In this document: positions 1 through 64,000 of the stretch, one piece after another | Numbering within the stretch: the first letter of the stretch is position 1 | How the letters are laid out: each line of letters starts with the position of its first letter | Origin: Myxococcota bacterium | GTDB taxonomy: Bacteria; Myxococcota_A; UBA796; CAJQPC01 | Assembly (NCBI GenBank): GCA_036012755.1 | Contig: DASCPX010000016.1 | Coordinates: 32,001 to 96,000, forward strand | Length of the DNA stretch: 64,000 nucleotides | Direction: 5' to 3' | The notes under the pieces: model-generated | Told to the model about the DNA's origin: nothing | Databases searched by the model: none | The model's input: only the letters and a program-made list of their open reading frames with translations | Position numbers and translations under genes: made by a program

Positions 1-1
1 G

Positions 2-112
2 CAGGGCATCACCGGGGGCTGGTTCTTCGACATCGAGGCAGGCCCTACGGAGGCCGAGCTGGAGCAGCAGGAGCAGATCGCGGGGACCTGGGCCGCCGAC
101 AACGACCCTTGA
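2..112 (+). CDS. 3' end of an unknown CDS, truncated by the window start
   Basis: Open frame QGITGGWFFDIEAG...DNDP with GC3-rich codons, ending TGA at 110-112. Confidence 0.6.
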   Translation, partial: QGITGGWFFDIEAGPTEAELEQQEQIAGTWAADNDP

Positions 113-157
113 CGTCCGGCGTCGGAGCGCTACCTGCGGGTCCTCACGGAAGGACCC

Positions 158-2068
158 ATGGCCGATCCCCAGACCCCCGACATCATCGACGCTGACGAGA
201 CCGACGACAACGAGTTTTCGGTCCACAACTTCGACGCAGAGGTCCGACAGCTCCTCGACCTCGTCATCCACAGCCTCTACAGCGACCGCGAGGTCTTCCT
301 TCGCGAGCTGATCAGCAACGCCAGCGACGCCCTCGACCGTGCCCGCATGGCAGGCCTGGAGAACCCGGAGCTGCGACCCGCCGACGGCGAGGCAGCGATC
401 GACATCCGCGTCGACCCCGTCGAGTCGACCATCACGGTCTCCGACAACGGCATCGGCTTGACCGAAGAGCAGGCAGTCACGGCCCTGGGCACCATCGCTC
501 ACTCCGGCACGAAGGCCTTCGCCAAGGCGCTGGAGGAGGGGGTCGATCACAACCTCATCGGCCAGTTCGGGGTCGGCTTCTACGCCGCGCTGATGGTCGC
601 CGAGCACCTCACGGTCCACTCGCTGTCTGGCGAGCCCGAGGCAGAGGCCATCACCTGGGCCTGCGACGGCTCCACCGAGTACACGCTCGGCAAGGGCAAG
701 CGCGAGACCCGCGGGACCGACGTGATCCTGAAGCTGCGCGAGGACGCCTTCGACTTCCTCGATCCGGAGACGCTCGCAGCCGTCGTCAAGCGCTACTCGG
801 AGTTCGTCGGCTACCCGATCCGCATCGCCGAGGAGCAGGTCAACGAGCCCAAGGCGCTCTGGACCCGAAAGGCCTCTGACATCTCAGAGGACGAGTACAC
901 CGCGTTCTACAAGCAGACCTGCGGCGACTGGGCCGACCCGGCGACCCACATCCACGTCCACGCCGACGCGCCGGTGCAGTTCAAGGCGCTGCTGTTCGTC
1001 CCGGCCATGGTGCCGCAGGATCTGAACTACTCCGACGGGCGGCGCCCGCTGAAGCTCTACGCCAAGCGCGTGCTCATCCAGGAGGAGGCCCGAGAGCTCC
1101 TCCCCGACTACCTCCGCTTCGTGCGCGGGGTCGTGGACTCAGAGGACATCCAGCTCAACGTGAGCCGCGAGCTCATCCAGCAGGACCGAACCGTGCGAGA
1201 GCTCCGGGAGCAGCTCGTCAACCGGGTGCTCCGCCACCTCAAGAAGATGGCGAAGAAGGACCGCGATGAGTTCGAGCGCGTCTGGACCGACTACGGCGCG
1301 GTGTTGAAGGAGGGCTTCAGCCGCCGCCCGGGCGAGGTCCTCGACGTGACCGGCAAGCTCACGGAGCTGGCGCTCTTTCGCAGCACGGAGAGCGACTGGA
1401 CCTCGCTCGCCGAGTACAAGGAGCGCATGGCAGAGGGCCAGGACACCATCTGGTTCCTCACGGCCACGGATCCGCAGACCGCCGCGCGCAGCCCCCACCT
1501 CGAGGGCTTCGCGAAGAAGGGCTGGGAGGTGCTGCTGTTGACCGACCCGGTCGACGAGTGGGTCGTCCAGAGCCTCAAGGACTACGAAGGCAACGAGCTC
1601 AAGGCCGTGAGCCGCGGGGAGCTCGAGTTCGACGAAGAGGAGGTCGACCACGACGACGCCCTCGACGAAGACCTCGTCGGCTGGCTCAAGGAGACCCTGT
1701 CCGACACGGTCAAGGACGTGCGCGTCAGCTCACGACTCACGGACTCGCCCTCGGTCCTGGTGGACGACGAGCACGGCATGTCCGCGAACATGCAGCGCAT
1801 CATGACGGCGATGAACCCCGGCATGTCGATGGCAAAGCGCATCCTGGAGATCAACCCCACGCATCCATTGATCCGCTCCCTGGAGGCCTTGCACGGCACC
1901 GGGCGCAAGACAGAGGCGCGCCCGCTGGCCTTCCTCCTCGTCGACCAGGCCAAGCTCTCGGAGGGCTTCGTGGACGACCCGGGAGCCCTCGTCGAGCGTC
2001 TCCAGGCCCTCAGCAAGCTCGCGGCGGCCGGGCTCATGGGCCATGATGGGGGCGGCGCCGAGGAGTAG
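158..2068 (+). CDS. htpG: Molecular chaperone HtpG (Hsp90)
   Basis: Motifs LYSDREVFLRELISNASDA, DNGIG, IGQFGVGFY, GVVDSED, LNVSRE and LEINP; 636 aa. Confidence 0.97.
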   Translation: MADPQTPDIIDADETDDNEFSVHNFDAEVRQLLDLVIHSLYSDREVFLRELISNASDALDRARMAGLENPELRPADGEAAIDIRVDPVESTITVSDNGIGLTEEQAVTALGTIAHSGTKAFAKALEEGVDHNLIGQFGVGFYAALMVAEHLTVHSLSGEPEAEAITWACDGSTEYTLGKGKRETRGTDVILKLREDAFDFLDPETLAAVVKRYSEFVGYPIRIAEEQVNEPKALWTRKASDISEDEYTAFYKQTCGDWADPATHIHVHADAPVQFKALLFVPAMVPQDLNYSDGRRPLKLYAKRVLIQEEARELLPDYLRFVRGVVDSEDIQLNVSRELIQQDRTVRELREQLVNRVLRHLKKMAKKDRDEFERVWTDYGAVLKEGFSRRPGEVLDVTGKLTELALFRSTESDWTSLAEYKERMAEGQDTIWFLTATDPQTAARSPHLEGFAKKGWEVLLLTDPVDEWVVQSLKDYEGNELKAVSRGELEFDEEEVDHDDALDEDLVGWLKETLSDTVKDVRVSSRLTDSPSVLVDDEHGMSANMQRIMTAMNPGMSMAKRILEINPTHPLIRSLEALHGTGRKTEARPLAFLLVDQAKLSEGFVDDPGALVERLQALSKLAAAGLMGHDGGGAEE

Positions 2069-2071
2069 TAG

Positions 2072-2869
2072 ATGCTCGCGCTGCTGTCGTCCTGCTCCAT
2101 GCCCTTCGGCGGGCCCGAGGGCGCGACCCCCGGACAGGGAGACTGCGACGAGCTCGTGGTCGGCTGGCTCGACGAGGACGGAGACGGCTTCGGTCGCGAG
2201 CAGGAAGAGGCGTGCGAGGCCCAGTGGTACTGGGTGGACGCCGGCGGGGACTGCAATGACGAGGACCCCCTCATACACCCCGACGCCCTGGAGATCTGCG
2301 AGCCGTGGTCCCGCGGCGTGGACGAAGACTGCGACGGCACCCTGGACTGCGAGGACGCAGACTGCCGCGACGAGTGCCTCGAGGACGACTGCAACGACGG
2401 CTACGACCAGGACGACGACGGGCTGACCGACTGCGAGGACGACGACTGCCTGGGCACGGCCGACTGCGCCTCCTTCACCGCGTACATCACGGGCGGCGGC
2501 GCCTACACCCTGTCCCGCTACGCGGTCAGCCAGCAGCTCTGGGCGACCTCTGTGAAGGGCCACGTCATCTTCACAGAGGGCATCGTCGGCAGCTGCACCT
2601 TCACCCTCGGCCGGGTGGAGATCTGGACCTCCTACGGCATCACCACCGACGTGCGTCGCGAGGACATCTGGCCCAGCGACGGCTGCCCTTCGTCGCTGTC
2701 GACGGGTTTCCTACCCCGCACCTCGGAGCTCACCTTCTCAGGCTCTCGCATGCCCCGGCTGAACACCGGCGCCCCCTGGTACGGCTCCACCCTGACCAGC
2801 AGCAGCTGGGGCAGCTCGTCCACGTTCTACCGTGGCGCGATCACGGGCGGATCGACCTTCTCGAGGTAG
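2072..2869 (+). CDS. Putative lipoprotein with MopE-like/Cys-Asp-rich metal-binding motifs
   Basis: Starts MLALLSSC; carries WLDEDGDGFG...DCNDEDPLIHPDALEIC...GVDEDCDG and DQDDDGLTDCEDDDC repeats. Confidence 0.75.
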   Translation: MLALLSSCSMPFGGPEGATPGQGDCDELVVGWLDEDGDGFGREQEEACEAQWYWVDAGGDCNDEDPLIHPDALEICEPWSRGVDEDCDGTLDCEDADCRDECLEDDCNDGYDQDDDGLTDCEDDDCLGTADCASFTAYITGGGAYTLSRYAVSQQLWATSVKGHVIFTEGIVGSCTFTLGRVEIWTSYGITTDVRREDIWPSDGCPSSLSTGFLPRTSELTFSGSRMPRLNTGAPWYGSTLTSSSWGSSSTFYRGAITGGSTFSR

Positions 2870-2872
2870 CCT

Positions 2873-3568
2873 GTGGATATGTTGATCACCCTGTGGATCA
2901 CTGCTTGTTCGACTGATCAGAGTCCGCCTCCGACGCGGATTCTGATCGAGGCGCCGGATCCGGTCGTCGTGCAGCTCGAGGTGCCCCCGGAGCCCGTGGC
3001 GAACACGCCGCCGGAGGGCTGGACAGAGCTGGTCGGCGCCCCCTCGCTGGACTTCGCCTTCGACTACCACGGCACGGACAACTTCACCGGCGCCCAGCTC
3101 CCTGGCTACGAGGCGAAGGGCGCCTGGCTCCGGGACGAGGCGGCGGCGGCGCTCCTGTTGGCGGCGGCCGACCTCGACGCGCAGGGCCTCCGACTCGTCG
3201 TGCGTGACGCCTACCGGCCGGTCCGGGCGACCCTGGCGATGTGCGACTGGGCGGAGCGCACCGACCAGGTCCACCTCCTCGACGATGGCTACATCGCTCG
3301 GAAGTCAGGCCACAACCACGGCAACACCATCGACGTGAGCCTGAGCCGAGATGGGGTCGCGCTCGATTTCGGCAGCCCCTACGACCACTTCGGCGTCGAG
3401 TCCCACACCGCCAACGCCTCGGACGGGGCCGCAGAGGCCCGCGTCCTGCTCGGTGGGGCCATGTCGAAGCACGGCTGGAAGAACTACTCCAAGGAGTGGT
3501 GGCACTTCTCCTACTCGATGCAGGGCACCGAGCCCCTCGACGTGCCCTACGGGGTGTCGGGGGACTGA
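2873..3568 (+). CDS. D-alanyl-D-alanine dipeptidase (VanX/DdpX, peptidase M15D), putative lipoprotein
   Basis: DAYRP, SGHNHGNTIDV (SxHxxGxxxD) and EWWHF motifs; alternative ATG at 2879 gives MLITLWITAC. Confidence 0.9.
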   Translation: MDMLITLWITACSTDQSPPPTRILIEAPDPVVVQLEVPPEPVANTPPEGWTELVGAPSLDFAFDYHGTDNFTGAQLPGYEAKGAWLRDEAAAALLLAAADLDAQGLRLVVRDAYRPVRATLAMCDWAERTDQVHLLDDGYIARKSGHNHGNTIDVSLSRDGVALDFGSPYDHFGVESHTANASDGAAEARVLLGGAMSKHGWKNYSKEWWHFSYSMQGTEPLDVPYGVSGD

Positions 3569-3582
3569 GGTAGGGTCGCGCC

Positions 3583-4344
3583 GTGCTGCGACGTCTTCCG
3601 TTTTCGATCCGAGTAGGACTTCGCAGGGTCCCCGCCACGCTGAGATGGCTGGGCCGACCTCGTCTTGCTCGGGGCGACATCACCGACTTCCCGGCGCTAC
3701 ATGCCAGGCGCCGGAGCCCCCTCCGCCGCCAGTCCACGCTCTACGCAGGGGGCCTCCAGGCCGCCAAGGAACACAACGTGCGGCGAGCCGCGGCCTTGAT
3801 GGACGGAGTCGTCATCGACCCCGGCCAGAGCCTCTCCTGGCACGCCGTCATCGGCCCGCCGATCCGCGCTCGGGGCTTCGTCCCCGGCCCCGAGCTCCAC
3901 GCCGACCGCCTCGCCCAAGGAGGAGGTGGTGGGCTCTGCCAGGTTGCGAACCTCGCAGCCTGGCTGGCGGTGCATGCTGGACTCGAGCTCCCCGTGCGCC
4001 ACCGCCACGGCCTCGACCTGTTCCCAGACGAGGCCCGGACCGTGCCCTTCGGTCTGGGCGCGACCGTCTTCTTCCCGACCCGCGACCTGGTCATGAAGAA
4101 CCCGCACGAAGTGCCCCTGCGTCTGGGCTTCGGCGTCGAAGATGGCTTCCTGCTCGGCGAGCTCCGCTTCACGGAGCCCCTGGACGAGCGCTTTGTCGTC
4201 GAGGAGCGTGACGCCGGCTTCGAGCGCATCGATGGCGTCGTCTACCGCTTCAACCGCCTGGTCCGTGTGAGCGCGCACGGCGAGGAGCTGCTCTGGTCGA
4301 CCCGCGCCCGGGTCGCCTACTCCGTCTCCGAGGAGCTGCTGTGA
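3583..4344 (+). CDS. VanW family protein
   Basis: KEHNV..AA..MDGVVIDPGQSLS, GGGLCQVAN, RHRH and GATVFFP..DL..KN motifs. Confidence 0.85.
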   Translation: MLRRLPFSIRVGLRRVPATLRWLGRPRLARGDITDFPALHARRRSPLRRQSTLYAGGLQAAKEHNVRRAAALMDGVVIDPGQSLSWHAVIGPPIRARGFVPGPELHADRLAQGGGGGLCQVANLAAWLAVHAGLELPVRHRHGLDLFPDEARTVPFGLGATVFFPTRDLVMKNPHEVPLRLGFGVEDGFLLGELRFTEPLDERFVVEERDAGFERIDGVVYRFNRLVRVSAHGEELLWSTRARVAYSVSEELL

Positions 4345-5744
4345 TCCTGCTCTTGGCCTGTTCCGGAAACCCCGAACCCCAGAAGGTCGAGGAGAAGCCT
4401 GCCCTCGAGGTCCTCGCCGAGGCTCCGGACAAGGCGTCCACCAAAGTGGACTTCCACCTGGAGGCGGCCGTCCTGACATCCGAGGGACTAGCAGATGGCC
4501 TGCTGCGCGGGAACGACGCCTGGGTGCCCATCGGCAATCCCAACGGCGAAGGCCTGCTGTTGCGCTTCGCCGAGCCCTTCTACTTCAGCAAGCTCGAGGT
4601 CAGCGCCTGCTCCACCGGCCCCGCCTGGACCCCGACTGTCTTCGTGAACGGAGCCCGGGTCGACGACCGACGCCTGGAGCCCGGGGGGACCAAGGCCGTG
4701 CAGGTCGGCGAGGTCGTGAAGTCCGTCTTCGTGCGCATGAGCCACGCCGAGCCGGGGGCCTGCATGGGCGGTGTGCGCTTCCTGGACTCCAAGGGCGAAG
4801 ACCTGAACGTGCTGCCACCCCGCCACGTCGGGGCCGAGGTCCGGGCCAGCTCCACCCTGGAGCCCGCCGACGCCTACCACACGCTCTACCTCGTCGACAG
4901 CCGCACGGACTTCGGCTGGGTGGAGGGCGCCAAGGGCACCGGCGCGGGCGAGAGCCTGAGCATCACCCTGGACGAGGAGGTGGAGCTCCACGGCGTCCGG
5001 CTCTGGAACGGCTACCAGCGCAGCGAGGACCACTTCAAGAAGAACGCGCGCCTGAAGAAGGTGACCCTGTCCTTCGACACCGGGTCGGTGACCCTGGAGG
5101 TGCCGGACGCCATGGGGCCCTCCGAGCTGTCCTTCGATCCGGTCAAGACGCGCAGCCTGAAGCTGACCATCGACGAGGTCACCCCGGGCAGCCGCTACGA
5201 GGACCTCGTGATCTCCGAGCTGGAGCTGATCGACGAGGACGGCCCCCTCAGCCTCAGGACCTGGGACGACCGGGCCAAGGCCCTGCGCACCGCCCACGCT
5301 GGCACCGCGCTGGGGGCCCTGATGGACCAGCAGCTCGAGAGCGTCTGCAGCGACGAGTGGATCACCCAGGCCAAGCTGCGCAGCAACCACAGCTTCGTGG
5401 TCTACGGCGAGAGCATGGACACCTCGACCGTCTTCGACGGTGCCTGGGTCCCGCTGGGCAAGGAGGGGGCCTGGACCGCGGTCAAGCTCTACGGCCGACG
5501 CCACCGCATCCGCTCGACCTACCAGCCCTACGGCACCGACACGACGGACGAGGAGACCCGGATCGGCGGCGGCAAGCTGCTCCTGGCGCGAGCCTCCGAC
5601 CTCGACGAGGAGACCTGGATCGTCACCTCCGCCGAGCTGGCCTGGGGCCTGACCTGCTCGCCGAACCTGAGCCACGCAGAGGCCATCGAGATGGGCATCG
5701 TGCTCATGAAGGGGGCGGACATCGACGCGGTCGTCGCCTTCTGA
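4341..5744 (+). CDS. Lipoprotein with discoidin-like (F5/8-type, NADase glycan-binding-like) domains and an unknown C-terminal domain
   Basis: Starts MILLLAC; ASSTL...WVEG..GTGAGESL...LWNGYQRS..F.KNAR.K....TIDEV.PG.RY.DL.ISE pattern. Confidence 0.7.
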   Translation: MILLLACSGNPEPQKVEEKPALEVLAEAPDKASTKVDFHLEAAVLTSEGLADGLLRGNDAWVPIGNPNGEGLLLRFAEPFYFSKLEVSACSTGPAWTPTVFVNGARVDDRRLEPGGTKAVQVGEVVKSVFVRMSHAEPGACMGGVRFLDSKGEDLNVLPPRHVGAEVRASSTLEPADAYHTLYLVDSRTDFGWVEGAKGTGAGESLSITLDEEVELHGVRLWNGYQRSEDHFKKNARLKKVTLSFDTGSVTLEVPDAMGPSELSFDPVKTRSLKLTIDEVTPGSRYEDLVISELELIDEDGPLSLRTWDDRAKALRTAHAGTALGALMDQQLESVCSDEWITQAKLRSNHSFVVYGESMDTSTVFDGAWVPLGKEGAWTAVKLYGRRHRIRSTYQPYGTDTTDEETRIGGGKLLLARASDLDEETWIVTSAELAWGLTCSPNLSHAEAIEMGIVLMKGADIDAVVAF

Positions 5745-6222
5745 TGCTCCTGATGCTCGGGTGTGGCATGGAGCCAGCGCCGCAGCCGCCTCCGCCCCGG
5801 CTGCAGTCGATCCTCACGTCCAGCATCGGCCCAAACCCCTTCGACGCCACCGCCGGGATCGGGCCGATGGCGTCACCCAGACCCAGATCAAGCTCCGCTC
5901 CAACCAGACCTTCGACATCGTCGGCGAGGACCTCGTGGCGCACGGCGACTGGTTCCCGTCGGCGGCCTTCCGCGGCTGGACGAAGGTGACGCTCCATGGA
6001 ACGAGAACCCAGGGCGGCGAGACCACGGTCCTCGACAGCGAAAGCCTCACCCTGGCGACAGCCTCCGAGCTCGACGCTGCAGGCTGGATCGACACCGCCC
6101 GGCGCTACACCTCGGCGCTGGACTGCGAGGGCCAGATGAGCCACGAGCAGGCGGCCAGCGAGGGCATCGTGATGGTCGAGGGCGCAATAGAGGCCGTGGT
6201 CCGCCTCAACGCCGCCGAGTGA
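5744..6222 (+). pseudogene. Small lipoprotein paralogous to the C-terminal domain of the upstream gene, with a frameshift near 5850-5870
   Basis: ATG at 5744 overlaps the upstream TGA (MLLMLGC). The conserved part TQIKLRSNQTF...IEAVV lies in a different frame (5761..6222 ORF). Confidence 0.65.
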
Positions 6223-7489
6223 GGCCGGCCGGGCGGACTCGTCGCGGGTTGCGCCCATCCTCGATCCTGCCAGCCAGATCCTCGCTGATCGGTCCCTCGG
6301 ACAGCGCCTCCCAGGTGGCCTCCGAGACGTAGCTGTAGTCCCCGTCGAGCACGGTGAACTCACCGGTCCACTCATGCGGCCGCACCCCCCACACGATGCG
6401 GCCGATGCGCTGTCGGTCCAGCTCGGGCTCCGGGGCCCAGGCCATGGCCTCGCCGCCGGTCTCGTGGTCGTAGAGGAAGTTGATGCCCACGTGGGCGATG
6501 AGCAGCTCCGGGCGCTCGGGGAGTCCCTCGATGAGGCCTCGATAGCGCTCGTAGGGGGGGTGCTGGCGCGGGTCGAAGCCGACCGGGATCACCAGGAGCA
6601 GGGGCAGGCAGAAGGGGGCCGGGATGCGGGGGATCAGCCCCAAGGCCAACAGCGGTGTCATCAGCGCCAGCCGATACCCGAGGTCCAGCTCGTCCTGCTT
6701 CCAGGGAACGAGCAGACACACGGCCAATGGCAGCAGGAAGATCCAGCGTCGCTCGCGCAGGAGGCCGTAGATCAGCGCCGCCCAGCCCCCGAGCAGCTCG
6801 AGGACCTGGAGCGGATGGGTCGGTCGCAGCGACAGCCAGGACAAGGGCAGGCTCGGCTCGAGGTGCACCCGCTCGAGATCCGAGGGGTGCAGGAGCCCGG
6901 GGAGCACCCACGACAAGAGGCAAAACACTGCGATCAGCGAGACACCGCCAAGCAGGACGCGCCTCTCGACGCGCTCGGCCAACAGGCCCAACAGCCCCAG
7001 CACCACGAAGGCTGCGCCGATGCGGTGGGCGCTGGCGCAGAGCACGCCCCCGAGGACCGCCAGCCACCAGCGTCGCCCGATCAGCCCAGCCGCGAAGAGC
7101 AACCACGGCGCTGCCATGCCCAGGTTCTTGGGGAAGTCCCCGCCGAGGTGCGTCAGCGTCGGAGAGGCCGCCGCAAGGAGCGCCAGGGTCCAGGGGCGGC
7201 CCAGCTCCCGCCCCAGCAGCCAGGCAGCCGGGACCACCAACGCGGCCAACAGCGCGGCCCCCACCTTCATCGCCAGGATGGGCTCGAAGACCAGGCCCAG
7301 GATCCCGAGAAAGCGCAGCACCCAGCTGGCGTCCGGTACGTGGAGCCCCAGCCCAGAGGACCAGTCCGCGATCTGGACCACGTAGTAGTAGCCGTCGGTG
7401 CCCGGGGGCTCCGGGGTGCGCAGCGACCACGCCAGCCTCGCGGCGAAGACCCCTGCGGACAGCAGGAGCAGGAGGGAGCCCCGACGCAC
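6206..7489 (-). CDS. Polytopic membrane protein, possible GT-C glycosyltransferase
   Basis: Many hydrophobic helices; PPGTDGYYY loop after TM1. Confidence 0.6.
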   Translation of the reverse strand: MRRGSLLLLLSAGVFAARLAWSLRTPEPPGTDGYYYVVQIADWSSGLGLHVPDASWVLRFLGILGLVFEPILAMKVGAALLAALVVPAAWLLGRELGRPWTLALLAAASPTLTHLGGDFPKNLGMAAPWLLFAAGLIGRRWWLAVLGGVLCASAHRIGAAFVVLGLLGLLAERVERRVLLGGVSLIAVFCLLSWVLPGLLHPSDLERVHLEPSLPLSWLSLRPTHPLQVLELLGGWAALIYGLLRERRWIFLLPLAVCLLVPWKQDELDLGYRLALMTPLLALGLIPRIPAPFCLPLLLVIPVGFDPRQHPPYERYRGLIEGLPERPELLIAHVGINFLYDHETGGEAMAWAPEPELDRQRIGRIVWGVRPHEWTGEFTVLDGDYSYVSEATWEALSEGPISEDLAGRIEDGRNPRRVRPAGLTRRR

Positions 7490-8506
7490 TCAGTCGCGCA
7501 GGTGGCGGTTCAGGTACTCGAAGTCGGTGGTGTCCCCAGAGATGTGCACGTCCGAGGACCAGCTCTGGCCGTAGTGGCCGAAGTCGTCCAGCAGCCCGAG
7601 CCCATCCGACTCCAGCCGCGCCATCCCGCCCTGCTGCCGCACGACCCAGAGCTGCTCGTCATCGGCCGCGACGTTGGTCAGGTACTCGTCCATCGTGGTG
7701 GAGTCGACCAACCCCCCGGCGTCGAACTGGTAGAGCGAGGCCCCGTGCTTGTTCGCGAGGTAGACGTGGTCCCGATCCGAGGCCAGGGACCTGGGGCGGC
7801 TGGACGCGGCGTGGGTGTCGGTGACGCCGAAGGTGGACAGGTCGACCTGGAAGAGCAGGTCCTCGTTGGTGACCGCCACCCAGCGCGTGCTCCCCTCGAC
7901 GTGCACCGCCTGCGGGTAGTGCGCCATCGTGGTGTTGCCGGTGTAGACGTCCGGGTAGCCCTCGAAGGTGAGCGAGGCGACCTCCTCGAGGGTGGCCCGG
8001 TCCAAGACAGCGACACGACCTTCGTAGGGGTAGCTCGAGCCCAGGTCGAAGAGCGCCGCGTAGACGTGGTCCTCGTCTAGATCGAGGTCCAGCACCTGCA
8101 CATCGACGAGCGAGGTCATCTCGACCACCGAGCCGGTCTTGTCGAGCACGTAGAGGGTCTGGTCGTCGTTGGAGGCGACGAAGACCTCCTCGTCGTCCAG
8201 GGCGATGGCCAGGTGCGCGCTGCCGAGCTCGATCTCCTCGACCTCGAGCAGGAGCAGGTCGGCGTCGCCGCCGTTGTAGACCACGAGCGACTTGTCCTGG
8301 GCAGGGCACACATCGGCGAGGCTCGGCCAGCCATAGGAGCGCGGCGTGAGCACGATGTCGGGCTCGAGCACCGGCGCTTCGCTGTCCACGGGAGAGTCGG
8401 CGGGGGAGTCCACCGGGCTGTCCTCGACCTCCGAGTCATGGGTCGAGGGCTGCGACTCTCGAGGAACGACCTGGTTCTCCGTGCACGCGACGAGCAGCAG
8501 CAGCAT
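7490..8506 (-). CDS. Putative lipoprotein with an acidic linker and beta-propeller-like repeats
   Basis: Starts MLLLLVAC; DSP-repeat linker; repeated D..VYxA / LYxLD blades. Confidence 0.6.
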   Translation of the reverse strand: MLLLLVACTENQVVPRESQPSTHDSEVEDSPVDSPADSPVDSEAPVLEPDIVLTPRSYGWPSLADVCPAQDKSLVVYNGGDADLLLLEVEEIELGSAHLAIALDDEEVFVASNDDQTLYVLDKTGSVVEMTSLVDVQVLDLDLDEDHVYAALFDLGSSYPYEGRVAVLDRATLEEVASLTFEGYPDVYTGNTTMAHYPQAVHVEGSTRWVAVTNEDLLFQVDLSTFGVTDTHAASSRPRSLASDRDHVYLANKHGASLYQFDAGGLVDSTTMDEYLTNVAADDEQLWVVRQQGGMARLESDGLGLLDDFGHYGQSWSSDVHISGDTTDFEYLNRHLRD

Positions 8507-8548
8507 GGGCCCTCCGGCGGGCAGGTTAGCGCGCCTCGGGAGGAAGTC

Positions 8549-9214
8549 GTGGTCTGGCTCATCTCATGCATCAGCGGCGAAGAGGTCGTCGTCGGTCCGG
8601 GCCTCGATCAGACAGACGACAGCTCGGTGATCGAGGGGCCGTGCGCTGACGACATGGTCGAGGTCGAGGACTTCTGCATCGACCGCTACGAGGCCTTCGT
8701 CACCGACGGGGTCGCCGAAAACGGCGAGGGCGAGACCCCCACCGGCTACCACTCGGGAGAGCAGGCCGAGCTGTACTGCGAAGCCGCCGACAAGCGCCTC
8801 TGCACAAGCGAGGAGTGGCTGCACGCCTGTCAGGGGGAGCCGCCGACCACCTGGCCATACGGCGACACCTACGATCCGACGGCCTGCAACGACAGCTACC
8901 CGGGAGGTCACCCGGTGGTGGACTACTTCGGCACCTCCGACGGGACCTGGAACACGGAGCACATGAACGATCCCGGCATCAACGAGCAGCCGGACACGGT
9001 CGATCCCAGCGGGGAAAACCTGTCCTGCGTCAGCATCGATGGGGTCTACGACCTTCACGGCAACCTCCACGAATGGGTCGCCGAGAGCGTGTTCCGGGGC
9101 GGGTTCTACGCGGACGCGGAGCTCAACGGACCCGGTTGCACCTAAGTCACGACCGCCCACGCAACGAGCTACCACGACTACTCGACGGGCTTCCGCTGCT
9201 GCGCGGACCCCTGA
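8549..9214 (+). pseudogene. FGE/SUMF1-family domain protein interrupted by an in-frame TAA at 9143-9145
   Basis: GGAGG then GTG at 8549; FCIDRYEA, KRLCTSEEW..AC and GVYDLHGNLHEW motifs; the same frame continues VTTAH...STGFRCC to TGA at 9212-9214. Confidence 0.8.
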
Positions 9215-9260
9215 GACTCGACGATATGCTGCGGCTGTCAGGGCCGCGAGTGGAGGAACC

Positions 9261-10295
9261 GTGATCCTGCTTCTGTCCGCCGAGGCCTTTGCCTGCGGCG
9301 CCTTCTTCGGCCCGGAACCCGTCATCTCGGACAGCCAGGTCGTAGCCTTCCGTCCGGGCTCCGGGTCCACAGAGGTCGAGTACCGCGTGGCCTACGCGGG
9401 CGACGCAGAGGACTTCGGCTGGGTCATCCCGGTGCCCGGTGACGTCGAAGAGGTCGAAGAGGGTGACCCCGACGCCCTCATGGACGCCGTCCAGGACAGC
9501 GAGCCGAGCATCGAGCACTACTACGACGAGCCCCGCTTCGGCTGCAGCGGAAAGGGGGACGACCTCACCGACTCGAGTGGCGGCATGGGGACCGACTCCG
9601 GCCTCGTCGAGGGCAGCGGGAGCGCGGGGATCTTCGAGTGGACCGCGCTCTCCGGCGAGGAGTCCGAGCCCCTGATCTCCTGGCTCGACGAGCGCGGCTT
9701 CGTCAACGGCGACACCAGCGCCATCGAGGACTACGTCGCAGAGGGCGGCTGGACCTTCATCGCCTTGTCGATGACCCAGACCCCGGACGGCGCCGGCGAC
9801 AGCGGCTGGGGCCACACCATGCCCCAGGCCGCGGTGCGCATCACCTACGCGGGTGACGACATCAGGTACCCGGCGCACATGACCAGCACCTCTGGCGCCG
9901 AGAGGCAGACCACCACCATCCTGGTCTTCGGTGATGAGCGCGCGACCGTCAGCGGCTGGTCCTCGGCAAAGGTCGGCGACCTCTTCGGCGACATCGACGA
10001 CGACCCGGCCGAGCTCTACGCGGACCGCCTCTGGGACCTCGGAGGCGACTCCCCCGGCTACGGTCTCGTCTACGCGCAGGCCTACCGCGGCGAGTGGCTC
10101 ACCCGCTTCGACGCCATGGCCCTGTCCACAGCCCACACAGAAGACGCCGTCTTTGCAATCGACGGGGGCACCGACCCGGTCTCGAGCTCGATCCAGCTCT
10201 ACGAGAAAGAGAGGGACCGTGACAAAGCCGAGAACGCCTTGTTCCTCCTGCCCCTGGGCCTGCTCGGACTGATCGGGCTGCGCCGTCGGCAATAG
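9261..10295 (+). CDS. DUF2330 domain-containing protein with a C-terminal TM anchor and RRR tail
   Basis: GGAGG then GTG at 9261; ACGAFF, YAGDAEDFGWVIPVP, WLDERGF and YP..M motifs; ends LLPLGLLGLIGLRRRQ. Confidence 0.75.
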   Translation: MILLLSAEAFACGAFFGPEPVISDSQVVAFRPGSGSTEVEYRVAYAGDAEDFGWVIPVPGDVEEVEEGDPDALMDAVQDSEPSIEHYYDEPRFGCSGKGDDLTDSSGGMGTDSGLVEGSGSAGIFEWTALSGEESEPLISWLDERGFVNGDTSAIEDYVAEGGWTFIALSMTQTPDGAGDSGWGHTMPQAAVRITYAGDDIRYPAHMTSTSGAERQTTTILVFGDERATVSGWSSAKVGDLFGDIDDDPAELYADRLWDLGGDSPGYGLVYAQAYRGEWLTRFDAMALSTAHTEDAVFAIDGGTDPVSSSIQLYEKERDRDKAENALFLLPLGLLGLIGLRRRQ

Positions 10296-10326
10296 GCGAG
10301 GCCGACGCCACGTCTAAGATCCGGAC

Positions 10327-11244
10327 GTGACGGATCTCCTAGCTCCTACCGGGCCCCTCGTGATGTCCTCGGTCGACGTGGTCGCCGGGGACTATCGCAT
10401 CCTCGACGGGGTCACGCTGAAGCTGCATCCCGGTGAGCTCTGCGGGCTCATCGGGCCCTCCGGGGCCGGCAAGAGCACCCTGATCAAGGTGCTGCTCGGC
10501 CTGCGAGACCCGAGGTCCGGCGACGCAAAGCTCGGCGGCGGGCCGGTGACCGCGGTGCCCATCGGGTACGTGCCCCAGGACGACGCGCTCCATCGCACGC
10601 TCACGGTCCAGCAGGCCCTGTCGTTCTCCGCCGAGCTGAGGCTGCCGGAGCTCGGCCCCGAAGAGCGCGCGGCCCGGATCACGGAGGTGGTCCAGCAGGT
10701 GCAGCTCGACGAGCGCATGGACGTGCGCGTCAAGCGCCTGTCCGGCGGTCAGCGCAAGCGGGTGTCGGTGGCACTCGAGCTGCTGACCGAGCCGCCGATC
10801 CTCATCCTCGACGAGCCCACCAGCGGGCTGGATCCAGGTCTTGAGGCCACGATGATGGAGCTCTTCGAGGGTCTCGCGAAGTCCGGTCGCATCGTGCTGG
10901 TCGCCACCCACGCGATGCAGTCGTTGCTGCGCTGCCAGGCCCTGTGCGTGCTCGTGAAGGGTCGCGTCGCCTACTTCGGTCCTCCAGAGGACGCCCCGGC
11001 CCACTTCGGCGTGGGCACCTTCGCGGGCATCTTCGAGGCCCTGGCACGGAAGGCCCCCGCCGAGTGGGCGAAGGTCTGGAACGCCTCGTCGATGCGTCCG
11101 GCCTTCCTCGGCCGTGGAGCCCCCGCGATCGGCGGTTCGACGAGGAAGCAGCTGCCAGAGGTGACGGAAGCGCCCGCCGAGGAGCCCGAGCCGATGTCCG
11201 CAGCGGAGCAGCTCGCCGCGATGAAGGCGGAGCTGAAGAAGTGA
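10327..11244 (+). CDS. ABC transporter ATP-binding protein
   Basis: GPSGAGKST, YVPQDD, LSGGQRKR, LDEPTSGLDP and ATH motifs. Confidence 0.95.
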   Translation: MTDLLAPTGPLVMSSVDVVAGDYRILDGVTLKLHPGELCGLIGPSGAGKSTLIKVLLGLRDPRSGDAKLGGGPVTAVPIGYVPQDDALHRTLTVQQALSFSAELRLPELGPEERAARITEVVQQVQLDERMDVRVKRLSGGQRKRVSVALELLTEPPILILDEPTSGLDPGLEATMMELFEGLAKSGRIVLVATHAMQSLLRCQALCVLVKGRVAYFGPPEDAPAHFGVGTFAGIFEALARKAPAEWAKVWNASSMRPAFLGRGAPAIGGSTRKQLPEVTEAPAEEPEPMSAAEQLAAMKAELKK

Positions 11245-11972
11245 ACCTCGTCAAGCGCCAGCTCGGGGTGCTCACGCGCCGCTACGCCGCCTGCACCGTC
11301 GGGGACCCGCTGACGGTCTTCCTGCTGTTGGCCCAGGCCCCCTTCATCGGGTACCTCTGCACGCTCGTGTGGGGCGCAGCCGGCAGGGAGACCGAGTCGC
11401 TGTACTTCGTGATGGCGCTCTCCAGCGTGTGGTTCGGCTGCATCAACGCCTGCCGCGAGGTCGTCAAGGAGCGGGCCATCGTCGAGCGCGAGCGCTTCTT
11501 CGGTCTGTCACTCCCCGCCTACGTGGGCTCCAAGTTCGCCGTCCTCGCCGGCATCGGGCTGGTCCAGGTCGTGCTCATGCAGGCGGCCATCGAGTGGTCG
11601 ATGGCGCTGAAGGGGCCCTTCTTGGTCCAGACCATGGCGATGTTCGGCAGCATGCTCTGCGGCATGGGGCTCGGGTTGTTGGTCTCGGCCATCTCGAAGA
11701 GCCAGGAGCGCGCCGTCGGCGCGATCCCGCTGTTGATCCTCCCCCAGATCCTGTTCTCCGAGGTCGCCCTGCCCGAGCGCTACCACGGTGAGGCGATGTC
11801 CCTGTTGGAGAACCTCATGCCGGCCCACTGGGGCTTCCAGGCGATCCGGGAGCTGGCAGCTGCGGAAATCGAGTGGGCGACGGTGGTCGGGAGCCTCGGC
11901 GCCCTCGGCGTGCAGACCCTGGTGCTCGCCGTCCTGGCGATGCTGGCCCTGATCCCACGGAGGGACGTGTGA
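11241..11972 (+). CDS. ABC-2 type transporter permease
   Basis: GTG overlaps the upstream stop; REVVKERAIVERER, YVGSK and LPQILFS motifs; about 6 TM helices. Confidence 0.9.
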   Translation: MNLVKRQLGVLTRRYAACTVGDPLTVFLLLAQAPFIGYLCTLVWGAAGRETESLYFVMALSSVWFGCINACREVVKERAIVERERFFGLSLPAYVGSKFAVLAGIGLVQVVLMQAAIEWSMALKGPFLVQTMAMFGSMLCGMGLGLLVSAISKSQERAVGAIPLLILPQILFSEVALPERYHGEAMSLLENLMPAHWGFQAIRELAAAEIEWATVVGSLGALGVQTLVLAVLAMLALIPRRDV

Positions 11973-12463
11973 AGAAGTACGCAATCGGCCTCGGCGTCCT
12001 GCTGGTCGCCGCCCTCGGCTACCTCGCCGCCGCGCACCTCTCGGGCGGCCAGTACCCGACCCTCGGCATCCCCGGCGTCGGAGGCCACGAGGCCATGCTG
12101 CGCAAGATGTCCCTCGACTTCTGGGAGGACATCCAGTTCAAGGACTTCGAGAAGGCCGCGACCTACCACGAGGAGTCGATGCAGGACGAGGTGGACATCC
12201 CCTTCCTCCTCGACCGGCTCTACGGCGTGCCCCCAGAGTCCATGGACATCCAGCACTACGAGGTGGTGTTCGTGGACATCGACAGCTCGGGCCTGCGCGC
12301 CCGGGTCAAGTGCCGCGTCAAGGCGCTGGAGCTGACCCGGGAGAAGGTCCGGGACCAGGAGATCATCCTCTACTACTACCGGGACTCAGTGGACGACCCC
12401 TGGCACATGAAGCTCGAGGACAGCCTGCGCAAGCCCGAGTCGGACAAGGACAAGAAGCACTAG
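11969..12463 (+). CDS. Hypothetical membrane-anchored or periplasmic protein (NTF2-like fold possible)
   Basis: GTG at 11969 overlaps the permease stop; N-terminal TM KKYAIGLGVLLVAALG; typical codon usage. Confidence 0.7.
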   Translation: MKKYAIGLGVLLVAALGYLAAAHLSGGQYPTLGIPGVGGHEAMLRKMSLDFWEDIQFKDFEKAATYHEESMQDEVDIPFLLDRLYGVPPESMDIQHYEVVFVDIDSSGLRARVKCRVKALELTREKVRDQEIILYYYRDSVDDPWHMKLEDSLRKPESDKDKKH

Positions 12464-12472
12464 CGCCGAGCG

Positions 12473-13459
12473 CTATTCGAAGCCCTTCCTGCACGCCGCG
12501 TCGCAGCGGTGGGCGAGGCCGATCGCACCGGCGGCGAGATTGGTGGGGAGCCCGGTCTCGACAGTCGAGGGCAACAGCGACAGGGTCGGCTCGTAGTGCG
12601 CCGCGTGGCAGAGCCCCGCGACCTCGGCGGCGTCGACACCGACGCTGACCTTCAAGGTCCGGCTCGAGCCGGCACACCGAGAGGTCGTCTGGAAGCTCAG
12701 GTTCCGTCCCGGCGTGGCGCAGGTCAGCTTGGCGTACTCCGCGGCGAGGCTGTCCTCGACCAGCTCGATGGTGGGCAGGGGCGTCGAGTCCTGGGCCTCG
12801 ATCGCGGCGAGCACGGAGCCGAGGGTCTCCCGAGAGTGCCCGGCGACCTTCGCTCTCAGAGCGTCCTCTCGGGCCTCGTAGAGGGACACGCCACCGCCGA
12901 CCCAGCCCTCTTCGTGCACGCAGATGAAGCGCGGAGCGGTAGGGATCTCCTCCGTCAGGGGTCGCAGCGCAGGGGTGGGCGCCGTGGCCTTCTTCGAGAG
13001 GCAGACCTGGAGCGCATCCCGGGCCTCGGGGAGCCCCTTGCCCACCGCCACCTGGTAGTCCCCGAAGCACTTGCGCCTGCGAGCGGCCTCGAGCGCCACC
13101 CAGGGAAGGTCCGCGGTCACGTAGCCGTCGCCCCAGGTCGCGTCCCAGTCTCCGCTGTGGCGCTTGACCTGGACGAACTCACAGGCCCCTGGGCGGACCT
13201 CGTAGCCGGGCACCCGCGGCACATCGGGGGGCTCGATCGAGGCATAGCGCGCGACGAGCACCTCGACCTCGCCGAGGTAGATATCGACGTGCTGATCGAT
13301 GTCGGCGACCAGCCAGGCGTGCTCGATCACCCGAAGGGATCCGCTCTCGAAGTCAGCGGCAAAGGCCTGCACGGTGAGCGTCTCGTCGGGCGTCTTCAAG
13401 GTCGCCGTGCACCGGGCGATGCCGTCGCTGGCGAGAGCGGCCGCGATGAACAACATCAT
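12473..13459 (-). CDS. Hypothetical secreted Cys-containing protein
   Basis: GGAGG before ATG at 13459 (MMLFIAAALAS); multiple cysteines. Confidence 0.6.
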   Translation of the reverse strand: MMLFIAAALASDGIARCTATLKTPDETLTVQAFAADFESGSLRVIEHAWLVADIDQHVDIYLGEVEVLVARYASIEPPDVPRVPGYEVRPGACEFVQVKRHSGDWDATWGDGYVTADLPWVALEAARRRKCFGDYQVAVGKGLPEARDALQVCLSKKATAPTPALRPLTEEIPTAPRFICVHEEGWVGGGVSLYEAREDALRAKVAGHSRETLGSVLAAIEAQDSTPLPTIELVEDSLAAEYAKLTCATPGRNLSFQTTSRCAGSSRTLKVSVGVDAAEVAGLCHAAHYEPTLSLLPSTVETGLPTNLAAGAIGLAHRCDAACRKGFE

Positions 13460-13508
13460 CAGGCCTCCAACAGCGGCGACAGCGCCGCAAGAAACAGGGT
13501 GGGGGGCG

Positions 13509-14918
13509 TCACAGGCGCTCCAGGTACTGCTGGGCCCGGGCGTACTCTGGCGCATCGGGGGGAATCTGCAGCCAGGCACCTCTGGCCTGCTCGACCTTGC
13601 CCGCGTTCCCATAGGCGACGCCGAGCATGAAGATGGTCTGGGAGCGAGGAGGCCCCACCCTGAGCGCCTCCTCGAAGAGGGCGATGGCCTCGCCGTGCTC
13701 GCCGAGCTCCATGTGGGCCCGAGCCAGCTGGGCCATGACGATCTCGTTTTCGGGCTCGAGGTCCAAGGCGTGGGTCCACAAGCTCACCGAGTCTGTCCAG
13801 ACCTTGCACTGCTGCCAGGTGAGCACCCCCAGGCCGAGCACCGCGACCACGCCGATGCCCTGCGCCCAGCGACGTCCGACCAGCGTCGCGCAGACCAGCG
13901 CCGCCAGCGGAAGGCAGGAGAAGTAGCTGTAGCGATCAGCGACGAGCTGGGGCCCCGACTGGGCGACGCCCGAAACGGGCGAGAGCAGCACCAGGTACAG
14001 CACCCACGCCACCATCGGCGCTCGGGAGCGCTTCCAGAGGGCAGCACACAGGCCCGTGATCCCGAGCAGGACCAGGGCATTCGTCGCCGTCGGAAGCGCC
14101 GCGCCGTCCCACTCGTAGAGCGGAGAGAGCCCCTGCGGAACCAGCGTCTTGCCGGGGTAGAAGGCCGCGCCGTGGAGCGCCATCTCCAGCCGCTCCGCGA
14201 GGGTGAGCGAGCCGCCCACCAGCGCGCCGCCTTCGGCCTGGGCCCATATGGCGAGCCCACCGAAGAGCAGGGCGAGGCCAAGGAAGGGCAGCTTCTCGAG
14301 CAGGAGTCGGCCCCAGCCCCGACGCTCGAGCCAGACATCCAGCACCAACAGGACCACCGGCAGCGTGATGGCGTGCGCCTTGGCAGCCAGGGACAAGGCC
14401 TGCAATGCCAGCGCGACGAAGAACCAGTGGCGCCCTTCGTCCGCGGCATAGCGCAGCCAGGCGAGCACGCTGCCCGAAAACAGCAGCATGGAGAGCACGT
14501 CGCGCCGCTCGGTGACCCAGGCGACGGACTCGACCCTCAGCGGATGGACCGAGAACAACAGCGCCCCGAGCACCGCGGGGAGCCAGGCGCCCTCGGGCAA
14601 CAGCCTCTTGAGCACCAGGAAGAAGAGCCCCGCCGAGAGGCCGTGCAAGAGCACGTTGGTGAGGTGGTAGCCGAAGGGGTCCATGCCCCACACCACGTGG
14701 TCCAGCGCCAGCGTCATCCACGACAGGGGCGTGTAGTGGCCCATATGAGCGTGGGTCCACATCCAGGCGAGCTCGTCCGCGCCGAGCCCGCGCCAGGTGT
14801 CGTGCTCGAGCAGGGTCCCAGGGTCGTCCCAATTCACCCAGCCCGCCGAAAGCGCCGGGATGAACACGACGATCGTCACCGCCATCACCAGCATCAACGG
14901 GACGGTTGCAGAACGCAT
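13509..14918 (-). CDS. TMTC-like membrane glycosyltransferase with C-terminal TPRs
   Basis: NWDD, YTPL, GYHLTNVLLH, HPLRVESVAWVTERRDVL, ADRYSY and VWTDSVSLW motifs, followed by TPR. Confidence 0.88.
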   Translation of the reverse strand: MRSATVPLMLVMAVTIVVFIPALSAGWVNWDDPGTLLEHDTWRGLGADELAWMWTHAHMGHYTPLSWMTLALDHVVWGMDPFGYHLTNVLLHGLSAGLFFLVLKRLLPEGAWLPAVLGALLFSVHPLRVESVAWVTERRDVLSMLLFSGSVLAWLRYAADEGRHWFFVALALQALSLAAKAHAITLPVVLLVLDVWLERRGWGRLLLEKLPFLGLALLFGGLAIWAQAEGGALVGGSLTLAERLEMALHGAAFYPGKTLVPQGLSPLYEWDGAALPTATNALVLLGITGLCAALWKRSRAPMVAWVLYLVLLSPVSGVAQSGPQLVADRYSYFSCLPLAALVCATLVGRRWAQGIGVVAVLGLGVLTWQQCKVWTDSVSLWTHALDLEPENEIVMAQLARAHMELGEHGEAIALFEEALRVGPPRSQTIFMLGVAYGNAGKVEQARGAWLQIPPDAPEYARAQQYLERL

Positions 14919-14940
14919 CGCGTGGCATTCTAGGGCGCGC

Positions 14941-16580
14941 ATGCCGGACGACCCGAAGAAGGCAGCCAACGATGTCCTCCTGGCCCTCGCACGTGCGGGC
15001 CGGAGCTTCCTGCTCTACGACCCCGGAAACGAGGCGATCCGCGGCTTCCTGGAGGACTACCAGGACAGCTGGACACGCTACTCGGAGGCCTTCGGCGACC
15101 TCGATCTCGCCGTTCGCCCTTTCGAGCTCCTGCGCAACGACGAGGTCGTCTACCTGGAGCGCGACCGCGAGCGCAGCCTGTCGTTCAAGATGTTCCGGGA
15201 CGGAGTGCGCACGCTCAGCATCGGCCAGCACGCCACCTGGGACGAGCTCTTGCGGCTCCTCGAGATCCTCTCGATCCGCTTCACGGGAATCCGGCAGCAG
15301 GAGGACGACCTCGTCACCCTGTTGTGGAAGGCGGGCTTCAAGAACATCGACGTCCACGCGGTCGAGGGCTTCATCCCCGACGAGGAGGACGACGAAGACG
15401 AAACCCTCGACGGGCAACGTGAGCACCTCTCCGCCCCGGAGGACCAGGATCTGCCGCACCCGGTCTTCCCTTCTCGCGGGATCGTCACCTACCAGGACAT
15501 CGACCTCGAGGCCCAGGTCGCGGCGCTGTCGGAGGCTGACTCCCGGAACCTGCCAGAGGACGCGCTCCACCTCGCCGGGCTCCTGCTCCAGCTGGTGCGA
15601 GACCCAGACGACCCGATGGAGGCCATCCACCTCCACTTCTACCTGGACGAGCTCCGCGACTTCCTCATGGCGGAGGAACAGATCGGACGCCTCGTGCGGC
15701 TGGTTCGCACGCTGCAGACCAACCTCGCCGACAACCCGCGCCAGCTCGACGAGACCCTCAAGCGCCTGGCAGGGACCGACGCGCTCCTGCGCATCGTGCG
15801 CTCGATCCAGAAGAACCACCAGTCGGCGCCCCCCGAGCTGCTCGAGCTCCTCCACATGCTGCCCGGGGATCACCTCCAGAACCTGCTCGAGGTGCTCTCG
15901 ACGGAGCGCGACCAGGGCAGCCGACGGATCCTGCGCCAGCTCGTCGAGCCCTTCGTGAAGGGCCGTGAGCGCTGGTTCATGGACCAGATCCTCGGCGCGG
16001 AGCCAGAGGTCGCGATCGACCTGGTCCGCAGCGCCGGGAACAGCTCTCCAGAGATGCTGGTCACCCTCGCCCCGGAGCTGGTCGCGCGGGCCGACGAGGG
16101 GGTGGTGAACGAGCTGCTCTGGCAGGCCGACCGCGTCGGCCGCAGCGCGGACCTCGATCGCACGCTCGTGCAGCTCTTGGACTCCGACTTCGAGCGGGTC
16201 CGCATCCGCACCATGCGTTGCCTCGCCGAGCGTCGCTACGAGCCCTGCTTCAGCACCATCTCCTCGCGGGCCGAAGGACGCCGCATCTCCAACCTGGAAG
16301 CCGAGGCCGTCGGCCGAGCCCTCGCCGAGCTGGATCCCGAGCAGGCGGGCGAGCTGTTCCGGAGGTGGATCCGACCGGGGGGGGGATGCTCGGGTTCTTC
16401 GGCGGCAAGGGCAACGACACCCTCTGCTGGACCGCGGCGGCTGGCTTCGAGCACCTCGACGATGCCAAGGACGACTCACTGTTGGAGTGGCTGGCCAAGC
16501 GCGCCGGCGAGGATCTCTACACCCGCTGTCGCAAGTCGTTGGTGAAGCGTCGCCAGCGCCGGGAGGGCCGCCGTGGATGA
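14941..16580 (+). CDS. HEAT-repeat-like protein, frameshifted in a G9 run at 16377-16385
   Basis: RSFLLYDPGN start followed by helical repeats; the C-terminus GGGMLGFF...RREGRRG is in the -1 frame and overlaps the next gene. Confidence 0.7.
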
Positions 16581-17910
16581 GCTGAGACTCGCCCAGATCC
16601 GGCTCGGCCAGGCTCTGGACGGGGCCCGTAGCGGCGACCAGCGGCTCGCCGAGATCGTGCGCGAAGAGGGCCTGCGCTTCGTCCAGGTCCTCACCAGCCT
16701 CCTACGCCTCACGCGCCTCCACCACCTCCAGAACCACGCCTTCGACGGCCCCGTCCGCGAGTTCCGCATCTGCATCGACCGCCTCTGGCAAGAGCTCGGC
16801 GCGGTCCACGTGGTCGCGGTCGAGGACCAGATCTACGTCAACGACATCCGGATGCGGCTGACCGCGAACGAGGAGAAGCGGGACCTGGCGACCCTGCTTC
16901 GCGAGCACAACGTCGGAGGACTCTCCTTCCACTCGACCATGGACGAGCGTGCCATCCGCAGCCTCGTCGGCTGCTTCGCCGCCCGACCGGAGCCTGGTCG
17001 GCGCCGGACCGCGCTGTTGCTCCGGATGCGCGCGGCGGGCCTGGACGGCATCGACGCCTCCGGTGTCTTCCTCTTCAAGGTCGGCGCTGACGCCGATCCG
17101 GATCAGAGCACCGTCCAGATGATGGAGCGGGCCACCGAAGCCGCCGCGGAGGCCTGGGACGCCGTCGCCAACCACCGCATCCCGAACCCGCTCCCGATGC
17201 GAAGATCCGTCACAGAGATGCTCGCAGAGGGGCTCAACGCAGAGGGCCTCTGGGAGGAGGACAAGAGACGCCTCCGCCCGGGTCGCCACAGCGTGCGCGT
17301 GGCTCGCCTCGCGCTGCTCCTCGGCCAGGAGCTCGGCCTGTCGGCGGCGGCGCTCCAGGACCTCGGCGTCGCCGCGATCTTCCACGACATCGGCTACGCG
17401 GCCAACCAGCCAAACGAGAGCCATGAGACCGCCGGCGCGCGCCTGCTGCTACGCCAGCGGGGCTTCCATGAAGCCAAGATCCAGCGCATCCGAGCAACCC
17501 TCGAGCACCACAGGAACCACGATCACAGCGGCGGGCGGCCAGGGCTGTTCAGCAGGATCCTCCGCATCGTCGAGGACTACGACAACCTGGCCCGCAGCAA
17601 GCAGGCCAGCTTCTCTCCGGCGCTCGCGCTGCAGCTCATGGTCAGCGAGAGCGGCTCCTTCTACGATCCCCTCCTGCTCCAGTTGCTCGTGAACCGGCTC
17701 GGCTGCTACCCGCCAGGCACGCTGCTCAGGCTCGAGGATGGCAGGATCGTCCGTAGCCGAAGCCTCGTTCGCGACCCCGACATCTTCGACCGGCCCGAGT
17801 GCTTCCTCGTAGTCGACGAGCACGGAAACCGACCTGAGATCGGGGCAATCATCGATCTGGCTTACGAGGGCGAGATCGTTGGGCTCGCCCACCCGGGGTC
17901 CGCCAGCTGA
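16573..17910 (+). CDS. HD-GYP-like (HD domain) phosphohydrolase or signalling protein
   Basis: HSVRVA, IFHDIG, LEHH, SRILRIVEDYD, YDP and LGCYPPGT motifs. Confidence 0.82.
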   Translation: MDELRLAQIRLGQALDGARSGDQRLAEIVREEGLRFVQVLTSLLRLTRLHHLQNHAFDGPVREFRICIDRLWQELGAVHVVAVEDQIYVNDIRMRLTANEEKRDLATLLREHNVGGLSFHSTMDERAIRSLVGCFAARPEPGRRRTALLLRMRAAGLDGIDASGVFLFKVGADADPDQSTVQMMERATEAAAEAWDAVANHRIPNPLPMRRSVTEMLAEGLNAEGLWEEDKRRLRPGRHSVRVARLALLLGQELGLSAAALQDLGVAAIFHDIGYAANQPNESHETAGARLLLRQRGFHEAKIQRIRATLEHHRNHDHSGGRPGLFSRILRIVEDYDNLARSKQASFSPALALQLMVSESGSFYDPLLLQLLVNRLGCYPPGTLLRLEDGRIVRSRSLVRDPDIFDRPECFLVVDEHGNRPEIGAIIDLAYEGEIVGLAHPGSAS

Positions 17911-17980
17911 TTCCCCGTAGATGAAAATAACCCTCATTGTTTTCATTTTGCTGTGCTGTCGTTAGAATTGGTTCTTGGTC
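17911..17980. promoter_or_regulatory. AT-rich intergenic segment with a TAGAAT hexamer; probable promoter
   Basis: ATGAAAATAACCCTCATTGTTTTCAT (imperfect inverted repeat) and GTTAGAAT upstream of 17991. Confidence 0.45.
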
Positions 17981-17990
17981 GGAGCACACC

Positions 17991-18350
17991 GTGACCGTCT
18001 TGTTCATGCTTGCCGCATGTGAGCACACGACGCCTGAAGACCCCGCCGGAAGCACCGAGCAGTCTCGCGCAGAGGCCATGCCCCACTGCAACGGAATAGT
18101 GCACGACGACACGTTCTACACGGACTGCGTCATCCGGGGCATCGTCGCGGCCCCGGACAGGGACAGCGCAGAGGAGCTCTGCTCTTCCCTGCCTCTCCGT
18201 CAGTCCGAGTGTCGCTCCCAGTGGGCCATGCGCATGATGAACCGGGCCGACGCAGAGGACGTCCGGATCATGTGCGGCGAGGACGGCGAGTGCCTGGCGG
18301 AGCTCGAAGAGGTGATCGCCTGGCGAGCCAAGGTGCAGCCCCCGGGCTGA
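17991..18350 (+). CDS. Small Cys-rich putative lipoprotein
   Basis: GGAG then GTG at 17991 (MTVLFMLAAC); 6 further cysteines. Confidence 0.55.
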   Translation: MTVLFMLAACEHTTPEDPAGSTEQSRAEAMPHCNGIVHDDTFYTDCVIRGIVAAPDRDSAEELCSSLPLRQSECRSQWAMRMMNRADAEDVRIMCGEDGECLAELEEVIAWRAKVQPPG

Positions 18351-18366
18351 GCCGGGCCCAGAGCCT

Positions 18367-19188
18367 TCAGTTCGTGACTGGCGGCTCGAAGAGGTAGAGC
18401 GCCAGGGGCTGATCGCCGGTGGCTTCGATCACCACGGGCGCGGGACGCAGGAAGACCAGCAGCGTGCCCGGCGTGATCGCGCGCTCGGTCCCGGCGCCGC
18501 GCAGCATGCCCTCTCCGGAGACGGCATAGAGCAGCCCATGGTCCTCTGAGGTGGCGGGCAGCTCGTACTGCTCGCCCACGAACAGCCGAGACATACGCCC
18601 TTCCATGATCGGCAGATCGAGGCGGTCGAAGGGCTGCCCGGAGGCGACGAAGTCCTCGACGTCGTCGTCGGGGTGGTAGCTGAAGGGTGCGGTGCCCTGG
18701 TCCATGCGCGGGTCGTCCGGCCGCAGGTACAGGTTGCCGTCGAAGGAGGGGTAGGCCAGCACGAGGTTGGCCTGGTGAGCTCCGGTGTTGTTGTCCCACT
18801 CGTGGCCGGTGAAGGGGGGCGAAGAGACCAGCGAGCCCGGCCCGAACTGCTCTTGGGTCTCCACGCGCTCCCCCTCTTCGGCGTAGACGTGAGCGACGTC
18901 CGGCGAGCCCGTGACGATGATGGTCGCCTCGTTGGCGGTGCGGTGGACGTGCAGCGGACAGAGCTGATCGACGCCGATGACGTGCATGTGCGCGGAGGCG
19001 ACCTCGGTCGTGTAGAAGGTCTCCGACCGGTCGGTGGAGTCGAAGTGGGCCTGGATGATCTCCTCGGCCTTGTCCGGGAGGTTGGTGCTGGCGAGGGCGA
19101 GGCCGCTGGGAGGCACCTCGACGACCAAGGGCGTGACGGCTTCCTCCTGGGCGCACGCCGCCAGGGCCCACAGCGCAAGTCCCGTCAC
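18367..19188 (-). CDS. Cupin-domain putative lipoprotein (bicupin-like)
   Basis: PLHVHRTANE...PPFTGHEW cupin motif; second degenerate barrel. Confidence 0.75.
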   Translation of the reverse strand: MTGLALWALAACAQEEAVTPLVVEVPPSGLALASTNLPDKAEEIIQAHFDSTDRSETFYTTEVASAHMHVIGVDQLCPLHVHRTANEATIIVTGSPDVAHVYAEEGERVETQEQFGPGSLVSSPPFTGHEWDNNTGAHQANLVLAYPSFDGNLYLRPDDPRMDQGTAPFSYHPDDDVEDFVASGQPFDRLDLPIMEGRMSRLFVGEQYELPATSEDHGLLYAVSGEGMLRGAGTERAITPGTLLVFLRPAPVVIEATGDQPLALYLFEPPVTN

Positions 19189-20585
19189 GGCTCATCCGGC
19201 TTCGCGGGATCGACATAGCCCATCGCCTCGAGCTGCCGGACGGTCGCCTCGTCGAACTCGACCTTGACCTCGCTCGCCGCGCTGGCCGCGACGTGCTCAC
19301 GCAGGGTCCTCTCCAGCTTCGGTGCGGGACGAGACAGCGCCGTCTTCTCCTTGGGGTCGGCCACCAGGTCGAAGAGCTCGGAGCGGCCCTCCTCGGGCAG
19401 CCAGTGGCGACCATGCTCGGCGACCTGGTGGTCCTCGACGTAGAGGATGAGCTTGCTCTGGCCGTCCTGCACGGCCTTGGCCTCGCCGCGCTGATTCAGG
19501 GCTTCGGAGATCGCCACCCGGTGGTCGGCGTCGGCGGTTGGCAGGGGGGCGCCGTCGATGTCCTCGGGCACGGGCAGCTCGAGGATCGACAGGATGGTCG
19601 GCATCACGTCGACGGTGGGCACCGTGGTCGTGACGTGGGTGCCAGCGTGCTCGCCCCCGGGCCACTTCACGAGCAGGGGCACGTGCACGAGCTCCTCGTA
19701 GAGCGTGTGTCCGTGGGCATCGTAGAAGTGGTTGCCGTGGTCCACGAACTCCTCGCCGTGATCGGAGGTGACGATGATGAGGGCGCGCTCGTAGAGCCCC
19801 TGCTCCTTCAGCTCGGAGACGAGGTCCGCGAAGTGACCGTCCATTGCACGGATGCCCCCGTCGTAGAGCGCCATGGTGACCTTGGGGTGGACGGCGTCGT
19901 GGGCCTTCAGGGTCGCGCTGTAGTCGGTGTGCGCCTGCTGCCGGGCCTCGTTGTCCGGCGGGCCGCTGCGCAGGATCCGGTCGAACTCGGCGAGCTCGGC
20001 GGCAAGCTCGGGCCGATCGATGAAGCGCGTGTCCGTATAGGGAGCGTGGACCTCGAAGCTGTGCCAGAAGAGCAGGAAGGGCTGCTCGGCGTGCCCGGCA
20101 GTCCAGCTCGACAGCTCCGCGACGTGGGCGTCCGTGAGCTTGTAGTGGTCCGTCTCGTAGGTCGCGAAGCCCTGGCCGAGCCCGACCTTGGGATCCATCG
20201 AGCCGCCGCCGGTGAACGCCGCGGTCGCGTAGCCTGCCGAGCCGAGGTGCTCCGCGAGGGTCTGCACGGCGGGGTCGAGCGAGCGCACACCGTCGCCGCG
20301 CTCCAGCGCGTCGATGAGGTCGAAGTAGTACTGGGTCACGCCGTGATGGCCCGGGTAGAGACCAGTCATCAGGCTGACGTGGGCCGGCGTCGTCCACGGC
20401 GCCGAGGAGACGGCGTGTTCGTAGAGGACCGCGTCCCTGGCGAAGGCATCCAGCGCGGGCGAGGTCTCGGAGATCGCGTAGCCGTAGCTGCCGAGGTGGT
20501 CGGCACGGAGCGTGTCGATGCTGACCAGCACGACCGGCGTGGGCGAAGGCTCCACCGGCGTCGAGCATGCGAGGAGCCAGGTCAC
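19185..20585 (-). CDS. Sulfatase-like (alkaline phosphatase superfamily) lipoprotein
   Basis: SIDTLRADH, APWTTPAHVSLMTG, HAPY, TSDHGEEF, HGHTLY and LEAMGY motifs. Confidence 0.9.
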   Translation of the reverse strand: MTWLLACSTPVEPSPTPVVLVSIDTLRADHLGSYGYAISETSPALDAFARDAVLYEHAVSSAPWTTPAHVSLMTGLYPGHHGVTQYYFDLIDALERGDGVRSLDPAVQTLAEHLGSAGYATAAFTGGGSMDPKVGLGQGFATYETDHYKLTDAHVAELSSWTAGHAEQPFLLFWHSFEVHAPYTDTRFIDRPELAAELAEFDRILRSGPPDNEARQQAHTDYSATLKAHDAVHPKVTMALYDGGIRAMDGHFADLVSELKEQGLYERALIIVTSDHGEEFVDHGNHFYDAHGHTLYEELVHVPLLVKWPGGEHAGTHVTTTVPTVDVMPTILSILELPVPEDIDGAPLPTADADHRVAISEALNQRGEAKAVQDGQSKLILYVEDHQVAEHGRHWLPEEGRSELFDLVADPKEKTALSRPAPKLERTLREHVAASAASEVKVEFDEATVRQLEAMGYVDPAKPDEP

Positions 20586-20739
20586 TTCGCTATCTCTACC
20601 ACGGTCTCAGCCCTCCGGATGGCCGTGCACCGTCGCCAGGAGGGCCGCCAGGCGCACCTCCGCGACACCGCGCCGACATCGGCGTGACGCTGCGCGTTCA
20701 CCACTCCAGGGAGCATCCTGGAGTCACGAGGAGGAAGAG

Positions 20740-21291
20740 ATGTGGCTTCTTGCACTGGCGCTCGCTACCGCGGATGAGTGCGCGATCACGGCACAGGTCG
20801 ATGAAGCGGGGAAGCTCGTCTACGTGGACCGGGGGACCTGCCCCCCCTGGTTCCAGATCCAGCTCCAGAACTCGGTCGGCCAGGACGAGCCCCTGCCGCT
20901 CCCGGAGCACACGTTGGTCCAGCTCCCGGTCACCATCGACGGTCGGGCCGCGTATCTCGGTCCGGCGACAGAGGGTCGTGTCGTCGGCCCCCACCGCGGC
21001 GAGGGCCCCGACGTCTCCCATCTCGCGGAGCGCGTCCCCGACCTCCCGCCGGACTGCGAGCTCCTGGCGACGGTGGATCCGGAGGGGCGGATCGACTCGA
21101 TCTCACCGGTGGACTGCGCGATCTCCGACTACCAGTCGGCCCAACGTCGAGCACGACGGGCACGCTTCGAGAGCGGGGCGGATGCCCGCCTCCCAGGCCC
21201 ACTCGCCGAGCATCGGGATCTTGAAGATGAGGTCGTCCCCGAGCCCCGCCGGGAGCCGATTGGTGGCATGGAAGACCTCGACCCCGAGTAG
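20740..21291 (+). pseudogene. Secreted protein with TonB-C-like segments, apparently truncated near 21172
   Basis: GAGGA before ATG at 20740 (MWLLALALATA); CELLATVDPEGRI...AQRRARRARFE then runs antisense into the acyltransferase. Confidence 0.5.
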
Positions 21292-21468
21292 GAAGCCGTC
21301 GTAGGTGGCCAGGGAGTGGTGCATCGCGAAGAGCACGCCGCCGGTCCGCGGGACGTGCTCGAGACCCTGCACCGAGTGGCGGTGGTAGACCGACAGTGGG
21401 CGCGCCACGTTCTCGAAGAAACGCACAGCGCCAGGGGTGATGACGGGGTTCGTCCGTTGCTCTCCCAT
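21103..21468 (-). pseudogene. Lysophospholipid acyltransferase (PlsC-like), N-terminal half only
   Basis: GLEHVPRTGGVLFAMHHSLATYD (HxxxxD) present; the downstream PGG/E block is missing. Confidence 0.75.
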
Positions 21469-21505
21469 CGCGCCGCGACTAACGCGTTAGCGGCGAGCAC
21501 TGCAG

Positions 21506-22771
<1,266 letters not shown>

Positions 22772-22783
<12 letters not shown>

Positions 22784-24280
22784 GGCCAGCCGGCGGGACA
22801 GCACCGTCGAGACCGTCATCGTGGACAGCTGCGGATTCACGCCCAGGGAGCTCGGGAAGACCGAGGCGTCGTGGATCGACAGCCCCTCGACGCCGCGCGC
22901 GTGGCCGCCACCGTCGATGGTCCTGCCCATGCGACAGGTCGCCATCGGGTGGCTCGAGTAGAGGACGAAGTCCCGGATGGAGGCGGCCCGCATGGCCCTG
23001 GAGAAGAGCTCGAGGTCACCGGTCGCCGGGACGCCGTGGGCGATGGCGTAGAGTTCGGTGGCGCCTGCCTCGAGCAGCACGCGAGCGCAGAGGATCATGC
23101 CCTCCAGGATCTGCTCGATGTCGTGGGGATCGAAGGTGTAGGAGATGTCGGCTCGACCGTCAGGGAAGGCCCCGACCCGCCCGTGACCGTGATCGCTGAC
23201 CAGGGCCAGCACGCCCCCTATGCGTCGGAGCACGCCGAAGGTCGCCTTGATGCTGCCGTAGTGAGGCGCCAGCAACATCGAGACCACCTCTGGCGGCGAG
23301 GTCCAGGTGTGGGGGAGCAGGCCGGGGAGCTCCGGATCGTGGAAGTAGCAGCCCTGGGTGGCGCCCTGGAAGACATCGACCTCTTCGTCGAAGAGCGCGA
23401 GCACGGCGCTGCCCGGGTGCACCAGGAGCCCCTCGCCGACCTCGACGAGCTCCTCGGCCAGCCCGCAGTGGTGGAGGAGCCGAGGGGTGCCCACAGCCCC
23501 TGCCGAGAGCACCGTGTGTCGGGCTCGGACCCTCACCCGCCCGCCGCTGGCGCCGGTGTCCGGGTGGTGCATGCGGCCACTGACCCCCACGACCCGCCGG
23601 CCCTCGACGTCGACGGACTGCACCCTCGTCTCGGCCTGGATGCGCGCGCCGGCCTGGACCGCGCGAGCCATCAGGTTGAGGTTCACCGTGGCCTTGCCGT
23701 TGACCGGACAGCCGAAGTTGCAGGCGCCGCAGCCGACGCAGCCCGGCGTGTTCCGCGGCGCCAGCCCTCCGGCATAGCCCAGCCGCTTCGCGGCCTCTGC
23801 GATGAGCACGTTGTGCTTGCCGGCGGCGTGGTCCGAGCTCGGAGGACCGACCCCGAGGAGCTCCTCCATCTCCTCGAAGACCGGCGACAGGGTCTCCGGC
23901 GACCAGTCCTCGTCCAGCAGCTCGTCCCAGTGGCGCAGGACCGCGTCGGGAGTCCGGAAGCAGAGCGCCGAGTTGATGAGCGAGCCTCCACCGATCCCGC
24001 GGCCCGCCGCGATGAGGAAGGGCGTGGGCCCGCGGGCCAGCATCGTGCCCGCCTCCTGCATGTGGTAGCGGGCCGTGTGGGCCTGGCTAGTCTTGAAGTT
24101 CGAGGCCTTCGGGCCCTCCTCGACCACGATCACCGACAGGCCGGCCTCGGAGAGCACGCGAGCGCTGGCAGAGCCCCCGGGTCCAGCCCCGACGATGCAG
24201 ACATCCGCTCGCAGATCGCGGTCCTCTGTCGAGAACCCGGCGGCCACCGGGGCCGGCAGGATCGGCTGGATCGGCCTCAT
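22772..24280 (-). CDS. GMC family oxidoreductase
   Basis: GAGPGG, GRGIGGGSLIN, CVGCGACNFGCP, AGAVGTP, HPMATCRMG and DASVFPSSLGVNPQ motifs; ATG at 24280 overlaps the upstream stop. Confidence 0.92.
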
Positions 24281-24771
24281 ACGCCGTAGCCGCAGCGGGT
24301 CATGGCGCTGAAGAAGTCCACCGCCTCCGGGTGGATCGTGTACCCCATGCCCAGCAGCAGCACGAGGGACTGGATGACACTGCGGACCTCTGCGATGGGA
24401 TGGACCATCCACTCGTGCACGAGGGCTCGCCTTGCAGCCAGGGGTTTCTCGGAGAAGCCGCCGCCAAGGGCCTCGAGGGCGTGGACGAGCAGGCGGATGC
24501 CCTTGGCCTGGAACTCCGGCATGTGGGTCAGCACCTCGTCGATGAAGCGATCGAGCTGCGCCTCGGCGCCGGACAGCGCCGGCTCTCCTCCTGGCGGGTA
24601 GAGGGCCTCTGCGAGAGCGGACACCACGAGCCCCTCCTCCGCGGAGAGCCTCGCGTAGGGCGCCTCCGGCGGCTGATCCCACCAGCGCAAGCCGAGCCCT
24701 CCGACCCCCACCGCGGACGCGGCGGCGACCGCAGCCCCTGCGGCGAGCACGTGCCGGCGGGTGATCCGCAT
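24277..24771 (-). CDS. Tat-signal protein resembling gluconate 2-dehydrogenase subunit 3
   Basis: MRITRRHVLAAG twin-arginine signal; ALAEALYP...FID...F...R...GY pattern; directly upstream of the GMC gene. Confidence 0.72.
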   Translation of the reverse strand: MRITRRHVLAAGAAVAAASAVGVGGLGLRWWDQPPEAPYARLSAEEGLVVSALAEALYPPGGEPALSGAEAQLDRFIDEVLTHMPEFQAKGIRLLVHALEALGGGFSEKPLAARRALVHEWMVHPIAEVRSVIQSLVLLLGMGYTIHPEAVDFFSAMTRCGYGV

Positions 24772-24821
24772 GAACAGTACGGCGGTAACCGACGTACACA
24801 ACGGGGGTTAGGGTCTTGTCC

Positions 24822-25802
24822 GTGCCTCTTCTTCCGTTCTTCGGTGCCGTCGCGCTCGTTGGTCTCGCCATCGCGGCGTGGGCCTACTTCGACGGCCAAT
24901 GGGGTGGCGGAGAGAGGCTCACGGACGAGGAGGGCAGCCGCCGCAACCAGCGCCTGGATCGCAGCTGGCGACGGGGCGAGGACCTCAGGCAGTACCCCCG
25001 CCGCCTCAAAGAGCTCGAGGACCAGCTTATAGGCTCGCACCGCGCCGCACAGCAGCAGCTCCAGCACCTCGGCCTGAAGGCCTCCGAGATGGACGAAAAG
25101 GGCCGCGGGGATCTCGCCGAGCGCTACCAGGCCGACCTCGACGTGCTCGAGCGTCGGGCCGCAGCCACCCGCAGGGTGATGGCCACCGTCTGGAAGACCA
25201 GAGCCATCCTGCATCTGCGGGTCCACCTGGCGGTCGCCGCTCGCCAGCGCCCCGATCTCGCCCACCTCCCCCAGCCCCTGGACGTGGACCCCAGCGAGCT
25301 CGAAGCAGCAGCAGAGAACTACTTCCTCTCCAAGAACGAGGTCCGCACCTTCGTCGAGGTCCTCGACGGCCTCTGCGGGCACGTGTCCGAGATCGTCCCG
25401 CCCAAGCCGCTGTCCGCGGAGGTCGACCCCAAGGACGAGCTCACCGTGCAGAAGGAGGTCGACGCCATCGAGCGCACCCTGGAGCAGCTGCGAGAGCGCA
25501 TGGACAAGCTCGGCGACACGCTCGACTACCTCTCGGATCGCTTCAAGACCCAGCGCGTCGTCGAGGGAGCCGATCTGTCCGTCGACTTCGGGCCAGAGGC
25601 CAGCAAGCTGCTGGTCGAGGTCAGCGGGGCCGTGAGCCAGCTCGAGGCGCTCTCGGCGGTCGGGGACAAGGGCCTGGCCGACGCAGCGGTCGACTCGCTC
25701 TGCGAGGACATCGGCCGCCTCGAGCAGGCCGGCATGGAGGCCAGCGCGGAGGAGGAGGCAAACCAGGAGGTCCAGCGCCTGCTGGAGCAGTTCGCTCGAT
25801 GA
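24822..25802 (+). CDS. Membrane-anchored coiled-coil hypothetical protein
   Basis: N-terminal TM and a long helical E/L/R-rich body; start at GTG 24822 or TTG 24816. Confidence 0.7.
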   Translation: MPLLPFFGAVALVGLAIAAWAYFDGQWGGGERLTDEEGSRRNQRLDRSWRRGEDLRQYPRRLKELEDQLIGSHRAAQQQLQHLGLKASEMDEKGRGDLAERYQADLDVLERRAAATRRVMATVWKTRAILHLRVHLAVAARQRPDLAHLPQPLDVDPSELEAAAENYFLSKNEVRTFVEVLDGLCGHVSEIVPPKPLSAEVDPKDELTVQKEVDAIERTLEQLRERMDKLGDTLDYLSDRFKTQRVVEGADLSVDFGPEASKLLVEVSGAVSQLEALSAVGDKGLADAAVDSLCEDIGRLEQAGMEASAEEEANQEVQRLLEQFAR

Positions 25803-26230
25803 TCCTGCTGCTGAGCGCGGTGCTCGCGAGCGAGCCGACGATCGCCCTCGACAAGCAGCCGACCACCGAAGAGGCCGCGCGCGAGGCCCAGGATGCCTGG
25901 CTGCGCTACGCCACCGCCGCCACCGCCGCCGTCTGGCCCACCTTCGAGGCCGAGCTGAAGGACATGAAGTTGCCAGGCGCCAGCTATGCGTGGAATGCAC
26001 GCCTGGTCGTCGACCCGGAGGGCAAGCTCGTCATCGTCACGCTCTCGGAGGGCTCCGGCCACGCGGCCGCTGACGCCGCGCTCATCGCTGCCTTCCAGCA
26101 GGTCGGCCTGTTCGGGCCGCCGCCGAAGGTCTGGATCCAGACGACGGACGAGGCGGTCTTCGACGGGCTCGTCTTCACCTACGAGCGCCAGGCCGACCCC
26201 GGCGCCCTCAAGGTGCCCTACGAGCGGTAG
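25799..26230 (+). CDS. TonB/TolA C-terminal domain-containing protein
   Basis: ATG overlaps the upstream stop; LVVDPEGKL....SEGSGH.AAD.A...A....FGPPP pattern. Confidence 0.78.
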   Translation: MILLLSAVLASEPTIALDKQPTTEEAAREAQDAWLRYATAATAAVWPTFEAELKDMKLPGASYAWNARLVVDPEGKLVIVTLSEGSGHAAADAALIAAFQQVGLFGPPPKVWIQTTDEAVFDGLVFTYERQADPGALKVPYER

Positions 26231-26235
26231 GGGCC

Positions 26236-27246
26236 CTACAGCCCCGTGTCGCGCTGATAGGTGATGTCCGGGTAGTGCCAGTCCCGCACGCCGCCGGTGG
26301 TGAAGGACCAGGTCTCCTCGTAGCTGCCCGACTGGTTCGTCACCGCGATGGTCGCCGTGTAGGTCGTGTGCTCTGAGAGCGGTGAGGTCGGCACCATCGC
26401 GACGGTGTACTGCAGCTTCTCGATGTCGTTCGGATCGACGACGATGACCTCGACCTCGCCGTCGGGCCCCACGAGCTTCGTCCGGTCCACGATGAGATCG
26501 TAGGGGTTCGAGTTCCTCGAGCCGGCGTCACCCGTCGTCAGCATCGTGATGGGGAGCCCGAGCTCGTCGTCGAAGCCCACCGGGTCGGTCTCGATCGAGG
26601 AGCCCTCCGGGTAGTGCTGGTAGTTCGGGGGCACGCCGATCTGTCCGTCCGCCGGGTAGACGACCGGGCGCCCGACCCGGTGCTTGTCCGGCTCCTCGCG
26701 CAGCAAGACGAACTGCCCGAAGGGCTCGGCCTTCCCGAAGCCGGCCTCGTACCAGCCCGGGGACATGAGCGCCTCTCGGAACTGGAAGTGGGCCATCAGC
26801 CGGTCGACCCAGAGCTCCACGTCGCCGACGTCGTCATAGCTGAAGTAGAGCTGCCACTTGCCCCAGTCGACGTTGGTCTCGGTGTAGCCAGCCGCGTCGA
26901 GGCGCTTGTTGAGCTTCTCTCCGGTGAACCGATCCCGGTCCGAGTCCTCTGCATCCCAGTCCCGCACGGGCTCGCCGGTCTCGGAGTCCAGGAGGGTGTA
27001 GAGGGCCGTGTCGGATACGTACCAGCCGTACTCGTAGTGCTCCTGGAAGTAGCGGGCGTGGGACTGCGCCGCCTCGGAGACCGCCGGATCCATGCGCCCC
27101 ATGGAGACCCCCGTGAGCCGTCGATAGCAGTTCACGCGCCCGACGAACTGCTCCGTGGCGGCGCTGCCACCTCCGGGGAGTCGATTTGAACAAGCCTGTT
27201 GGACCGTGTCGTAGGAGCATCCGGCCAGAAGCAACCAGATGTTCAT
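26236..27246 (-). CDS. CAP/SCP-domain lipoprotein with an Ig-like C-terminus
   Basis: Starts MNIWLLLAGC; VNCYR, AAQSHARY, FTG....RL.AAGY, VVYPADGQ.GVP and WSFTT motifs. Confidence 0.78.
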   Translation of the reverse strand: MNIWLLLAGCSYDTVQQACSNRLPGGGSAATEQFVGRVNCYRRLTGVSMGRMDPAVSEAAQSHARYFQEHYEYGWYVSDTALYTLLDSETGEPVRDWDAEDSDRDRFTGEKLNKRLDAAGYTETNVDWGKWQLYFSYDDVGDVELWVDRLMAHFQFREALMSPGWYEAGFGKAEPFGQFVLLREEPDKHRVGRPVVYPADGQIGVPPNYQHYPEGSSIETDPVGFDDELGLPITMLTTGDAGSRNSNPYDLIVDRTKLVGPDGEVEVIVVDPNDIEKLQYTVAMVPTSPLSEHTTYTATIAVTNQSGSYEETWSFTTGGVRDWHYPDITYQRDTGL

Positions 27247-27286
27247 GAGCTTAGCCGCCCCACGAGCAGGCCCCATCTCTCGTGGC

Positions 27287-28825
27287 TCACGCGAGGTGCC
27301 CGAACAACAGGGCGCAGACGATGGCCGCGGCCAGGAAGCCAGCGAGGTCGGCCGACAGCCCGGCCAGCACCGCGTGGCGGGTCTTGCTCACGCCCACGGC
27401 GCCGAAGTAGACGGCGAGCACGTAGAAGGTCGTGTCCGTCGAGCCCTGCATGGTGCTGGCGAGGTAGCCGATGTAGCTGTCAGGCCCGTGGGTCTGGAGC
27501 AGCTCCACCATGAGCCCGAAGGCACCGGATCCAGAGAGCGGGCGCACGAGCGCCATCGGGAGGACCTCTGGCGGCACCCCAAGGGGCTCGGTGACGATGC
27601 CCATCCAGCCGGTGAGCCAGGTCATCGCGCCGGACCCGCGGAACATGCCGACCGCCACGAGGATCGCCACCAGGTAGGGGATGATCATCACCCCGGTCGT
27701 GAAGCCCTCCTTCGCGCCCTTGACGAAGCTCTCGTAGACCTTCACCCCCCGAGCCCAGCCGAAGAGCACCAGCGAGAGGATCAGGACGGGGATCACCCAG
27801 TCTCCGATGATCTCGGAGGCATGTCGCAGGGCGTAGGGGAGGGAGGGCTCGACCCTCAGGGCCTTCGTGGCGCAGGGCTCGTCCTCGCAGCTCTCCTCGA
27901 GGCGGTAGTCGCCCGTGGCGTCCGGCTCGAAGGTGTCCTCGAAGGCGCTCACCTCCGAGCTCGGTGGGGCCTCGACGACCTCCCAGCTGCCCTTGATCGG
28001 GGCCTTCTCCCACTGCCAGAGCACGGAGGTGTCCGGGCGCTCGTCTTCTCCGATCGCGACCGCGACCAGCGGTGGGCCAGCCAGGACGGCGAGCATCGCG
28101 AGCAGCACGATCCGCAGCACCCAGACTCCCCAGGTCGTGCTGGTCTGTTTCTCCTCCTTCATGAGCCCCTGCACGAGTTCGGAGACGGCGACGGCGTCGG
28201 AGCGCTCGACCTCCTTGGCGGGGCCGGTGTGGTCCGGCTCCTTCATGGCGAAGATCGGCAGGCGCTGGAGGCCCTTCGCCGCGAGGATGCCGACCACGGT
28301 CGCGCAGCCCGTCGCGGCGAGGGTGGAGGCCATGATCCCCCAGGGATCCGTCGAGCCGAAGGCGGCCCGGAGGCCCACCACCCCCGTTGGCAGGAGCGCC
28401 AACCCGGAGGTGTTGATGGCCAGGAACAGGACCATCGCGTTGCTGGCCACGCCGGGGCGCTTGTTGATCTTGTTCAGCTCCATCATCGCCTTGATGCCCA
28501 GCGGCGTCGCGGCGTTGGTGAGCCCGAGCATGTTGGCGGCGATGTTCATGATCATCGCGCCCATCGCAGGGTGCTCGGGCGGCACGTCGGGGAACAACCG
28601 GACCATGATCGGTCGGATCGCCCGCGCGAGGATGCGCAACAGGCCCCCGTCCTCCGCGACCTTCATCAAGCCGAGGAACAGCGCCATGTAGCCGATGAGG
28701 GAGATCGCGAGCGTGACGGAGTTCGCGGCACCGTCCAGGGCCGACTGCGAGACCGTCTCCATGCTCGAGGTGAGCGCGGCCACCACGAAGGCGATCACGA
28801 CGATGGCGATGAAGACCGCGTTCAC
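27287..28825 (-). CDS. Fused SpmA/SpmB nucleoside-recognition (Gate) membrane protein
   Basis: ANMLGLTNAATPLGIKAM (SpmA-like); VYESFVKGAKEGF, RPLSGSGA and GSTDTTFYVLAVYFG (SpmB-like). Confidence 0.9.
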   Translation of the reverse strand: MNAVFIAIVVIAFVVAALTSSMETVSQSALDGAANSVTLAISLIGYMALFLGLMKVAEDGGLLRILARAIRPIMVRLFPDVPPEHPAMGAMIMNIAANMLGLTNAATPLGIKAMMELNKINKRPGVASNAMVLFLAINTSGLALLPTGVVGLRAAFGSTDPWGIMASTLAATGCATVVGILAAKGLQRLPIFAMKEPDHTGPAKEVERSDAVAVSELVQGLMKEEKQTSTTWGVWVLRIVLLAMLAVLAGPPLVAVAIGEDERPDTSVLWQWEKAPIKGSWEVVEAPPSSEVSAFEDTFEPDATGDYRLEESCEDEPCATKALRVEPSLPYALRHASEIIGDWVIPVLILSLVLFGWARGVKVYESFVKGAKEGFTTGVMIIPYLVAILVAVGMFRGSGAMTWLTGWMGIVTEPLGVPPEVLPMALVRPLSGSGAFGLMVELLQTHGPDSYIGYLASTMQGSTDTTFYVLAVYFGAVGVSKTRHAVLAGLSADLAGFLAAAIVCALLFGHLA

Positions 28826-28878
28826 GAGTCCATCATTGGCCTCACCGGGCTTGACCTGTCAAGGTCGGAGCGCCCGAT

Positions 28879-29277
28879 TCAGCCCGTGGATTCCTCCGAG
28901 CAGTCCTCGAGATCGCGCAAGCTCCGCAGCAGGGCGCGCCTCAGCACTTCCCGCACCGCGAGATCCGTCACGCCGACGAGCCAGTCCCCGACGGCCTTGT
29001 CGACGATCTCCGAGTCGCTGTGACCGCTCTCGCGCAGTCGCACGCCCTTCACCTCGAGCCAGTCCCCGAGCGGGCCGAGCCGGATCACGTAGCTGAGCGC
29101 CTCCTCGACGGCCCCGTTGCGATCGGTCGGTGTCTGGACCTGAGCGAAGGGCGAGTCGAACTCGCGCACGTGCAGCGGCAGCCTGCCAGCGGACAGCTCG
29201 GCCACTGTGTGATCGGCGGGCGCGCGCTCGGACTCGGCGCGGATGAAGTGCTCGAGCTGCACCTCGTAGACCTTCAA
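28879..29277 (-). CDS. Hypothetical protein
   Basis: GGAGG before TTG at 29277; GC3-rich frame. Confidence 0.55.
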   Translation of the reverse strand: MKVYEVQLEHFIRAESERAPADHTVAELSAGRLPLHVREFDSPFAQVQTPTDRNGAVEEALSYVIRLGPLGDWLEVKGVRLRESGHSDSEIVDKAVGDWLVGVTDLAVREVLRRALLRSLRDLEDCSEESTG

Positions 29278-29592
29278 GGGGCGCCTCCGGACGGGGGGGG
29301 GGCGCGCATCCAGCGGGGTAGGCGAAGCTATCTCAGCGAAAAACAACAGTTCTTACAGGTCTCTCGCAATGCACTTGCCCGATCGAACCTTGCTCTGGTT
29401 TGAAAAACTTCCTCCCAACGGACTGGGACGTAATCTCCGTTTCGCCGCGTATGACGCGGGACTCCTCCGACAGGACGCGCACAGAGGACGCCCACCGCGG
29501 CTGGAAGGGAGTGGAGAGTCCATGTACATGACGCGCGAAGACGCCGACCCGCGGGGTGCCGCCACCCGCTGGAGAAGCCAGTCCTGTCCTCC

Positions 29593-30559
29593 TTGCGAGC
29601 CGTGACGATGGCCTGGGCATCGGGCAAGAGCGGAACCCTTTGCCTCGGCGAGCAGCGACTCCACCTCCTCCACGGTGAGCCCACGACGCCCGAGCAGCTC
29701 CAGTTGATCATCGAAGCGCTCTACGCCGAGGACGCCCCGAGCTTCCTCGAAGGGGCGATCCCGGGACGACCGACGCCGCCGCGCCTGGCGACGGAGCTCT
29801 GGGAGGCCGCGACCCGACTCGCGGAGCGCGCGTCGCTGAAGGGCCGTGCCCGCTGGCGTGTGCTGCCCGAGGAGAACTTCCACCGCCTCAACGCCTTCCC
29901 CGTCCGTCCGCTGACCGCCCGCTTCCTCAGCCGCGCCGACTCAAAGAAGGTGAGGCTGGGCGACACGGTGCGAATGGACAAGAGCGCGCGGATGGAGGTC
30001 CTCGACGATTTCGTCGCCCTCGAGGTCCTTGGGGTGGTGACGCTCGAGGCCCCCGCCGACGGTGCGGTCCGGGAGGACCCTGTGCGGCCACGCCCCAACG
30101 TCGACGCGAAGACGGAGCGGAGGCTGCAGCGCGAGTGGGGGCTCCTCCGCGACGCGGACGACTGGACAGTGCTGGGCTGCACGCCCGGCATGGCCCCGGA
30201 GACCGTGGAGGCGGCGGCCCGACGGATGGCCTCCCGCTATCGCCAGCTCTTGCGAGAGCCCCGCATCACCGAGAAGGGACAGGAGACCGCGCGCCGCATC
30301 CTGGCTCGGCTACGCGCTCTACCACGACTTCACCCGGGACCTGATGCGCCAGCGCCAGGGCATGCGGATGATCGAGAAGGCGCTGGAGATGGGCAACGAC
30401 AATGGAGATCCCGGCTTCCTGATGGCAAAGATCCTCCACGGCGATGGCGAACTCGTGCGGGCCTGGAATCACCTGGACAAGGTCCTCGCCAAGCACCCGG
30501 CCCACGCCGACGCGAGCGCGCTGCGAGACCAGATCCAGAAGGAGATCCGGCGGGACTAA
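29593..30559 (+). pseudogene. J-domain-like/TPR protein with an internal deletion and frameshift near 30305
   Basis: DDWTVLG.....ETVEAAARRMASRY (degenerate J domain) in one frame; TPR-like WLGYALY...KEIRRD in another; exact start uncertain. Confidence 0.6.
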
Positions 30560-30979
30560 CTCCGACCTGACGGGAGCTTCCGCCAGTCCACGAAGCCCCG
30601 CCCGGAGGTGTCGGGCTGGCAGCTCGGACAGAAGAAGGCATCGTGTCCGCGCACGTAGCGAAGCTGGCGCCCGTCGGACAAGCCGATCACCAGCGCACAG
30701 CGCCTTGCGCCTCCGCACCCTCGGCGCAACCAGGCGGAAGCGCCCGGCCAGCATCGGTGAGACCAGGAGATCGTTGTCCCCCGACAGGGTGAAGACGACC
30801 ATGTGCGCCCGGCGCGCGACCGCCTCGATCGTGCAGCCAGCGACGTGCTCGTCGAAGGACCCGGCGAGGCCGAGTCGCATGACGACGGGGTTGTGGATGG
30901 TCGCCCTCTCGACGCGCAGACCGACCACGCCCTCCTCGAGCAGCGGGACTACGTACTCGAGGTCGGGGCGCTCCGGCAT
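30556..30979 (-). pseudogene. Fpg/Nei DNA glycosylase remnant (frameshift plus loss of the H2TH domain)
   Basis: MPERPDLE N-terminus and MLAGRF; then LRY is joined directly to VRGHDAFFCPSCQP (half zinc finger). Confidence 0.82.
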
Positions 30980-31239
30980 CAGTCGGGGCGACGGTTCAGG
31001 GCGGTCCAGTAGCGACCGAGCTGGCCCACGACGTCCTGGACCGCCTGGAAGCCGTCCAGGCGAGGGAGGCGCAGATCCAGCAGCACGACGGCAGGGAGCT
31101 CGGCGTCCTGCAGCTGCTCGAGGGCCTCGACCCCGTCGCGAGCGGAGCGCAGCTCGGCGCCTATCTCCGCCCGGCGCAGGGCCAGACGCATCAGGTCGAG
31201 GTCGTCGATGCTGTCTTCGACGATGAGGATGTGGCTCAT
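30979..31239 (-). pseudogene. Single-domain response regulator (Rcp1-like) with an internal deletion
   Basis: ILIVED and LLDLRLPRLDG present, ending LGRYW; the LTSS and KP segments are missing; only 86 aa. Confidence 0.8.
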
Positions 31240-32165
31240 TCGGGTCTCGCTTCCAGCGACAGCGTGAAGGCGGCGCCCTTGTTGGGCTGCCCCCTGGCGG
31301 AGATGCGCCCGCCGTGGCGCTTGACGATACGATCGACGATGGCGAGCCCGATGCGGGTGACCCGCCGCTGTCGACAGAACTTCCAGGAGTTTCCCAGCAG
31401 GTTGGTGAGCAGCGCCCGCGTGAGGGTCGGGTCGGCGAGGATCTCGCGGGAGAGCACGACGACGTCGACGGGCTGCCGCTCCAGGCTCTGGCGGGTCAGG
31501 CGGGAGAGCTGGAGCAGCGCGTCGATGAGCTCGCTCATGCGAACTGCCCCGGACTGGATGCGGCCCAGCAGGTAGCGAGCCTCGCCCTCGAAGGAGTCGC
31601 CGTAGGTCTCGACGAGGTACTGGGAGAAGCCGGTCATCGCCCGCAGCGGTGCCCGCAGGTCATGGGAGACGGAGTAGGAGAAGGACTCCAGCTCCTGGTT
31701 GGCGGCCCGAACGTCGGCCGTGGCTTCGACGATGCGCAGCTCGAGGTCTCGATTGAGGAGCTGCAGCGCCGCCTGGGCCCGCCGCTGCGCCGTGCGGCTG
31801 CGCACGACCGAAGCGACCACGTCCTCTGACAACGGCACCGCCTGGATCTGGTAGACGTGCTCGGGGAATCGGCTGTCCCCGAGGCTCATCTCCGGGAGAC
31901 CTATGGCGGTCTGGCTCTGGAGCGCGCCGACATAGGCATCCAGGATCGCGGTTCCGGCTACGTCCGGGAAGACGTCGACGAGGCGCTTCCCGATGATCGC
32001 TTCGATGGCGAGCTCGTTGTAGGGATCCCACTCGTAGTTCGCCCAGATGAAGCGCAGGGAGCGCGGATCGGACCGATCTTCAAGTCGAAGAACCACCACG
32101 CGCTCGTCCATCGCCTCGAGGAGTCGGAGCGTCGCGCTCGACGGAAGCTCACCAACGCAGGGCAC
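31236..32165 (-). pseudogene. PAS-like sensor histidine kinase with two internal deletions in the HATPase domain
   Basis: H-box FSYSVSHDLRAPLR and N-box NLLGNSWKF present; the DNGxG/F/GTG boxes are absent before GLAIV. Confidence 0.82.
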
Positions 32166-32201
32166 CCGGCGACTCTGCCGCGGTTGACATCGGAGGCCGT
32201 C

Positions 32202-33608
32202 GTGGGCGACAACCGCCACATGGCACGGACACTGCGTCTCCTCCAAATCGAGGACAGCGCCGACGATGGCGCCCTCTCCGCACTCCAGTTTCGTCGGGGG
32301 GGCTTCGAGGTCAAGCCTCGCCGCGTCCAGAGCCAGGAGCAGCTGGCCGAGGCGCTGAACGAGGAGTGGGACCTCGTCCTGTTGGACTGCCGCCTCCCGG
32401 GCTTCTCCCCAGAGCGGGCGATGGAGCTGCTCCGCAAGCACGCAGAAGCGACTCCGGTCATCGCGCTCACCGGCGCAGTCGGCGAGGAGCGGGCCGCTCA
32501 CCTCATGCGGCTGGGCTGTCGCGACCTGGTCCTCAAGGAGAAGATGGACCGCCTGGTTCCGGCAGCCGAGCGCGAGTTGACGCGGAAGGAGGAGATCCGG
32601 GTCCTGCGCGAGGCCCACACCGAAGCCGCGGAGCATCTCGCCCGGTCGGTCAGCAACGACCTCGACAAGCTGCTTGCCCAGATCGAGACCAGCGCGGAGC
32701 TCCTGGGTCGTCAGCCCCTTCAGCCGATGGCCAGGGCCGCCCTCGAGGAGATCCGTGACGCCGCCTTCCGCGGACGGGGACTCACGCGCATGCTGCGCCG
32801 CTTTGGCCACGCGGGCGAGCACCAGTCCCTCTGCGCGCTCGATGTCGTCGTCCAGCGCGTCGTGCGCATGCTGGGCTCGGCCTTCGGCAACGCTGGCGTC
32901 ACTCTCCACACGGATCTCCTGGAGGAACACTCCTGGGCCCAGATCACGGAGCAGGAGCTCTTCCGGGCGCTCCAGGCGCTCCTGGTCAACGCCCTCGACA
33001 TCTCCATCAGCGGCGAAGAGGTCCGCGTGGGTGTTCGCGGCCACACCGTGTTCATCCGCCACCCGGGCGAGCCCAAGGCTGGTGGGACCCGAGCCCTGGT
33101 TCGTGGCGAGGGCGGCTCGCTTGCGCAGTCGATCGTCGACGCCCGAGCGCTCGTGAACGCTCGCGGCGGCCACATCACCCTCGGCGCCCACGAGGGCCAC
33201 ACGCTGATCCAGCTCTCCCTGCCAGAGGCCTCGGAGCGACCGAAGGGACCGACCGTGCTCCTGGTCCAGGCGGAGCACGGCCTCCGGCGCGTCGTCGGCC
33301 GCTTCCTCCTCAAAGAGGGCTACACGCTGGTAGAAGCCGGGAACCTCGACGACGCCAAGGCCGTGTCCCCACCGCCCGACATCCTCGTCGCCGACGTCGA
33401 CCTGCGCGGCGAGAGCGGGCTCGAGCTCGCCATCACGCTGTCGGAGACCCTACCGGGCCTTCGCGTCTGCCTCTTCGCCAACCGTCCAGAGGAGCTCCGG
33501 CCCCAGATCGAGGGGCGAGCGTGGGCGCTCTTGGAGAAGCCGATCGCCCCCGAGCGACTCACCGGCGTGCTCCGCGTGCTCTGCGAGGGGGAGCTGCAGG
33601 TCGGGTAG
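32202..33608 (+). CDS. REC-(degenerate HK)-REC hybrid signalling protein
   Basis: N-terminal receiver (IEDS, LLDC, LTG, LK); H-box reads SVSNDLDK; C-terminal receiver (VADV, EKP); start at 32202 or 32220. Confidence 0.78.
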   Translation: MGDNRHMARTLRLLQIEDSADDGALSALQFRRGGFEVKPRRVQSQEQLAEALNEEWDLVLLDCRLPGFSPERAMELLRKHAEATPVIALTGAVGEERAAHLMRLGCRDLVLKEKMDRLVPAAERELTRKEEIRVLREAHTEAAEHLARSVSNDLDKLLAQIETSAELLGRQPLQPMARAALEEIRDAAFRGRGLTRMLRRFGHAGEHQSLCALDVVVQRVVRMLGSAFGNAGVTLHTDLLEEHSWAQITEQELFRALQALLVNALDISISGEEVRVGVRGHTVFIRHPGEPKAGGTRALVRGEGGSLAQSIVDARALVNARGGHITLGAHEGHTLIQLSLPEASERPKGPTVLLVQAEHGLRRVVGRFLLKEGYTLVEAGNLDDAKAVSPPPDILVADVDLRGESGLELAITLSETLPGLRVCLFANRPEELRPQIEGRAWALLEKPIAPERLTGVLRVLCEGELQVG

Positions 33609-33626
33609 CGGTTATCGACGAAGGCC

Positions 33627-34442
33627 ATGAATGATGCCCTCGTCGTCAGCCTGCTCTCGGTCGTGCCGAAGGGCCTCGGCAGCAGGCTCCAAGGCGCCGC
33701 AGGACGCCTCGGCCTCACCCGCCACCTCATCGCCTGGTACGCGGACACCTACGGGGTGGACACGAGCGAGATGGTCGGCACGATCGACGACTACGCCTCG
33801 CTCCAGGACTTCTTCGTCCGGCCGCTGAAGGAGGGCGCGCGGCCGATCTGCCAGGACCCGGAGGCGCTGGTCTCGCCCAGCGACTCGAAGGCGACCTTCT
33901 TCGGCAAGGTGAAGGACGACGGCCGCCTCCCGGAAGCCGCAGGCGTCGACTTCAGCGTCACCGAGCTGGTGGGAGGTGACGAGCGCTACGCCGGAGGGCA
34001 GTTCGCCATCCTGTACCTGTCGCCGAAGGACTACCACCGCGTCCACCACCCCGCCGACGCGACGGTCGTCGGCTGGCGCTACAGTCCGGGTGCCTTCTGG
34101 CCGGTCTTCCCTGCTGCGGTGGAGCGCATAGAGGATCTCTTCGCCAACAACGAGCGCCTCACGATCTTCGTCGAGGGCGACTTCGGCCGCATCGCCGTGG
34201 TGCTCGTCGCTGCCTACGGGGTCGGGCGCATGACCACGACCCACGGCGACATCATCACCAACACCGACGGCGTGGCGCGCAGCGAACAGCGGAGCGACCC
34301 TGTCGTCCGGGGAGACGAGCTCGGTCGCTTCAACCTCGGCAGCACCGTGATCCTCGTCACAGAACCGGGCGCAGTGGAGTGGGAGCTCGAGGCTGGCCAG
34401 GACGTCCGCGTCGGTCAGCGCATCGCCCGGTTCATCGGTTAA
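33627..34442 (+). CDS. psd: Phosphatidylserine decarboxylase
   Basis: FFVRPLK, YLSPKDYHRVHHP, NER and FNLGSTVI motifs. Confidence 0.93.
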   Translation: MNDALVVSLLSVVPKGLGSRLQGAAGRLGLTRHLIAWYADTYGVDTSEMVGTIDDYASLQDFFVRPLKEGARPICQDPEALVSPSDSKATFFGKVKDDGRLPEAAGVDFSVTELVGGDERYAGGQFAILYLSPKDYHRVHHPADATVVGWRYSPGAFWPVFPAAVERIEDLFANNERLTIFVEGDFGRIAVVLVAAYGVGRMTTTHGDIITNTDGVARSEQRSDPVVRGDELGRFNLGSTVILVTEPGAVEWELEAGQDVRVGQRIARFIG

Positions 34443-34462
34443 GCAACGGACCGGAGGCCCCC

Positions 34463-35005
34463 ATGATCGCACTCTTGTTCACCCTCGCCTGCTCTGGCGA
34501 GACGGAAGAGCCGGAGAGCTGCTGCTCCCTCGAGGACGTCGAGGAGATGTGCTCGGCGGGCCTGTCCGACGAGCTGATCCTGAGCACCATCGAGGTGGCA
34601 CCGGACAAGCTCGAGCTCAGCGCCAAGGATGTCATCACGCTGTCGGACGCCGGCTGCTCGGACGCGGTGATCAACACGCTCCGTGGCACCCCGGTCGAGG
34701 AGGTCGAGGAAGAGGACGCTCCGGGCTCGGCATCTGGTGACGACGACAAGCCGCCCTGGGTGAACATGTCCGTGACCGTCGGCTCCAGGTTCATGGACGT
34801 GCGCAACAACACGAACCAGACCCTGACGAACCTGAGGATCACGGTGAACGGCCAGTACACCTACAACCTCACCAAGCTCGGCCCCACGGACACGGACTCG
34901 ACCCCAAAGAGCAAGTACAAGAGCAGCACCGGCGGCAAGTTCGCCGGCTCGATGACCCGGGTCTACATCAGCTGCGACCAGGGCGTGTACAGCAAGAGCT
35001 ACTGA
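34463..35005 (+). CDS. Hypothetical lipoprotein
   Basis: GGAGG before ATG (MIALLFTLAC); repeated AGLSD..I / AGCSD.VI helical motif. Confidence 0.65.
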   Translation: MIALLFTLACSGETEEPESCCSLEDVEEMCSAGLSDELILSTIEVAPDKLELSAKDVITLSDAGCSDAVINTLRGTPVEEVEEEDAPGSASGDDDKPPWVNMSVTVGSRFMDVRNNTNQTLTNLRITVNGQYTYNLTKLGPTDTDSTPKSKYKSSTGGKFAGSMTRVYISCDQGVYSKSY

Positions 35006-35008
35006 ACC

Positions 35009-37339
35009 TCACAGGGCGACGCGCGTGAAGGCGTCGCCGCCCTCGTTCTCCCCCGCGGGCCGCCAGGACTCCGCGTGAGCCGAGCTCGGCAGCCACCGCC
35101 GCACTGCGGTCTTCAGCGCGCCCGTGCCGTGGCCGTGGAGGATCCACCCGACCGGCTCGTTGGCCAGGACCATGCGATCCAGGAAACGCTCGACGGCATC
35201 GAGAGCCTCGTCAGCCCGTAGCCCACGGAGATCGCAGGTGTTTCGCTCAGTCCGAAGATCCCCGGTGGTCGGCTCGCTCGATCGCACCGACGCCTTGTTC
35301 GCGGCCTTCTTCGGAGCGTCCAACAACACGAGATCGTTGAGCTTGACGCGAGTCCGCAGGCCGCCGATGTCCACCTCCGCGCGCCCCTTCTTGGAGGCGG
35401 TGAGCACACGACCGGTCTTGCCGAGGCTGCGGACACGCACCCGATCACCTGGGCTGACAGAGCCAGGAGAGTCAACGATGACAGGGACTTCGGGCTTCTG
35501 TGGAGCGATCCGTTCCTGCACTCGCCGGACCTCGGCGAGGTCTTGTCCGGCTCCCTGCAGCGTCGGGTTTCGCTGGAGCGTGGCGATGATCGCCTTCACC
35601 TCGTCCTCGGCCGCCCTCAAGCGGGACAGGGCGGCCGTGGCCTCCTTCTCCGCCAGCTGGTGGCTCTTGCCCTGGATCTGCTCCCAGCGCGCACGCAGCT
35701 GCTGCTCCCTTTGTCGCACGCTGGCCTCCAGCTCCAGCGCCCGCTCGGTCGCGAGCAGCGTCGTCACCCGGCGGGTCTCCAGCTCCTCCAGGAGACGCCC
35801 GACCTCGCGCTGGTTGTCATCCAGGTGGGCCTCCGCCGCGTCCACCACCGCCGGATCGAGGCCGAGACGGCGAGCGGTGGAGAAGGCGTGGGACAGCCCC
35901 ACCGCGTCCAGGCGCACCCGGTAGCTCGGCCTGTTGTCCTCGAGGTGGACCGCGGCGTTCCGGAAGCGCGGGTCTGCCTCTGCGAAGGCCTTCAGCTCCG
36001 TGTAGTGGGTGGTCACCGCGACCCGGGCTCCTCGATCGACGAGAACCTCCAGCACGGCCCGGGCCAGCGCCGAGCCCTGAGCCGGATCGGTGCCGACGGC
36101 GACCTCGTCCAGCAGCAGGAGCGCCCCGGGCCGGGCGCGGTCGAGGAGCTCGCGCAGGACCAGCACCTGCCCCGAGAAGGTAGACAGATCCCCCTCCACG
36201 CTCTGGAGGTCGCCGATGTCGGCGAGGACGTCCTCGAAGTGGTCGACCCGCGCCTCCGTGGCTGGGAGAGGGACCCCGGCTCTCGTGAGAAGCGCGAACG
36301 ATCCAAGGGTCTTGAGCGCGATCGTCTTGCCGCCGGTGTTGGGGCCGGAGAGCACCAGGCCCCGGGTCGTCTCGTCCAGGGCCAGGTCGTTGGGCACCAC
36401 CTCGACCTCTCGCAGCACGAGCACCGGGTGGCGGGCGCCGACGAGCCGGATGACACCGCCTCGGCCGACCTCTGGCAGCACCCCCTGCCAGTCGGCGCCG
36501 AGCTTCGCGCGGGCCTGGACGAGGTCGAGGCCGACAGCAGCCTCCAGAGAGGCCTCGACGGGCACCTGGTAGCGACCGAGGAGCGCTGAGAGGCCCCTGA
36601 GGATTCGGGCGATGCTGCGCTGGAGCTCTCCCTCGGCGAGCCGGAGCTTGTTGTTGAGCTCCACGACCGCGGCGGGCTCGACGAAGACGGTCTCCCCGGA
36701 GCCGCTGGTGTCGTGCACGATGCCGAGGCCCTTTCGCCGTGCTTCAGCCCGCACCGGGATGACGTAGCGGTCGCCTCGCTGGGTCACGAAGCGGTCCTGG
36801 AGGATGCCCTCCATGTCCTTGGCCTTCAGCAGGTCGGAGAGCGTCGTGCGGATCTGGCCGTGAAAGGACTGGATGCGCCGGCGGAGCTCGCCGAGCTCCG
36901 GGTAGCGCTGGTCGCTGAGCTGACCGCCTTCGTCGAAGGAGGCCACCAGCTCTTCGAGCATCAGGGCGTCGACGTCGATCGGGGCGCAGAGCCCCTGGAG
37001 CACGGGCAGGTCGCGCTCTTGAACCCAGCAGCGCAGGTGCTCCAGCGCTTGCAGGCAGCGACCCGCCCCGTGGAGCTCCTCCGGCTCGAGCACAGCGCCG
37101 GTGGCGGCCCGCTCGACGGCGCCGAGGATGTCGCTGATGGCCCCGATCGGCAAGCTCTCGCCTTGTTCCTCGAGGGCCTGGATCTCCGCGACTCCGGCAT
37201 AGGCCAACCGCACCCCGTCCCGGTCTCGAGCCAGGGGCAGGCCGGCGGCAGCCCCCCGCAACGTGCGGCAGCGCAGGCCCACCGCGGCGACGACCGCGGG
37301 CCAGTCGAGGGTGTCCAGTGTTCGGCGATCGAGGTCCAC
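35009..37339 (-). CDS. mutS2: Endonuclease MutS2
   Basis: VHDTSGSGETVFVEP, SGPNTGGKT, DIGDLQS, LLDE..GTDP, TTHY and C-terminal Smr (DLRG, ILHGHGTG) motifs. Confidence 0.95.
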   Translation of the reverse strand: MDLDRRTLDTLDWPAVVAAVGLRCRTLRGAAAGLPLARDRDGVRLAYAGVAEIQALEEQGESLPIGAISDILGAVERAATGAVLEPEELHGAGRCLQALEHLRCWVQERDLPVLQGLCAPIDVDALMLEELVASFDEGGQLSDQRYPELGELRRRIQSFHGQIRTTLSDLLKAKDMEGILQDRFVTQRGDRYVIPVRAEARRKGLGIVHDTSGSGETVFVEPAAVVELNNKLRLAEGELQRSIARILRGLSALLGRYQVPVEASLEAAVGLDLVQARAKLGADWQGVLPEVGRGGVIRLVGARHPVLVLREVEVVPNDLALDETTRGLVLSGPNTGGKTIALKTLGSFALLTRAGVPLPATEARVDHFEDVLADIGDLQSVEGDLSTFSGQVLVLRELLDRARPGALLLLDEVAVGTDPAQGSALARAVLEVLVDRGARVAVTTHYTELKAFAEADPRFRNAAVHLEDNRPSYRVRLDAVGLSHAFSTARRLGLDPAVVDAAEAHLDDNQREVGRLLEELETRRVTTLLATERALELEASVRQREQQLRARWEQIQGKSHQLAEKEATAALSRLRAAEDEVKAIIATLQRNPTLQGAGQDLAEVRRVQERIAPQKPEVPVIVDSPGSVSPGDRVRVRSLGKTGRVLTASKKGRAEVDIGGLRTRVKLNDLVLLDAPKKAANKASVRSSEPTTGDLRTERNTCDLRGLRADEALDAVERFLDRMVLANEPVGWILHGHGTGALKTAVRRWLPSSAHAESWRPAGENEGGDAFTRVAL

Positions 37340-37385
37340 GGGGTCCCTCTATCAACACAGCACCGCGGGTCGGAAACCCCCGCGC

Positions 37386-38951
37386 TCAGTCCTCGATCTC
37401 GATGCCGGCGTTGAGCTCGAAGCCAGTGATGGTCTTGAGGGTCTCGGTCTCGGGGTCATAGAAGCTGATGCGACCGAGGGCGTGCTCCTGGCTGGCGAAG
37501 GCGTAGTTGGTGTCGGGCAGGGTGCCTACGAAGACCGGGTCGGACTTCAGCGCGACCTCGTCGATGAGCAGGCTCCGGTAGTCGAGCACCTCGAGGTAGG
37601 CCTCGCCCTCCATGATGAAGTAGCCCTTCTCGCCATCGTCGCTGTGAGCGAAGGCGATGGGCTCCTCGGGCAAGGAGTAGTCGTTGGCCCGGAAGCTCGA
37701 GAGCTCCACCATCGTCAGCCCATGGAGATCCTCGTAGGCGGGGTCCATGTCGTCGGCGTTGGCATCGTCGTGCAGGATCAGGGCCGTCTGGCCCGTGGGA
37801 TCGACGCCCACCGCAGCGACCGGCTTCGGCAGGGGATGCACGGAGAACTCGTCGGTCTGTTGGTCCCAGGAGGTGAAGCGGCTGACCCCGGTGGCCGTGC
37901 TGAAGAGCAGCGCGGGGCCGCCCTCGCCCGAGAACGCGATCGAGCCGAGGACCTCGCCATCGGGCATGGTCACGATCTCCGGCTGCGCGGTGGGATCGGC
38001 GAGGTCATAGAGCCAGAGCTCACCGGCCCCTCGGGCCACCGCCACGGCGAAGGCGCCGTCCGGCGTCAGGTCCAGGTCCGTAGGACCGGCGCCGACCACC
38101 AGCTCGCTGGCCCCGAAGTCGACGAGGTCGACGAGCACCAGCTTGGCGGCGTCCCGCTGGCGGAGCAGTGCGTAGCGGCCGTCGGAGTCCACCACGATCT
38201 CCTCGGTCTGGGGCGGGTCGATCTCGTCACCGATGGAGACGAGCTCGATGTCCAGCGGGTCTGCGCTCAGATCGACGATGCCGACCCAGGCATCCCCGAG
38301 CACCACGGCGGTCTGGGCGTCGCTGGTGAAGGCCACGTCGCGAGGCTGGAAGCCCAGGGCCATCGGCGTGTGCGCGCCGCTGGCGACGTGCACGAAGGAG
38401 GCCTCCTTGACCGAGTAGGCGCCGGAGCTGGAGCCCTCGTCCTCGACCCCCATGGCGTTGTAGCAGACCGCCCAGGCGCCATCCGGTGACAGCTCGAAGG
38501 TGTCCAGGTTCGGCCGCAGCTCGACCCGGGTCTCCAGGAGCGTGGCGCTCGGCAGGATCGACAGGTCGTCGGAGCCCCCGTTGTAGGTCAGCGCGTAGAG
38601 GTAGTCCGGGGTGGTCAAGACCTGCTCCGGCCCCTCGCCCACCGGCGCGGTGAGCACGTCCAACGCCGGCACGCCGATGCGCGTGACCGTGTCGCGGTCC
38701 GGGTTGGCCACGAAGACGAAGCTCGGGGCGGGGGCCGGGGCCATGGCGAAGAAGGTGTCCTCCTCCTCGCTCGGGAGGTGGTCCGTGTCGGAGTCCGAGT
38801 CGGTGTCGGCGTCGGAGTCGGCGTCGGAGTCGGCGTCGACGTCGTAGGCGGCCCCGTCCTCGGATTCGGCGCCGGTGTCGCTGGTGTGGAGCTCGCTCTT
38901 CGTGCAGGCCACGAGCGCACACAGCCCCAAGGCGATCGAGACCACCCGCAT
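37386..38951 (-). CDS. YncE/YVTN-like beta-propeller lipoprotein
   Basis: MRVVSIALGLCALVAC signal; VFVANP..DTV, VGEGP and VGAGPTDL blades; ends GFELNAGI. Confidence 0.75.
   Translation of the reverse strand: MRVVSIALGLCALVACTKSELHTSDTGAESEDGAAYDVDADSDADSDADTDSDSDTDHLPSEEEDTFFAMAPAPAPSFVFVANPDRDTVTRIGVPALDVLTAPVGEGPEQVLTTPDYLYALTYNGGSDDLSILPSATLLETRVELRPNLDTFELSPDGAWAVCYNAMGVEDEGSSSGAYSVKEASFVHVASGAHTPMALGFQPRDVAFTSDAQTAVVLGDAWVGIVDLSADPLDIELVSIGDEIDPPQTEEIVVDSDGRYALLRQRDAAKLVLVDLVDFGASELVVGAGPTDLDLTPDGAFAVAVARGAGELWLYDLADPTAQPEIVTMPDGEVLGSIAFSGEGGPALLFSTATGVSRFTSWDQQTDEFSVHPLPKPVAAVGVDPTGQTALILHDDANADDMDPAYEDLHGLTMVELSSFRANDYSLPEEPIAFAHSDDGEKGYFIMEGEAYLEVLDYRSLLIDEVALKSDPVFVGTLPDTNYAFASQEHALGRISFYDPETETLKTITGFELNAGIEIED
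38785..38844 (-). repeat. Hexanucleotide tandem repeat encoding the DADSD/DTDSD linker
   Basis: GTCGGA/GTCGGC/GTCGGT units on the + strand; protein DVDADSDADSDADTDSDSDTD. Confidence 0.85.
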
Positions 38952-39060
38952 CTCTCCTCCCATGTGGAACCTGATCGATCAACGTACCGACGATCTGCCC
39001 CTCTCGCTGGGAATCACGCCTCCGCGCCCGGAGGTTTCCCGGTCGGCTACCCTCGTGGCC

Positions 39061-39513
39061 ATGCGCAAGCTCGCAGTCGCCGTCGTGGCGATGATCGCAC
39101 TGGCCGCCGGCCTGATCCTCTTCACCGGGGACGTCGACGACGAAGAGGCCGTCCGGCGAGCCATCGAGCACGTCGCCCAGGGAGCCGAAGCGGGGGATCT
39201 CGGCGACACCCTCGAGACCCTCGCAGAGGACTACGAGGACAGCTCGGGCATGGACAAGGCTACGCTGCGCGCCATGCTGCTCCGCCAGTTCGCCCGAGGC
39301 CGCTCCCTGCACGTCGTCGTCGGCCCGATCGACGTGGAGCTCGGCGAACAGGACAGGGCTCACGCCAGCTTCGAGATCTGGCTCGCCGAGGGGGCCGACG
39401 GCCTCGGCCTGTGGCCCGAACAGAGCGACAGCCTGCACGTCGAGGTCGAGCTCGAGAAGCGAGACGGCGACTGGCTGCTGGTGGCCTCCGATCACGAGGA
39501 GATCTTCCAGTGA
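39061..39513 (+). CDS. SnoaL/NTF2-like protein with an N-terminal anchor
   Basis: Starts MRKLAVAVVAM; DEEAVR..I......E.GD.....LAEDY.D..G.DK and LEKRDGDW.L patterns. Confidence 0.7.
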   Translation: MRKLAVAVVAMIALAAGLILFTGDVDDEEAVRRAIEHVAQGAEAGDLGDTLETLAEDYEDSSGMDKATLRAMLLRQFARGRSLHVVVGPIDVELGEQDRAHASFEIWLAEGADGLGLWPEQSDSLHVEVELEKRDGDWLLVASDHEEIFQ

Positions 39514-40888
39514 GCGTGCACTGCTGATCCTGGCCTGCACCCTGGCGTGGGCGGGCGAGGGCCTCGACGCGGTGAGCGCCGGGGATCTCGCCCGCTACGC
39601 GGGGGACCGACCGACCGCGAGGATGTACTACCGAGAGGCCATCGACAGCGGCGAGCCGGAGGCGGTGGCCATGGCCCACCTCCGCATGCTGCGCTTCTCG
39701 GGCAACCTCGGGCTGATGGTGCACGGGCCCAGGGCAGAGGTGCCGCTGTTCGAGGCTCCGGCGACTGCCTGGCTGACCCTGGCCTGGGCCGACTACCACC
39801 TGCTGGCGCCCCCCCAGGTCGGGGCGAGGCCCAGCGAGGCCATTCGCTTCGCCGAGGTCGCGCGCGGGGCCCTCCCCGGCCCCAGCATGGCCCGGCTGTA
39901 CCTGGCGACCGGCGACCGGCGCTGGCTGGAGGAGATGGAGGGTCGCGATGACCTCGACGGCCTCGGCCAGGCCCTGCTCGAGCACGACGGCGCCCCGGCT
40001 CCGGATCCAGGCACCTGGTTCCTCAGCCTGGGAGTCGCCGGGGCTCCGGGCGCCGGCTTCGGTGGCGGCGTCACGTGGATCCACCCGGACCTCCTGTTGC
40101 GCGGCTACCGCGTGTCCTTCGGGATCGCGGCCACCACGAAGGGCACCTACGGCACCGTCCTCTCCTTCCAGACCCCCGGCGAGGTCTACGGGACCACCAC
40201 GCTGGCGGCCTCGAACACGGTCCGGGACCTCTACGACGACGAGGGCGCCCGGAGCGTCTTCGGCCACGAGCACTTCTCCGCCTCCCAGGGGCTGGGTCTG
40301 CCTGTCGCAAGCCTGCGGCTGTCGGTGGGCCTGAAGGGACGCCTGGACCGGACCTCGCTGGATGAGGCCTGGCTGCGCGGGGTGGGACCCTGGAGCTCGC
40401 TGTCGATGAACCGGAGCACCGGCTGGGGAGGCGACCGGCGAGGCTACCGGCTGTCGGCCTCGGTCGACACCATGCAGTACGAGTACGAGCACCTCGCCTA
40501 CCGGCTGGATGCCCGCGGCTACCTCGGCGCCCTGCGCGGGGTCACGGCTGGTCGCCTGAGCTGGGCGCACGCGCCCGACCAGGAGACCCCCTTCTTCCTC
40601 CTGCCCACCGCCGGGGGGGCGGAGCTGCATCGCGGCGCCTGGGACAGCCGCTACCGGGCGAGGGCCATCGGGACGCTCGACGTGGAGCAGCGCTGGATGA
40701 TCATCGGCCCTCTCGAAGGGGTCGTCTTTGCTGACGCCGCCTGGGTGATCGACGACGGCTGGCATCCCGGCGCGGGGCTCGGGATCCGCCTCATCCTGCC
40801 GCCAGAGGAGCACAACGTGGTCCGCTTCGACGTGGCTGTTTCGGACTCGGCCTGGGGGATCTATACTGGCTGGGGCGAGACCTTCTGA
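39510..40888 (+). CDS. Omp85/BamA-TamA family outer membrane protein, with a probable indel near the start
   Basis: LHRG....RYR, VFADA, GAGLGIR, VRFDVA and terminal GETF. The signal LLILACTLAWA is in frame upstream of 39572, but GTG 39510 is in a different frame. Confidence 0.75.
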
Positions 40889-40895
40889 GCGTCGA

Positions 40896-41603
40896 ATGTG
40901 GGTTCTACTACTCGAGTGCTTCCGAGGCGGAGGCGACATCGACAGCGCAGCGCCGCTCGACACGGGCGACACCGCGAACGAGAGCGGCTCCTACTGCGGC
41001 AGCTTCTGGAGGATCGACCAGCTCGGCACCCGCTGGGAGTACGACTTCGTGCCGGACGAGTGGATGGAGGGCTGGAACAAGCTCGAGGTCGTCCGCGAGG
41101 ACACCTACAACGGCGCGGTCGCCTGGGTGGTCTACAACGAGGGCAAGCGGGACACGGGCAGCGCCCGCCACCGCTGGACCAAGGAGCGCTGGTACGTCTG
41201 CGACAAGGAGGGCATCTGGCTCGTCTACGGCACGACCACCTGGACGACCCGGAGGGATGCCGGACGACGAGCCAGCGATCGCGAGGACTACGTCTACACC
41301 GACAACCTGGCCGAGCCAGCCTTCCTCTTCCCAGCGGCGGTCCACCTGGGCGACACCTGGGAGAGCACCGGCACCATCCACCACGTCGACGTCGACACCG
41401 GCGCCGAGATCAGCACGACCTCGCTCGAGGGCGTGCACGAGGTCGTCAGCGAGGCGAACAAGGTCGTACCCAACGGCACCTACGAGACCCTCGTCTTGGA
41501 GTCCAGGCTCCCCGGCTCGGCGGACGTGAGGACCTCGTGGCTGGTCCCGGGTGTCGGCCTCGTCGCTGACGACACCTGGCTACTGTCCTTCTTCTGGGAG
41601 TGA
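40896..41603 (+). CDS. Hypothetical beta-rich lipoprotein
   Basis: Starts MWVLLLEC; GTRWEY, GDTW, VPNGTYET and WLVPGVGLV motifs. Confidence 0.7.
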   Translation: MWVLLLECFRGGGDIDSAAPLDTGDTANESGSYCGSFWRIDQLGTRWEYDFVPDEWMEGWNKLEVVREDTYNGAVAWVVYNEGKRDTGSARHRWTKERWYVCDKEGIWLVYGTTTWTTRRDAGRRASDREDYVYTDNLAEPAFLFPAAVHLGDTWESTGTIHHVDVDTGAEISTTSLEGVHEVVSEANKVVPNGTYETLVLESRLPGSADVRTSWLVPGVGLVADDTWLLSFFWE

Positions 41604-41616
41604 TACGACCGCTGTC

Positions 41617-42054
41617 GTGACCTGGGTCTGGAAGCACTTCTCGGAGCTGAGCGTCGACGAGCTCTACGCGCTCTTGCAGCTGCGGGCAGTGGTCTTCGTG
41701 GTCGAGCAGGACTGCGCGTACCTGGACCTCGACGGCGTCGACCCGCTCTGCGACCACCTGCTGGGCTACGACGAGGAGGGTCTCTGCGCCTCCGTACGCG
41801 TCGTGCCGCCGGGGCTGAGTCACCCGGAAGTCTCCATCGGCCGGGTCGTGACCGCTCCCCGGGTGCGAGGTACCGGCCTTGGGCGACCGCTGATGGAAGA
41901 GGCCCTGAGACATGTCGCCGCGAAGTGGCCGGGTCCGATCGCCATCGGCGCCCAGGCTCACCTCAGGCGCTACTACGAGTCCTTCGGCTTCGTGGTCTGC
42001 GACCCCGAGTACGACGAGGACGGCATCCCCCACCTCCCGATGCGCCGGGGCTAG
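41617..42054 (+). CDS. elaA: ElaA-like GNAT N-acetyltransferase
   Basis: FSEL..DELY.LLQLR..VFVVEQ.C.Y.DLD, IGRVV, AQAHL and YDEDGIPH motifs. Confidence 0.9.
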   Translation: MTWVWKHFSELSVDELYALLQLRAVVFVVEQDCAYLDLDGVDPLCDHLLGYDEEGLCASVRVVPPGLSHPEVSIGRVVTAPRVRGTGLGRPLMEEALRHVAAKWPGPIAIGAQAHLRRYYESFGFVVCDPEYDEDGIPHLPMRRG

Positions 42055-42701
42055 GGGCAGGCGCCCCCTGGCAGGAGCCCGGCCTCGCCTTGCTCGATCC
42101 ACCAGGTCCCCGGCTGGGAGTACTCCCCCGCGTAGGGATCGAAGGTCACGCCGTCGTGCTCCACCTGCAGGTGGAGGTGAGGCGTCGAGCTGTGACCGCT
42201 GGAGCCGACCAGCGCCAGCTCCTGGCCACAGCTCACCTCCTCGCCGACGACGACGAGCAAGCTGTCCTTCTTGAGGTGCCAGTAGCGGGTGCGATTGCCC
42301 CCTTCGTGCTCGAGGATCACGTGGTTCGCGACGCCGCTGTGGCCATCACAGTCCACCTCCCCGCCGAGGTCGCCGTGGCAGCGGTCGTAGTGGCCGTCCT
42401 CGACCGACACGACCACGCCGTCCGCCGCCGCGATCACCAGCGTCGAGCCCGCGTCCATCGTGTCGAAGCCGCCCTCGAGCAGGTAGTCCGAGCCCTCGTG
42501 CTCGTCGTAGCAGGCGGGGAAGTGGCGCCCGTCGTAGGCCGTGCAGATCAGCTGCTCGGCGCCCTCGTAGACCGCTGGATCGTGGTCCACGCCGACGGTC
42601 TCGCTGATCAGCTCCGGCTCGGCCAGGGGCAAGGCCAGCTGAAGCGCGGCCCGGGGCACGCCCGAGTCCAGCGGAGGCGTCGTGCAGGCCAACCAGAACA
42701 T
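42051..42701 (-). CDS. M23 family metallopeptidase, putative lipoprotein
   Basis: HEGSD, AAADGVV, YWHL and GSSGHSSTPHLH motifs; starts MFWLAC. Confidence 0.9.
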   Translation of the reverse strand: MFWLACTTPPLDSGVPRAALQLALPLAEPELISETVGVDHDPAVYEGAEQLICTAYDGRHFPACYDEHEGSDYLLEGGFDTMDAGSTLVIAAADGVVVSVEDGHYDRCHGDLGGEVDCDGHSGVANHVILEHEGGNRTRYWHLKKDSLLVVVGEEVSCGQELALVGSSGHSSTPHLHLQVEHDGVTFDPYAGEYSQPGTWWIEQGEAGLLPGGACP

Positions 42702-42708
42702 CGCCCCC

Positions 42709-43545
42709 ATGCTACGTGGAGGCGTGCTCTGGCTGCTCGGGTTCGTCTCCGTCTACCCGCCGCCGAAGGTCGATCCCGGCGCCGTCGAGCTGCCGCTGGT
42801 CGAGCACCCGGAGGATCGGCGCCGCCTCTACGTCGAGTGGGAGGGGCGCATCTGGTTCCTCGACACCGGCTACGCCTCGACGACCTGTGACACGGACTTC
42901 GTCGACGAGCTGGGGTTGCGACGCCGCAAGACCCTGTCCTGGTCCAAGGGCTCCGGAGGGCTCGTGCGCCTGGAGGCGACCCGGCTGCCGGCCTTCGAGC
43001 TCGGCGAGGCCCACATCGGCGAGCTGCGCTGCGCGGTCCGGGACCTCGGCTCGACCTCTTCGATCCCGGACGACGTCGCCGGCGTGCTCGGCATGAACCT
43101 GCTCGGTCGCTTCGTCTTGGAGGTCGACCTCGTAGACGAGGTCATCCGCCTCCACGACCCCTCCACCTGGACCGAGGAGGGCATGGAGCTGCGCAGGGAC
43201 TTCGGCTCCTGGCGGCTGAAGGCACCGGTCACGACCGCCGAGGACACGCGCTGGGCGCTCCTGGACACCGGCGCCACCGGCACCTGGCTCGAGGCAGCCA
43301 AGATGGACCTGGAGCTCCGGGGCTCGGACGTCATCCCGGTCACCGGCACCGGGGGGACCACGGTCATGGAGGTCCGCTACTACCGGGCAGAGGGGCTGGG
43401 CATCGGCGGACTGCCCGCCGAGGGGCTCGTCGTCGTCCGCGAGCGAGACCGCGGCAAGGAGCTCGTCGGCATGGACATGCTCTCCAGCTACGAGGGCTTC
43501 TGGATCGACGTCCGCGAGGCCGAGCTGGGTCTCAGTCCTCGCTGA
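42709..43545 (+). CDS. Two-domain retropepsin-like aspartyl protease
   Basis: FLDTGY...GVLGMNLL and LLDTGA...LVGMDML; start at 42709 or 42724. Confidence 0.85.
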   Translation: MLRGGVLWLLGFVSVYPPPKVDPGAVELPLVEHPEDRRRLYVEWEGRIWFLDTGYASTTCDTDFVDELGLRRRKTLSWSKGSGGLVRLEATRLPAFELGEAHIGELRCAVRDLGSTSSIPDDVAGVLGMNLLGRFVLEVDLVDEVIRLHDPSTWTEEGMELRRDFGSWRLKAPVTTAEDTRWALLDTGATGTWLEAAKMDLELRGSDVIPVTGTGGTTVMEVRYYRAEGLGIGGLPAEGLVVVRERDRGKELVGMDMLSSYEGFWIDVREAELGLSPR

Positions 43546-43927
43546 GGAGGAGCTCGATGGTCTGCTGGTCGGCGTCCGGGAACTCGTAGTCCCTGAAGTC
43601 CTCTGGCTTCACCCAGACCACCTGCTGGACGTGCTTGGCGAAGGGCTCCAGGCCCGCCAGCTCTGCGTGGTAGACGCGCAGGTCCAGGTTGTAGCGCTCG
43701 TACTCGTGGGTCACCTGGAGCGACAGCCCACCGATCCGCACGCTGGCGCCGATCTTCTCCATCAGCTCTCGCTGGAGGGCCTCTTCGTCCGACTCGCCGG
43801 GCTCGACCTTGCCCCCGGGGAACTCCCAGAGCCCGCCGAGCACCGCCTCTTCGCGGCGCTGGGTCAACAGGTACAGGCCTCCCCGTTCGATCTGGCAGGC
43901 CACGACGCGGACACAGGGCTTGGACAC
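43532..43927 (-). CDS. MutT-type Nudix (d)NTP pyrophosphohydrolase
   Basis: WEFPGGKVEPGES.EEAL.REL.E Nudix box and FPDAD; GTG at 43927. Confidence 0.9.
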   Translation of the reverse strand: MSKPCVRVVACQIERGGLYLLTQRREEAVLGGLWEFPGGKVEPGESDEEALQRELMEKIGASVRIGGLSLQVTHEYERYNLDLRVYHAELAGLEPFAKHVQQVVWVKPEDFRDYEFPDADQQTIELLLSED

Positions 43928-43970
43928 GGCGCCGGGGTATAGCACAGGCCGGTTCTGTTGAGGATGACCA

Positions 43971-46334
43971 ATGCTGCTCCTGCTGCTCAGCTGTACGATG
44001 ATGACCCTCATGACCCAGGGGCGCAGCCTCCCCGAGCTGGACGGCCGTCTCGAGGCTCCTGGGCTCGCCGGAGACGCCCGGATCATCCGTGACGAGCGCG
44101 GCATCCCCCACATACGCGCGAACAGCGAGGCGGACGCTGCCTTCGCCGTCGGCTACGCCCACGCCCAGGACCGCCTCTTCCAGATGGACCTCGCCCGCCG
44201 CCTGGCCTACGGAGAGATGTCCGAGCTCCTCGGCGCCGACATGGTGGAGCTGGACATCTTCATGAGGAGCCTCGGCCTCAGGGAGCACGCCACCGGATCA
44301 CTCAAGTCGCTGGACCCGGACGCCCGCTTCGTGCTCGCGGCCTACGCCGCCGGTGTCAACGCCGGACGTGACGCGGCGAAGGTCCCCCCCATCGAGCATC
44401 GCCTCCTCAAGGAGCGCAGGGTGGCCGAGTGGACGCCGATCGACTCGATGGCGATCGCCTACCTCAACTCCTGGTGGCTCTCCCGGAACCCGGAAGAGGA
44501 ACTCTTCGCCTGGCTCCACCGCAAGGAGCTCTCTCGAGAAGACCTCGACGCGCTCTTCCGCTTGCAGCCCGAGACCCCGAAGGCCGACCCATACTGGGAG
44601 GGCCTGCGAAAGGTCCGGGCAGGGGACTTCACGGAGCCCTTCGACACCTTCCTCGAGATGATGACCGGCTACGGCGTGCCCGCCGCGTCGAACAACTGGG
44701 CCGTCTCCGGCGAGCGCAGCGCGGACGGCATGCCCATCCTCGCCAACGACCCGCACCTGTCGCGCTCGGTGCCCGCGACCTGGTACATCCTCGACGCAAA
44801 GGGTGGCGCCTGGCACGCTGCGGGCGGCACGGTGCCGGGCCTGCCCTGGGTGGTCGTCGGTCACAACGAGACCATGGCCTGGGGCGCCACGAACACGATG
44901 GCCGACTACGTCGACTTCGTCGTCCTCGAGCGCGAGGGCCAGATGGAGTACTACCTGGCGGGAGAGAAGAAGCGGCTCCACGAAGAGACCGTCGAGATCG
45001 TCGTGAAGGACGAGGAGCTCCCTCGCACGGCCACCGTCTACCTCACAGATGTCGGCCCGGTCGTCACCGAGCTCGCCGGCACGCACATCCTGGCGATGCG
45101 CTGGAGCGCGCTGCAGAGCGTCGACCTCTCTCCCCAGTTCATCCGCAGCCTCAACCTCGCCCCGAGCGTCGCCGCAGCCCGCGAGATCGACCACACGGCC
45201 TCGTCGACCTCGTTGAACCTGGTCCTCGCGGACGACCAGGGCGACATCGGCTGGCAGGTCACCGGGCTCGTGCCCAAGCGCATGGCCCACACCGGGCGCC
45301 TGCCATACCCGGGCAGCTCCGAGCACCACGGCTGGGAGGGCTTCTGGGATGAGCTCCCGGGCGAGCTCAACCCGGAGCGAGGCTACGTCGCCACCGCCAA
45401 CGACTACCCCTCGGAGTACCTCCCGCTGGAGTCCGAGGAGACCGACGCGACAGAGGACGACGAGGGGGACCCGCGGCAGCTCGCCACACCCGACGAGGTG
45501 AGCAGCAGCTACATCCTGCCCTGGCGGATCGACCGCATCCGCGAGCTGCTCGAGGCCACCGAAAAGCACACGGTCCAGACCTTCCAGTCCCTGCAGATGG
45601 ACAAGCGCGACAACCACGCCGCCGCCCTGGTCCCGGAGCTCCTCGGCGACATCGACACCAAGACGGAGGGCGGGGCCTGGGTCCAGGAGCAGCTGTTGGC
45701 CTGGGACTTCGTGGCGATGCCGCGGGGCTCGGAGGAGCTGCTGTGGGCCGAGTTCAACAAGCAGCTCGTGCGCTACGCCCTGGAGGACACCCTGTCTCCA
45801 GAGGGCATCGAGGACTACATGTGGGCCGCCACGGTCGGGGGCTCCGTGATCGAGGTCGAGGGAGGCCTGGCCCACTTCGTCGAGGACACGGACATGGCCC
45901 GCCGCGCGGCGCTGTTGGAGACCCACAAGGCGCTCACCGCGAGGCTCGGCGAGAGCACCTCGAACTGGCGCTGGGAGAACGTGCACCCGCTGCACTTCGA
46001 TCACCCCTTCCAGGCCTCTGGCGCGCCCTCGACCTTCAGCGCCGGCACCGTGGACGACCACGGCTCCTCTCCCGCGGCGGTCAACCCGGGGGGCTACTCC
46101 TGGTCCAAGGAGAGCTACGAGACGACCTGGATCGCCAGCATGCGCCTGGTCGTGCCGCTCTCCGACGTCGGGCAGGCGATGGTCGTCCTCCCTCCAGGCC
46201 AGTCCGGACAGCCCGGCAGCGACCACTACCAGGACCAGCTGCGCTTCTGGAAGAAGGGGGAGCTGTTGCCCCTGTGGTTCCATGACGCCGACGTCGAGCG
46301 TGAAGCCGCACACACCCTGGAGCTGACGCCATGA
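43971..46334 (+). CDS. Penicillin acylase family Ntn-hydrolase (AHL-acylase-like)
   Basis: RDERGIPHI, GYAHAQDRLFQMD, SNNW (beta-subunit Ser), ANDPHL and GQSG.P.S.HY.DQ motifs. Confidence 0.93.
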   Translation: MLLLLLSCTMMTLMTQGRSLPELDGRLEAPGLAGDARIIRDERGIPHIRANSEADAAFAVGYAHAQDRLFQMDLARRLAYGEMSELLGADMVELDIFMRSLGLREHATGSLKSLDPDARFVLAAYAAGVNAGRDAAKVPPIEHRLLKERRVAEWTPIDSMAIAYLNSWWLSRNPEEELFAWLHRKELSREDLDALFRLQPETPKADPYWEGLRKVRAGDFTEPFDTFLEMMTGYGVPAASNNWAVSGERSADGMPILANDPHLSRSVPATWYILDAKGGAWHAAGGTVPGLPWVVVGHNETMAWGATNTMADYVDFVVLEREGQMEYYLAGEKKRLHEETVEIVVKDEELPRTATVYLTDVGPVVTELAGTHILAMRWSALQSVDLSPQFIRSLNLAPSVAAAREIDHTASSTSLNLVLADDQGDIGWQVTGLVPKRMAHTGRLPYPGSSEHHGWEGFWDELPGELNPERGYVATANDYPSEYLPLESEETDATEDDEGDPRQLATPDEVSSSYILPWRIDRIRELLEATEKHTVQTFQSLQMDKRDNHAAALVPELLGDIDTKTEGGAWVQEQLLAWDFVAMPRGSEELLWAEFNKQLVRYALEDTLSPEGIEDYMWAATVGGSVIEVEGGLAHFVEDTDMARRAALLETHKALTARLGESTSNWRWENVHPLHFDHPFQASGAPSTFSAGTVDDHGSSPAAVNPGGYSWSKESYETTWIASMRLVVPLSDVGQAMVVLPPGQSGQPGSDHYQDQLRFWKKGELLPLWFHDADVEREAAHTLELTP

Positions 46335-46705
46335 GCGAGGAGCTGAAGACCCGGCACGGCTGCCTGACCGCCTACCTGATCATCATGATGGTCATGAACT
46401 CGGCGATGTCCCTGGCCTACCTGGCGGCAGGGGACTTCTTCCTGGAGTTCATGCCCGGGGCCCCTGGCTGGTCGATGCCCGTGCTGGCGGTGATGGGAGG
46501 GATCAACCTCGCCTGCGCCATCGCCCTGTGGAGCTGGAAGAAGTGGGGCTTCTACGGCTTCTGCGGCTCGGCGGCGATCACCCTGGTCATCAACCTCTCC
46601 ATCGGCATCGACCCCGGCCAGTCCATCGCCGGGCTCGCCGGCGTCATCGTGCTGTACTTCGTGCTCCAGACCGGCGAGCCGAAGGCCTGGACGCTCCTCG
46701 AGTAG
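46331..46705 (+). CDS. Small 4-TM membrane protein
   Basis: RHGCLTAYL, WKKWGFYG; four hydrophobic helices. Confidence 0.75.
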   Translation: MSEELKTRHGCLTAYLIIMMVMNSAMSLAYLAAGDFFLEFMPGAPGWSMPVLAVMGGINLACAIALWSWKKWGFYGFCGSAAITLVINLSIGIDPGQSIAGLAGVIVLYFVLQTGEPKAWTLLE

Positions 46706-47167
46706 TCAGGAAAACAGGCTCCGCTGGCGGGCCTCGAACTCCAGCAGCCAGCGCTTCACGGCCAGGCCCCCGGCGTAGCCCGTCAGCTGTCCCTTGCTGC
46801 CGATCACCCTGTGACATGGCACCACCAGCCAGATGGGGTTGTGGCCATTTGCCGAGCCCACCGCCCGCGCCACGCTGCCGAGCTCGGCGGCCAGGGCGCC
46901 GTAGGAGGAGGTGGTCCCGTAGGGGATCTCCAGCAGGCGATCCCACACCCGCCTCTGGAAGTCCGTCCCCGCCGGCGCCAGCTTCAGGTCGAAGACCCGT
47001 CGCTGTCGACCGAAGTACTGGCCGAGCTGCTGTCTGGCCTCCGGGTAGGCCTCAGCCTCGATCACCCAGGCGGGATCTGGCTCTCCGAGGGTCAACACCG
47101 CGATGGCGTCGCCATCACCCGCTACATACGCGGTCCCCACCGGGGTCTCCAGACGGCAAGCGATCAC
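46706..47167 (-). CDS. ogt: Methylated-DNA--protein-cysteine methyltransferase
   Basis: GTDFQ..VW..L..IPYG, RAVG.AN..NP, PCHRV and GYAGG motifs. Confidence 0.93.
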   Translation of the reverse strand: MIACRLETPVGTAYVAGDGDAIAVLTLGEPDPAWVIEAEAYPEARQQLGQYFGRQRRVFDLKLAPAGTDFQRRVWDRLLEIPYGTTSSYGALAAELGSVARAVGSANGHNPIWLVVPCHRVIGSKGQLTGYAGGLAVKRWLLEFEARQRSLFS

Positions 47168-47703
47168 CTGAGCTCATCCAACATCTCGGCGACCCCGAGC
47201 TCCTCCGCCCAGACCTCGAGGTACTCCCAGTCGAGTTCGGAGGCTTCCAACACTCCAGCTATGTCCCGTTGCTGACGCTCAGAGGGACTGCGTCTGCTCC
47301 AGAGCAGCTTGGACAACACCGAGTCCTCCGCCGACTGGACCCACACCTCCAGCCCAGCTGTCCGCACCACGACGCGCCTCCGAAAAGCCGTCGCCGCGTA
47401 GCTGCTGGGTTTCTGGACGATCAGATCGACCTTCCACATCGTCTTCTGGTCGATGAGGTTGAACTGGCGCCGCTCGCGCAGGGCCCGCCGAGCGGTCTCG
47501 GCGTCGAAGTACCAGTCCTCCTCTCTCAGCTCACCGAGCAAGCGCTCCAGTGCGTCGGCGTCGGCCTCGATCACCAGATCGACGTCGAGCGTGGTTCGCG
47601 ACCGGCCGTGAACCGAGCTCGCGACCGACCCAACGACCATGTAGGCCAGCCTCGCCCGGTCGAGCTCCTCGACGACCCGACCGAGGGAGACGAAGACGCT
47701 CAC
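47164..47703 (-). CDS. Nucleotidyltransferase-fold protein, putative MenT/AbiEii-like toxin
   Basis: YMVVGSVASSVHG..RTT.DVD, KVDL, SAED.VLSKL and ERQQRD motifs. Confidence 0.75.
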   Translation of the reverse strand: MSVFVSLGRVVEELDRARLAYMVVGSVASSVHGRSRTTLDVDLVIEADADALERLLGELREEDWYFDAETARRALRERRQFNLIDQKTMWKVDLIVQKPSSYAATAFRRRVVVRTAGLEVWVQSAEDSVLSKLLWSRRSPSERQQRDIAGVLEASELDWEYLEVWAEELGVAEMLDELR

Positions 47704-47930
47704 GGCGCGACGCGACTGGCAAGCTCGTCGCCGAGCACCAGGCGAGCGAGCTCCTGCCGGATCTGCTCCTCCGTCCACTCGGGGTGTCGGTGGACGATGC
47801 CGTCCCGCGTGAGCTGCCGGGCGTCGTCACACATCTGCAGCGTCAGTCGAAGCCGCTCCGACGGACCCGCCCGACGCAGCAGTGCCACCTGGACGGCCCA
47901 GGCCTCTTCAGAGGTGTCGCGCGGTCTCAC
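47700..47930 (-). CDS. Small helical protein, putative antitoxin (Rv0078B/MenA1-like)
   Basis: 76 aa; RR..PSERL.....M.........GI..RHPEW.EE pattern; overlaps the NTase start by 4 nt. Confidence 0.65.
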   Translation of the reverse strand: MRPRDTSEEAWAVQVALLRRAGPSERLRLTLQMCDDARQLTRDGIVHRHPEWTEEQIRQELARLVLGDELASRVAP

Positions 47931-47939
47931 GTCTTCAAC

Positions 47940-49283
47940 CTACTGCACCCAGACGGTCTTGACGTTCACGAACTCCCGAATGCCCTCGACCCCCAGCTCG
48001 CGGCCGTAGCCGCTCTTCTTCACGCCGCCAAAGGGGAAGCGAGGGTCGCTGCCCGGGATGCGGTTCAGGAAGACACCGCCGACCTCGAGGCGCCTGGCCA
48101 GGCCGAGCGCGGAGGGGACATCAGCGGTCCAGATGCTCGCTGTGAGGCCGTAGGCCGAGGCGTTGGACAAGGCGAGGGCCTGCTCGAGATCCGAGAACGC
48201 CGTGACGGCGGCGACGGGGCCGAAGGTCTCCTCGTCGAAGACCCGCATGCCCTCTCGCACATCGACGAGCACGGTGGGGGCGTAGACGAGCCGCTGTCGG
48301 CTTCCACCGCAGAGCAGGCGAGCGCCGGCGGCGACGCTGTCCTCGACCTGCGCCCCGAGGGTCTCGACGAGGTCCTCGCGGGCCAGGGGACCCAGGCGGC
48401 AGCTGGCTGAGCTCGGGTCCCCGACCTCCAGCGCCTCGAAGGCGGCCACCAGGCGCTGGCCGAAGTCCGAGGCGACGCGAGACTCGACGAGGAAGCGCTT
48501 CGCGGCGCAGCAGCTCTGGCCGTTGTTCTGGATGCGCGCGGCGACCGCGCCGGCGACCGCTGCGTCGAGGTCCGCGTCGGCGAACACGATGAAGGGGTCG
48601 CTGCCGCCGAGCTCCAGGACACACTTCTTCAGGGCCGCCCCGGCGACCGAGGCCACCGCCGAGCCCGCCCGCTCGCTGCCGGTGACGGTCACGGCCGCGA
48701 CCCGCGGATCCCGGATGAGCGCGGGGACCTCGTCCACATCCACGATGACGAGGGACATCGCGCCCTCTGGAAAGCCGGCCTCCAGAGCGAGCGATTCCAG
48801 GGCTTTGGCGCAGCCGAGGGTGTTCGGCGCGTGCTTGATGAGCATCGTGTTCCCGGCCATCCAGGCCGGAGCGCCGAAGCGCAGCACCTGCCAGTAGGGG
48901 AAGTTCCAGGGCATCACAGCCAGCACGACCCCCAGGGGATCGAAGCGGACGTGGGCCTCTGGCGCCCCCGTCGGAGCTGGGGCCAGCAGCTCTTCCGCCC
49001 GCTGAGCGTAGTAGCGGCAGACCGTCGCGCACTTGTTGACCTCGCCGATAGCCTCTGAGATCGGCTTCCCCATCTCTGCGGTGGCGAGCGCTCCAAGGGC
49101 CTCGGCCCGCTCCTCGAGCAGCTCGCCGAGGCGTAGCAGCGGCGCCCCGCGCGCCGCAATCGACCGGCCCTGGTTGGCTGTCTGCGACTTGGCACAGAGC
49201 TGCAACCGACGCTCTACTTCTCCCGCGCTGTGCGCGGCGTGCCGGGCTAGGACCTCTCCGGTCCAGGGGTTCACGCTGCGCAT
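47940..49283 (-). CDS. NAD(P)-dependent succinate-semialdehyde dehydrogenase (Sad/GabD-like)
   Basis: MPWNFP, TGSE, LELGGSDP, NNGQSCCAAKR, EETFGP and PFGGVK.SG.GRE motifs. Confidence 0.92.
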   Translation of the reverse strand: MRSVNPWTGEVLARHAAHSAGEVERRLQLCAKSQTANQGRSIAARGAPLLRLGELLEERAEALGALATAEMGKPISEAIGEVNKCATVCRYYAQRAEELLAPAPTGAPEAHVRFDPLGVVLAVMPWNFPYWQVLRFGAPAWMAGNTMLIKHAPNTLGCAKALESLALEAGFPEGAMSLVIVDVDEVPALIRDPRVAAVTVTGSERAGSAVASVAGAALKKCVLELGGSDPFIVFADADLDAAVAGAVAARIQNNGQSCCAAKRFLVESRVASDFGQRLVAAFEALEVGDPSSASCRLGPLAREDLVETLGAQVEDSVAAGARLLCGGSRQRLVYAPTVLVDVREGMRVFDEETFGPVAAVTAFSDLEQALALSNASAYGLTASIWTADVPSALGLARRLEVGGVFLNRIPGSDPRFPFGGVKKSGYGRELGVEGIREFVNVKTVWVQ

Positions 49284-49337
49284 GGGACACCCGCGTCGAT
49301 CTGCGCGTTATCGTTCAAGTAGATCAAGGAGAGCCTC

Positions 49338-49913
49338 ATGATCCGCTCCTTCCTCAAGAAGGGACTCGGCAGGATTCTGGGCGGCCGCTCGAGCGCCCCG
49401 CCGCAGCCCAAGCCCTACCCCTTCAAGTACGAGGGCGCCAAGAAGCCCGCCAAGAAGGCAGCCCCCCCGCCGGCGGAGGTGAAGCCGCCACAGCCAGAAC
49501 CGGTGGAGGCCGCGCCCGAGACGCCAGAGGAGATCGAACTCCTCTCCGTCGGAGAGCTGCGCAAGCGCCTCGCGGCCAAGGGCATCAAGCCCCGCTCGAA
49601 GGCCCGCAAGCCGGAGCTCCTCGACATGCTCGCCGCAGCCAGCGGCGGCGGAAACGGGGACGAGGACGCGGCGACGCCTCCAGGGCTGGACCGGGACGCG
49701 GTCCAGGAGCTCCTCGACGACATGGTTCGCCCGGCCCTGCAGGCCGACGGCGGCGACATCCTGCTCGTCGAGGTCGTCGGCACGGACGTCCACGTGCGCC
49801 TCGTCGGCGCCTGCACGACCTGCCCCTCCTCCGTCATGACCATGAAGATGGGCGTCGAGGCCCTCTTCAGAGAGGAGTTCCCGGGCTTCGGAGAGCTCGT
49901 CCAGGTGAACTGA
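49338..49913 (+). CDS. NifU/NfuA-like protein with an N-terminal Pro-rich linker and Rho-N/SAP-like helical motif
   Basis: VRPALQADGGDI...GACTTCPSS..T.K.GVE; LSVGELRK.L..KGI....KARK.ELL. Confidence 0.85.
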   Translation: MIRSFLKKGLGRILGGRSSAPPQPKPYPFKYEGAKKPAKKAAPPPAEVKPPQPEPVEAAPETPEEIELLSVGELRKRLAAKGIKPRSKARKPELLDMLAAASGGGNGDEDAATPPGLDRDAVQELLDDMVRPALQADGGDILLVEVVGTDVHVRLVGACTTCPSSVMTMKMGVEALFREEFPGFGELVQVN

Positions 49914-49998
49914 GCGTCGACCGGTCGCGGCAGCACCTTCCAACCTACCGTGACATCGGGTTCCGACGCGATCTGGCCAGAACGGACGTCCAGCCTGC

Positions 49999-51622
49999 TC
50001 AGCGCGCGCCGCCGTGGAACAGGAAAGCGGCCCCTTCCCCGTGCTGCTCGTCGTCGAGGGTGGTGTCTGTGAAGGGGGCGCCGATCAGCAGGTCGCCGAA
50101 GCCGTCGCCGTTGTTGTCCCCGATGCCGGCGACGGAGGCCCCGAAGGCGGAGCCCAGGTGCTGGCAGGCGTAGGTGTCCTCTTCGCAGTGCTCGAAGGCC
50201 GGGTGCGCCCCGGTGAGCCAGCCCTCCGCGTCGTCGGGGGTCAGCGTGCCGGAGAGCGGACCGAAGAACAGCCAGGCGATGCCTCGCTCGTCGTCGTAGG
50301 CGGGCTCGCCCGCGACGTCGAAGCTCGGACCGGTGGCCCATGAGGGGGTTGGCGCCCACTCCAGCTCGACCTTGGCCAGGGTGTCCTCGAGATCCTCCGA
50401 CTCGAGGCGGGCATCTATGACGCGTAGCTCGTCGGGTATGGCAACATCGTAGCTCACCAAGAGCATCGTGAGCTCGGGAAGGCCATCACTGTCGTAGTCG
50501 GAGTCGACTTGGACGGGTGGGTAGTTCCTGGAATCGTAGAAGAGGACGGCAAGGTCCTTGGGCCAAACCTCCTGACCGACAGCAGTCCTGTCAGCCTCTG
50601 ACGGCGCAATTGGGGCAAGTGGTCCCTTGAACAGGCGGGCCCCAGGCCCGTAGAGTTCCGCGTAGTCGGCGCTCGGGACGTATTGAGCAACACAGAGGAG
50701 ATCCAAGAACCCATCCGCGTCTACATCGGACAGAACGAAGTCCCCGCCAAACCTATCCTCTACGGAACCAAGCCATAAATCAGAGTGCGTCTCCTCTTCG
50801 AACTCGACATCTGCGGCGAAAGGCCCGTAGAACAGCGCAACATAGCCGTAATGGTCCCAGTCCCCTCCATAGCCTGCAACCATCAGGTCCCACTCCCCAT
50901 CGAGATCCACATCTCCGACCACCGCCCCCCCCCCCGAACTTCCCATCGCCGGATGTCTTCCCGATCGCCATGCCCGCTCCAAAGCCGTCTTCGGCAGAGT
51001 GGTTCCCCTCGAAGTGCGTGACGAGGTGGACTGCCCCTCGAGACCAACCCTGGTGACTGTCGGCGTTTCCGACGGCCAGCATCCCCTCCGCCCAGGACAG
51101 TGACAGGTAGCCGGGATGCTCGAAGGCGTATGCTGCATCAGCGAGTGCAGCCGTCCCCGCTAGGGGCCCGACGAACAGGTGATAGTCATCGTTCCGGTCG
51201 TCCCCGCGCACGATGAAGTCCTCCGCCCCGTCTCCATCCAGATCGGACACACCGTAGACCTCGATCCCGGTCCACGGGCTCAGCGCCGACTGACCCATCG
51301 TGTACGCGCCCCAGATCTCGGCCGCCGGCTCTCGCGAGACGATCCCCCCGAAGTACTGGCAGTCCGTGTCGGCCTCGCCGTTGCAATCGTTGTCGATGCC
51401 GTCGTCACACAGCTCCGGCAGGGTCGGGGCCCGATCCGGGTCCTCGTCGTCACAGTCTTCTGAATACGGACTCCCGTCTCCGTCCACGTCGACCAGGTCA
51501 GAGCCGTCACAGTCCTGGTCGACGCCGTCGTAGGGGACCTCCTCGGCCTCCGGGTTGATCGAGGCCTCGCCGTCGTCACAGTCCGTGGCGTCCGCGACGT
51601 GGCCCTCGGGGGCTTCGCACCC
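49999..51622 (-). pseudogene. FG-GAP/integrin-alpha-repeat protein with MopE-like motifs; 5' end missing and frameshift in the C11 run at 50925-50935
   Basis: DCDD....NP.AEE..YDGVDQDCDG motifs; GDVDLDG, DVDADG and GDNNGDGFGDLLIGAP repeats split across two frames. Confidence 0.78.
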
Positions 51623-51628
51623 GCCCCG

Positions 51629-53500
51629 GTGCTGCTGCTGTGCGCCTGGCCCGCCCAGGCCGGGGTCAACGCCCAGGCGCTCCAGACCCGCGACGGAGGC
51701 GACTGGATCGCCCTGCGAGAGGCCGAGGCCGGGCCTCCATGGACCGCGGCGCTGGCATACGGCACCCACTACAGCAGGGATCTCGTCGTCTTCATCGATG
51801 CCGACGGCGAGCAGATCCTGCTGGGCCAGGTCTGGACCACCGAGCTCGGCGTGTCCGTGATGTTCGGCGAGCACCTCCGCGTCGGGGCCGCCTTGCCGCG
51901 CCACACCTGGATCGTCTGGAGGGGCGAGCTCTCCGACGAGAAGCGCCTCGGGGACGTGGGCCTCTGGACGACCATCCCCCTGAAGCGGCCATCACAAGAG
52001 AGCCCCCTGGCCCTGGCGTGGACGGTCTCGACCGACTTCGCCACCGGCCCCTCGCACCTCTACCTGGGCGACCCGGGGGGCTCCGTGATGGGTCACCTCG
52101 CGGCCGAGCGGAGCCTCTACGGCCCGCTGTCGATGGCAGCGAACGCCGGGCTCGAGCTCCGCTCCGACACAGAGCTCCCCGGCACCACCTGGGGGAACCG
52201 CTTCGAGTACGGGGTGGGCCTGGCCTCGCACATCGCGGGGCCCTTCCACGTCAACACGGAGCTCTTCGGCTCCACCCCCTTTCGTGGCGAGAGCACCGCC
52301 GCGAACTACCCGGTCGAGGTCCTCGCCGCGGCCCGCTTCGACCTCCCGGCCGACTTCGTGCTCTCGGTCGGAGGTGGCACGGGCCTCACCCGCGGCCTCG
52401 GCAGCCCCAGCGTGCGCGGCTTCGCGATGCTGGACCATCGCCCCCGGCAGCGCCCGGACAGCGACGGCGACGGCCTCGACGACCTTCGTGACCTCTGCCC
52501 GAATGACCCAGAGGACTTCGACGACTGGCAGGACAAGGACGGCTGCCCCGAAGAGGACAACGACGAAGACGGCCTCGTCGATCGAGAGGACAGCTGCCCG
52601 AACGACCCAGAGGTCGAAAACGGCTACCGCGACCTCGACGGCTGCCCGGACCGCCTCGTCACCGTGCGCCTGCGCGTGGTCTCACCGGCGCCAGAGCTGG
52701 AGCAGGCCACCATCAACCTCGGCGAGTTCGCCCCCAGCGGCCTGCTCCCCGGTGAGTGGTTCACCGTCGAGCTGCCGCCGACGACCTTCTCGATGCGGGT
52801 CACAGGAGAGGGGCACCTCCCCTACGAGGGCCTCTTGGAGGTCCCGGACGAGGAGCTCTACGAGCTGGAGATCCCGCTCTCACCCATCCTCTTCGGCGAT
52901 CTGAGCCTGCGCCTGGAGGACCCCTCCGGAGAGCCCCTGGCCGGCTGGCTCCGTGGCATCGAGCAGGGCCTGTTGCCCGTCCCAGCCGAGGGCGCCACCC
53001 TGCGGCTGCAGACCGGTCCCCACGAGCTCCTGCTCGTCGCCCCGAGCCACACGCCGGCGCGGCTCACGGTGGAGGTGGAGCCGGAGAACCCGTGGACCGA
53101 GGTCGTCGTGCTCCAGCCCTCCGGGGTGGCGCTGGAGGACAACCGGATCGTGCTCGACGGCCTCATCGAGTTCGAGCTGGACTCGAGCGTGCTGTTGCCC
53201 GAGTCCGACAGCCTGCTCGACGAGGTCGCGGCGCTGTTGCTGTCCCACCCCGACATCGAGCTCCTTCGGGTCGAAGGCCACGCGGACGAGTCGGGGGACT
53301 CCCGCTACAACCTGGAGCTCTCCCAGGCACGCGCGGAGGCAGTCGTCGCCTACCTCGTCGAGGCAGGAGTGGACGCGGAGCACCTCCAGGCCCTCGGCAC
53401 TGGAGAGGCAGAGCCCCTGTCCGAGGAGTCAAGGTCTCGTCGGGTTTCCTTCACCGTGCTCGTCTGGGACGACGAAGCCGGCCGACCGGAGCTACCGTGA
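51629..53500 (+). CDS. OmpA family protein (beta-barrel, TSP3-like repeats, PEGA-like domains, OmpA C-terminal domain)
   Basis: DSDGDG..D..D.CP..PED.D..QD.DGCP; RVEGHAD and YNLELSQARAEAV motifs. Confidence 0.88.
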   Translation: MLLLCAWPAQAGVNAQALQTRDGGDWIALREAEAGPPWTAALAYGTHYSRDLVVFIDADGEQILLGQVWTTELGVSVMFGEHLRVGAALPRHTWIVWRGELSDEKRLGDVGLWTTIPLKRPSQESPLALAWTVSTDFATGPSHLYLGDPGGSVMGHLAAERSLYGPLSMAANAGLELRSDTELPGTTWGNRFEYGVGLASHIAGPFHVNTELFGSTPFRGESTAANYPVEVLAAARFDLPADFVLSVGGGTGLTRGLGSPSVRGFAMLDHRPRQRPDSDGDGLDDLRDLCPNDPEDFDDWQDKDGCPEEDNDEDGLVDREDSCPNDPEVENGYRDLDGCPDRLVTVRLRVVSPAPELEQATINLGEFAPSGLLPGEWFTVELPPTTFSMRVTGEGHLPYEGLLEVPDEELYELEIPLSPILFGDLSLRLEDPSGEPLAGWLRGIEQGLLPVPAEGATLRLQTGPHELLLVAPSHTPARLTVEVEPENPWTEVVVLQPSGVALEDNRIVLDGLIEFELDSSVLLPESDSLLDEVAALLLSHPDIELLRVEGHADESGDSRYNLELSQARAEAVVAYLVEAGVDAEHLQALGTGEAEPLSEESRSRRVSFTVLVWDDEAGRPELP

Positions 53501-53507
53501 GAGCCCG

Positions 53508-54434
53508 ATGCTCCTGTTGATCGCCTGCACCAAGACCCCGGAGCCTGGCGACAGCTCCGCCGATCTGCCCGATCCGGTGGGCGATCCCGACACCGTCGAG
53601 CTCCTCGGCATGTGTCCCCTGGCCGATCACCTCGGGGGCTTCATCGTCGAGGTCGCTCCCGACACCTCCATCGTCGACGGCCGCGTCCGGGACGGGGTCG
53701 TGCCGATCACCGTACTCACAGAGGTGACGAGGCTCGACGAGTGCGCTCTGTTGCGCCGGGAGAACCCCTACTGCGACCCGGACTGCGAGATCGACGAGGC
53801 CTGCGACCTCGACGAGACCTGCATCCCCTACCCCTCTGACGTGGACCTGGGCACGGTCACCCTCGCTGGCCTCGAAGAAGACCTGCGCATGGAGCCGGTC
53901 ACCCCCGGCTTCCGCTACTTCGACACCTCCCTGTCCCACCCGGCCCTGGCCGGCGGAGAGCTCCTGGAGCTCCACGCCTACGGGGCGCTGGACGAGGTGG
54001 TGCTCCACGGGGTCGGCCCGACACCCCTGGTGGCCGAGCTGGAAGAAGACCTCGTCGTCGTCGAAGGCAGCGCCCTGAGCTTGTCCTGGGAGGGGGACCC
54101 TGGGGGCCGCAGCAGCCTGGCGCTCCAGCTGTCGATCGACCAGCACGGCTCCTCGCCCCTGCGCATCGTCTGCGAGCTGGAGGACGACGGCGCCGGAGAG
54201 GTCCCCGTCGAGCTCGTCGAGGCGCTGCTCGGCGGAGGCGTGACCGGCTACCCCAACGCCACCCTCACCCGCCACACGGCGGACCTCGCAGAGATCGACG
54301 GCGGCTGCGTGGACCTCGAGGTCTCGAGCCCCCTGCCGGTGGGCGTGCGGGTCGAGGGCTACATCCCCTGCACCGACGAGGACGACTGTCCGCCCACCAT
54401 GGACTGCAACACGGAGATCGAGCTTTGTCAGTGA
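53508..54434 (+). CDS. Cys-rich hypothetical lipoprotein
   Basis: Starts MLLLIAC; P.CDP.C...E.C.....C and C-terminal C..D.DCP....C......C motifs. Confidence 0.72.
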   Translation: MLLLIACTKTPEPGDSSADLPDPVGDPDTVELLGMCPLADHLGGFIVEVAPDTSIVDGRVRDGVVPITVLTEVTRLDECALLRRENPYCDPDCEIDEACDLDETCIPYPSDVDLGTVTLAGLEEDLRMEPVTPGFRYFDTSLSHPALAGGELLELHAYGALDEVVLHGVGPTPLVAELEEDLVVVEGSALSLSWEGDPGGRSSLALQLSIDQHGSSPLRIVCELEDDGAGEVPVELVEALLGGGVTGYPNATLTRHTADLAEIDGGCVDLEVSSPLPVGVRVEGYIPCTDEDDCPPTMDCNTEIELCQ

Positions 54435-55846
54435 TCCTCTGGCTCGCCTGCACAGGCAACACCGTGCCCGGAGTCGGCGACTCCAGCGAGAGCGCGCTAC
54501 CCGACAGCGGCGACAGCGGTGACTCGGCGGAGCCCATCGATGTCTGCGAGTCCCTCCCCGAAGGCCCCTACGACGAGCGCCAGCTCAGCGGCTTCACCAA
54601 CTCAGAGGACTTCGCCTTCGGCAACGACGGCCGCATGTACTCGGTGAACTGGAACGGCCACCTCGTCTGGCACACCTACGACGGCGACAGCGACACGGTG
54701 CTCCCCCGCCTCGGCGAGGCCGCCGGCATGGAGATGATGGCTGACGGCTCGCTGGTCATAGCCAACGTCTCCGACGGCACGGTCATCCGGGTGGACACAG
54801 AGGACGGGAGCTCCGAGACCCTGATGTCCGGCATCCCCTACCCCAACGGCATCACCATCGACCAGGACGGCGTGGTCTACGTGAGCGAGCACACCCGCGG
54901 GAACGTGCGGCGCTACGACCCGGAGACCGGCGAGTCCGAGCTCATCGCGCGCGGGCTCTACAACCCCAACGGCATGGCCTTCTCTCCCGACTGGCAGACC
55001 CTCTACGTCAACAGCTTCGGGGGCGGCACGGTCCACGCGATCCGACGTGACGGCGAGGGCTTCGCCGAGCCCGAGCTCTTCGGCTCCGTCCTCGAACAGA
55101 ACAGCGAGGTCTGCGAGGACCGCGACGACGGCGAGGTCTGCGTGGAGGACTACCTCATCGGCGCCTGCGAGGCCGGCCTGTGCGCCACGGAGAGCGACAC
55201 CGACGCCTGCGACGCGCTGGCCGAGGGAGACCCCTGCGTCACCACCCGCGCAGGGGAGTCCTTCGAGTCCATCTGCACCACCACCACAGAGGGCAGCCTC
55301 ACCTGTCCCCAGGTGGACGAGGCCCACCTCGCGGGCTGCATGGGCAAGTCCGTCGACGAGAGCTGCAAGGTCACCGACGGCGGCAACGGCTACTGCTACG
55401 AGACCGGGGACGACGTGCTGTCCTGCCTCGACTACGACGAGTGGGAGCACGACGCCATCGAGGCCTGCCAGGGCCAGTCCTCCGGCGAGCCCTGCCAGGT
55501 CTTCACCCAGGGCTACCCCTACGAAGGAGAGTGCGTCGACTACGGCGTCAACTACTGCCTCGGCGAGGGCTACGGCTCCGGGGGCCTCGACGGCCTCGAC
55601 GTCGACGAGTGCGGAAACGTCTATGTCACCGAGTACATCAAGGGCATCGTGTGGCGCATGGACAGCGAGACCGGCGAAGCCGAGAACATCCTGGAGCTGG
55701 ACTCGAGCTGGATCCCCAACCTCCACTGGGGCAGCGGCGTGGGAGGATGGGAAGAGGACATCCTCTACGTCATGGATCGCGACACAAATGGCATCTACGC
55801 AGTCGAGATCGGCTTGAAGGGCCGCCCCACCGCGGTGCGCCCATGA
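54431..55846 (+). CDS. SMP-30/gluconolactonase-like beta-propeller lipoprotein with a Cys-rich insertion
   Basis: SEDFAF, PNGI, PNGMAFSPD..TLYV, LDGL.VDECGNVYV and PNLHWG motifs. Confidence 0.82.
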   Translation: MILWLACTGNTVPGVGDSSESALPDSGDSGDSAEPIDVCESLPEGPYDERQLSGFTNSEDFAFGNDGRMYSVNWNGHLVWHTYDGDSDTVLPRLGEAAGMEMMADGSLVIANVSDGTVIRVDTEDGSSETLMSGIPYPNGITIDQDGVVYVSEHTRGNVRRYDPETGESELIARGLYNPNGMAFSPDWQTLYVNSFGGGTVHAIRRDGEGFAEPELFGSVLEQNSEVCEDRDDGEVCVEDYLIGACEAGLCATESDTDACDALAEGDPCVTTRAGESFESICTTTTEGSLTCPQVDEAHLAGCMGKSVDESCKVTDGGNGYCYETGDDVLSCLDYDEWEHDAIEACQGQSSGEPCQVFTQGYPYEGECVDYGVNYCLGEGYGSGGLDGLDVDECGNVYVTEYIKGIVWRMDSETGEAENILELDSSWIPNLHWGSGVGGWEEDILYVMDRDTNGIYAVEIGLKGRPTAVRP

Positions 55847-57789
55847 TCCTCTGGGCGCTGGTGTCCTGCAACGGCGAGATGCCGGACGAGGGCTGGGAGT
55901 GCATCCACAGCGGTGACGAGCGCCCGGCGTTCCTTCAGCAGCTGGGCTGCGAGGCGGACTTCGACGCCCTCGCCGCCGCCCCGCTCGACGCCTCGATCCC
56001 GGGAGCCCGGAGCACCAAGACCGTCGTCGATCGGGCAGACGACGACTCGCTCTACTTCCAGGACTCGGAGCGCTACCAGATCCACTGGGAGTTCGCCTTC
56101 GAGCACCTCTCCGGGGACGGGCTGCCCATCGTCGACGAGCTCGGGGCCTTCAACGAGACCGAGTACACCTCGCCAGAGCGCCGCTTCGTGCTCGGAGCCC
56201 TGACCATCTACGAGGAGCCGAACGTGTGGGCGTGGGAGGTCAGCCCCTACGACACGGCCACGGCGGACATGATCACGCTGGCCTACCGCAAGATCCGCGA
56301 CAACAGCTGGATCGGAGAGGAGCTCTACTTCCACCCGACCAGCGAGAGCGTCGCAGAGGTGGCAGAGGACCTGCCCTCCGACGTGAAGGTCATCACCACC
56401 GAAGAGCTCTTCGCGGGCATCACCTACCAGCCCCTGAACCTCGGCACCTCGATGGGCAAGTTGCGCTTCTACGAGGACCCGGAGGAGGAGATCCCGAACT
56501 TCCGCGAGATCGTCGTGCTGCCCGCGGTCCCCAACGACATGCCCGTGGTGATGGGCATCGTCACCGACGCCTTCCAGACACCGCTTGCCCACATCAACGT
56601 CCTGTCCCAGAACCGCGGCACGCCCAACATGGCGCTCATCGGCGCCTGGCAGCACCCGGAGCTCCGCGCGCTGGAGGACCTCTGGGTCGAGCTCACGGTC
56701 GAGGCCCACGACTGGTCCGTCCGCGAGGTCACCCAGGAAGAGGCCGACGCCTGGTGGGAGGGCTTCCGTCCGGAGCCCCTCGACGTGACGTCGATGGACC
56801 TCTCGATCCAGGAGATCCTGCCCATCGAAGAGGTGGTGGACCTGGAGCTGGGCCTCGTGCCAGCGCTGGACGCCGCCGTGCCGGCCTTCGGGGGAAAGGC
56901 GAGCCACTTCGCGGTGATGTCCCACTCCCCAGATGCCATCCCGATGCCGACAGCCTCTGCGATGCCGGTCTACTTCTACGACCGCTTCATGGAGGAAAAT
57001 GGCTTCTGGGACGAGGTCGACGAGATGATGGCGGATCCCGACTTCACCGGGGACGCCCTGACCCGGGACGGACGCCTGCGACGCCTGCGCAGCGACATGC
57101 GCCGGGCCCCGATCGACGAGGAGTTCCTCGCCGAGCTCGAGGCCTACGTGAGGGAGAACCACTCCGGCCACCGGGTGCGCTTCCGGTCCTCGACCAACGC
57201 AGAGGACGTCTCTGGCTTCAACGGCGCCGGCCTCTACACCTCCCAGAGCGGTGATCCCGACGACCCGGAGCGCCCCATCGAGGACGCCCTGCGAGAGGTC
57301 TGGGCGAGCTGCTGGTCCTTCCGCGCCTACGAAGAGCGCAGCTACTACGGCATCGACCACACGGACATCGGCATGGCCGTGTTGATGCACCGCAGCTTCC
57401 CCTCAGAGGACGCCAACGGGGTCGCGATCACCGCCAACATCTTCGACACCTCCGGGCTCGAGCCCGCTTTCTACGTGAACGTGCAGTACGGGGACAACTC
57501 GGTCGTGCTGCCGGACGAGGGCGTCACGACCGACCGCTACCTCCACTACTTCGACAACGTCGGCCAGCCGGTGGTCTACCTGGGTCACAGCAACCTGGTG
57601 CCGGACGGAGAGAACGTGCTGACCGAGACCCAGATCAAGGAGCTGAGCTTCGGCCTCGACGCGATCCACGACGTCTTCTACGACGCCTACGGGCACGAAT
57701 CCTTCTACGGAATGGACGTGGAGTTCAAGTTCGACCAGGGCGATCTGTACATCAAGCAGGCGCGGCCCTACCCGGGGCGTGGCGAGTGA
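55843..57789 (+). CDS. PEP/pyruvate-binding (PPDK_N ATP-grasp) domain lipoprotein
   Basis: Starts MILWALVSC; FGGKA, RFRSSTNAED..GFNGAGLY, VWAS, MAVL and DVEF...LYIKQARP motifs. Confidence 0.88.
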   Translation: MILWALVSCNGEMPDEGWECIHSGDERPAFLQQLGCEADFDALAAAPLDASIPGARSTKTVVDRADDDSLYFQDSERYQIHWEFAFEHLSGDGLPIVDELGAFNETEYTSPERRFVLGALTIYEEPNVWAWEVSPYDTATADMITLAYRKIRDNSWIGEELYFHPTSESVAEVAEDLPSDVKVITTEELFAGITYQPLNLGTSMGKLRFYEDPEEEIPNFREIVVLPAVPNDMPVVMGIVTDAFQTPLAHINVLSQNRGTPNMALIGAWQHPELRALEDLWVELTVEAHDWSVREVTQEEADAWWEGFRPEPLDVTSMDLSIQEILPIEEVVDLELGLVPALDAAVPAFGGKASHFAVMSHSPDAIPMPTASAMPVYFYDRFMEENGFWDEVDEMMADPDFTGDALTRDGRLRRLRSDMRRAPIDEEFLAELEAYVRENHSGHRVRFRSSTNAEDVSGFNGAGLYTSQSGDPDDPERPIEDALREVWASCWSFRAYEERSYYGIDHTDIGMAVLMHRSFPSEDANGVAITANIFDTSGLEPAFYVNVQYGDNSVVLPDEGVTTDRYLHYFDNVGQPVVYLGHSNLVPDGENVLTETQIKELSFGLDAIHDVFYDAYGHESFYGMDVEFKFDQGDLYIKQARPYPGRGE

Positions 57790-58277
57790 TCTGGCTGCTG
57801 GCGTGCAACGGGGTTCCAGACGACACGGACTCCCAGGAAAGTGATCCACAGGTTGTGGACAGCTCTGTGGACCCGCCGTTTTTGGCCGATCACCTCGTGA
57901 TCAACGAGCTCGTCTCCCTGGGGACCGGGGGAGACTGGGTGGAGTTGTTCAACCCGACCAGCGAGGAGATCGATCTCTCGACCTGGGAGATCACAGACGA
58001 CGCAGAGAACGACGTGTTGGCCTGGCGCCTGCCAGAGGACATCTCCATCGCAGCGGGGGGCTACTTCCTCATCTGGTGCGACAACGGCGCGGACGGACTC
58101 CACACGGACTTCCAGCTCTCCCAGGGCGAACACATCACGATCTATTCCGAGCTGGGCCTGCGCGTAGACGAGGTAGAGGTCCCCTCGCTCATCGTCGACC
58201 AGGCAGCTGCGCGCATCCCAGACGGCTGGAGCACCTGGGAGGCCCAGGACCCCACCCCCGAAGCCAGCAACGAGTAG
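57786..58277 (+). CDS. Lamin-tail-domain (LTD) lipoprotein
   Basis: Starts MIWLLAC; LVINE, DWVELFNP....IDLS.W.ITD, H.DF.LS.GE, R.PDG and PTP..SN motifs. Confidence 0.85.
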   Translation: MIWLLACNGVPDDTDSQESDPQVVDSSVDPPFLADHLVINELVSLGTGGDWVELFNPTSEEIDLSTWEITDDAENDVLAWRLPEDISIAAGGYFLIWCDNGADGLHTDFQLSQGEHITIYSELGLRVDEVEVPSLIVDQAAARIPDGWSTWEAQDPTPEASNE

Positions 58278-58282
58278 CCATC

Positions 58283-58735
58283 TTGGAACCAAACAACGCC
58301 CTCGTCCTGGGTGGCGCCCTCGGAGCCCTGGTCGGCTGCGGCGTCTGCGCCGCCATCGCCATCCCGAACTTCGTCCAAATGCAATACCGAGCCAAGCGCG
58401 CGGAGGTGCCGGCGAACATCGCCGGGCTCATGACCGCCGAGTTGGCCTTCGACGCCGCCTTCGACGAGTGGGTCTTTTGCCCCGAGCCCTTCCCCAGGCC
58501 GATCGAGGCCCTTGGCCGCGACGCGGTCGAGTGGCCCGCAGGGTCCTGCTATGACGAGCTCGGCTGGGCGCCTGACGGACAGGTCCGGGGCACCTACTGG
58601 GTCGAGGAGAGACAGGAGGACTGGGGCTTCGTGGTCCACGGCATGATCGACCTCGACCGAGACGGCGTCCCAGCCCACTACACGGCTACGAAGTCGATGA
58701 ACGCCACGATGCTGACGCCCACGGACGTCTATTGA
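58283..58735 (+). CDS. Type IV pilin-like protein lacking a prepilin cleavage motif
   Basis: AAIAIPNF..MQ.RAK.AE...N..G..TAE, LGW.P.G.VRGTY and DLD.DG motifs; TTG start uncertain. Confidence 0.65.
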   Translation: MEPNNALVLGGALGALVGCGVCAAIAIPNFVQMQYRAKRAEVPANIAGLMTAELAFDAAFDEWVFCPEPFPRPIEALGRDAVEWPAGSCYDELGWAPDGQVRGTYWVEERQEDWGFVVHGMIDLDRDGVPAHYTATKSMNATMLTPTDVY

Positions 58736-58814
58736 CCGGCCTCGCGGTGGACCTGCAGGTCTGGCTCGACGGCAAGATCGACTGAGCGGCCGGAACTGTG
58801 ACAGGCTCTCGGCC

Positions 58815-59080
58815 ATGTCTTGGAAGACCCTCGCCATCCTCTCCGCCGGCCCGGCCGCAGGCTCGCTGATCCACAACCTCCTGCCCGTCTCCGACGCCAA
58901 CGCGATGACCGCCGATGGCCAGTGCTGGGTAGAGACCCGAAACGACGCTAAGAAGTTCGAAGACGGCGTCAACGTGAAGGTCGGCGAGGGCTTCAAGAAC
59001 ATCGAGTACCAGTACACCGTCTACCAGGTCAACGGGCAGGTCTTGCAAGCGAGGAGGATGAATCAACGTCGTTGGTTCAC
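58815..59080 (+). CDS. Small hypothetical secreted protein, 3' end unclear
   Basis: MSWKTLAILSAG...; coding-like to about 59050, then runs antisense through the next gene without a stop. Confidence 0.35.
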
Positions 59081-59081
59081 C

Positions 59082-59660
59082 TCAGAACTGGTAGAGCGCT
59101 TCCAGCCCGAACTGTGTACCCCAGAACAACACCTCGGTGAAGTCGTCCTCGTAGAAGGGCGCCAGCAGCATCGCTCTTGCGCTGGCACGCACGCCGATGA
59201 CCTCCTTCTTCACCTGGAGGTCGACCCCCCCGACGAAGGCGCTGTCGACCTCGAGGAGGCGCTCGTGGTTCGGGGTGAAGTTGGGGGTGAGATCCGCGCT
59301 CCACGCCACAGAGGGCCCGGCCCGCAACAGCACGTCCCAGCTCAGGCTCTTCGGCTGCTTGTGGGGAATCCGGAAGCCCGGCAGCACGTAGATGCCGTGC
59401 CGGAGCCGGAAGTACTCGCTGGGCGAGAGGTCCTTCTCCAGGGCGTGCTCGTCGGTGAGCAGCGCCGGAGAGAAGAAGGCGCCGAGGTCGACATAGATCG
59501 AGCGCGTCATGCGGGAGTCGAAGCCCAGCATGAAGCCGGAGCTGCGGGGGCCCTTCACCATGGAGTAGCCGGCGTGGATCTTCACCTCGGGGTCCAGGGC
59601 CGGACGAGCGGCGTCTGCCGGGGCGACCAGGAAACCGACGATGAACAACAAGAGCGACAT
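59082..59660 (-). CDS. Small outer-membrane beta-barrel protein
   Basis: Signal peptide ending ADA; alternating strands; C-terminal GLEALYQF. Confidence 0.7.
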   Translation of the reverse strand: MSLLLFIVGFLVAPADAARPALDPEVKIHAGYSMVKGPRSSGFMLGFDSRMTRSIYVDLGAFFSPALLTDEHALEKDLSPSEYFRLRHGIYVLPGFRIPHKQPKSLSWDVLLRAGPSVAWSADLTPNFTPNHERLLEVDSAFVGGVDLQVKKEVIGVRASARAMLLAPFYEDDFTEVLFWGTQFGLEALYQF

Positions 59661-59714
59661 GCTCTCCCTCCGGGCGACTTTGTGGGCTTGGGGTGGGCGT
59701 GAGCCCTGGCAGAG

Positions 59715-60854
59715 TTAGCCCTCGAAGAGGTGGCCGGCCACCGCGAGGAGCCCGTGAAGATCGTGGACCTCGTGCTCCAGCCGCGGGACCTCGACGAGCA
59801 CGCCGCCGGCGATCGGGCTGACCCGGCTGATCAGCTCGCCCTCCGTGCCCGCCTGCTGCCGTAGCCTCCCGTGAGCCGCCCCCAGGCGAGCGACCAGGCT
59901 CGCTGCCGTGCGTGGCTCGAGGTCGCTCGCGAGCTCCCGCGCGGCCTCGCCGAGCAGCACCCCCGCCTCGAGCGCCCCAGCGGCGCTGACGTGGACCTGG
60001 TTCACGATGAGCCCTCCGCGCGGGTAGTCGTGCTTCCTCAGCTCCTCGGCGAAGAAGCCGGCCACCTCGACGCTGGGCTCCGTCGGAGCGCAGACCGTGA
60101 GGAAGCGCGTGTCGTTGCTGCGGAACAGATCCAGGACGCGCTCGTGACGTTCCCGAAAGCCATCGACCATGTCCTTGAAGAGCTGCAGGAACTCTGCGAG
60201 ATCACCCAGGAATTCACTGCCGAAGACATAGCCGAGCAATCGCCAGACGATGGCTCCGGTGCCATGCACGACGCTCGAGAGCAACCCCGTGCTGGGGGGC
60301 AGCAGGAACCAGTCGATGACCTGCCGGTCCATGAAGCGCGAGAGCCGGCCCGGGGCCTCGAAGAAGTCCAGCGCGTTCTTCACCGGGGGCGTGTCCAGCA
60401 CGACGAGGTCATAGTTGCCGCTTACCACCACGTCGTGGAGCTTCTCCGCCGCCATGTACTCCTGGCTGCCGGCGAAGGTGTCGCTCATCGTCTGGTAGAT
60501 GGGGTTCGCCAGGATGCGCCTGGCGGTGGCCTCGTCGGGGGCGGTGCTGCGAATGAGCTGGTCGAAGGTGGTGCGCGTGTCGAGCATCATCGCGTACAGC
60601 TCGCCGCCCTCAGAGAAGTCCAACTCACTGAGATCGATGCGCTTCTCAGCGTTTCCGAACTCCGACAGACCCAAGCTGTTGGCCAGCCGCCGCGCCGGGT
60701 CGATCGTCAGGACCAGGACCTTGCGGCCCTGCTTCGCCCCCCAGAGCGCGATGGTCGCTGCGACTGTCGTCTTGCCCACACCCCCGCTGCCCACACAGAC
60801 GATGAGAGTGCGTTCACCAACGACGGTGTCGAGGGTCTGGCGGGCTCCGTTCAC
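59715..60854 (-). CDS. ArsA/GET3-family ATPase
   Basis: GSGGVGKTT, TIDPARRLA, LDTPP and VNQV motifs. Confidence 0.9.
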   Translation of the reverse strand: MNGARQTLDTVVGERTLIVCVGSGGVGKTTVAATIALWGAKQGRKVLVLTIDPARRLANSLGLSEFGNAEKRIDLSELDFSEGGELYAMMLDTRTTFDQLIRSTAPDEATARRILANPIYQTMSDTFAGSQEYMAAEKLHDVVVSGNYDLVVLDTPPVKNALDFFEAPGRLSRFMDRQVIDWFLLPPSTGLLSSVVHGTGAIVWRLLGYVFGSEFLGDLAEFLQLFKDMVDGFRERHERVLDLFRSNDTRFLTVCAPTEPSVEVAGFFAEELRKHDYPRGGLIVNQVHVSAAGALEAGVLLGEAARELASDLEPRTAASLVARLGAAHGRLRQQAGTEGELISRVSPIAGGVLVEVPRLEHEVHDLHGLLAVAGHLFEG

Positions 60855-61792
60855 CGGGACAGCCCCCGGTTCGAGGTCCGCGCCAGCGCCGCGGCGAGGT
60901 TGGTCACGAGCTTGGCGGCCCCGTTCTCCTGTGACAGCCGGGGCACGTCGATCACGCGAACGCCGACCTCCTCCTCCAGGCGACCCATGGTCCGCCCGGT
61001 GGCCTCCTCGAGGGCAGCCTCCCAGCGTCCTGCGAGGAGCAGCTCTCCCTCGTCACCCTCGTCGTAGCGAGTGGACAGCCGCTCCAGCAGGACCCGCTCG
61101 TCGGACGACAGGGAAGGGCGCGAGGCGCGGTTGAGCACCACCAAGGGCACGCTGAGCTCCGGGACGTGCTTACCCAGGGTGTTGAAGGTCTCGACGGTCT
61201 CGTTGACCACCATCTCCTCGGGCAGCGCCACCAGCACGAGGTGGGTGTCCGGACGCTTCAACATCGCCAGCGACTCGGTGCTGCGCACGTGCAGCGGGCC
61301 GACCCGAAACAGCGACAGGGTGCGGCTCGGCGAGCGCATCAGCGCCGCGGCGTGACCGGAAGCGGGCAGGTCGACGATGAGGAGGTCGTAGTCCTCGCGC
61401 AGCCAGACGAGCTTCGAGAGGGTGACGACCTCTCGGTTGCCAGGGGTGGCGTCGAGGAAGAGCCGAACCAGCCGGTTCGCCAGGATCATGTCGACGATGC
61501 GAGTGCTCGGTACCACCCGCTCGATCCACTCGTGCATCGCCTCGTACCAGGTGACGTTGCAGATCGACAGGTTCGCAGCGACCTGCACCGGCCGGTACCC
61601 GACCTCTGCCCCGAAGAGCGGAGCCAGCGCCGAGCGCTGCGCGTCCGCCTCGACGATGAGGACCTTGCGTCCCTGGGCAGCGGCCAGGCGCCCCAGGGCA
61701 GCGGAGACCGAGGTCTTGCCGACACCGCCCTTGCCCGTGACGAGCACGACCCGTCCGAAGACGAGGTCGGCGATGTCGAAGCCGTTCACCAT
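60851..61792 (-). CDS. ArsA/GET3-family ATPase (second paralog)
   Basis: TGKGGVGKT, DLPASGH, LPEEM.VNET and VLNR motifs; start overlaps the fabH stop. Confidence 0.88.
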   Translation of the reverse strand: MVNGFDIADLVFGRVVLVTGKGGVGKTSVSAALGRLAAAQGRKVLIVEADAQRSALAPLFGAEVGYRPVQVAANLSICNVTWYEAMHEWIERVVPSTRIVDMILANRLVRLFLDATPGNREVVTLSKLVWLREDYDLLIVDLPASGHAAALMRSPSRTLSLFRVGPLHVRSTESLAMLKRPDTHLVLVALPEEMVVNETVETFNTLGKHVPELSVPLVVLNRASRPSLSSDERVLLERLSTRYDEGDEGELLLAGRWEAALEEATGRTMGRLEEEVGVRVIDVPRLSQENGAAKLVTNLAAALARTSNRGLSR

Positions 61793-62778
61793 CGCAGCAG
61801 GGTGGCTCCCCAGGTCATGCCGGCGCCGAGGGCGGCCAGACAGACGAGGTCCCCGTCCCTGACGCGCCCCTGCTGGACCGCCTCGTGCAGGGCGATCGGA
61901 ATGCTCGCGGCGGTGGTGTTGCCATAGCGCTGGATGTTGTGGAACACCCGCGCGGGATCGAGCTCCATCCGCCTGCAGACGGCCTCGTTGATCCGCAGGT
62001 TGGCCTGGTGGGGGACCAGCAGATCGAGCTCGTCGAGGCGCACCTCGTGGGTCTCCAGCAGGGAGAGGATGACCTCGGGCAAGAGCCGCACGGCCATCTT
62101 GAAGACCGCGCGCCCCTCCATGTGCGGGAAGTGCAGTCCCTCGCTGAGCATCTCGTGGGTGAGCCGTGGGTTCCGTCGGCTCGCTGGGGCCTCCAGCTTC
62201 AGGATCTCCACGTAGGCGCCGTCCGCGTGCAGCTCGTGTCCCAGGATGCGGCGATCGCCGTCTGTGGGGCCGACGACGGCGGCTCCGGCCCCGTCGCCGA
62301 AGATGACGGTCACGTCCCGGCCTCGGTCGCTCATCTCGAGACCGCTGGAGTGCACCTCCGAGCCGACGACGAGCACGTGCCGGGCGAGGCCCGAGCGTAT
62401 GTGGGCGTCGGCGATCTGCAGACCGTAGAGGAAGCCCGTGCACTGGGTCCGGATGTCCAGCGCCGGGACGCCGTTGAGACCCAGCCGGTCCTGCAACAAG
62501 CAGCCCGAGCCTGGGAAGAAGACGTCCGGAGAGAGCGTGGCGAAGATGATGAGGTCGACCTCTGAGCACGGCAGGCCAGCCTCGGCCAGGGCCTCCTCCA
62601 CCGCGGGCACGGCGAGCTCGGCCGGGCCGACATCGCCCTCGACCCAGCGGCGCTCGACGATGCCCGTGCGTTTCTGGATCCACTCGTCGGTGGTCGACAG
62701 GAACACAGCGAGATCGTCGTTGGTGACGACCCGATCGGGCACGTGGTGCCCCAAACCCAGGATCCGAGAGCCCAGCAT
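61786..62778 (-). CDS. fabH: 3-oxoacyl-ACP synthase III
   Basis: DEWIQKRTGI, QCTGF, FGDGAGA, PHQANLRI and YGNTTAASIP motifs. Confidence 0.93.
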   Translation of the reverse strand: MLGSRILGLGHHVPDRVVTNDDLAVFLSTTDEWIQKRTGIVERRWVEGDVGPAELAVPAVEEALAEAGLPCSEVDLIIFATLSPDVFFPGSGCLLQDRLGLNGVPALDIRTQCTGFLYGLQIADAHIRSGLARHVLVVGSEVHSSGLEMSDRGRDVTVIFGDGAGAAVVGPTDGDRRILGHELHADGAYVEILKLEAPASRRNPRLTHEMLSEGLHFPHMEGRAVFKMAVRLLPEVILSLLETHEVRLDELDLLVPHQANLRINEAVCRRMELDPARVFHNIQRYGNTTAASIPIALHEAVQQGRVRDGDLVCLAALGAGMTWGATLLRW

Positions 62779-62981
62779 GGGCTAATTCTCTCCGGCGTGA
62801 GTTCCGACGCAGCCGGGGCTGCGACGGGGTGAACGACGGCACGCGCAGCGGGCCGCCGGGGGGAGGGCCGTAGGCCCGGGGGGCAGGGCCCCCCTGAAAG
62901 GAAACGAGTGCCCCAGCGCCGCGCCGCGGCGCGCGCCGGCGGCGCAGGTGGAAGGCGCATCGCGACTTCTGCCGAGGGGCA

Positions 62982-64000
<1,019 letters not shown>

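Follow-up and report, generated by a model that had tools for sequence, protein, structure and literature searches.

The window analysed here, 64,000 nucleotides of DNA from a Myxococcota bacterium, carries 18 genes that had been predicted to begin with ultra-short, non-basic lipoprotein-like signal peptides. All 18 N-termini translate as written, with the cysteine at residue 6–12 and no lysine or arginine before it (Table 1). Seven of them start with GTG (4341, 8549, 17991, -19188, -20585, 54431 and 57786; a minus sign denotes the minus strand). A, G or S precedes the cysteine in 17 of the 18 leaders, the exception being 40896 with Glu at -1; the lipobox is canonical in its G001 and G010 homologues, and the G094 homologue has Asn at -1 of a short leader. 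A canonical signal peptidase II (SPase II) signal has a total length of about 15–25 residues, and the signal at 38951 on the minus strand, with its cysteine at residue 16, was correctly named as being of this type. The extracytoplasmic cargo domains that had been proposed were recovered by Pfam at E ≤ 0.001 for M23, LTD, sulfatase and penicillin amidase, but the CAP domain of -27246 was not detected at this cut-off. In the 5744 gene the reading frame shifts after about 40 codons, which marks either a broken copy or an assembly error. An Rfam search of the 64,000-nt window gave no match.

Table 1. Leaders encoded in the window, with their genes and start contexts.
Position	Strand	Leader	Gene, start and product
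2072..2095	+	8 residues + Cys	265-aa protein, MopE-like Cys motif; gene 2072-2869
2879..2908	+	10 residues	Peptidase_M15 (D-Ala-D-Ala dipeptidase); gene to 3568; in-frame stop 4 codons 5'
4341..4361	+	7 residues	GTG, stop-coupled; 467-aa protein, F5/8-type domain; gene to 5744
5744..5764	+	7 residues	Overlaps upstream TGA
8483..8506	-	8 residues	338-aa protein, no Pfam match
8549..8569	+	7 residues	GTG; FGE-sulfatase-domain protein; divergent from 8506 gene
9261..9293	+	11 residues, ending A-F-A	Probably SPase I type; DUF2330 domain follows; not in original prediction
13430..13459	-	10 residues, uncharged, ending A-L-A	SPase I type; not in original prediction
17991..18020	+	10 residues	GTG; 119-aa Cys-containing protein
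19153..19188	-	12 residues	GTG, overlaps upstream stop; cupin protein
20565..20585	-	7 residues	GTG; sulfatase; in-frame stop 7 codons 5'
25799..25828	+	10 residues, uncharged, ending V-L-A	SPase I type; TonB_2-like protein; not in original prediction
27217..27246	-	10 residues	Ambiguous start
34463..34492	+	10 residues	180-aa protein
38904..38951	-	16 residues, canonical, Arg at position 2	Internal control
40896..40919	+	8 residues	Glu at -1, deviant lipobox
42684..42701	-	6 residues	M23 peptidase
43971..43994	+	8 residues	Penicillin amidase (Ntn hydrolase); in-frame stop 2 codons 5'
53508..53528	+	7 residues	First in run of four short-leader genes
54431..54451	+	7 residues	GTG, stop-coupled; SGL beta-propeller protein
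55843..55869	+	9 residues	Stop-coupled; PPDK_N-domain protein
57786..57806	+	7 residues	GTG, stop-coupled; lamin-tail-domain protein

The positions of these starts are constrained by their surroundings. The in-frame stops at 2069–2071 and 43965–43967 were confirmed in translation, and the 2072 gene has two in-frame stops directly 5' and a GGAG upstream. Starts overlapping the preceding stop codon also exist, although they number six (4341, 5744, -19188, 54431, 55843 and 57786) rather than the five originally counted. A TANNNT box 7 nt upstream of -42701 suggests that the mRNA of this M23 gene is leaderless, and the alternative ATG at 42710 still yields a short uncharged leader. The start of -27246 is ambiguous because an ATG at 27276, 10 codons 5', would give a canonical-looking 20-residue leader with R and K; the sole homologue found (G094, 30% identity) has a short leader. 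Orthologues of the 4341 gene in G062, G056 and G115 are likewise short-leadered, and the short form is kept in orthologues.

The pattern extends far beyond the window. An N-terminus made of Met, about 5–7 hydrophobic residues and A/G/S-Cys occurs in 944 of the 5882 called genes, where about 31 would be expected by chance, so the genome-wide enrichment on which the original prediction depended is present. Such genes make up about 16% of the genome, or about one gene in six, and outnumber the roughly 100 canonical lipoprotein signals by about nine to one; with some seven uncharged hydrophobic residues, the short leader has roughly a third of the textbook signal length. Of 1406 stop-coupled starts, 228 fit a looser form of the pattern, as do 401 of 2716 starts that are both first and best; among 68587 internal ATG, GTG or TTG control codons, 371 do. 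The trait is limited to one order and is patchy inside it, and its expansion appears to have occurred separately in several sub-lineages. A literature search, with subscription journals mostly outside its coverage, found no paper describing the trait.

Longer canonical signals beginning upstream of mis-called starts are one rival explanation, and 270 of the 944 genes, -27246 among them, do have a further ATG, GTG or TTG within 20 codons upstream. Against this, 473 starts are supported by being stop-coupled, stop-blocked or of leaderless type, with the cysteine at residue 7–9 in 378 of them. Stop coupling was seen in 199 of the 944 genes, a Shine-Dalgarno peak lies at spacer 5–6 before the short-leader starts, and TANNNT at spacer 6–7 precedes 117 of 589 single-start genes but only 1 of 589 internal codons. 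In 198 of 941 genes no more than 14 codons separate the upstream in-frame stop from the cysteine, and 132 of these have no K or R in that interval whichever start codon is used. The stop-blocked set and the internal-codon control contradict mis-calling as a general explanation, and the orthologues retain the short form, leaving it with very little probability. Coupling, Shine-Dalgarno and -10 spacing, blocking stops and orthologues agree that the short-leader starts are real.

The leaders share part of the anatomy of lipoprotein signals. When position -1 was left unconstrained, A, G or S occupied it in 943 of 1084 calls. The classic consensus [LVI][ASTVI][GAS]C fits only 86 of the 473 supported leaders; Leu stands at -2 in 315 of the 473, and L-L-A-C is the commonest lipobox (164 of 473). 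Variants of the lipobox consensus are noted in PMC8048626. The definition of the class excludes a positively charged n-region, which the 132 stop-blocked genes could not encode in any case; the h-region falls short of the usual length with the cysteine mostly at residue 7–9, and the lack of any Arg before the cysteine leaves no twin-arginine motif. Homologues link the short form to the canonical one: among the 120 matches listed for the 55843 protein, itself included, 74 have canonical K/R-containing signals on the same cysteine and 41 are short, with leader lengths grading continuously from 7 to about 30 residues. At positions -6 to -2 of this family, LIVFMW residues account for 76% in 45 homologues without K/R versus 61% in the 74 canonical ones (p = 8e-5), which is best read as greater hydrophobicity compensating for the lost n-region.

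The mature parts of the proteins bear on where they end up. With the cysteine at +1 excluded, the cysteine count is even in 517 and odd in 221 short-leader proteins, compared with 415 even and 524 odd among soluble proteins without a signal (Fisher p = 1.7e-26); after removal of DxDGDG-repeat proteins the figures are 460 and 199. This parity fits export with an acylated Cys+1 that stays outside the disulfide pool. That the proteins are instead cytoplasmic, unmodified or acylated at the inner membrane face would accord with the lack of an n-region to set orientation, but the even-cysteine bias, the extracytoplasmic domain families and the canonical signals in homologues make it highly improbable. 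It is just as hard to credit that the leader is a lipidation tag only and that export occurs by hitchhiking on a Tat partner. One bacterial lipoprotein without a typical signal has been published, but the leaders here are strongly hydrophobic and homologous to Sec-type signals, and a rough regular expression found 51 Tat-like candidates versus 944 short-leader genes. Net charge at +2 to +11 averages -1.30 in 473 short and -1.53 in 100 canonical signals (p = 0.19); an acidic linker as compensation specific to short leaders was rejected, since the charge is similar to that of canonical signals and equal in paired homologues.

A second short class, missed by the original prediction, consists of cysteine-less SPase I-type leaders of 9–14 residues, with about 367 candidates among the 5882 genes. 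They occur at 130 of 2039 confident starts and at 311 of 68583 internal codons (0.45%). Ala peaks at positions 9–11 and an A-x-A cleavage site is present, whereas the basic n-region and the length of about 18–30 residues are missing, these leaders being uncharged. Stop-bounded examples precede a LolA-family protein and an OmpA-domain protein; the even-cysteine bias is absent from this class (33 even, 39 odd). Because SPase I signals are shortened likewise, the relaxation probably concerns targeting or translocation and not lipidation.

The export and lipidation machinery revealed no special route. SecY, SecA, Ffh, FtsY, YidC, five Lgt, two LspA, Lnt, two LolA-family proteins and three SPase I are encoded. 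Loss of SRP was rejected: Ffh and FtsY are both encoded in G000, and at least one SRP54-family match was found in 27 of 27 order genomes. The atypical Sec/Lgt/LspA route that had been postulated is not borne out, as the standard components are present, Lgt and LspA copies do not track the trait and canonical signals coexist with the short ones, Pal retaining its canonical signal. Inspection of secA and secY, as had been suggested, revealed residue changes across the order. In SecY TM5, I187 is replaced by A, S or T and F192 by T or another small residue, and SecA has L372Y; all four residues of the SecY core pore ring are unchanged. The I187/F192 changes were rejected as a sufficient cause: G016 and G030, two order members without short lipoprotein signals in their samples, carry the SecY and SecA changes too, and 28 of 147 diverse SecY proteins have a small residue at 187. 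No SecA alignment column cleanly splits high- from low-trait genomes. Together with L372Y, the SecY changes may be permissive, as weak candidates.

A dedicated factor or branch serving the short leaders beside the canonical Pal path (a specialised Lgt paralogue, a lineage chaperone or YidC-type insertion) could be proposed from the coexistence of about 944 short and 100 canonical signals, from the five Lgt paralogues (20–41% identity) and from a membrane protein at G000:C43:68496-69935 that carries a SecD P1 head and that the SecY profile did not detect. We regard such a branch as unlikely. Lgt copies number 2–5 in 34 order genomes and 2–7 in 10 genomes of other orders, and LspA copies 1–3, irrespective of the trait, a single LspA sufficing in high-trait G057, G085 and G084; a dedicated LspA or Lgt, judged by copy number, was rejected. 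The N-terminal part of the P1-head protein has matches in just 3 of 121 genomes, including a marginal one, and the P1 head is matched no more than once in each of the high-trait genomes G056, G062, G115, G117 and G001, so that a half-SecY/SecD-head fusion was also discarded as the cause, extra copies not following the trait. The continuum of leader lengths within one family likewise speaks against two separate branches.

Taken together, the short leaders are probably genuine Sec/SPase II lipoprotein signals that have lost the n-region, reduced to Met, about 5–6 strongly hydrophobic residues and A/G/S-Cys, and following the ordinary Sec-Lgt-LspA path. The prediction that a minimal signal serves for export and lipidation is well supported, without its atypical route, on indirect grounds: the starts, the canonical homologues, the residue at -1 (943 of 1084), the cysteine parity and the extracytoplasmic cargo. 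A stub rich in Leu, Ile, Trp and Phe would by itself suffice for targeting, most likely co-translationally via SRP or SecA, perhaps helped by the SecY TM5 I187/F192 and SecA L372Y changes. The acidic early mature region, common to the lineage's canonical lipoproteins, would allow the polypeptide to cross SecY in its normal orientation; Lgt would then acylate the cysteine at the outer leaflet, LspA would remove the stub of 6–8 residues and Lnt would N-acylate the new N-terminus. From sequence we infer both lipidation and cleavage. Among the points against this reading is a 1992 paper by Hikita and Mizushima, whose title reportedly states that charge loss is offset by a longer hydrophobic stretch. 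In B. subtilis, according to PMC13478843, an h-domain of seven Leu is functional, one of five Leu fails and mutation of the n-domain reduced secretion, so the natural leaders lie below the tested limit.

The proteins might instead be exported and diacylated with the stub left uncleaved within the membrane anchor. A helix of 6–8 residues is too short to span the bilayer. Since the catalytic dyad of LspA is intramembrane and reads lipobox residues, as set out in section 2.4.2 of PMC9360617, the stub could be cut all the same; the genome still encodes LspA, Lnt and LolA, A-x-A sites persist in the parallel SPase I class, and an uncleaved stub seems improbable. A bolder version of the preferred Sec/SPase II reading, possible but doubtful, is that one order rewrote its export code. 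A translocon relaxed by SecY I187/F192 and SecA L372Y, with targeting driven by hydrophobicity, would allow an uncharged stub of 6–8 residues to replace the tripartite signal on most lipoproteins and on many substrates of SPase I, with independent expansions in sub-lineages; the leaders would then fail in E. coli without the lineage's SecY and SecA.

The usual view holds the three-part signal peptide with its basic n-region to be almost universal. Rule-based predictors requiring an n-region would miss about one-fifth of this genome's genes (about 944 candidates of lipoprotein type and about 367 of SPase I type, out of 5882), and gene callers may lengthen short-leader starts. The lineage supplies hundreds of natural 6–8-residue leaders, canonical homologues and close relatives with and without the trait. 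With these, two old questions become directly testable: how small a Sec signal can be, and whether Lgt and LspA require a membrane-spanning helix.

Several known systems can be compared. In the [NiFeSe] hydrogenase of Desulfovibrio, the large subunit, described by Valente in 2007, is reportedly a lipoprotein that lacks a typical signal and leaves the cell together with a Tat partner. Its lipidated cysteine likewise reportedly lies very near the start; there, however, a single Tat-partnered protein is concerned, while here hundreds of unrelated hydrophobic-stub proteins coexist with few Tat candidates. The SPase I-type class resembles canonical Sec/SPase I signals in ending with A-x-A and preceding exported LolA-like and OmpA-domain families, but is limited to 9–14 residues, none of them basic. 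Another parallel is formed by engineered minimal Sec signals and prlA suppressors, to which papers by Derman (1993) and Hikita (1992), by their titles, also belong. Seven Leu can serve as the h-domain (PMC13478843) and SecY changes can relax signal requirements (prlA4, PMC11470409). However, the constructs described there kept a basic n-domain and at least 22 residues, and five Leu failed (PMC13478843), whereas the leaders here total 6–8 residues, are natural and genome-wide, and go with unchanged SecY core pore-ring residues. A further close relative is the canonical Sec/SPase II system of the E. coli Lpp type, which, as described in PMC8048626 (section 2) and PMC9360617, shares the N-terminal hydrophobic run, the small residue at -1 and the invariant cysteine; Lgt, LspA, Lnt and LolA are encoded, and canonical homologues elsewhere use the same cysteine. 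The short form differs from it in the missing basic n-region, in a cysteine mostly at residue 7–9 versus about 15–25, in mostly having Leu at -2, and in serving about 16% of all genes.

Uncharged hydrophobic leaders ending in A, G or S before the lipobox Cys, here called short leaders, are a real trait of this lineage, large in scale and confined to one order. Genes of the assembly around the window (6.7 Mb, 68% GC, 96% complete) were called with a custom dicodon model, on which all gene counts depend (5882 genes, 91% coding). N-termini that are hydrophobic and uncharged, with a Cys at residue 5-13, were present at 228 of the 1406 stop-coupled starts and at 401 of the 2716 first-and-best starts, whereas among 68587 internal start-type codons just 371 carried this pattern. 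The genome-wide histogram of first-Cys positions, proposed as a check in the original prediction, peaks at residues 7-9, and when position -1 was left free, it was occupied by A, G or S in 943 of 1084 genes with such a start. The strict set comprises 944 genes versus about 31 expected by chance, while canonical lipoprotein signals number about 100; at 2039 coupled or leaderless-type starts, 22 canonical and 373 short lipoprotein signals were found.

The short-leader starts are real. Stop-coupled starts account for 199 of the 944 genes. Of the uncoupled genes, 589 have just one candidate start; a TANNNT box lies 6-7 nt upstream in 117 of these, versus one of 589 internal controls, and GGAG/GAGG motifs upstream of these genes peak at a spacer of 5-6. 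Leaderless-type starts of this kind, with TANNNT at 6-7 nt ahead of the start codon, are frequent in the genome: 211 of 1837 other genes have them too. The view that true starts had been mis-called draws on the 270 of 944 genes in which a second possible start lies no more than 20 codons upstream, so that single calls can be wrong; it is nevertheless highly improbable, as the upstream in-frame stop lies at most 14 codons from the Cys in 198 of 941 genes, and in 132 of those the intervening stretch lacks K/R, so that no start codon could give a canonical signal.

In the window, where genes are named by start position and a minus sign marks the minus strand, translation reproduced all 18 predicted N-termini (seven genes start with GTG), and both in-frame stops said to block upstream extension were found. 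Starts overlapping the preceding stop codon were confirmed, numbering six rather than five. The 40896 leader has Glu at -1 and departs from the proposed L-[ASG]-C form, and if -27246 began at an ATG further upstream, its leader would be 20 residues long and contain Arg and Lys. Pfam recovered the M23, lamin-tail, sulfatase and penicillin amidase domains among the predicted cargo, but not CAP; the canonical control, 38951, is of the canonical type but lies on the minus strand. The frame of the 5744 gene shifts at about 40 codons, and its downstream frame shares 39% identity with the C-terminal end of 4341, the gene next to it, which we read as a broken copy or an assembly error. Further features are collected in the table.

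Features of the window and of related loci
Feature	Position	Strand	Remarks
Uncharged 10-11-residue leader, ends small-x-Ala	9261	+	Beyond the original list
Uncharged 10-11-residue leader, ends small-x-Ala	-13459	-	Beyond the original list
Uncharged 10-11-residue leader, ends small-x-Ala	25799	+	Beyond the original list
Short-leader gene with frame shift	window 5744-6222
Divergent short-leader gene pair	window 8506-8549		Start codons just 42 nt apart; SD-like motif for each
Four-gene lipoprotein operon	53508-58277	+	Includes the 55843 PPDK_N gene
PPDK_N (PEP/pyruvate-binding) protein	55843-57789		'Pyruvate, water dikinase' in some records
D-S/T-G and D-A-D/D-T-D motif examples	window 54431-54520, 40896-40990		Pattern genome-wide
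lspA-lspA-lgt-lgt tandem operon	L003 / L005, G000:C59:99967-102645
Multi-pass membrane protein fused to SecDF P1 head	L296:391-1830 = G000:C43:68496-69935
Single-TM P1-like protein	C198:25042-25674		Weaker match, E 0.2
BamD locus	L007:1417-2163; also loci L042-L070	minus (L007)

Short leaders are homologues of lipoprotein signals. The best 120 matches of the 55843 protein, itself counted, comprise 74 whose lipobox is preceded by K/R, 41 with short uncharged leaders, four with long uncharged ones and one lacking a lipobox, with Cys positions graded from 7 to about 30. Homologues of the 40896 protein are canonical in two comparison genomes (G001 and G010), and the ortholog alignment called for earlier showed short leaders for the 4341 protein in three genomes. 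With a lipobox in 119 of the 120 matches listed, the 55843 protein looks like an exported member of an enzyme family that is usually cytoplasmic.

In bacteria that form disulfides, exported proteins tend towards an even number of cysteines. With Cys+1 (the lipobox Cys) excluded, 517 short-leader proteins had even and 221 odd counts, versus 415 even and 524 odd among soluble no-signal proteins (Fisher p=1.7e-26); the bias persisted when DxDGDG-repeat proteins were removed (460 even, 199 odd). This parity fits, indirectly, export with an acylated Cys+1, and a later membrane segment was found in only 11 of 929 short-leader proteins. That these proteins are cytoplasmic is hardly credible. In short-leader proteins, the first 40 mature residues hold D-S/T-G and D-A-D/D-T-D motifs at about 10-20 times the density seen in no-signal proteins; these motifs may be glycosylation or surface-sorting linkers.

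The range of the trait was probed with a DNA pattern for Met, five residues and A/G-Cys, which gave 53 matches in G000, the genome holding the window, 51 of them at called starts. Of 92 further genomes of the order, 25 gave at least 19 matches (subgroups f1 6/17, f6 16/20, f5 2/5, f7 1/1). The pattern matched 0-5 times in 28 genomes belonging to the class's other orders, and 0-10 times in 203 genomes from different classes. Gene-level counts in samples of about 200 kb point the same way: the ratio of short to canonical lipoprotein signals was 20:3 in G000, 6:1 in G071, 4:4 in G004, 3:6 in G050, 2:8 in G010, 0:5 in G030 and 0:7 in G016, while two other orders gave 0:5 and 0:4. In a tree of 31 SecA rows (the fragments from G085 and G093 omitted) the order forms a single clade, and its high-trait genomes are spread over several sub-clades, interspersed with low ones, which suggests that the trait expanded or was lost repeatedly within the order.

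G000 encodes SecY, SecA, Ffh, FtsY, YidC, SecD and Lnt, together with five Lgt, two LspA, two LolA-family proteins and three SPase I. LspA occurs in 1-3 copies in 32 genomes and as a single copy in three high-trait genomes, and Lgt in 2-5 copies in 34 genomes of the order versus 2-7 in 10 outside it. Multiple Lgt copies are a class-wide feature; besides the tandem operon, G000 has three further lgt paralogues elsewhere (20-37% identity). The Pal signal is canonical in G000 and in most relatives whose locus is Pal. In SecY, the position of E. coli I187, which we take to be one of six classical pore-ring residues, is A/S/T and that of F192 is T/A/S/G/V in 26 of 26 order genomes, versus I and F in four of four other orders and E. 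coli; in a set of 147 diverse SecY representatives, position 187 is occupied by a small residue in 28 and both changes occur in five. The position of E. coli SecA L372, presumably with a role in signal binding, is Tyr in 25 of 25 order genomes versus L or V outside. Since trait-poor members share these SecY and SecA changes, they are at most permissive. Four core ring residues named for mammalian Sec61 in PMC11186639, which we map to E. coli SecY 86, 191, 278 and 408, are essentially unchanged here. Order-diagnostic substitutions comprise E110Q, L164M, T168S/A, I187A/S/T and F192T in SecY (L106) and N369S, L372Y and H/Y784R in SecA (L231). Dependence of the short leaders on a dedicated factor is a minority reading that we consider unlikely. 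Extra P1-head proteins are patchily distributed over the class, and the SecD-head fusion was rejected as the cause of the trait because its distribution does not track it.

A parallel class of SPase I leaders was also observed. Met with a hydrophobic run and A-x-A ending at residue 9-14 occurs at 130 of 2039 confident starts versus 311 of 68583 internal codons, giving about 367 candidate genes; a LolA-family and an OmpA-domain protein carry such leaders three codons past an in-frame stop, and the BamD leader is 14 residues long, uncharged and Cys-less. The even-cysteine bias is absent from this class (33 even, 39 odd), so parity lends no support to its export. BamD lacks the lipobox Cys in most of 30 loci from this order and three other-order genomes; a Cys is present in G109, G046, G102 and G014.

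The acidic linker is the same in short-leader and canonical lipoproteins of this genome, and thus a background condition. When paired homologues are sorted by K/R alone, LIVFMW residues fill 76% of positions -6 to -2 without K/R versus 61% with it (p=8e-5); the genome-wide contrast of 86% versus 63% is partly a product of the short-leader definition. The anatomy of the leaders, their true starts, their homology and the encoded machinery are directly observed, and the ordinary lipoprotein path, with relaxed targeting or translocation, is the reading we favour as probable. The Leu-rich stub would be recognised, probably co-translationally (Lpp uses SRP and YidC according to section 2 of PMC8048626), the chain would cross SecY, at the outer leaflet Lgt would acylate the Cys, and LspA would remove the stub. 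The LspA dyad is membrane-embedded and recognises the lipobox, as described in section 2.4.2 of PMC9360617; retention of an uncleaved stub seems quite improbable, and hitchhiking on Tat partners more remote still. SPase I leaders are shortened as well, so relaxation more probably concerns targeting or translocation than lipidation.

Such a trait would surprise a protein-export specialist, and the mechanism proposed here is open to test in laboratory strains. Short leaders work like Sec/SPase II signals but deviate in two features that define this class, as they have no basic n-region and do not reach its length; we therefore file them as a variant, not a member. A literature search, conducted mostly at abstract level, found no published description of the trait. 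Its closest precedents are the [NiFeSe] hydrogenase described in Valente 2007, reportedly a bacterial lipoprotein that has no ordinary signal, and engineered signals. Among engineered B. subtilis signals (PMC13478843), seven Leu were functional and five were not, and the shortest functional signal had 22 residues.

Follow-up and report, generated by a model that had tools for sequence, protein, structure and literature searches.

A predicted exported, dikinase-type phosphotransferase and its conserved lipoprotein partners in a Myxococcota genome

Dikinases are known as users of ATP in the cytoplasm or in plastids. In a Myxococcota bacterium (GCA_036012755.1, DASCPX010000016.1:32001-96000; this whole stretch of 64,000 nucleotides is called the window), a gene encoding the ATP-grasp domain of such enzymes opens with what looks like a lipoprotein signal, raising the question of where its product acts, what feeds it and what it phosphorylates. 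A preliminary description of the locus had delimited the gene and proposed an ATP-dependent phosphotransferase outside the cytoplasm. The open reading frame is real, as that description held: its GC3 is 0.94, and 3448 homologs at E ≤ 0.001 (7998 candidates scored), together with 1106 clusters formed at 50% identity (E ≤ 1e-30), argue against a chance frame. The codon assigned earlier to the key histidine, CAC, does translate as H250. The protein begins MILWALVSC, its ATG lies in a four-base overlap (ATGA) with the stop of the preceding gene, and a second such overlap (GTGA) joins its own stop to the start of the next one. An 869-aa version starting at GTG 55180 was rejected because it crosses the upstream gene in a different frame and because the version present in the protein collection is the 648-aa form. 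The dikinase gene is the third of a coupled run of four, encoding a protein that we call X, an SGL propeller, the dikinase and a lamin-tail-domain (LTD) protein, all four predicted lipoproteins (Table 1); the true start of the propeller gene is likely GTG 54431. The earlier delimitation of the gene stands; the description had overlooked these conserved partner genes.

Table 1. Predicted features of the four-gene run, in positions of the window.
Feature	Position	Strand	Basis
Partner X, 308-aa Cys-rich predicted lipoprotein, no named family	53508..54434	+	No Pfam or PDB match; conserved neighbour
SGL-type beta-propeller, predicted lipoprotein with Cys-rich insert	54425..55846	+	Pfam SGL E 3.3e-12; 21/80 loci (best 80 of 323)
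Predicted exported dikinase-type phosphotransferase gene, 648 aa	55843..57789	+	Single open frame
Very short predicted lipoprotein signal ending at Cys9	55843..55869	+	Lipobox rule
Front alpha/beta domain, residues 18-192, predicted acceptor site	55894..56418	+	Conservation, confident model
Swivel phospho-histidine domain, residues 193-303	56419..56751	+	Structure matches to RPH
H250, predicted phospho-carrier	56590..56592	+	Kept in 124/130; in register with swivel His motif
PPDK_N ATP-grasp domain, residues 348-643 (K352, R448, S467, E627, Q639, R641)	56884..57771	+	Pfam E 1.8e-22
Family-specific lysines K629 and K638	57727..57756	+	K in 110/130 and 109/130
LTD predicted lipoprotein	57786..58277	+	Pfam LTD E 2e-14; 8/80 loci (best 80 of 323)

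The AlphaFold model of the protein has a pLDDT of 92 overall and 96 over residues 16-311. In this predicted model the segment around H250 matches rifampin phosphotransferase (RPH) 5hv1 with Z 11.6 (rmsd 2.4, 103 residues aligned), followed by the pyruvate kinase C-terminal domain (Z 10.7), enzyme I (10.3) and PPDK (8.4), and Foldseek pairs it with 5hv2 at E 1e-4, all of which bears out the proposal that the His segment is a swivel domain. Profile alignments, themselves sub-threshold, align H250 with the swivel His motif found in three PEP synthases. Conservation of the histidine had been set as a check, and it holds in 124 of 130 diverse homologs (the query and 129 of 150 representatives, 21 having been removed by length); all six exceptions have also lost several of K352, R448, K638, Q639 and R641, which is most of their ATP-grasp catalytic residues, and five of the six retain H81 of the front domain. 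This joint loss in the same six homologs ties H250 to the ATP-grasp site. The swivel fold and the conserved His place the protein among the swivel phospho-His dikinases, and its phospho-His relay is very likely active.

The PPDK_N match lies above the Pfam cut-off and is complete to the QARP motif, as previously described, the protein ending six residues beyond it. NCBIfam matches (PEP synthase, RPH, PigC, RedH) span PPDK_N only and score far under their cut-offs, with 35 bits for the curated RPH family, whose cut-off is 999. The RPH residues K22, R117, T136 and E297, as given in the available text of that study (PMC4844700), align to K352, R448, S467 and E627, so that three are kept and the threonine becomes serine; by sequence comparison the phosphate- and Mg-binding residues of the domain are all retained. 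What sets the family apart is the pair of lysines at its C-terminal end: canonical PPDK_N proteins have A, C, S or V at the K629 position and V or L at the K638 position in 25 of 25 cases, these 25 being the proteins whose motifs could be located among 33 loci. The commonest family motif is H-R-S-F, where the canonical proteins show Q-x-M/L/V. We take the two lysine positions to be those of M259 and L269 in D-Ala-D-Ala ligase, which presumably pack on adenine in ATP-grasp structures. The purine contacts of glucan,water dikinase (GWD), in the part of that paper available, are made by backbone and tolerate side-chain change (PMC13553574), and the accessible portions of two PPDK papers give no adenine contacts (PMC5371819; PMC5507339). 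The two added lysines and the kept phosphate ligands could form a polyphosphate site; to judge from sequence, a different nucleotide would fit as well.

Listeria RPH is the best structural match to both the ATP-grasp and the swivel domains of the dikinase, but its order is ATP-substrate-His whereas the order here is front-His-ATP, and its rifampin-binding domain found no match in the dikinase. PEP synthase and PPDK share with the dikinase an ATP-grasp domain and an in-register swivel His motif. However, they carry a PEP/pyruvate barrel, whereas the dikinase ends a few residues past PPDK_N, places its His domain first and is predicted to be exported; the barrel gave no family match in it, in agreement with the absence noted earlier. 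The preliminary description was also right that the His domain precedes the ATP-grasp domain, but this permuted order is not new. In potato GWD1 two CBMs, a central domain, the His domain and the ATP domain follow one another, and the His domain swivels, according to the text available (PMC13553574; see also PMC12892837 for background on GWD), and the plant enzymes GWD1 and PWD (PF22973 with PF01326) show the same acceptor-His-ATP order as the dikinase. A leucine two residues before the His is conserved in both (L990/H992 in potato GWD, L248/H250 here). The GWD His-domain model found 17 matches in 201 genomes, all below its cut-off, and 16 of them are members of the dikinase family; its preference for them over canonical swivel domains suggests that the swivel domain of the dikinase is GWD-like. 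The query has no match to GWD1_pHisD in Pfam, and scores among its homologs range from 14 to 23 bits, below the cut-off of 27. As far as the available descriptions go, GWD works in plastids, carries CBM45 modules and has a central domain that is entirely helical, with 20 helices, whereas the dikinase has an export signal, a 175-aa alpha/beta front unit, two extra lysines and partner lipoproteins, and Pfam finds no CBM module in it; we do not class it as a GWD.

The front domain, in the position where GWD has its acceptor domain, is conserved at K59, H81, F84, F103, Y108, R113, E132 and D137, with H81 present in 129 and Y108 in 128 of the 130 homologs, and it is likely the acceptor site. It matched no Pfam family. 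The search against solved structures was weak because the domain was folded together with the swivel domain, which filled the match list; the highest-scoring entries, 2okf (Z 4.7) and 2vld (Z 4.5), were discounted as scores that common arrangements give. The Atlas feature search reached 0.77 at best, the Atlas structure search returned three clusters without PPDK_N (324, 371 and 451 aa), and a search for shorter homologs gave 45 matches, mostly singletons or partial sequences. Within the reach of these searches, no clear relative emerged for the N-terminal domain, which the preliminary description had called unknown.

Export is predicted by a simple rule, a hydrophobic stretch followed by a cysteine, rather than by a trained predictor. 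Of 120 close homologs, 113 have a lipobox by this rule, while none of 1464 internal windows used as a control does; for diverse homologs the figures are 54 of 128 and, in the control, 1 of 1864. The weaker test of an N-terminal hydrophobic stretch is passed by 115 of the 128 and by 401 of the 1864 control windows. The protein in the window has both the stretch and the conserved lipobox Cys that define bacterial lipoproteins under the same rule. Its signal carries no positively charged n-region, and equally short signals occur in about 470 of the 6749 coding-like ORFs of the source genome, an upper bound. Some homologs are fused to fn3, PKD, LTD or CarboxypepD_reg domains, which fits a life at the surface. 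The lipoprotein-like start and extracytoplasmic location of the preliminary description are thus what the homologs predict, and we place the dikinase in the cell envelope with high confidence.

Profile searches with residues 16-311 show the family to be large: 81 of the 201 phylum genomes searched have it, and a single genome can give as many as 8 matches. Most of the nearest named relatives belong to Myxococcota, further members occur in Fibrobacterota and Acidobacteriota, and cultured Flavobacterium species carry members annotated as PEP/pyruvate-binding protein or PEP synthase. Many database entries under these two names probably belong to the exported family. A full-text literature search, whose coverage leaves out most subscription journals, returned no paper on this family in the text it could reach; within that text the chemistry and the domain order are in print, and no account turned up of the export, the front domain, the lysines or the partner module.

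The partner genes recur. Among the best 80 of 323 confirmed GTDB loci, many of which end at contig edges and from which the profiles themselves were made, X is found in 50, a DUF1554-like protein in 25, a propeller in 21, VTC in 11, DUF4956 in 9, CotH in 8 and LTD in 8. The third slot holds either a propeller or a DUF1554-like protein, the two occurring together in none of these 80 loci. On a FastTree phylogeny of 72 rows (the query and 71 of the 80 loci, nine low-scoring or broken loci being excluded) each label changes four times, indicating that the slot was exchanged more than once. X is present in 31 of 31 genomes with the dikinase clade against 3 of 30 others among 61 relatives, and in 44 of 45 phylum genomes with the clade against 8 of 156 without it; two of the 52 X-bearing genomes lack the dikinase family. 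These counts are favoured by an X profile made from neighbours of the dikinase clade, and the two samples overlap and contain kin that are not independent. Invariant residues of X include cysteines and the His of a His-Gly motif; the protein matched nothing in Pfam or PDB, and in the Atlas it reaches TM 0.5-0.6 to TIG or CarboxypepD_reg clusters, below the bar for naming a family; it occurs in 0 of 80 Bacteroidota-like loci. LTD fusions are seen with some members of the dikinase family and with CotH. We give about even chances to a role of the partner lipoproteins in presenting the acceptor.

A second set of associations concerns the phosphoryl donor. VTC is found in 66 of 81 family genomes and in 31 of the 120 others of the phylum sample, and CotH in 71 of 81 and 33 of 120; like those for X, these co-occurrence counts are raw, inflated by kinship and uncorrected for genome size. 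Seven family genomes have neither. VTC gave no match in 15 of the 81, including 4 of 45 genomes of the dikinase clade at 93-99% completeness, and CotH is absent from 10. DUF4956 adjoins the dikinase in 23 of the 80 Bacteroidota-like loci, 22 of these 23 in convergent orientation and many of them near-identical kin. The pel locus of Streptococcus contains a trio of CotH, VTC and a membrane protein, and VTC-made polyphosphate is suggested there to be possibly cytoplasmic (10.1101/2024.04.20.589940); the available part of that study includes no demonstration of polyphosphate export by bacterial VTC and no mention of a dikinase. A triad of VTC, DUF4956 and CotH recurs beside the dikinase family or in the same genomes, but it is unlinked to the dikinase in the source genome, where a single VTC-DUF4956-LTD-CotH cluster lies on a different contig. 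The earlier description of the enzyme as ATP-dependent was an assumption: K629 and K638, together with the VTC/DUF4956 association, make polyphosphate at least as good a candidate as ATP, and we regard it as an even bet that polyphosphate is the donor.

The best reading of these data is a polyphosphate-fed phosphotransferase of the cell envelope, a tentative joint claim to which we assign a probability of about 0.4; that the protein is some kind of exported, active swivel-His phosphotransferase is itself a likely prediction. The enzyme would sit lipid-anchored outside the cytoplasm, and its C-terminal ATP-grasp domain would take a phosphoryl group, likely from an exported polyphosphate chain rather than from ATP, and pass it to His250. 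The His250 domain would then swing toward the front domain and transfer its phosphate to an acceptor bound there; X and the exchangeable third lipoprotein would present this acceptor, which is likely a component of the envelope. His phosphorylation and swivelling are taken from the chemistry of RPH and GWD, and by the same analogy the relay would spend two phosphoanhydride bonds; enzymes of the swivel phospho-His class move the beta-phosphate of ATP by way of phospho-His and release AMP.

A close rival, itself doubtful, is an envelope dikinase driven by ATP or another nucleotide, released to the envelope or from prey, with a surface protein or glycan as acceptor. ATP is scarce outside the cytoplasm, which counts against this rival, as do the basic substitutions that run through the family and are absent from all canonical proteins compared, and the repeated adjacency of VTC and DUF4956. 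It gains from the retention of every phosphate- and Mg-binding residue, from the family genomes that lack VTC, and from the 26 CotH matches in the source genome, which suggest that some phosphoryl supply exists outside; the characterised relatives RPH and GWD, as far as their descriptions were available, use ATP. The frequency of CotH in family genomes, and the LTD domains shared by CotH and the dikinase family, could instead point to an ATP regenerator of the envelope, in which polyphosphate exported by VTC/DUF4956 would charge His250 at the cost of two bonds and the front domain, with conserved residues of aromatic, basic and acidic character that could hold a nucleotide, would bind ADP or AMP and yield external ATP for secreted CotH kinases. 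We think this unlikely: the front-domain search matched no nucleotide-binding fold, some family genomes do without CotH, CotH is adjacent in just 8 of the best 80 of 323 loci, and the genes most tightly associated with the family encode X and the propeller or DUF1554-like proteins.

The other readings have lower standing. Potato GWD in vitro turned about 80% of its ATP into AMP and phosphate without transfer, according to the available text (PMC13553574), so a scavenging hydrolase that strips external ATP or polyphosphate of phosphate and passes it via phospho-His to water has some precedent, but such an enzyme would have no use for the near-invariant H81 and Y108 or for near-obligate partners, and we hold it to be quite improbable. 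That the enzyme is a genuine glucan,water dikinase of bacteria, with an alpha-glucan as its substrate, is suggested by the shared domain order and by the preference of the GWD His model for this family; with every one of those matches under the Pfam cut-off, no carbohydrate-binding module found, and an alpha/beta front unit in place of the helical central domain described for GWD, it is very unlikely. Databases label homologs PEP synthase or PEP/pyruvate-binding protein, in keeping with a fragment of a cytoplasmic PEP synthase or with a relic that has lost its activity, a reading to which we give hardly any credence given the missing barrel, the conserved export signals and active site, and shorter forms that are mostly singletons or partial sequences.

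A large, predicted exported family with an intact predicted relay, constant lipoprotein partners and a front domain for which the searches gave no solved counterpart implies phosphoryl transfer in a compartment thought to be free of ATP. If the polyphosphate-fed reading is correct, the family would represent a so far hypothetical way to power phosphorylation in the cell envelope. We know of no polyphosphate-driven dikinase, and an ATP regenerator of the kind considered above would be the first; if true, that reading would explain where secreted kinases of bacteria obtain their fuel. The family makes testable both the fuel of secreted kinases such as CotH and the export of VTC polyphosphate for it, and the soluble members in cultured Flavobacterium are open to direct assay.

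The source genome, a 6.7-Mb assembly, holds a second copy of the family with 34% identity to the dikinase and the His kept. It sits after four related genes, at least two of which end in a motif that we take to be MYXO-CTERM.

Exported DUF1554-like proteins are encoded beside relatives of the dikinase, the predicted exported phosphotransferase, at L011, L033, L038, L052 and 21 further loci among the best 80 of 323. They form one strongly conserved family rich in Gly, Trp and Cys, whose genes adjoin the dikinase in two to four copies at some loci. A dikinase sub-clade (L022, L030, L057) without X, the predicted Cys-rich partner lipoprotein, lies close to two or three tandem ATP-grasp genes, and a Na/phosphate cotransporter gene (L031) and a phosphate-selective porin gene (L004) are each found near a dikinase. 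Several records are titled Enterobacterales, Rickettsiales or Klebsiella (e.g. L003, L011, L020); these labels are probably wrong because their genes cluster with Myxococcota homologs.

Six predicted exported homologs (P0130, P0134, P0154, P0172, P0175, P0240) have lost both H250, the predicted phospho-carrier, and ATP-grasp catalytic residues, and most retain H81 of the front domain; they are likely pseudo-enzymes.

The source genome (G000) has a second dikinase-family member, immediately preceded by four related genes of 240–263 aa each, for which a Pfam search returned no match; the C-terminal tail of at least two is presumably MYXO-CTERM-like. X has one unlinked paralog and the propeller lipoprotein two.

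Locations of further features in G000
Feature	Location	Strand	Remarks
Second dikinase-family member	C70:102193-104121 (L002; L097 13201-18131)		34% identity, His kept, lipobox
X and propeller paralogs	L094 6240-7166; L095 5640-6662; L096 5378-6364		unlinked
VTC-DUF4956-CotH cluster	L093 4305-13090 (C72)		membrane-fusion-like gene, VTC, DUF4956, NosD-like repeat lipoprotein, LTD lipoprotein, three CotH genes
Two tandem ATPase genes	window 59715-61927	-	GKGGVGK/GSGGVGK motifs

The tandem ATPases, which we take to be ArsA/Get3-like, lie downstream of a FabH-like gene. Genome-wide, CotH gave 26 matches, and about 470 ORFs, an upper bound, begin with a very short segment that resembles a lipoprotein signal but has no charged n-region. 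In the VTC cluster, the start of the third CotH seems to lie in a different frame.
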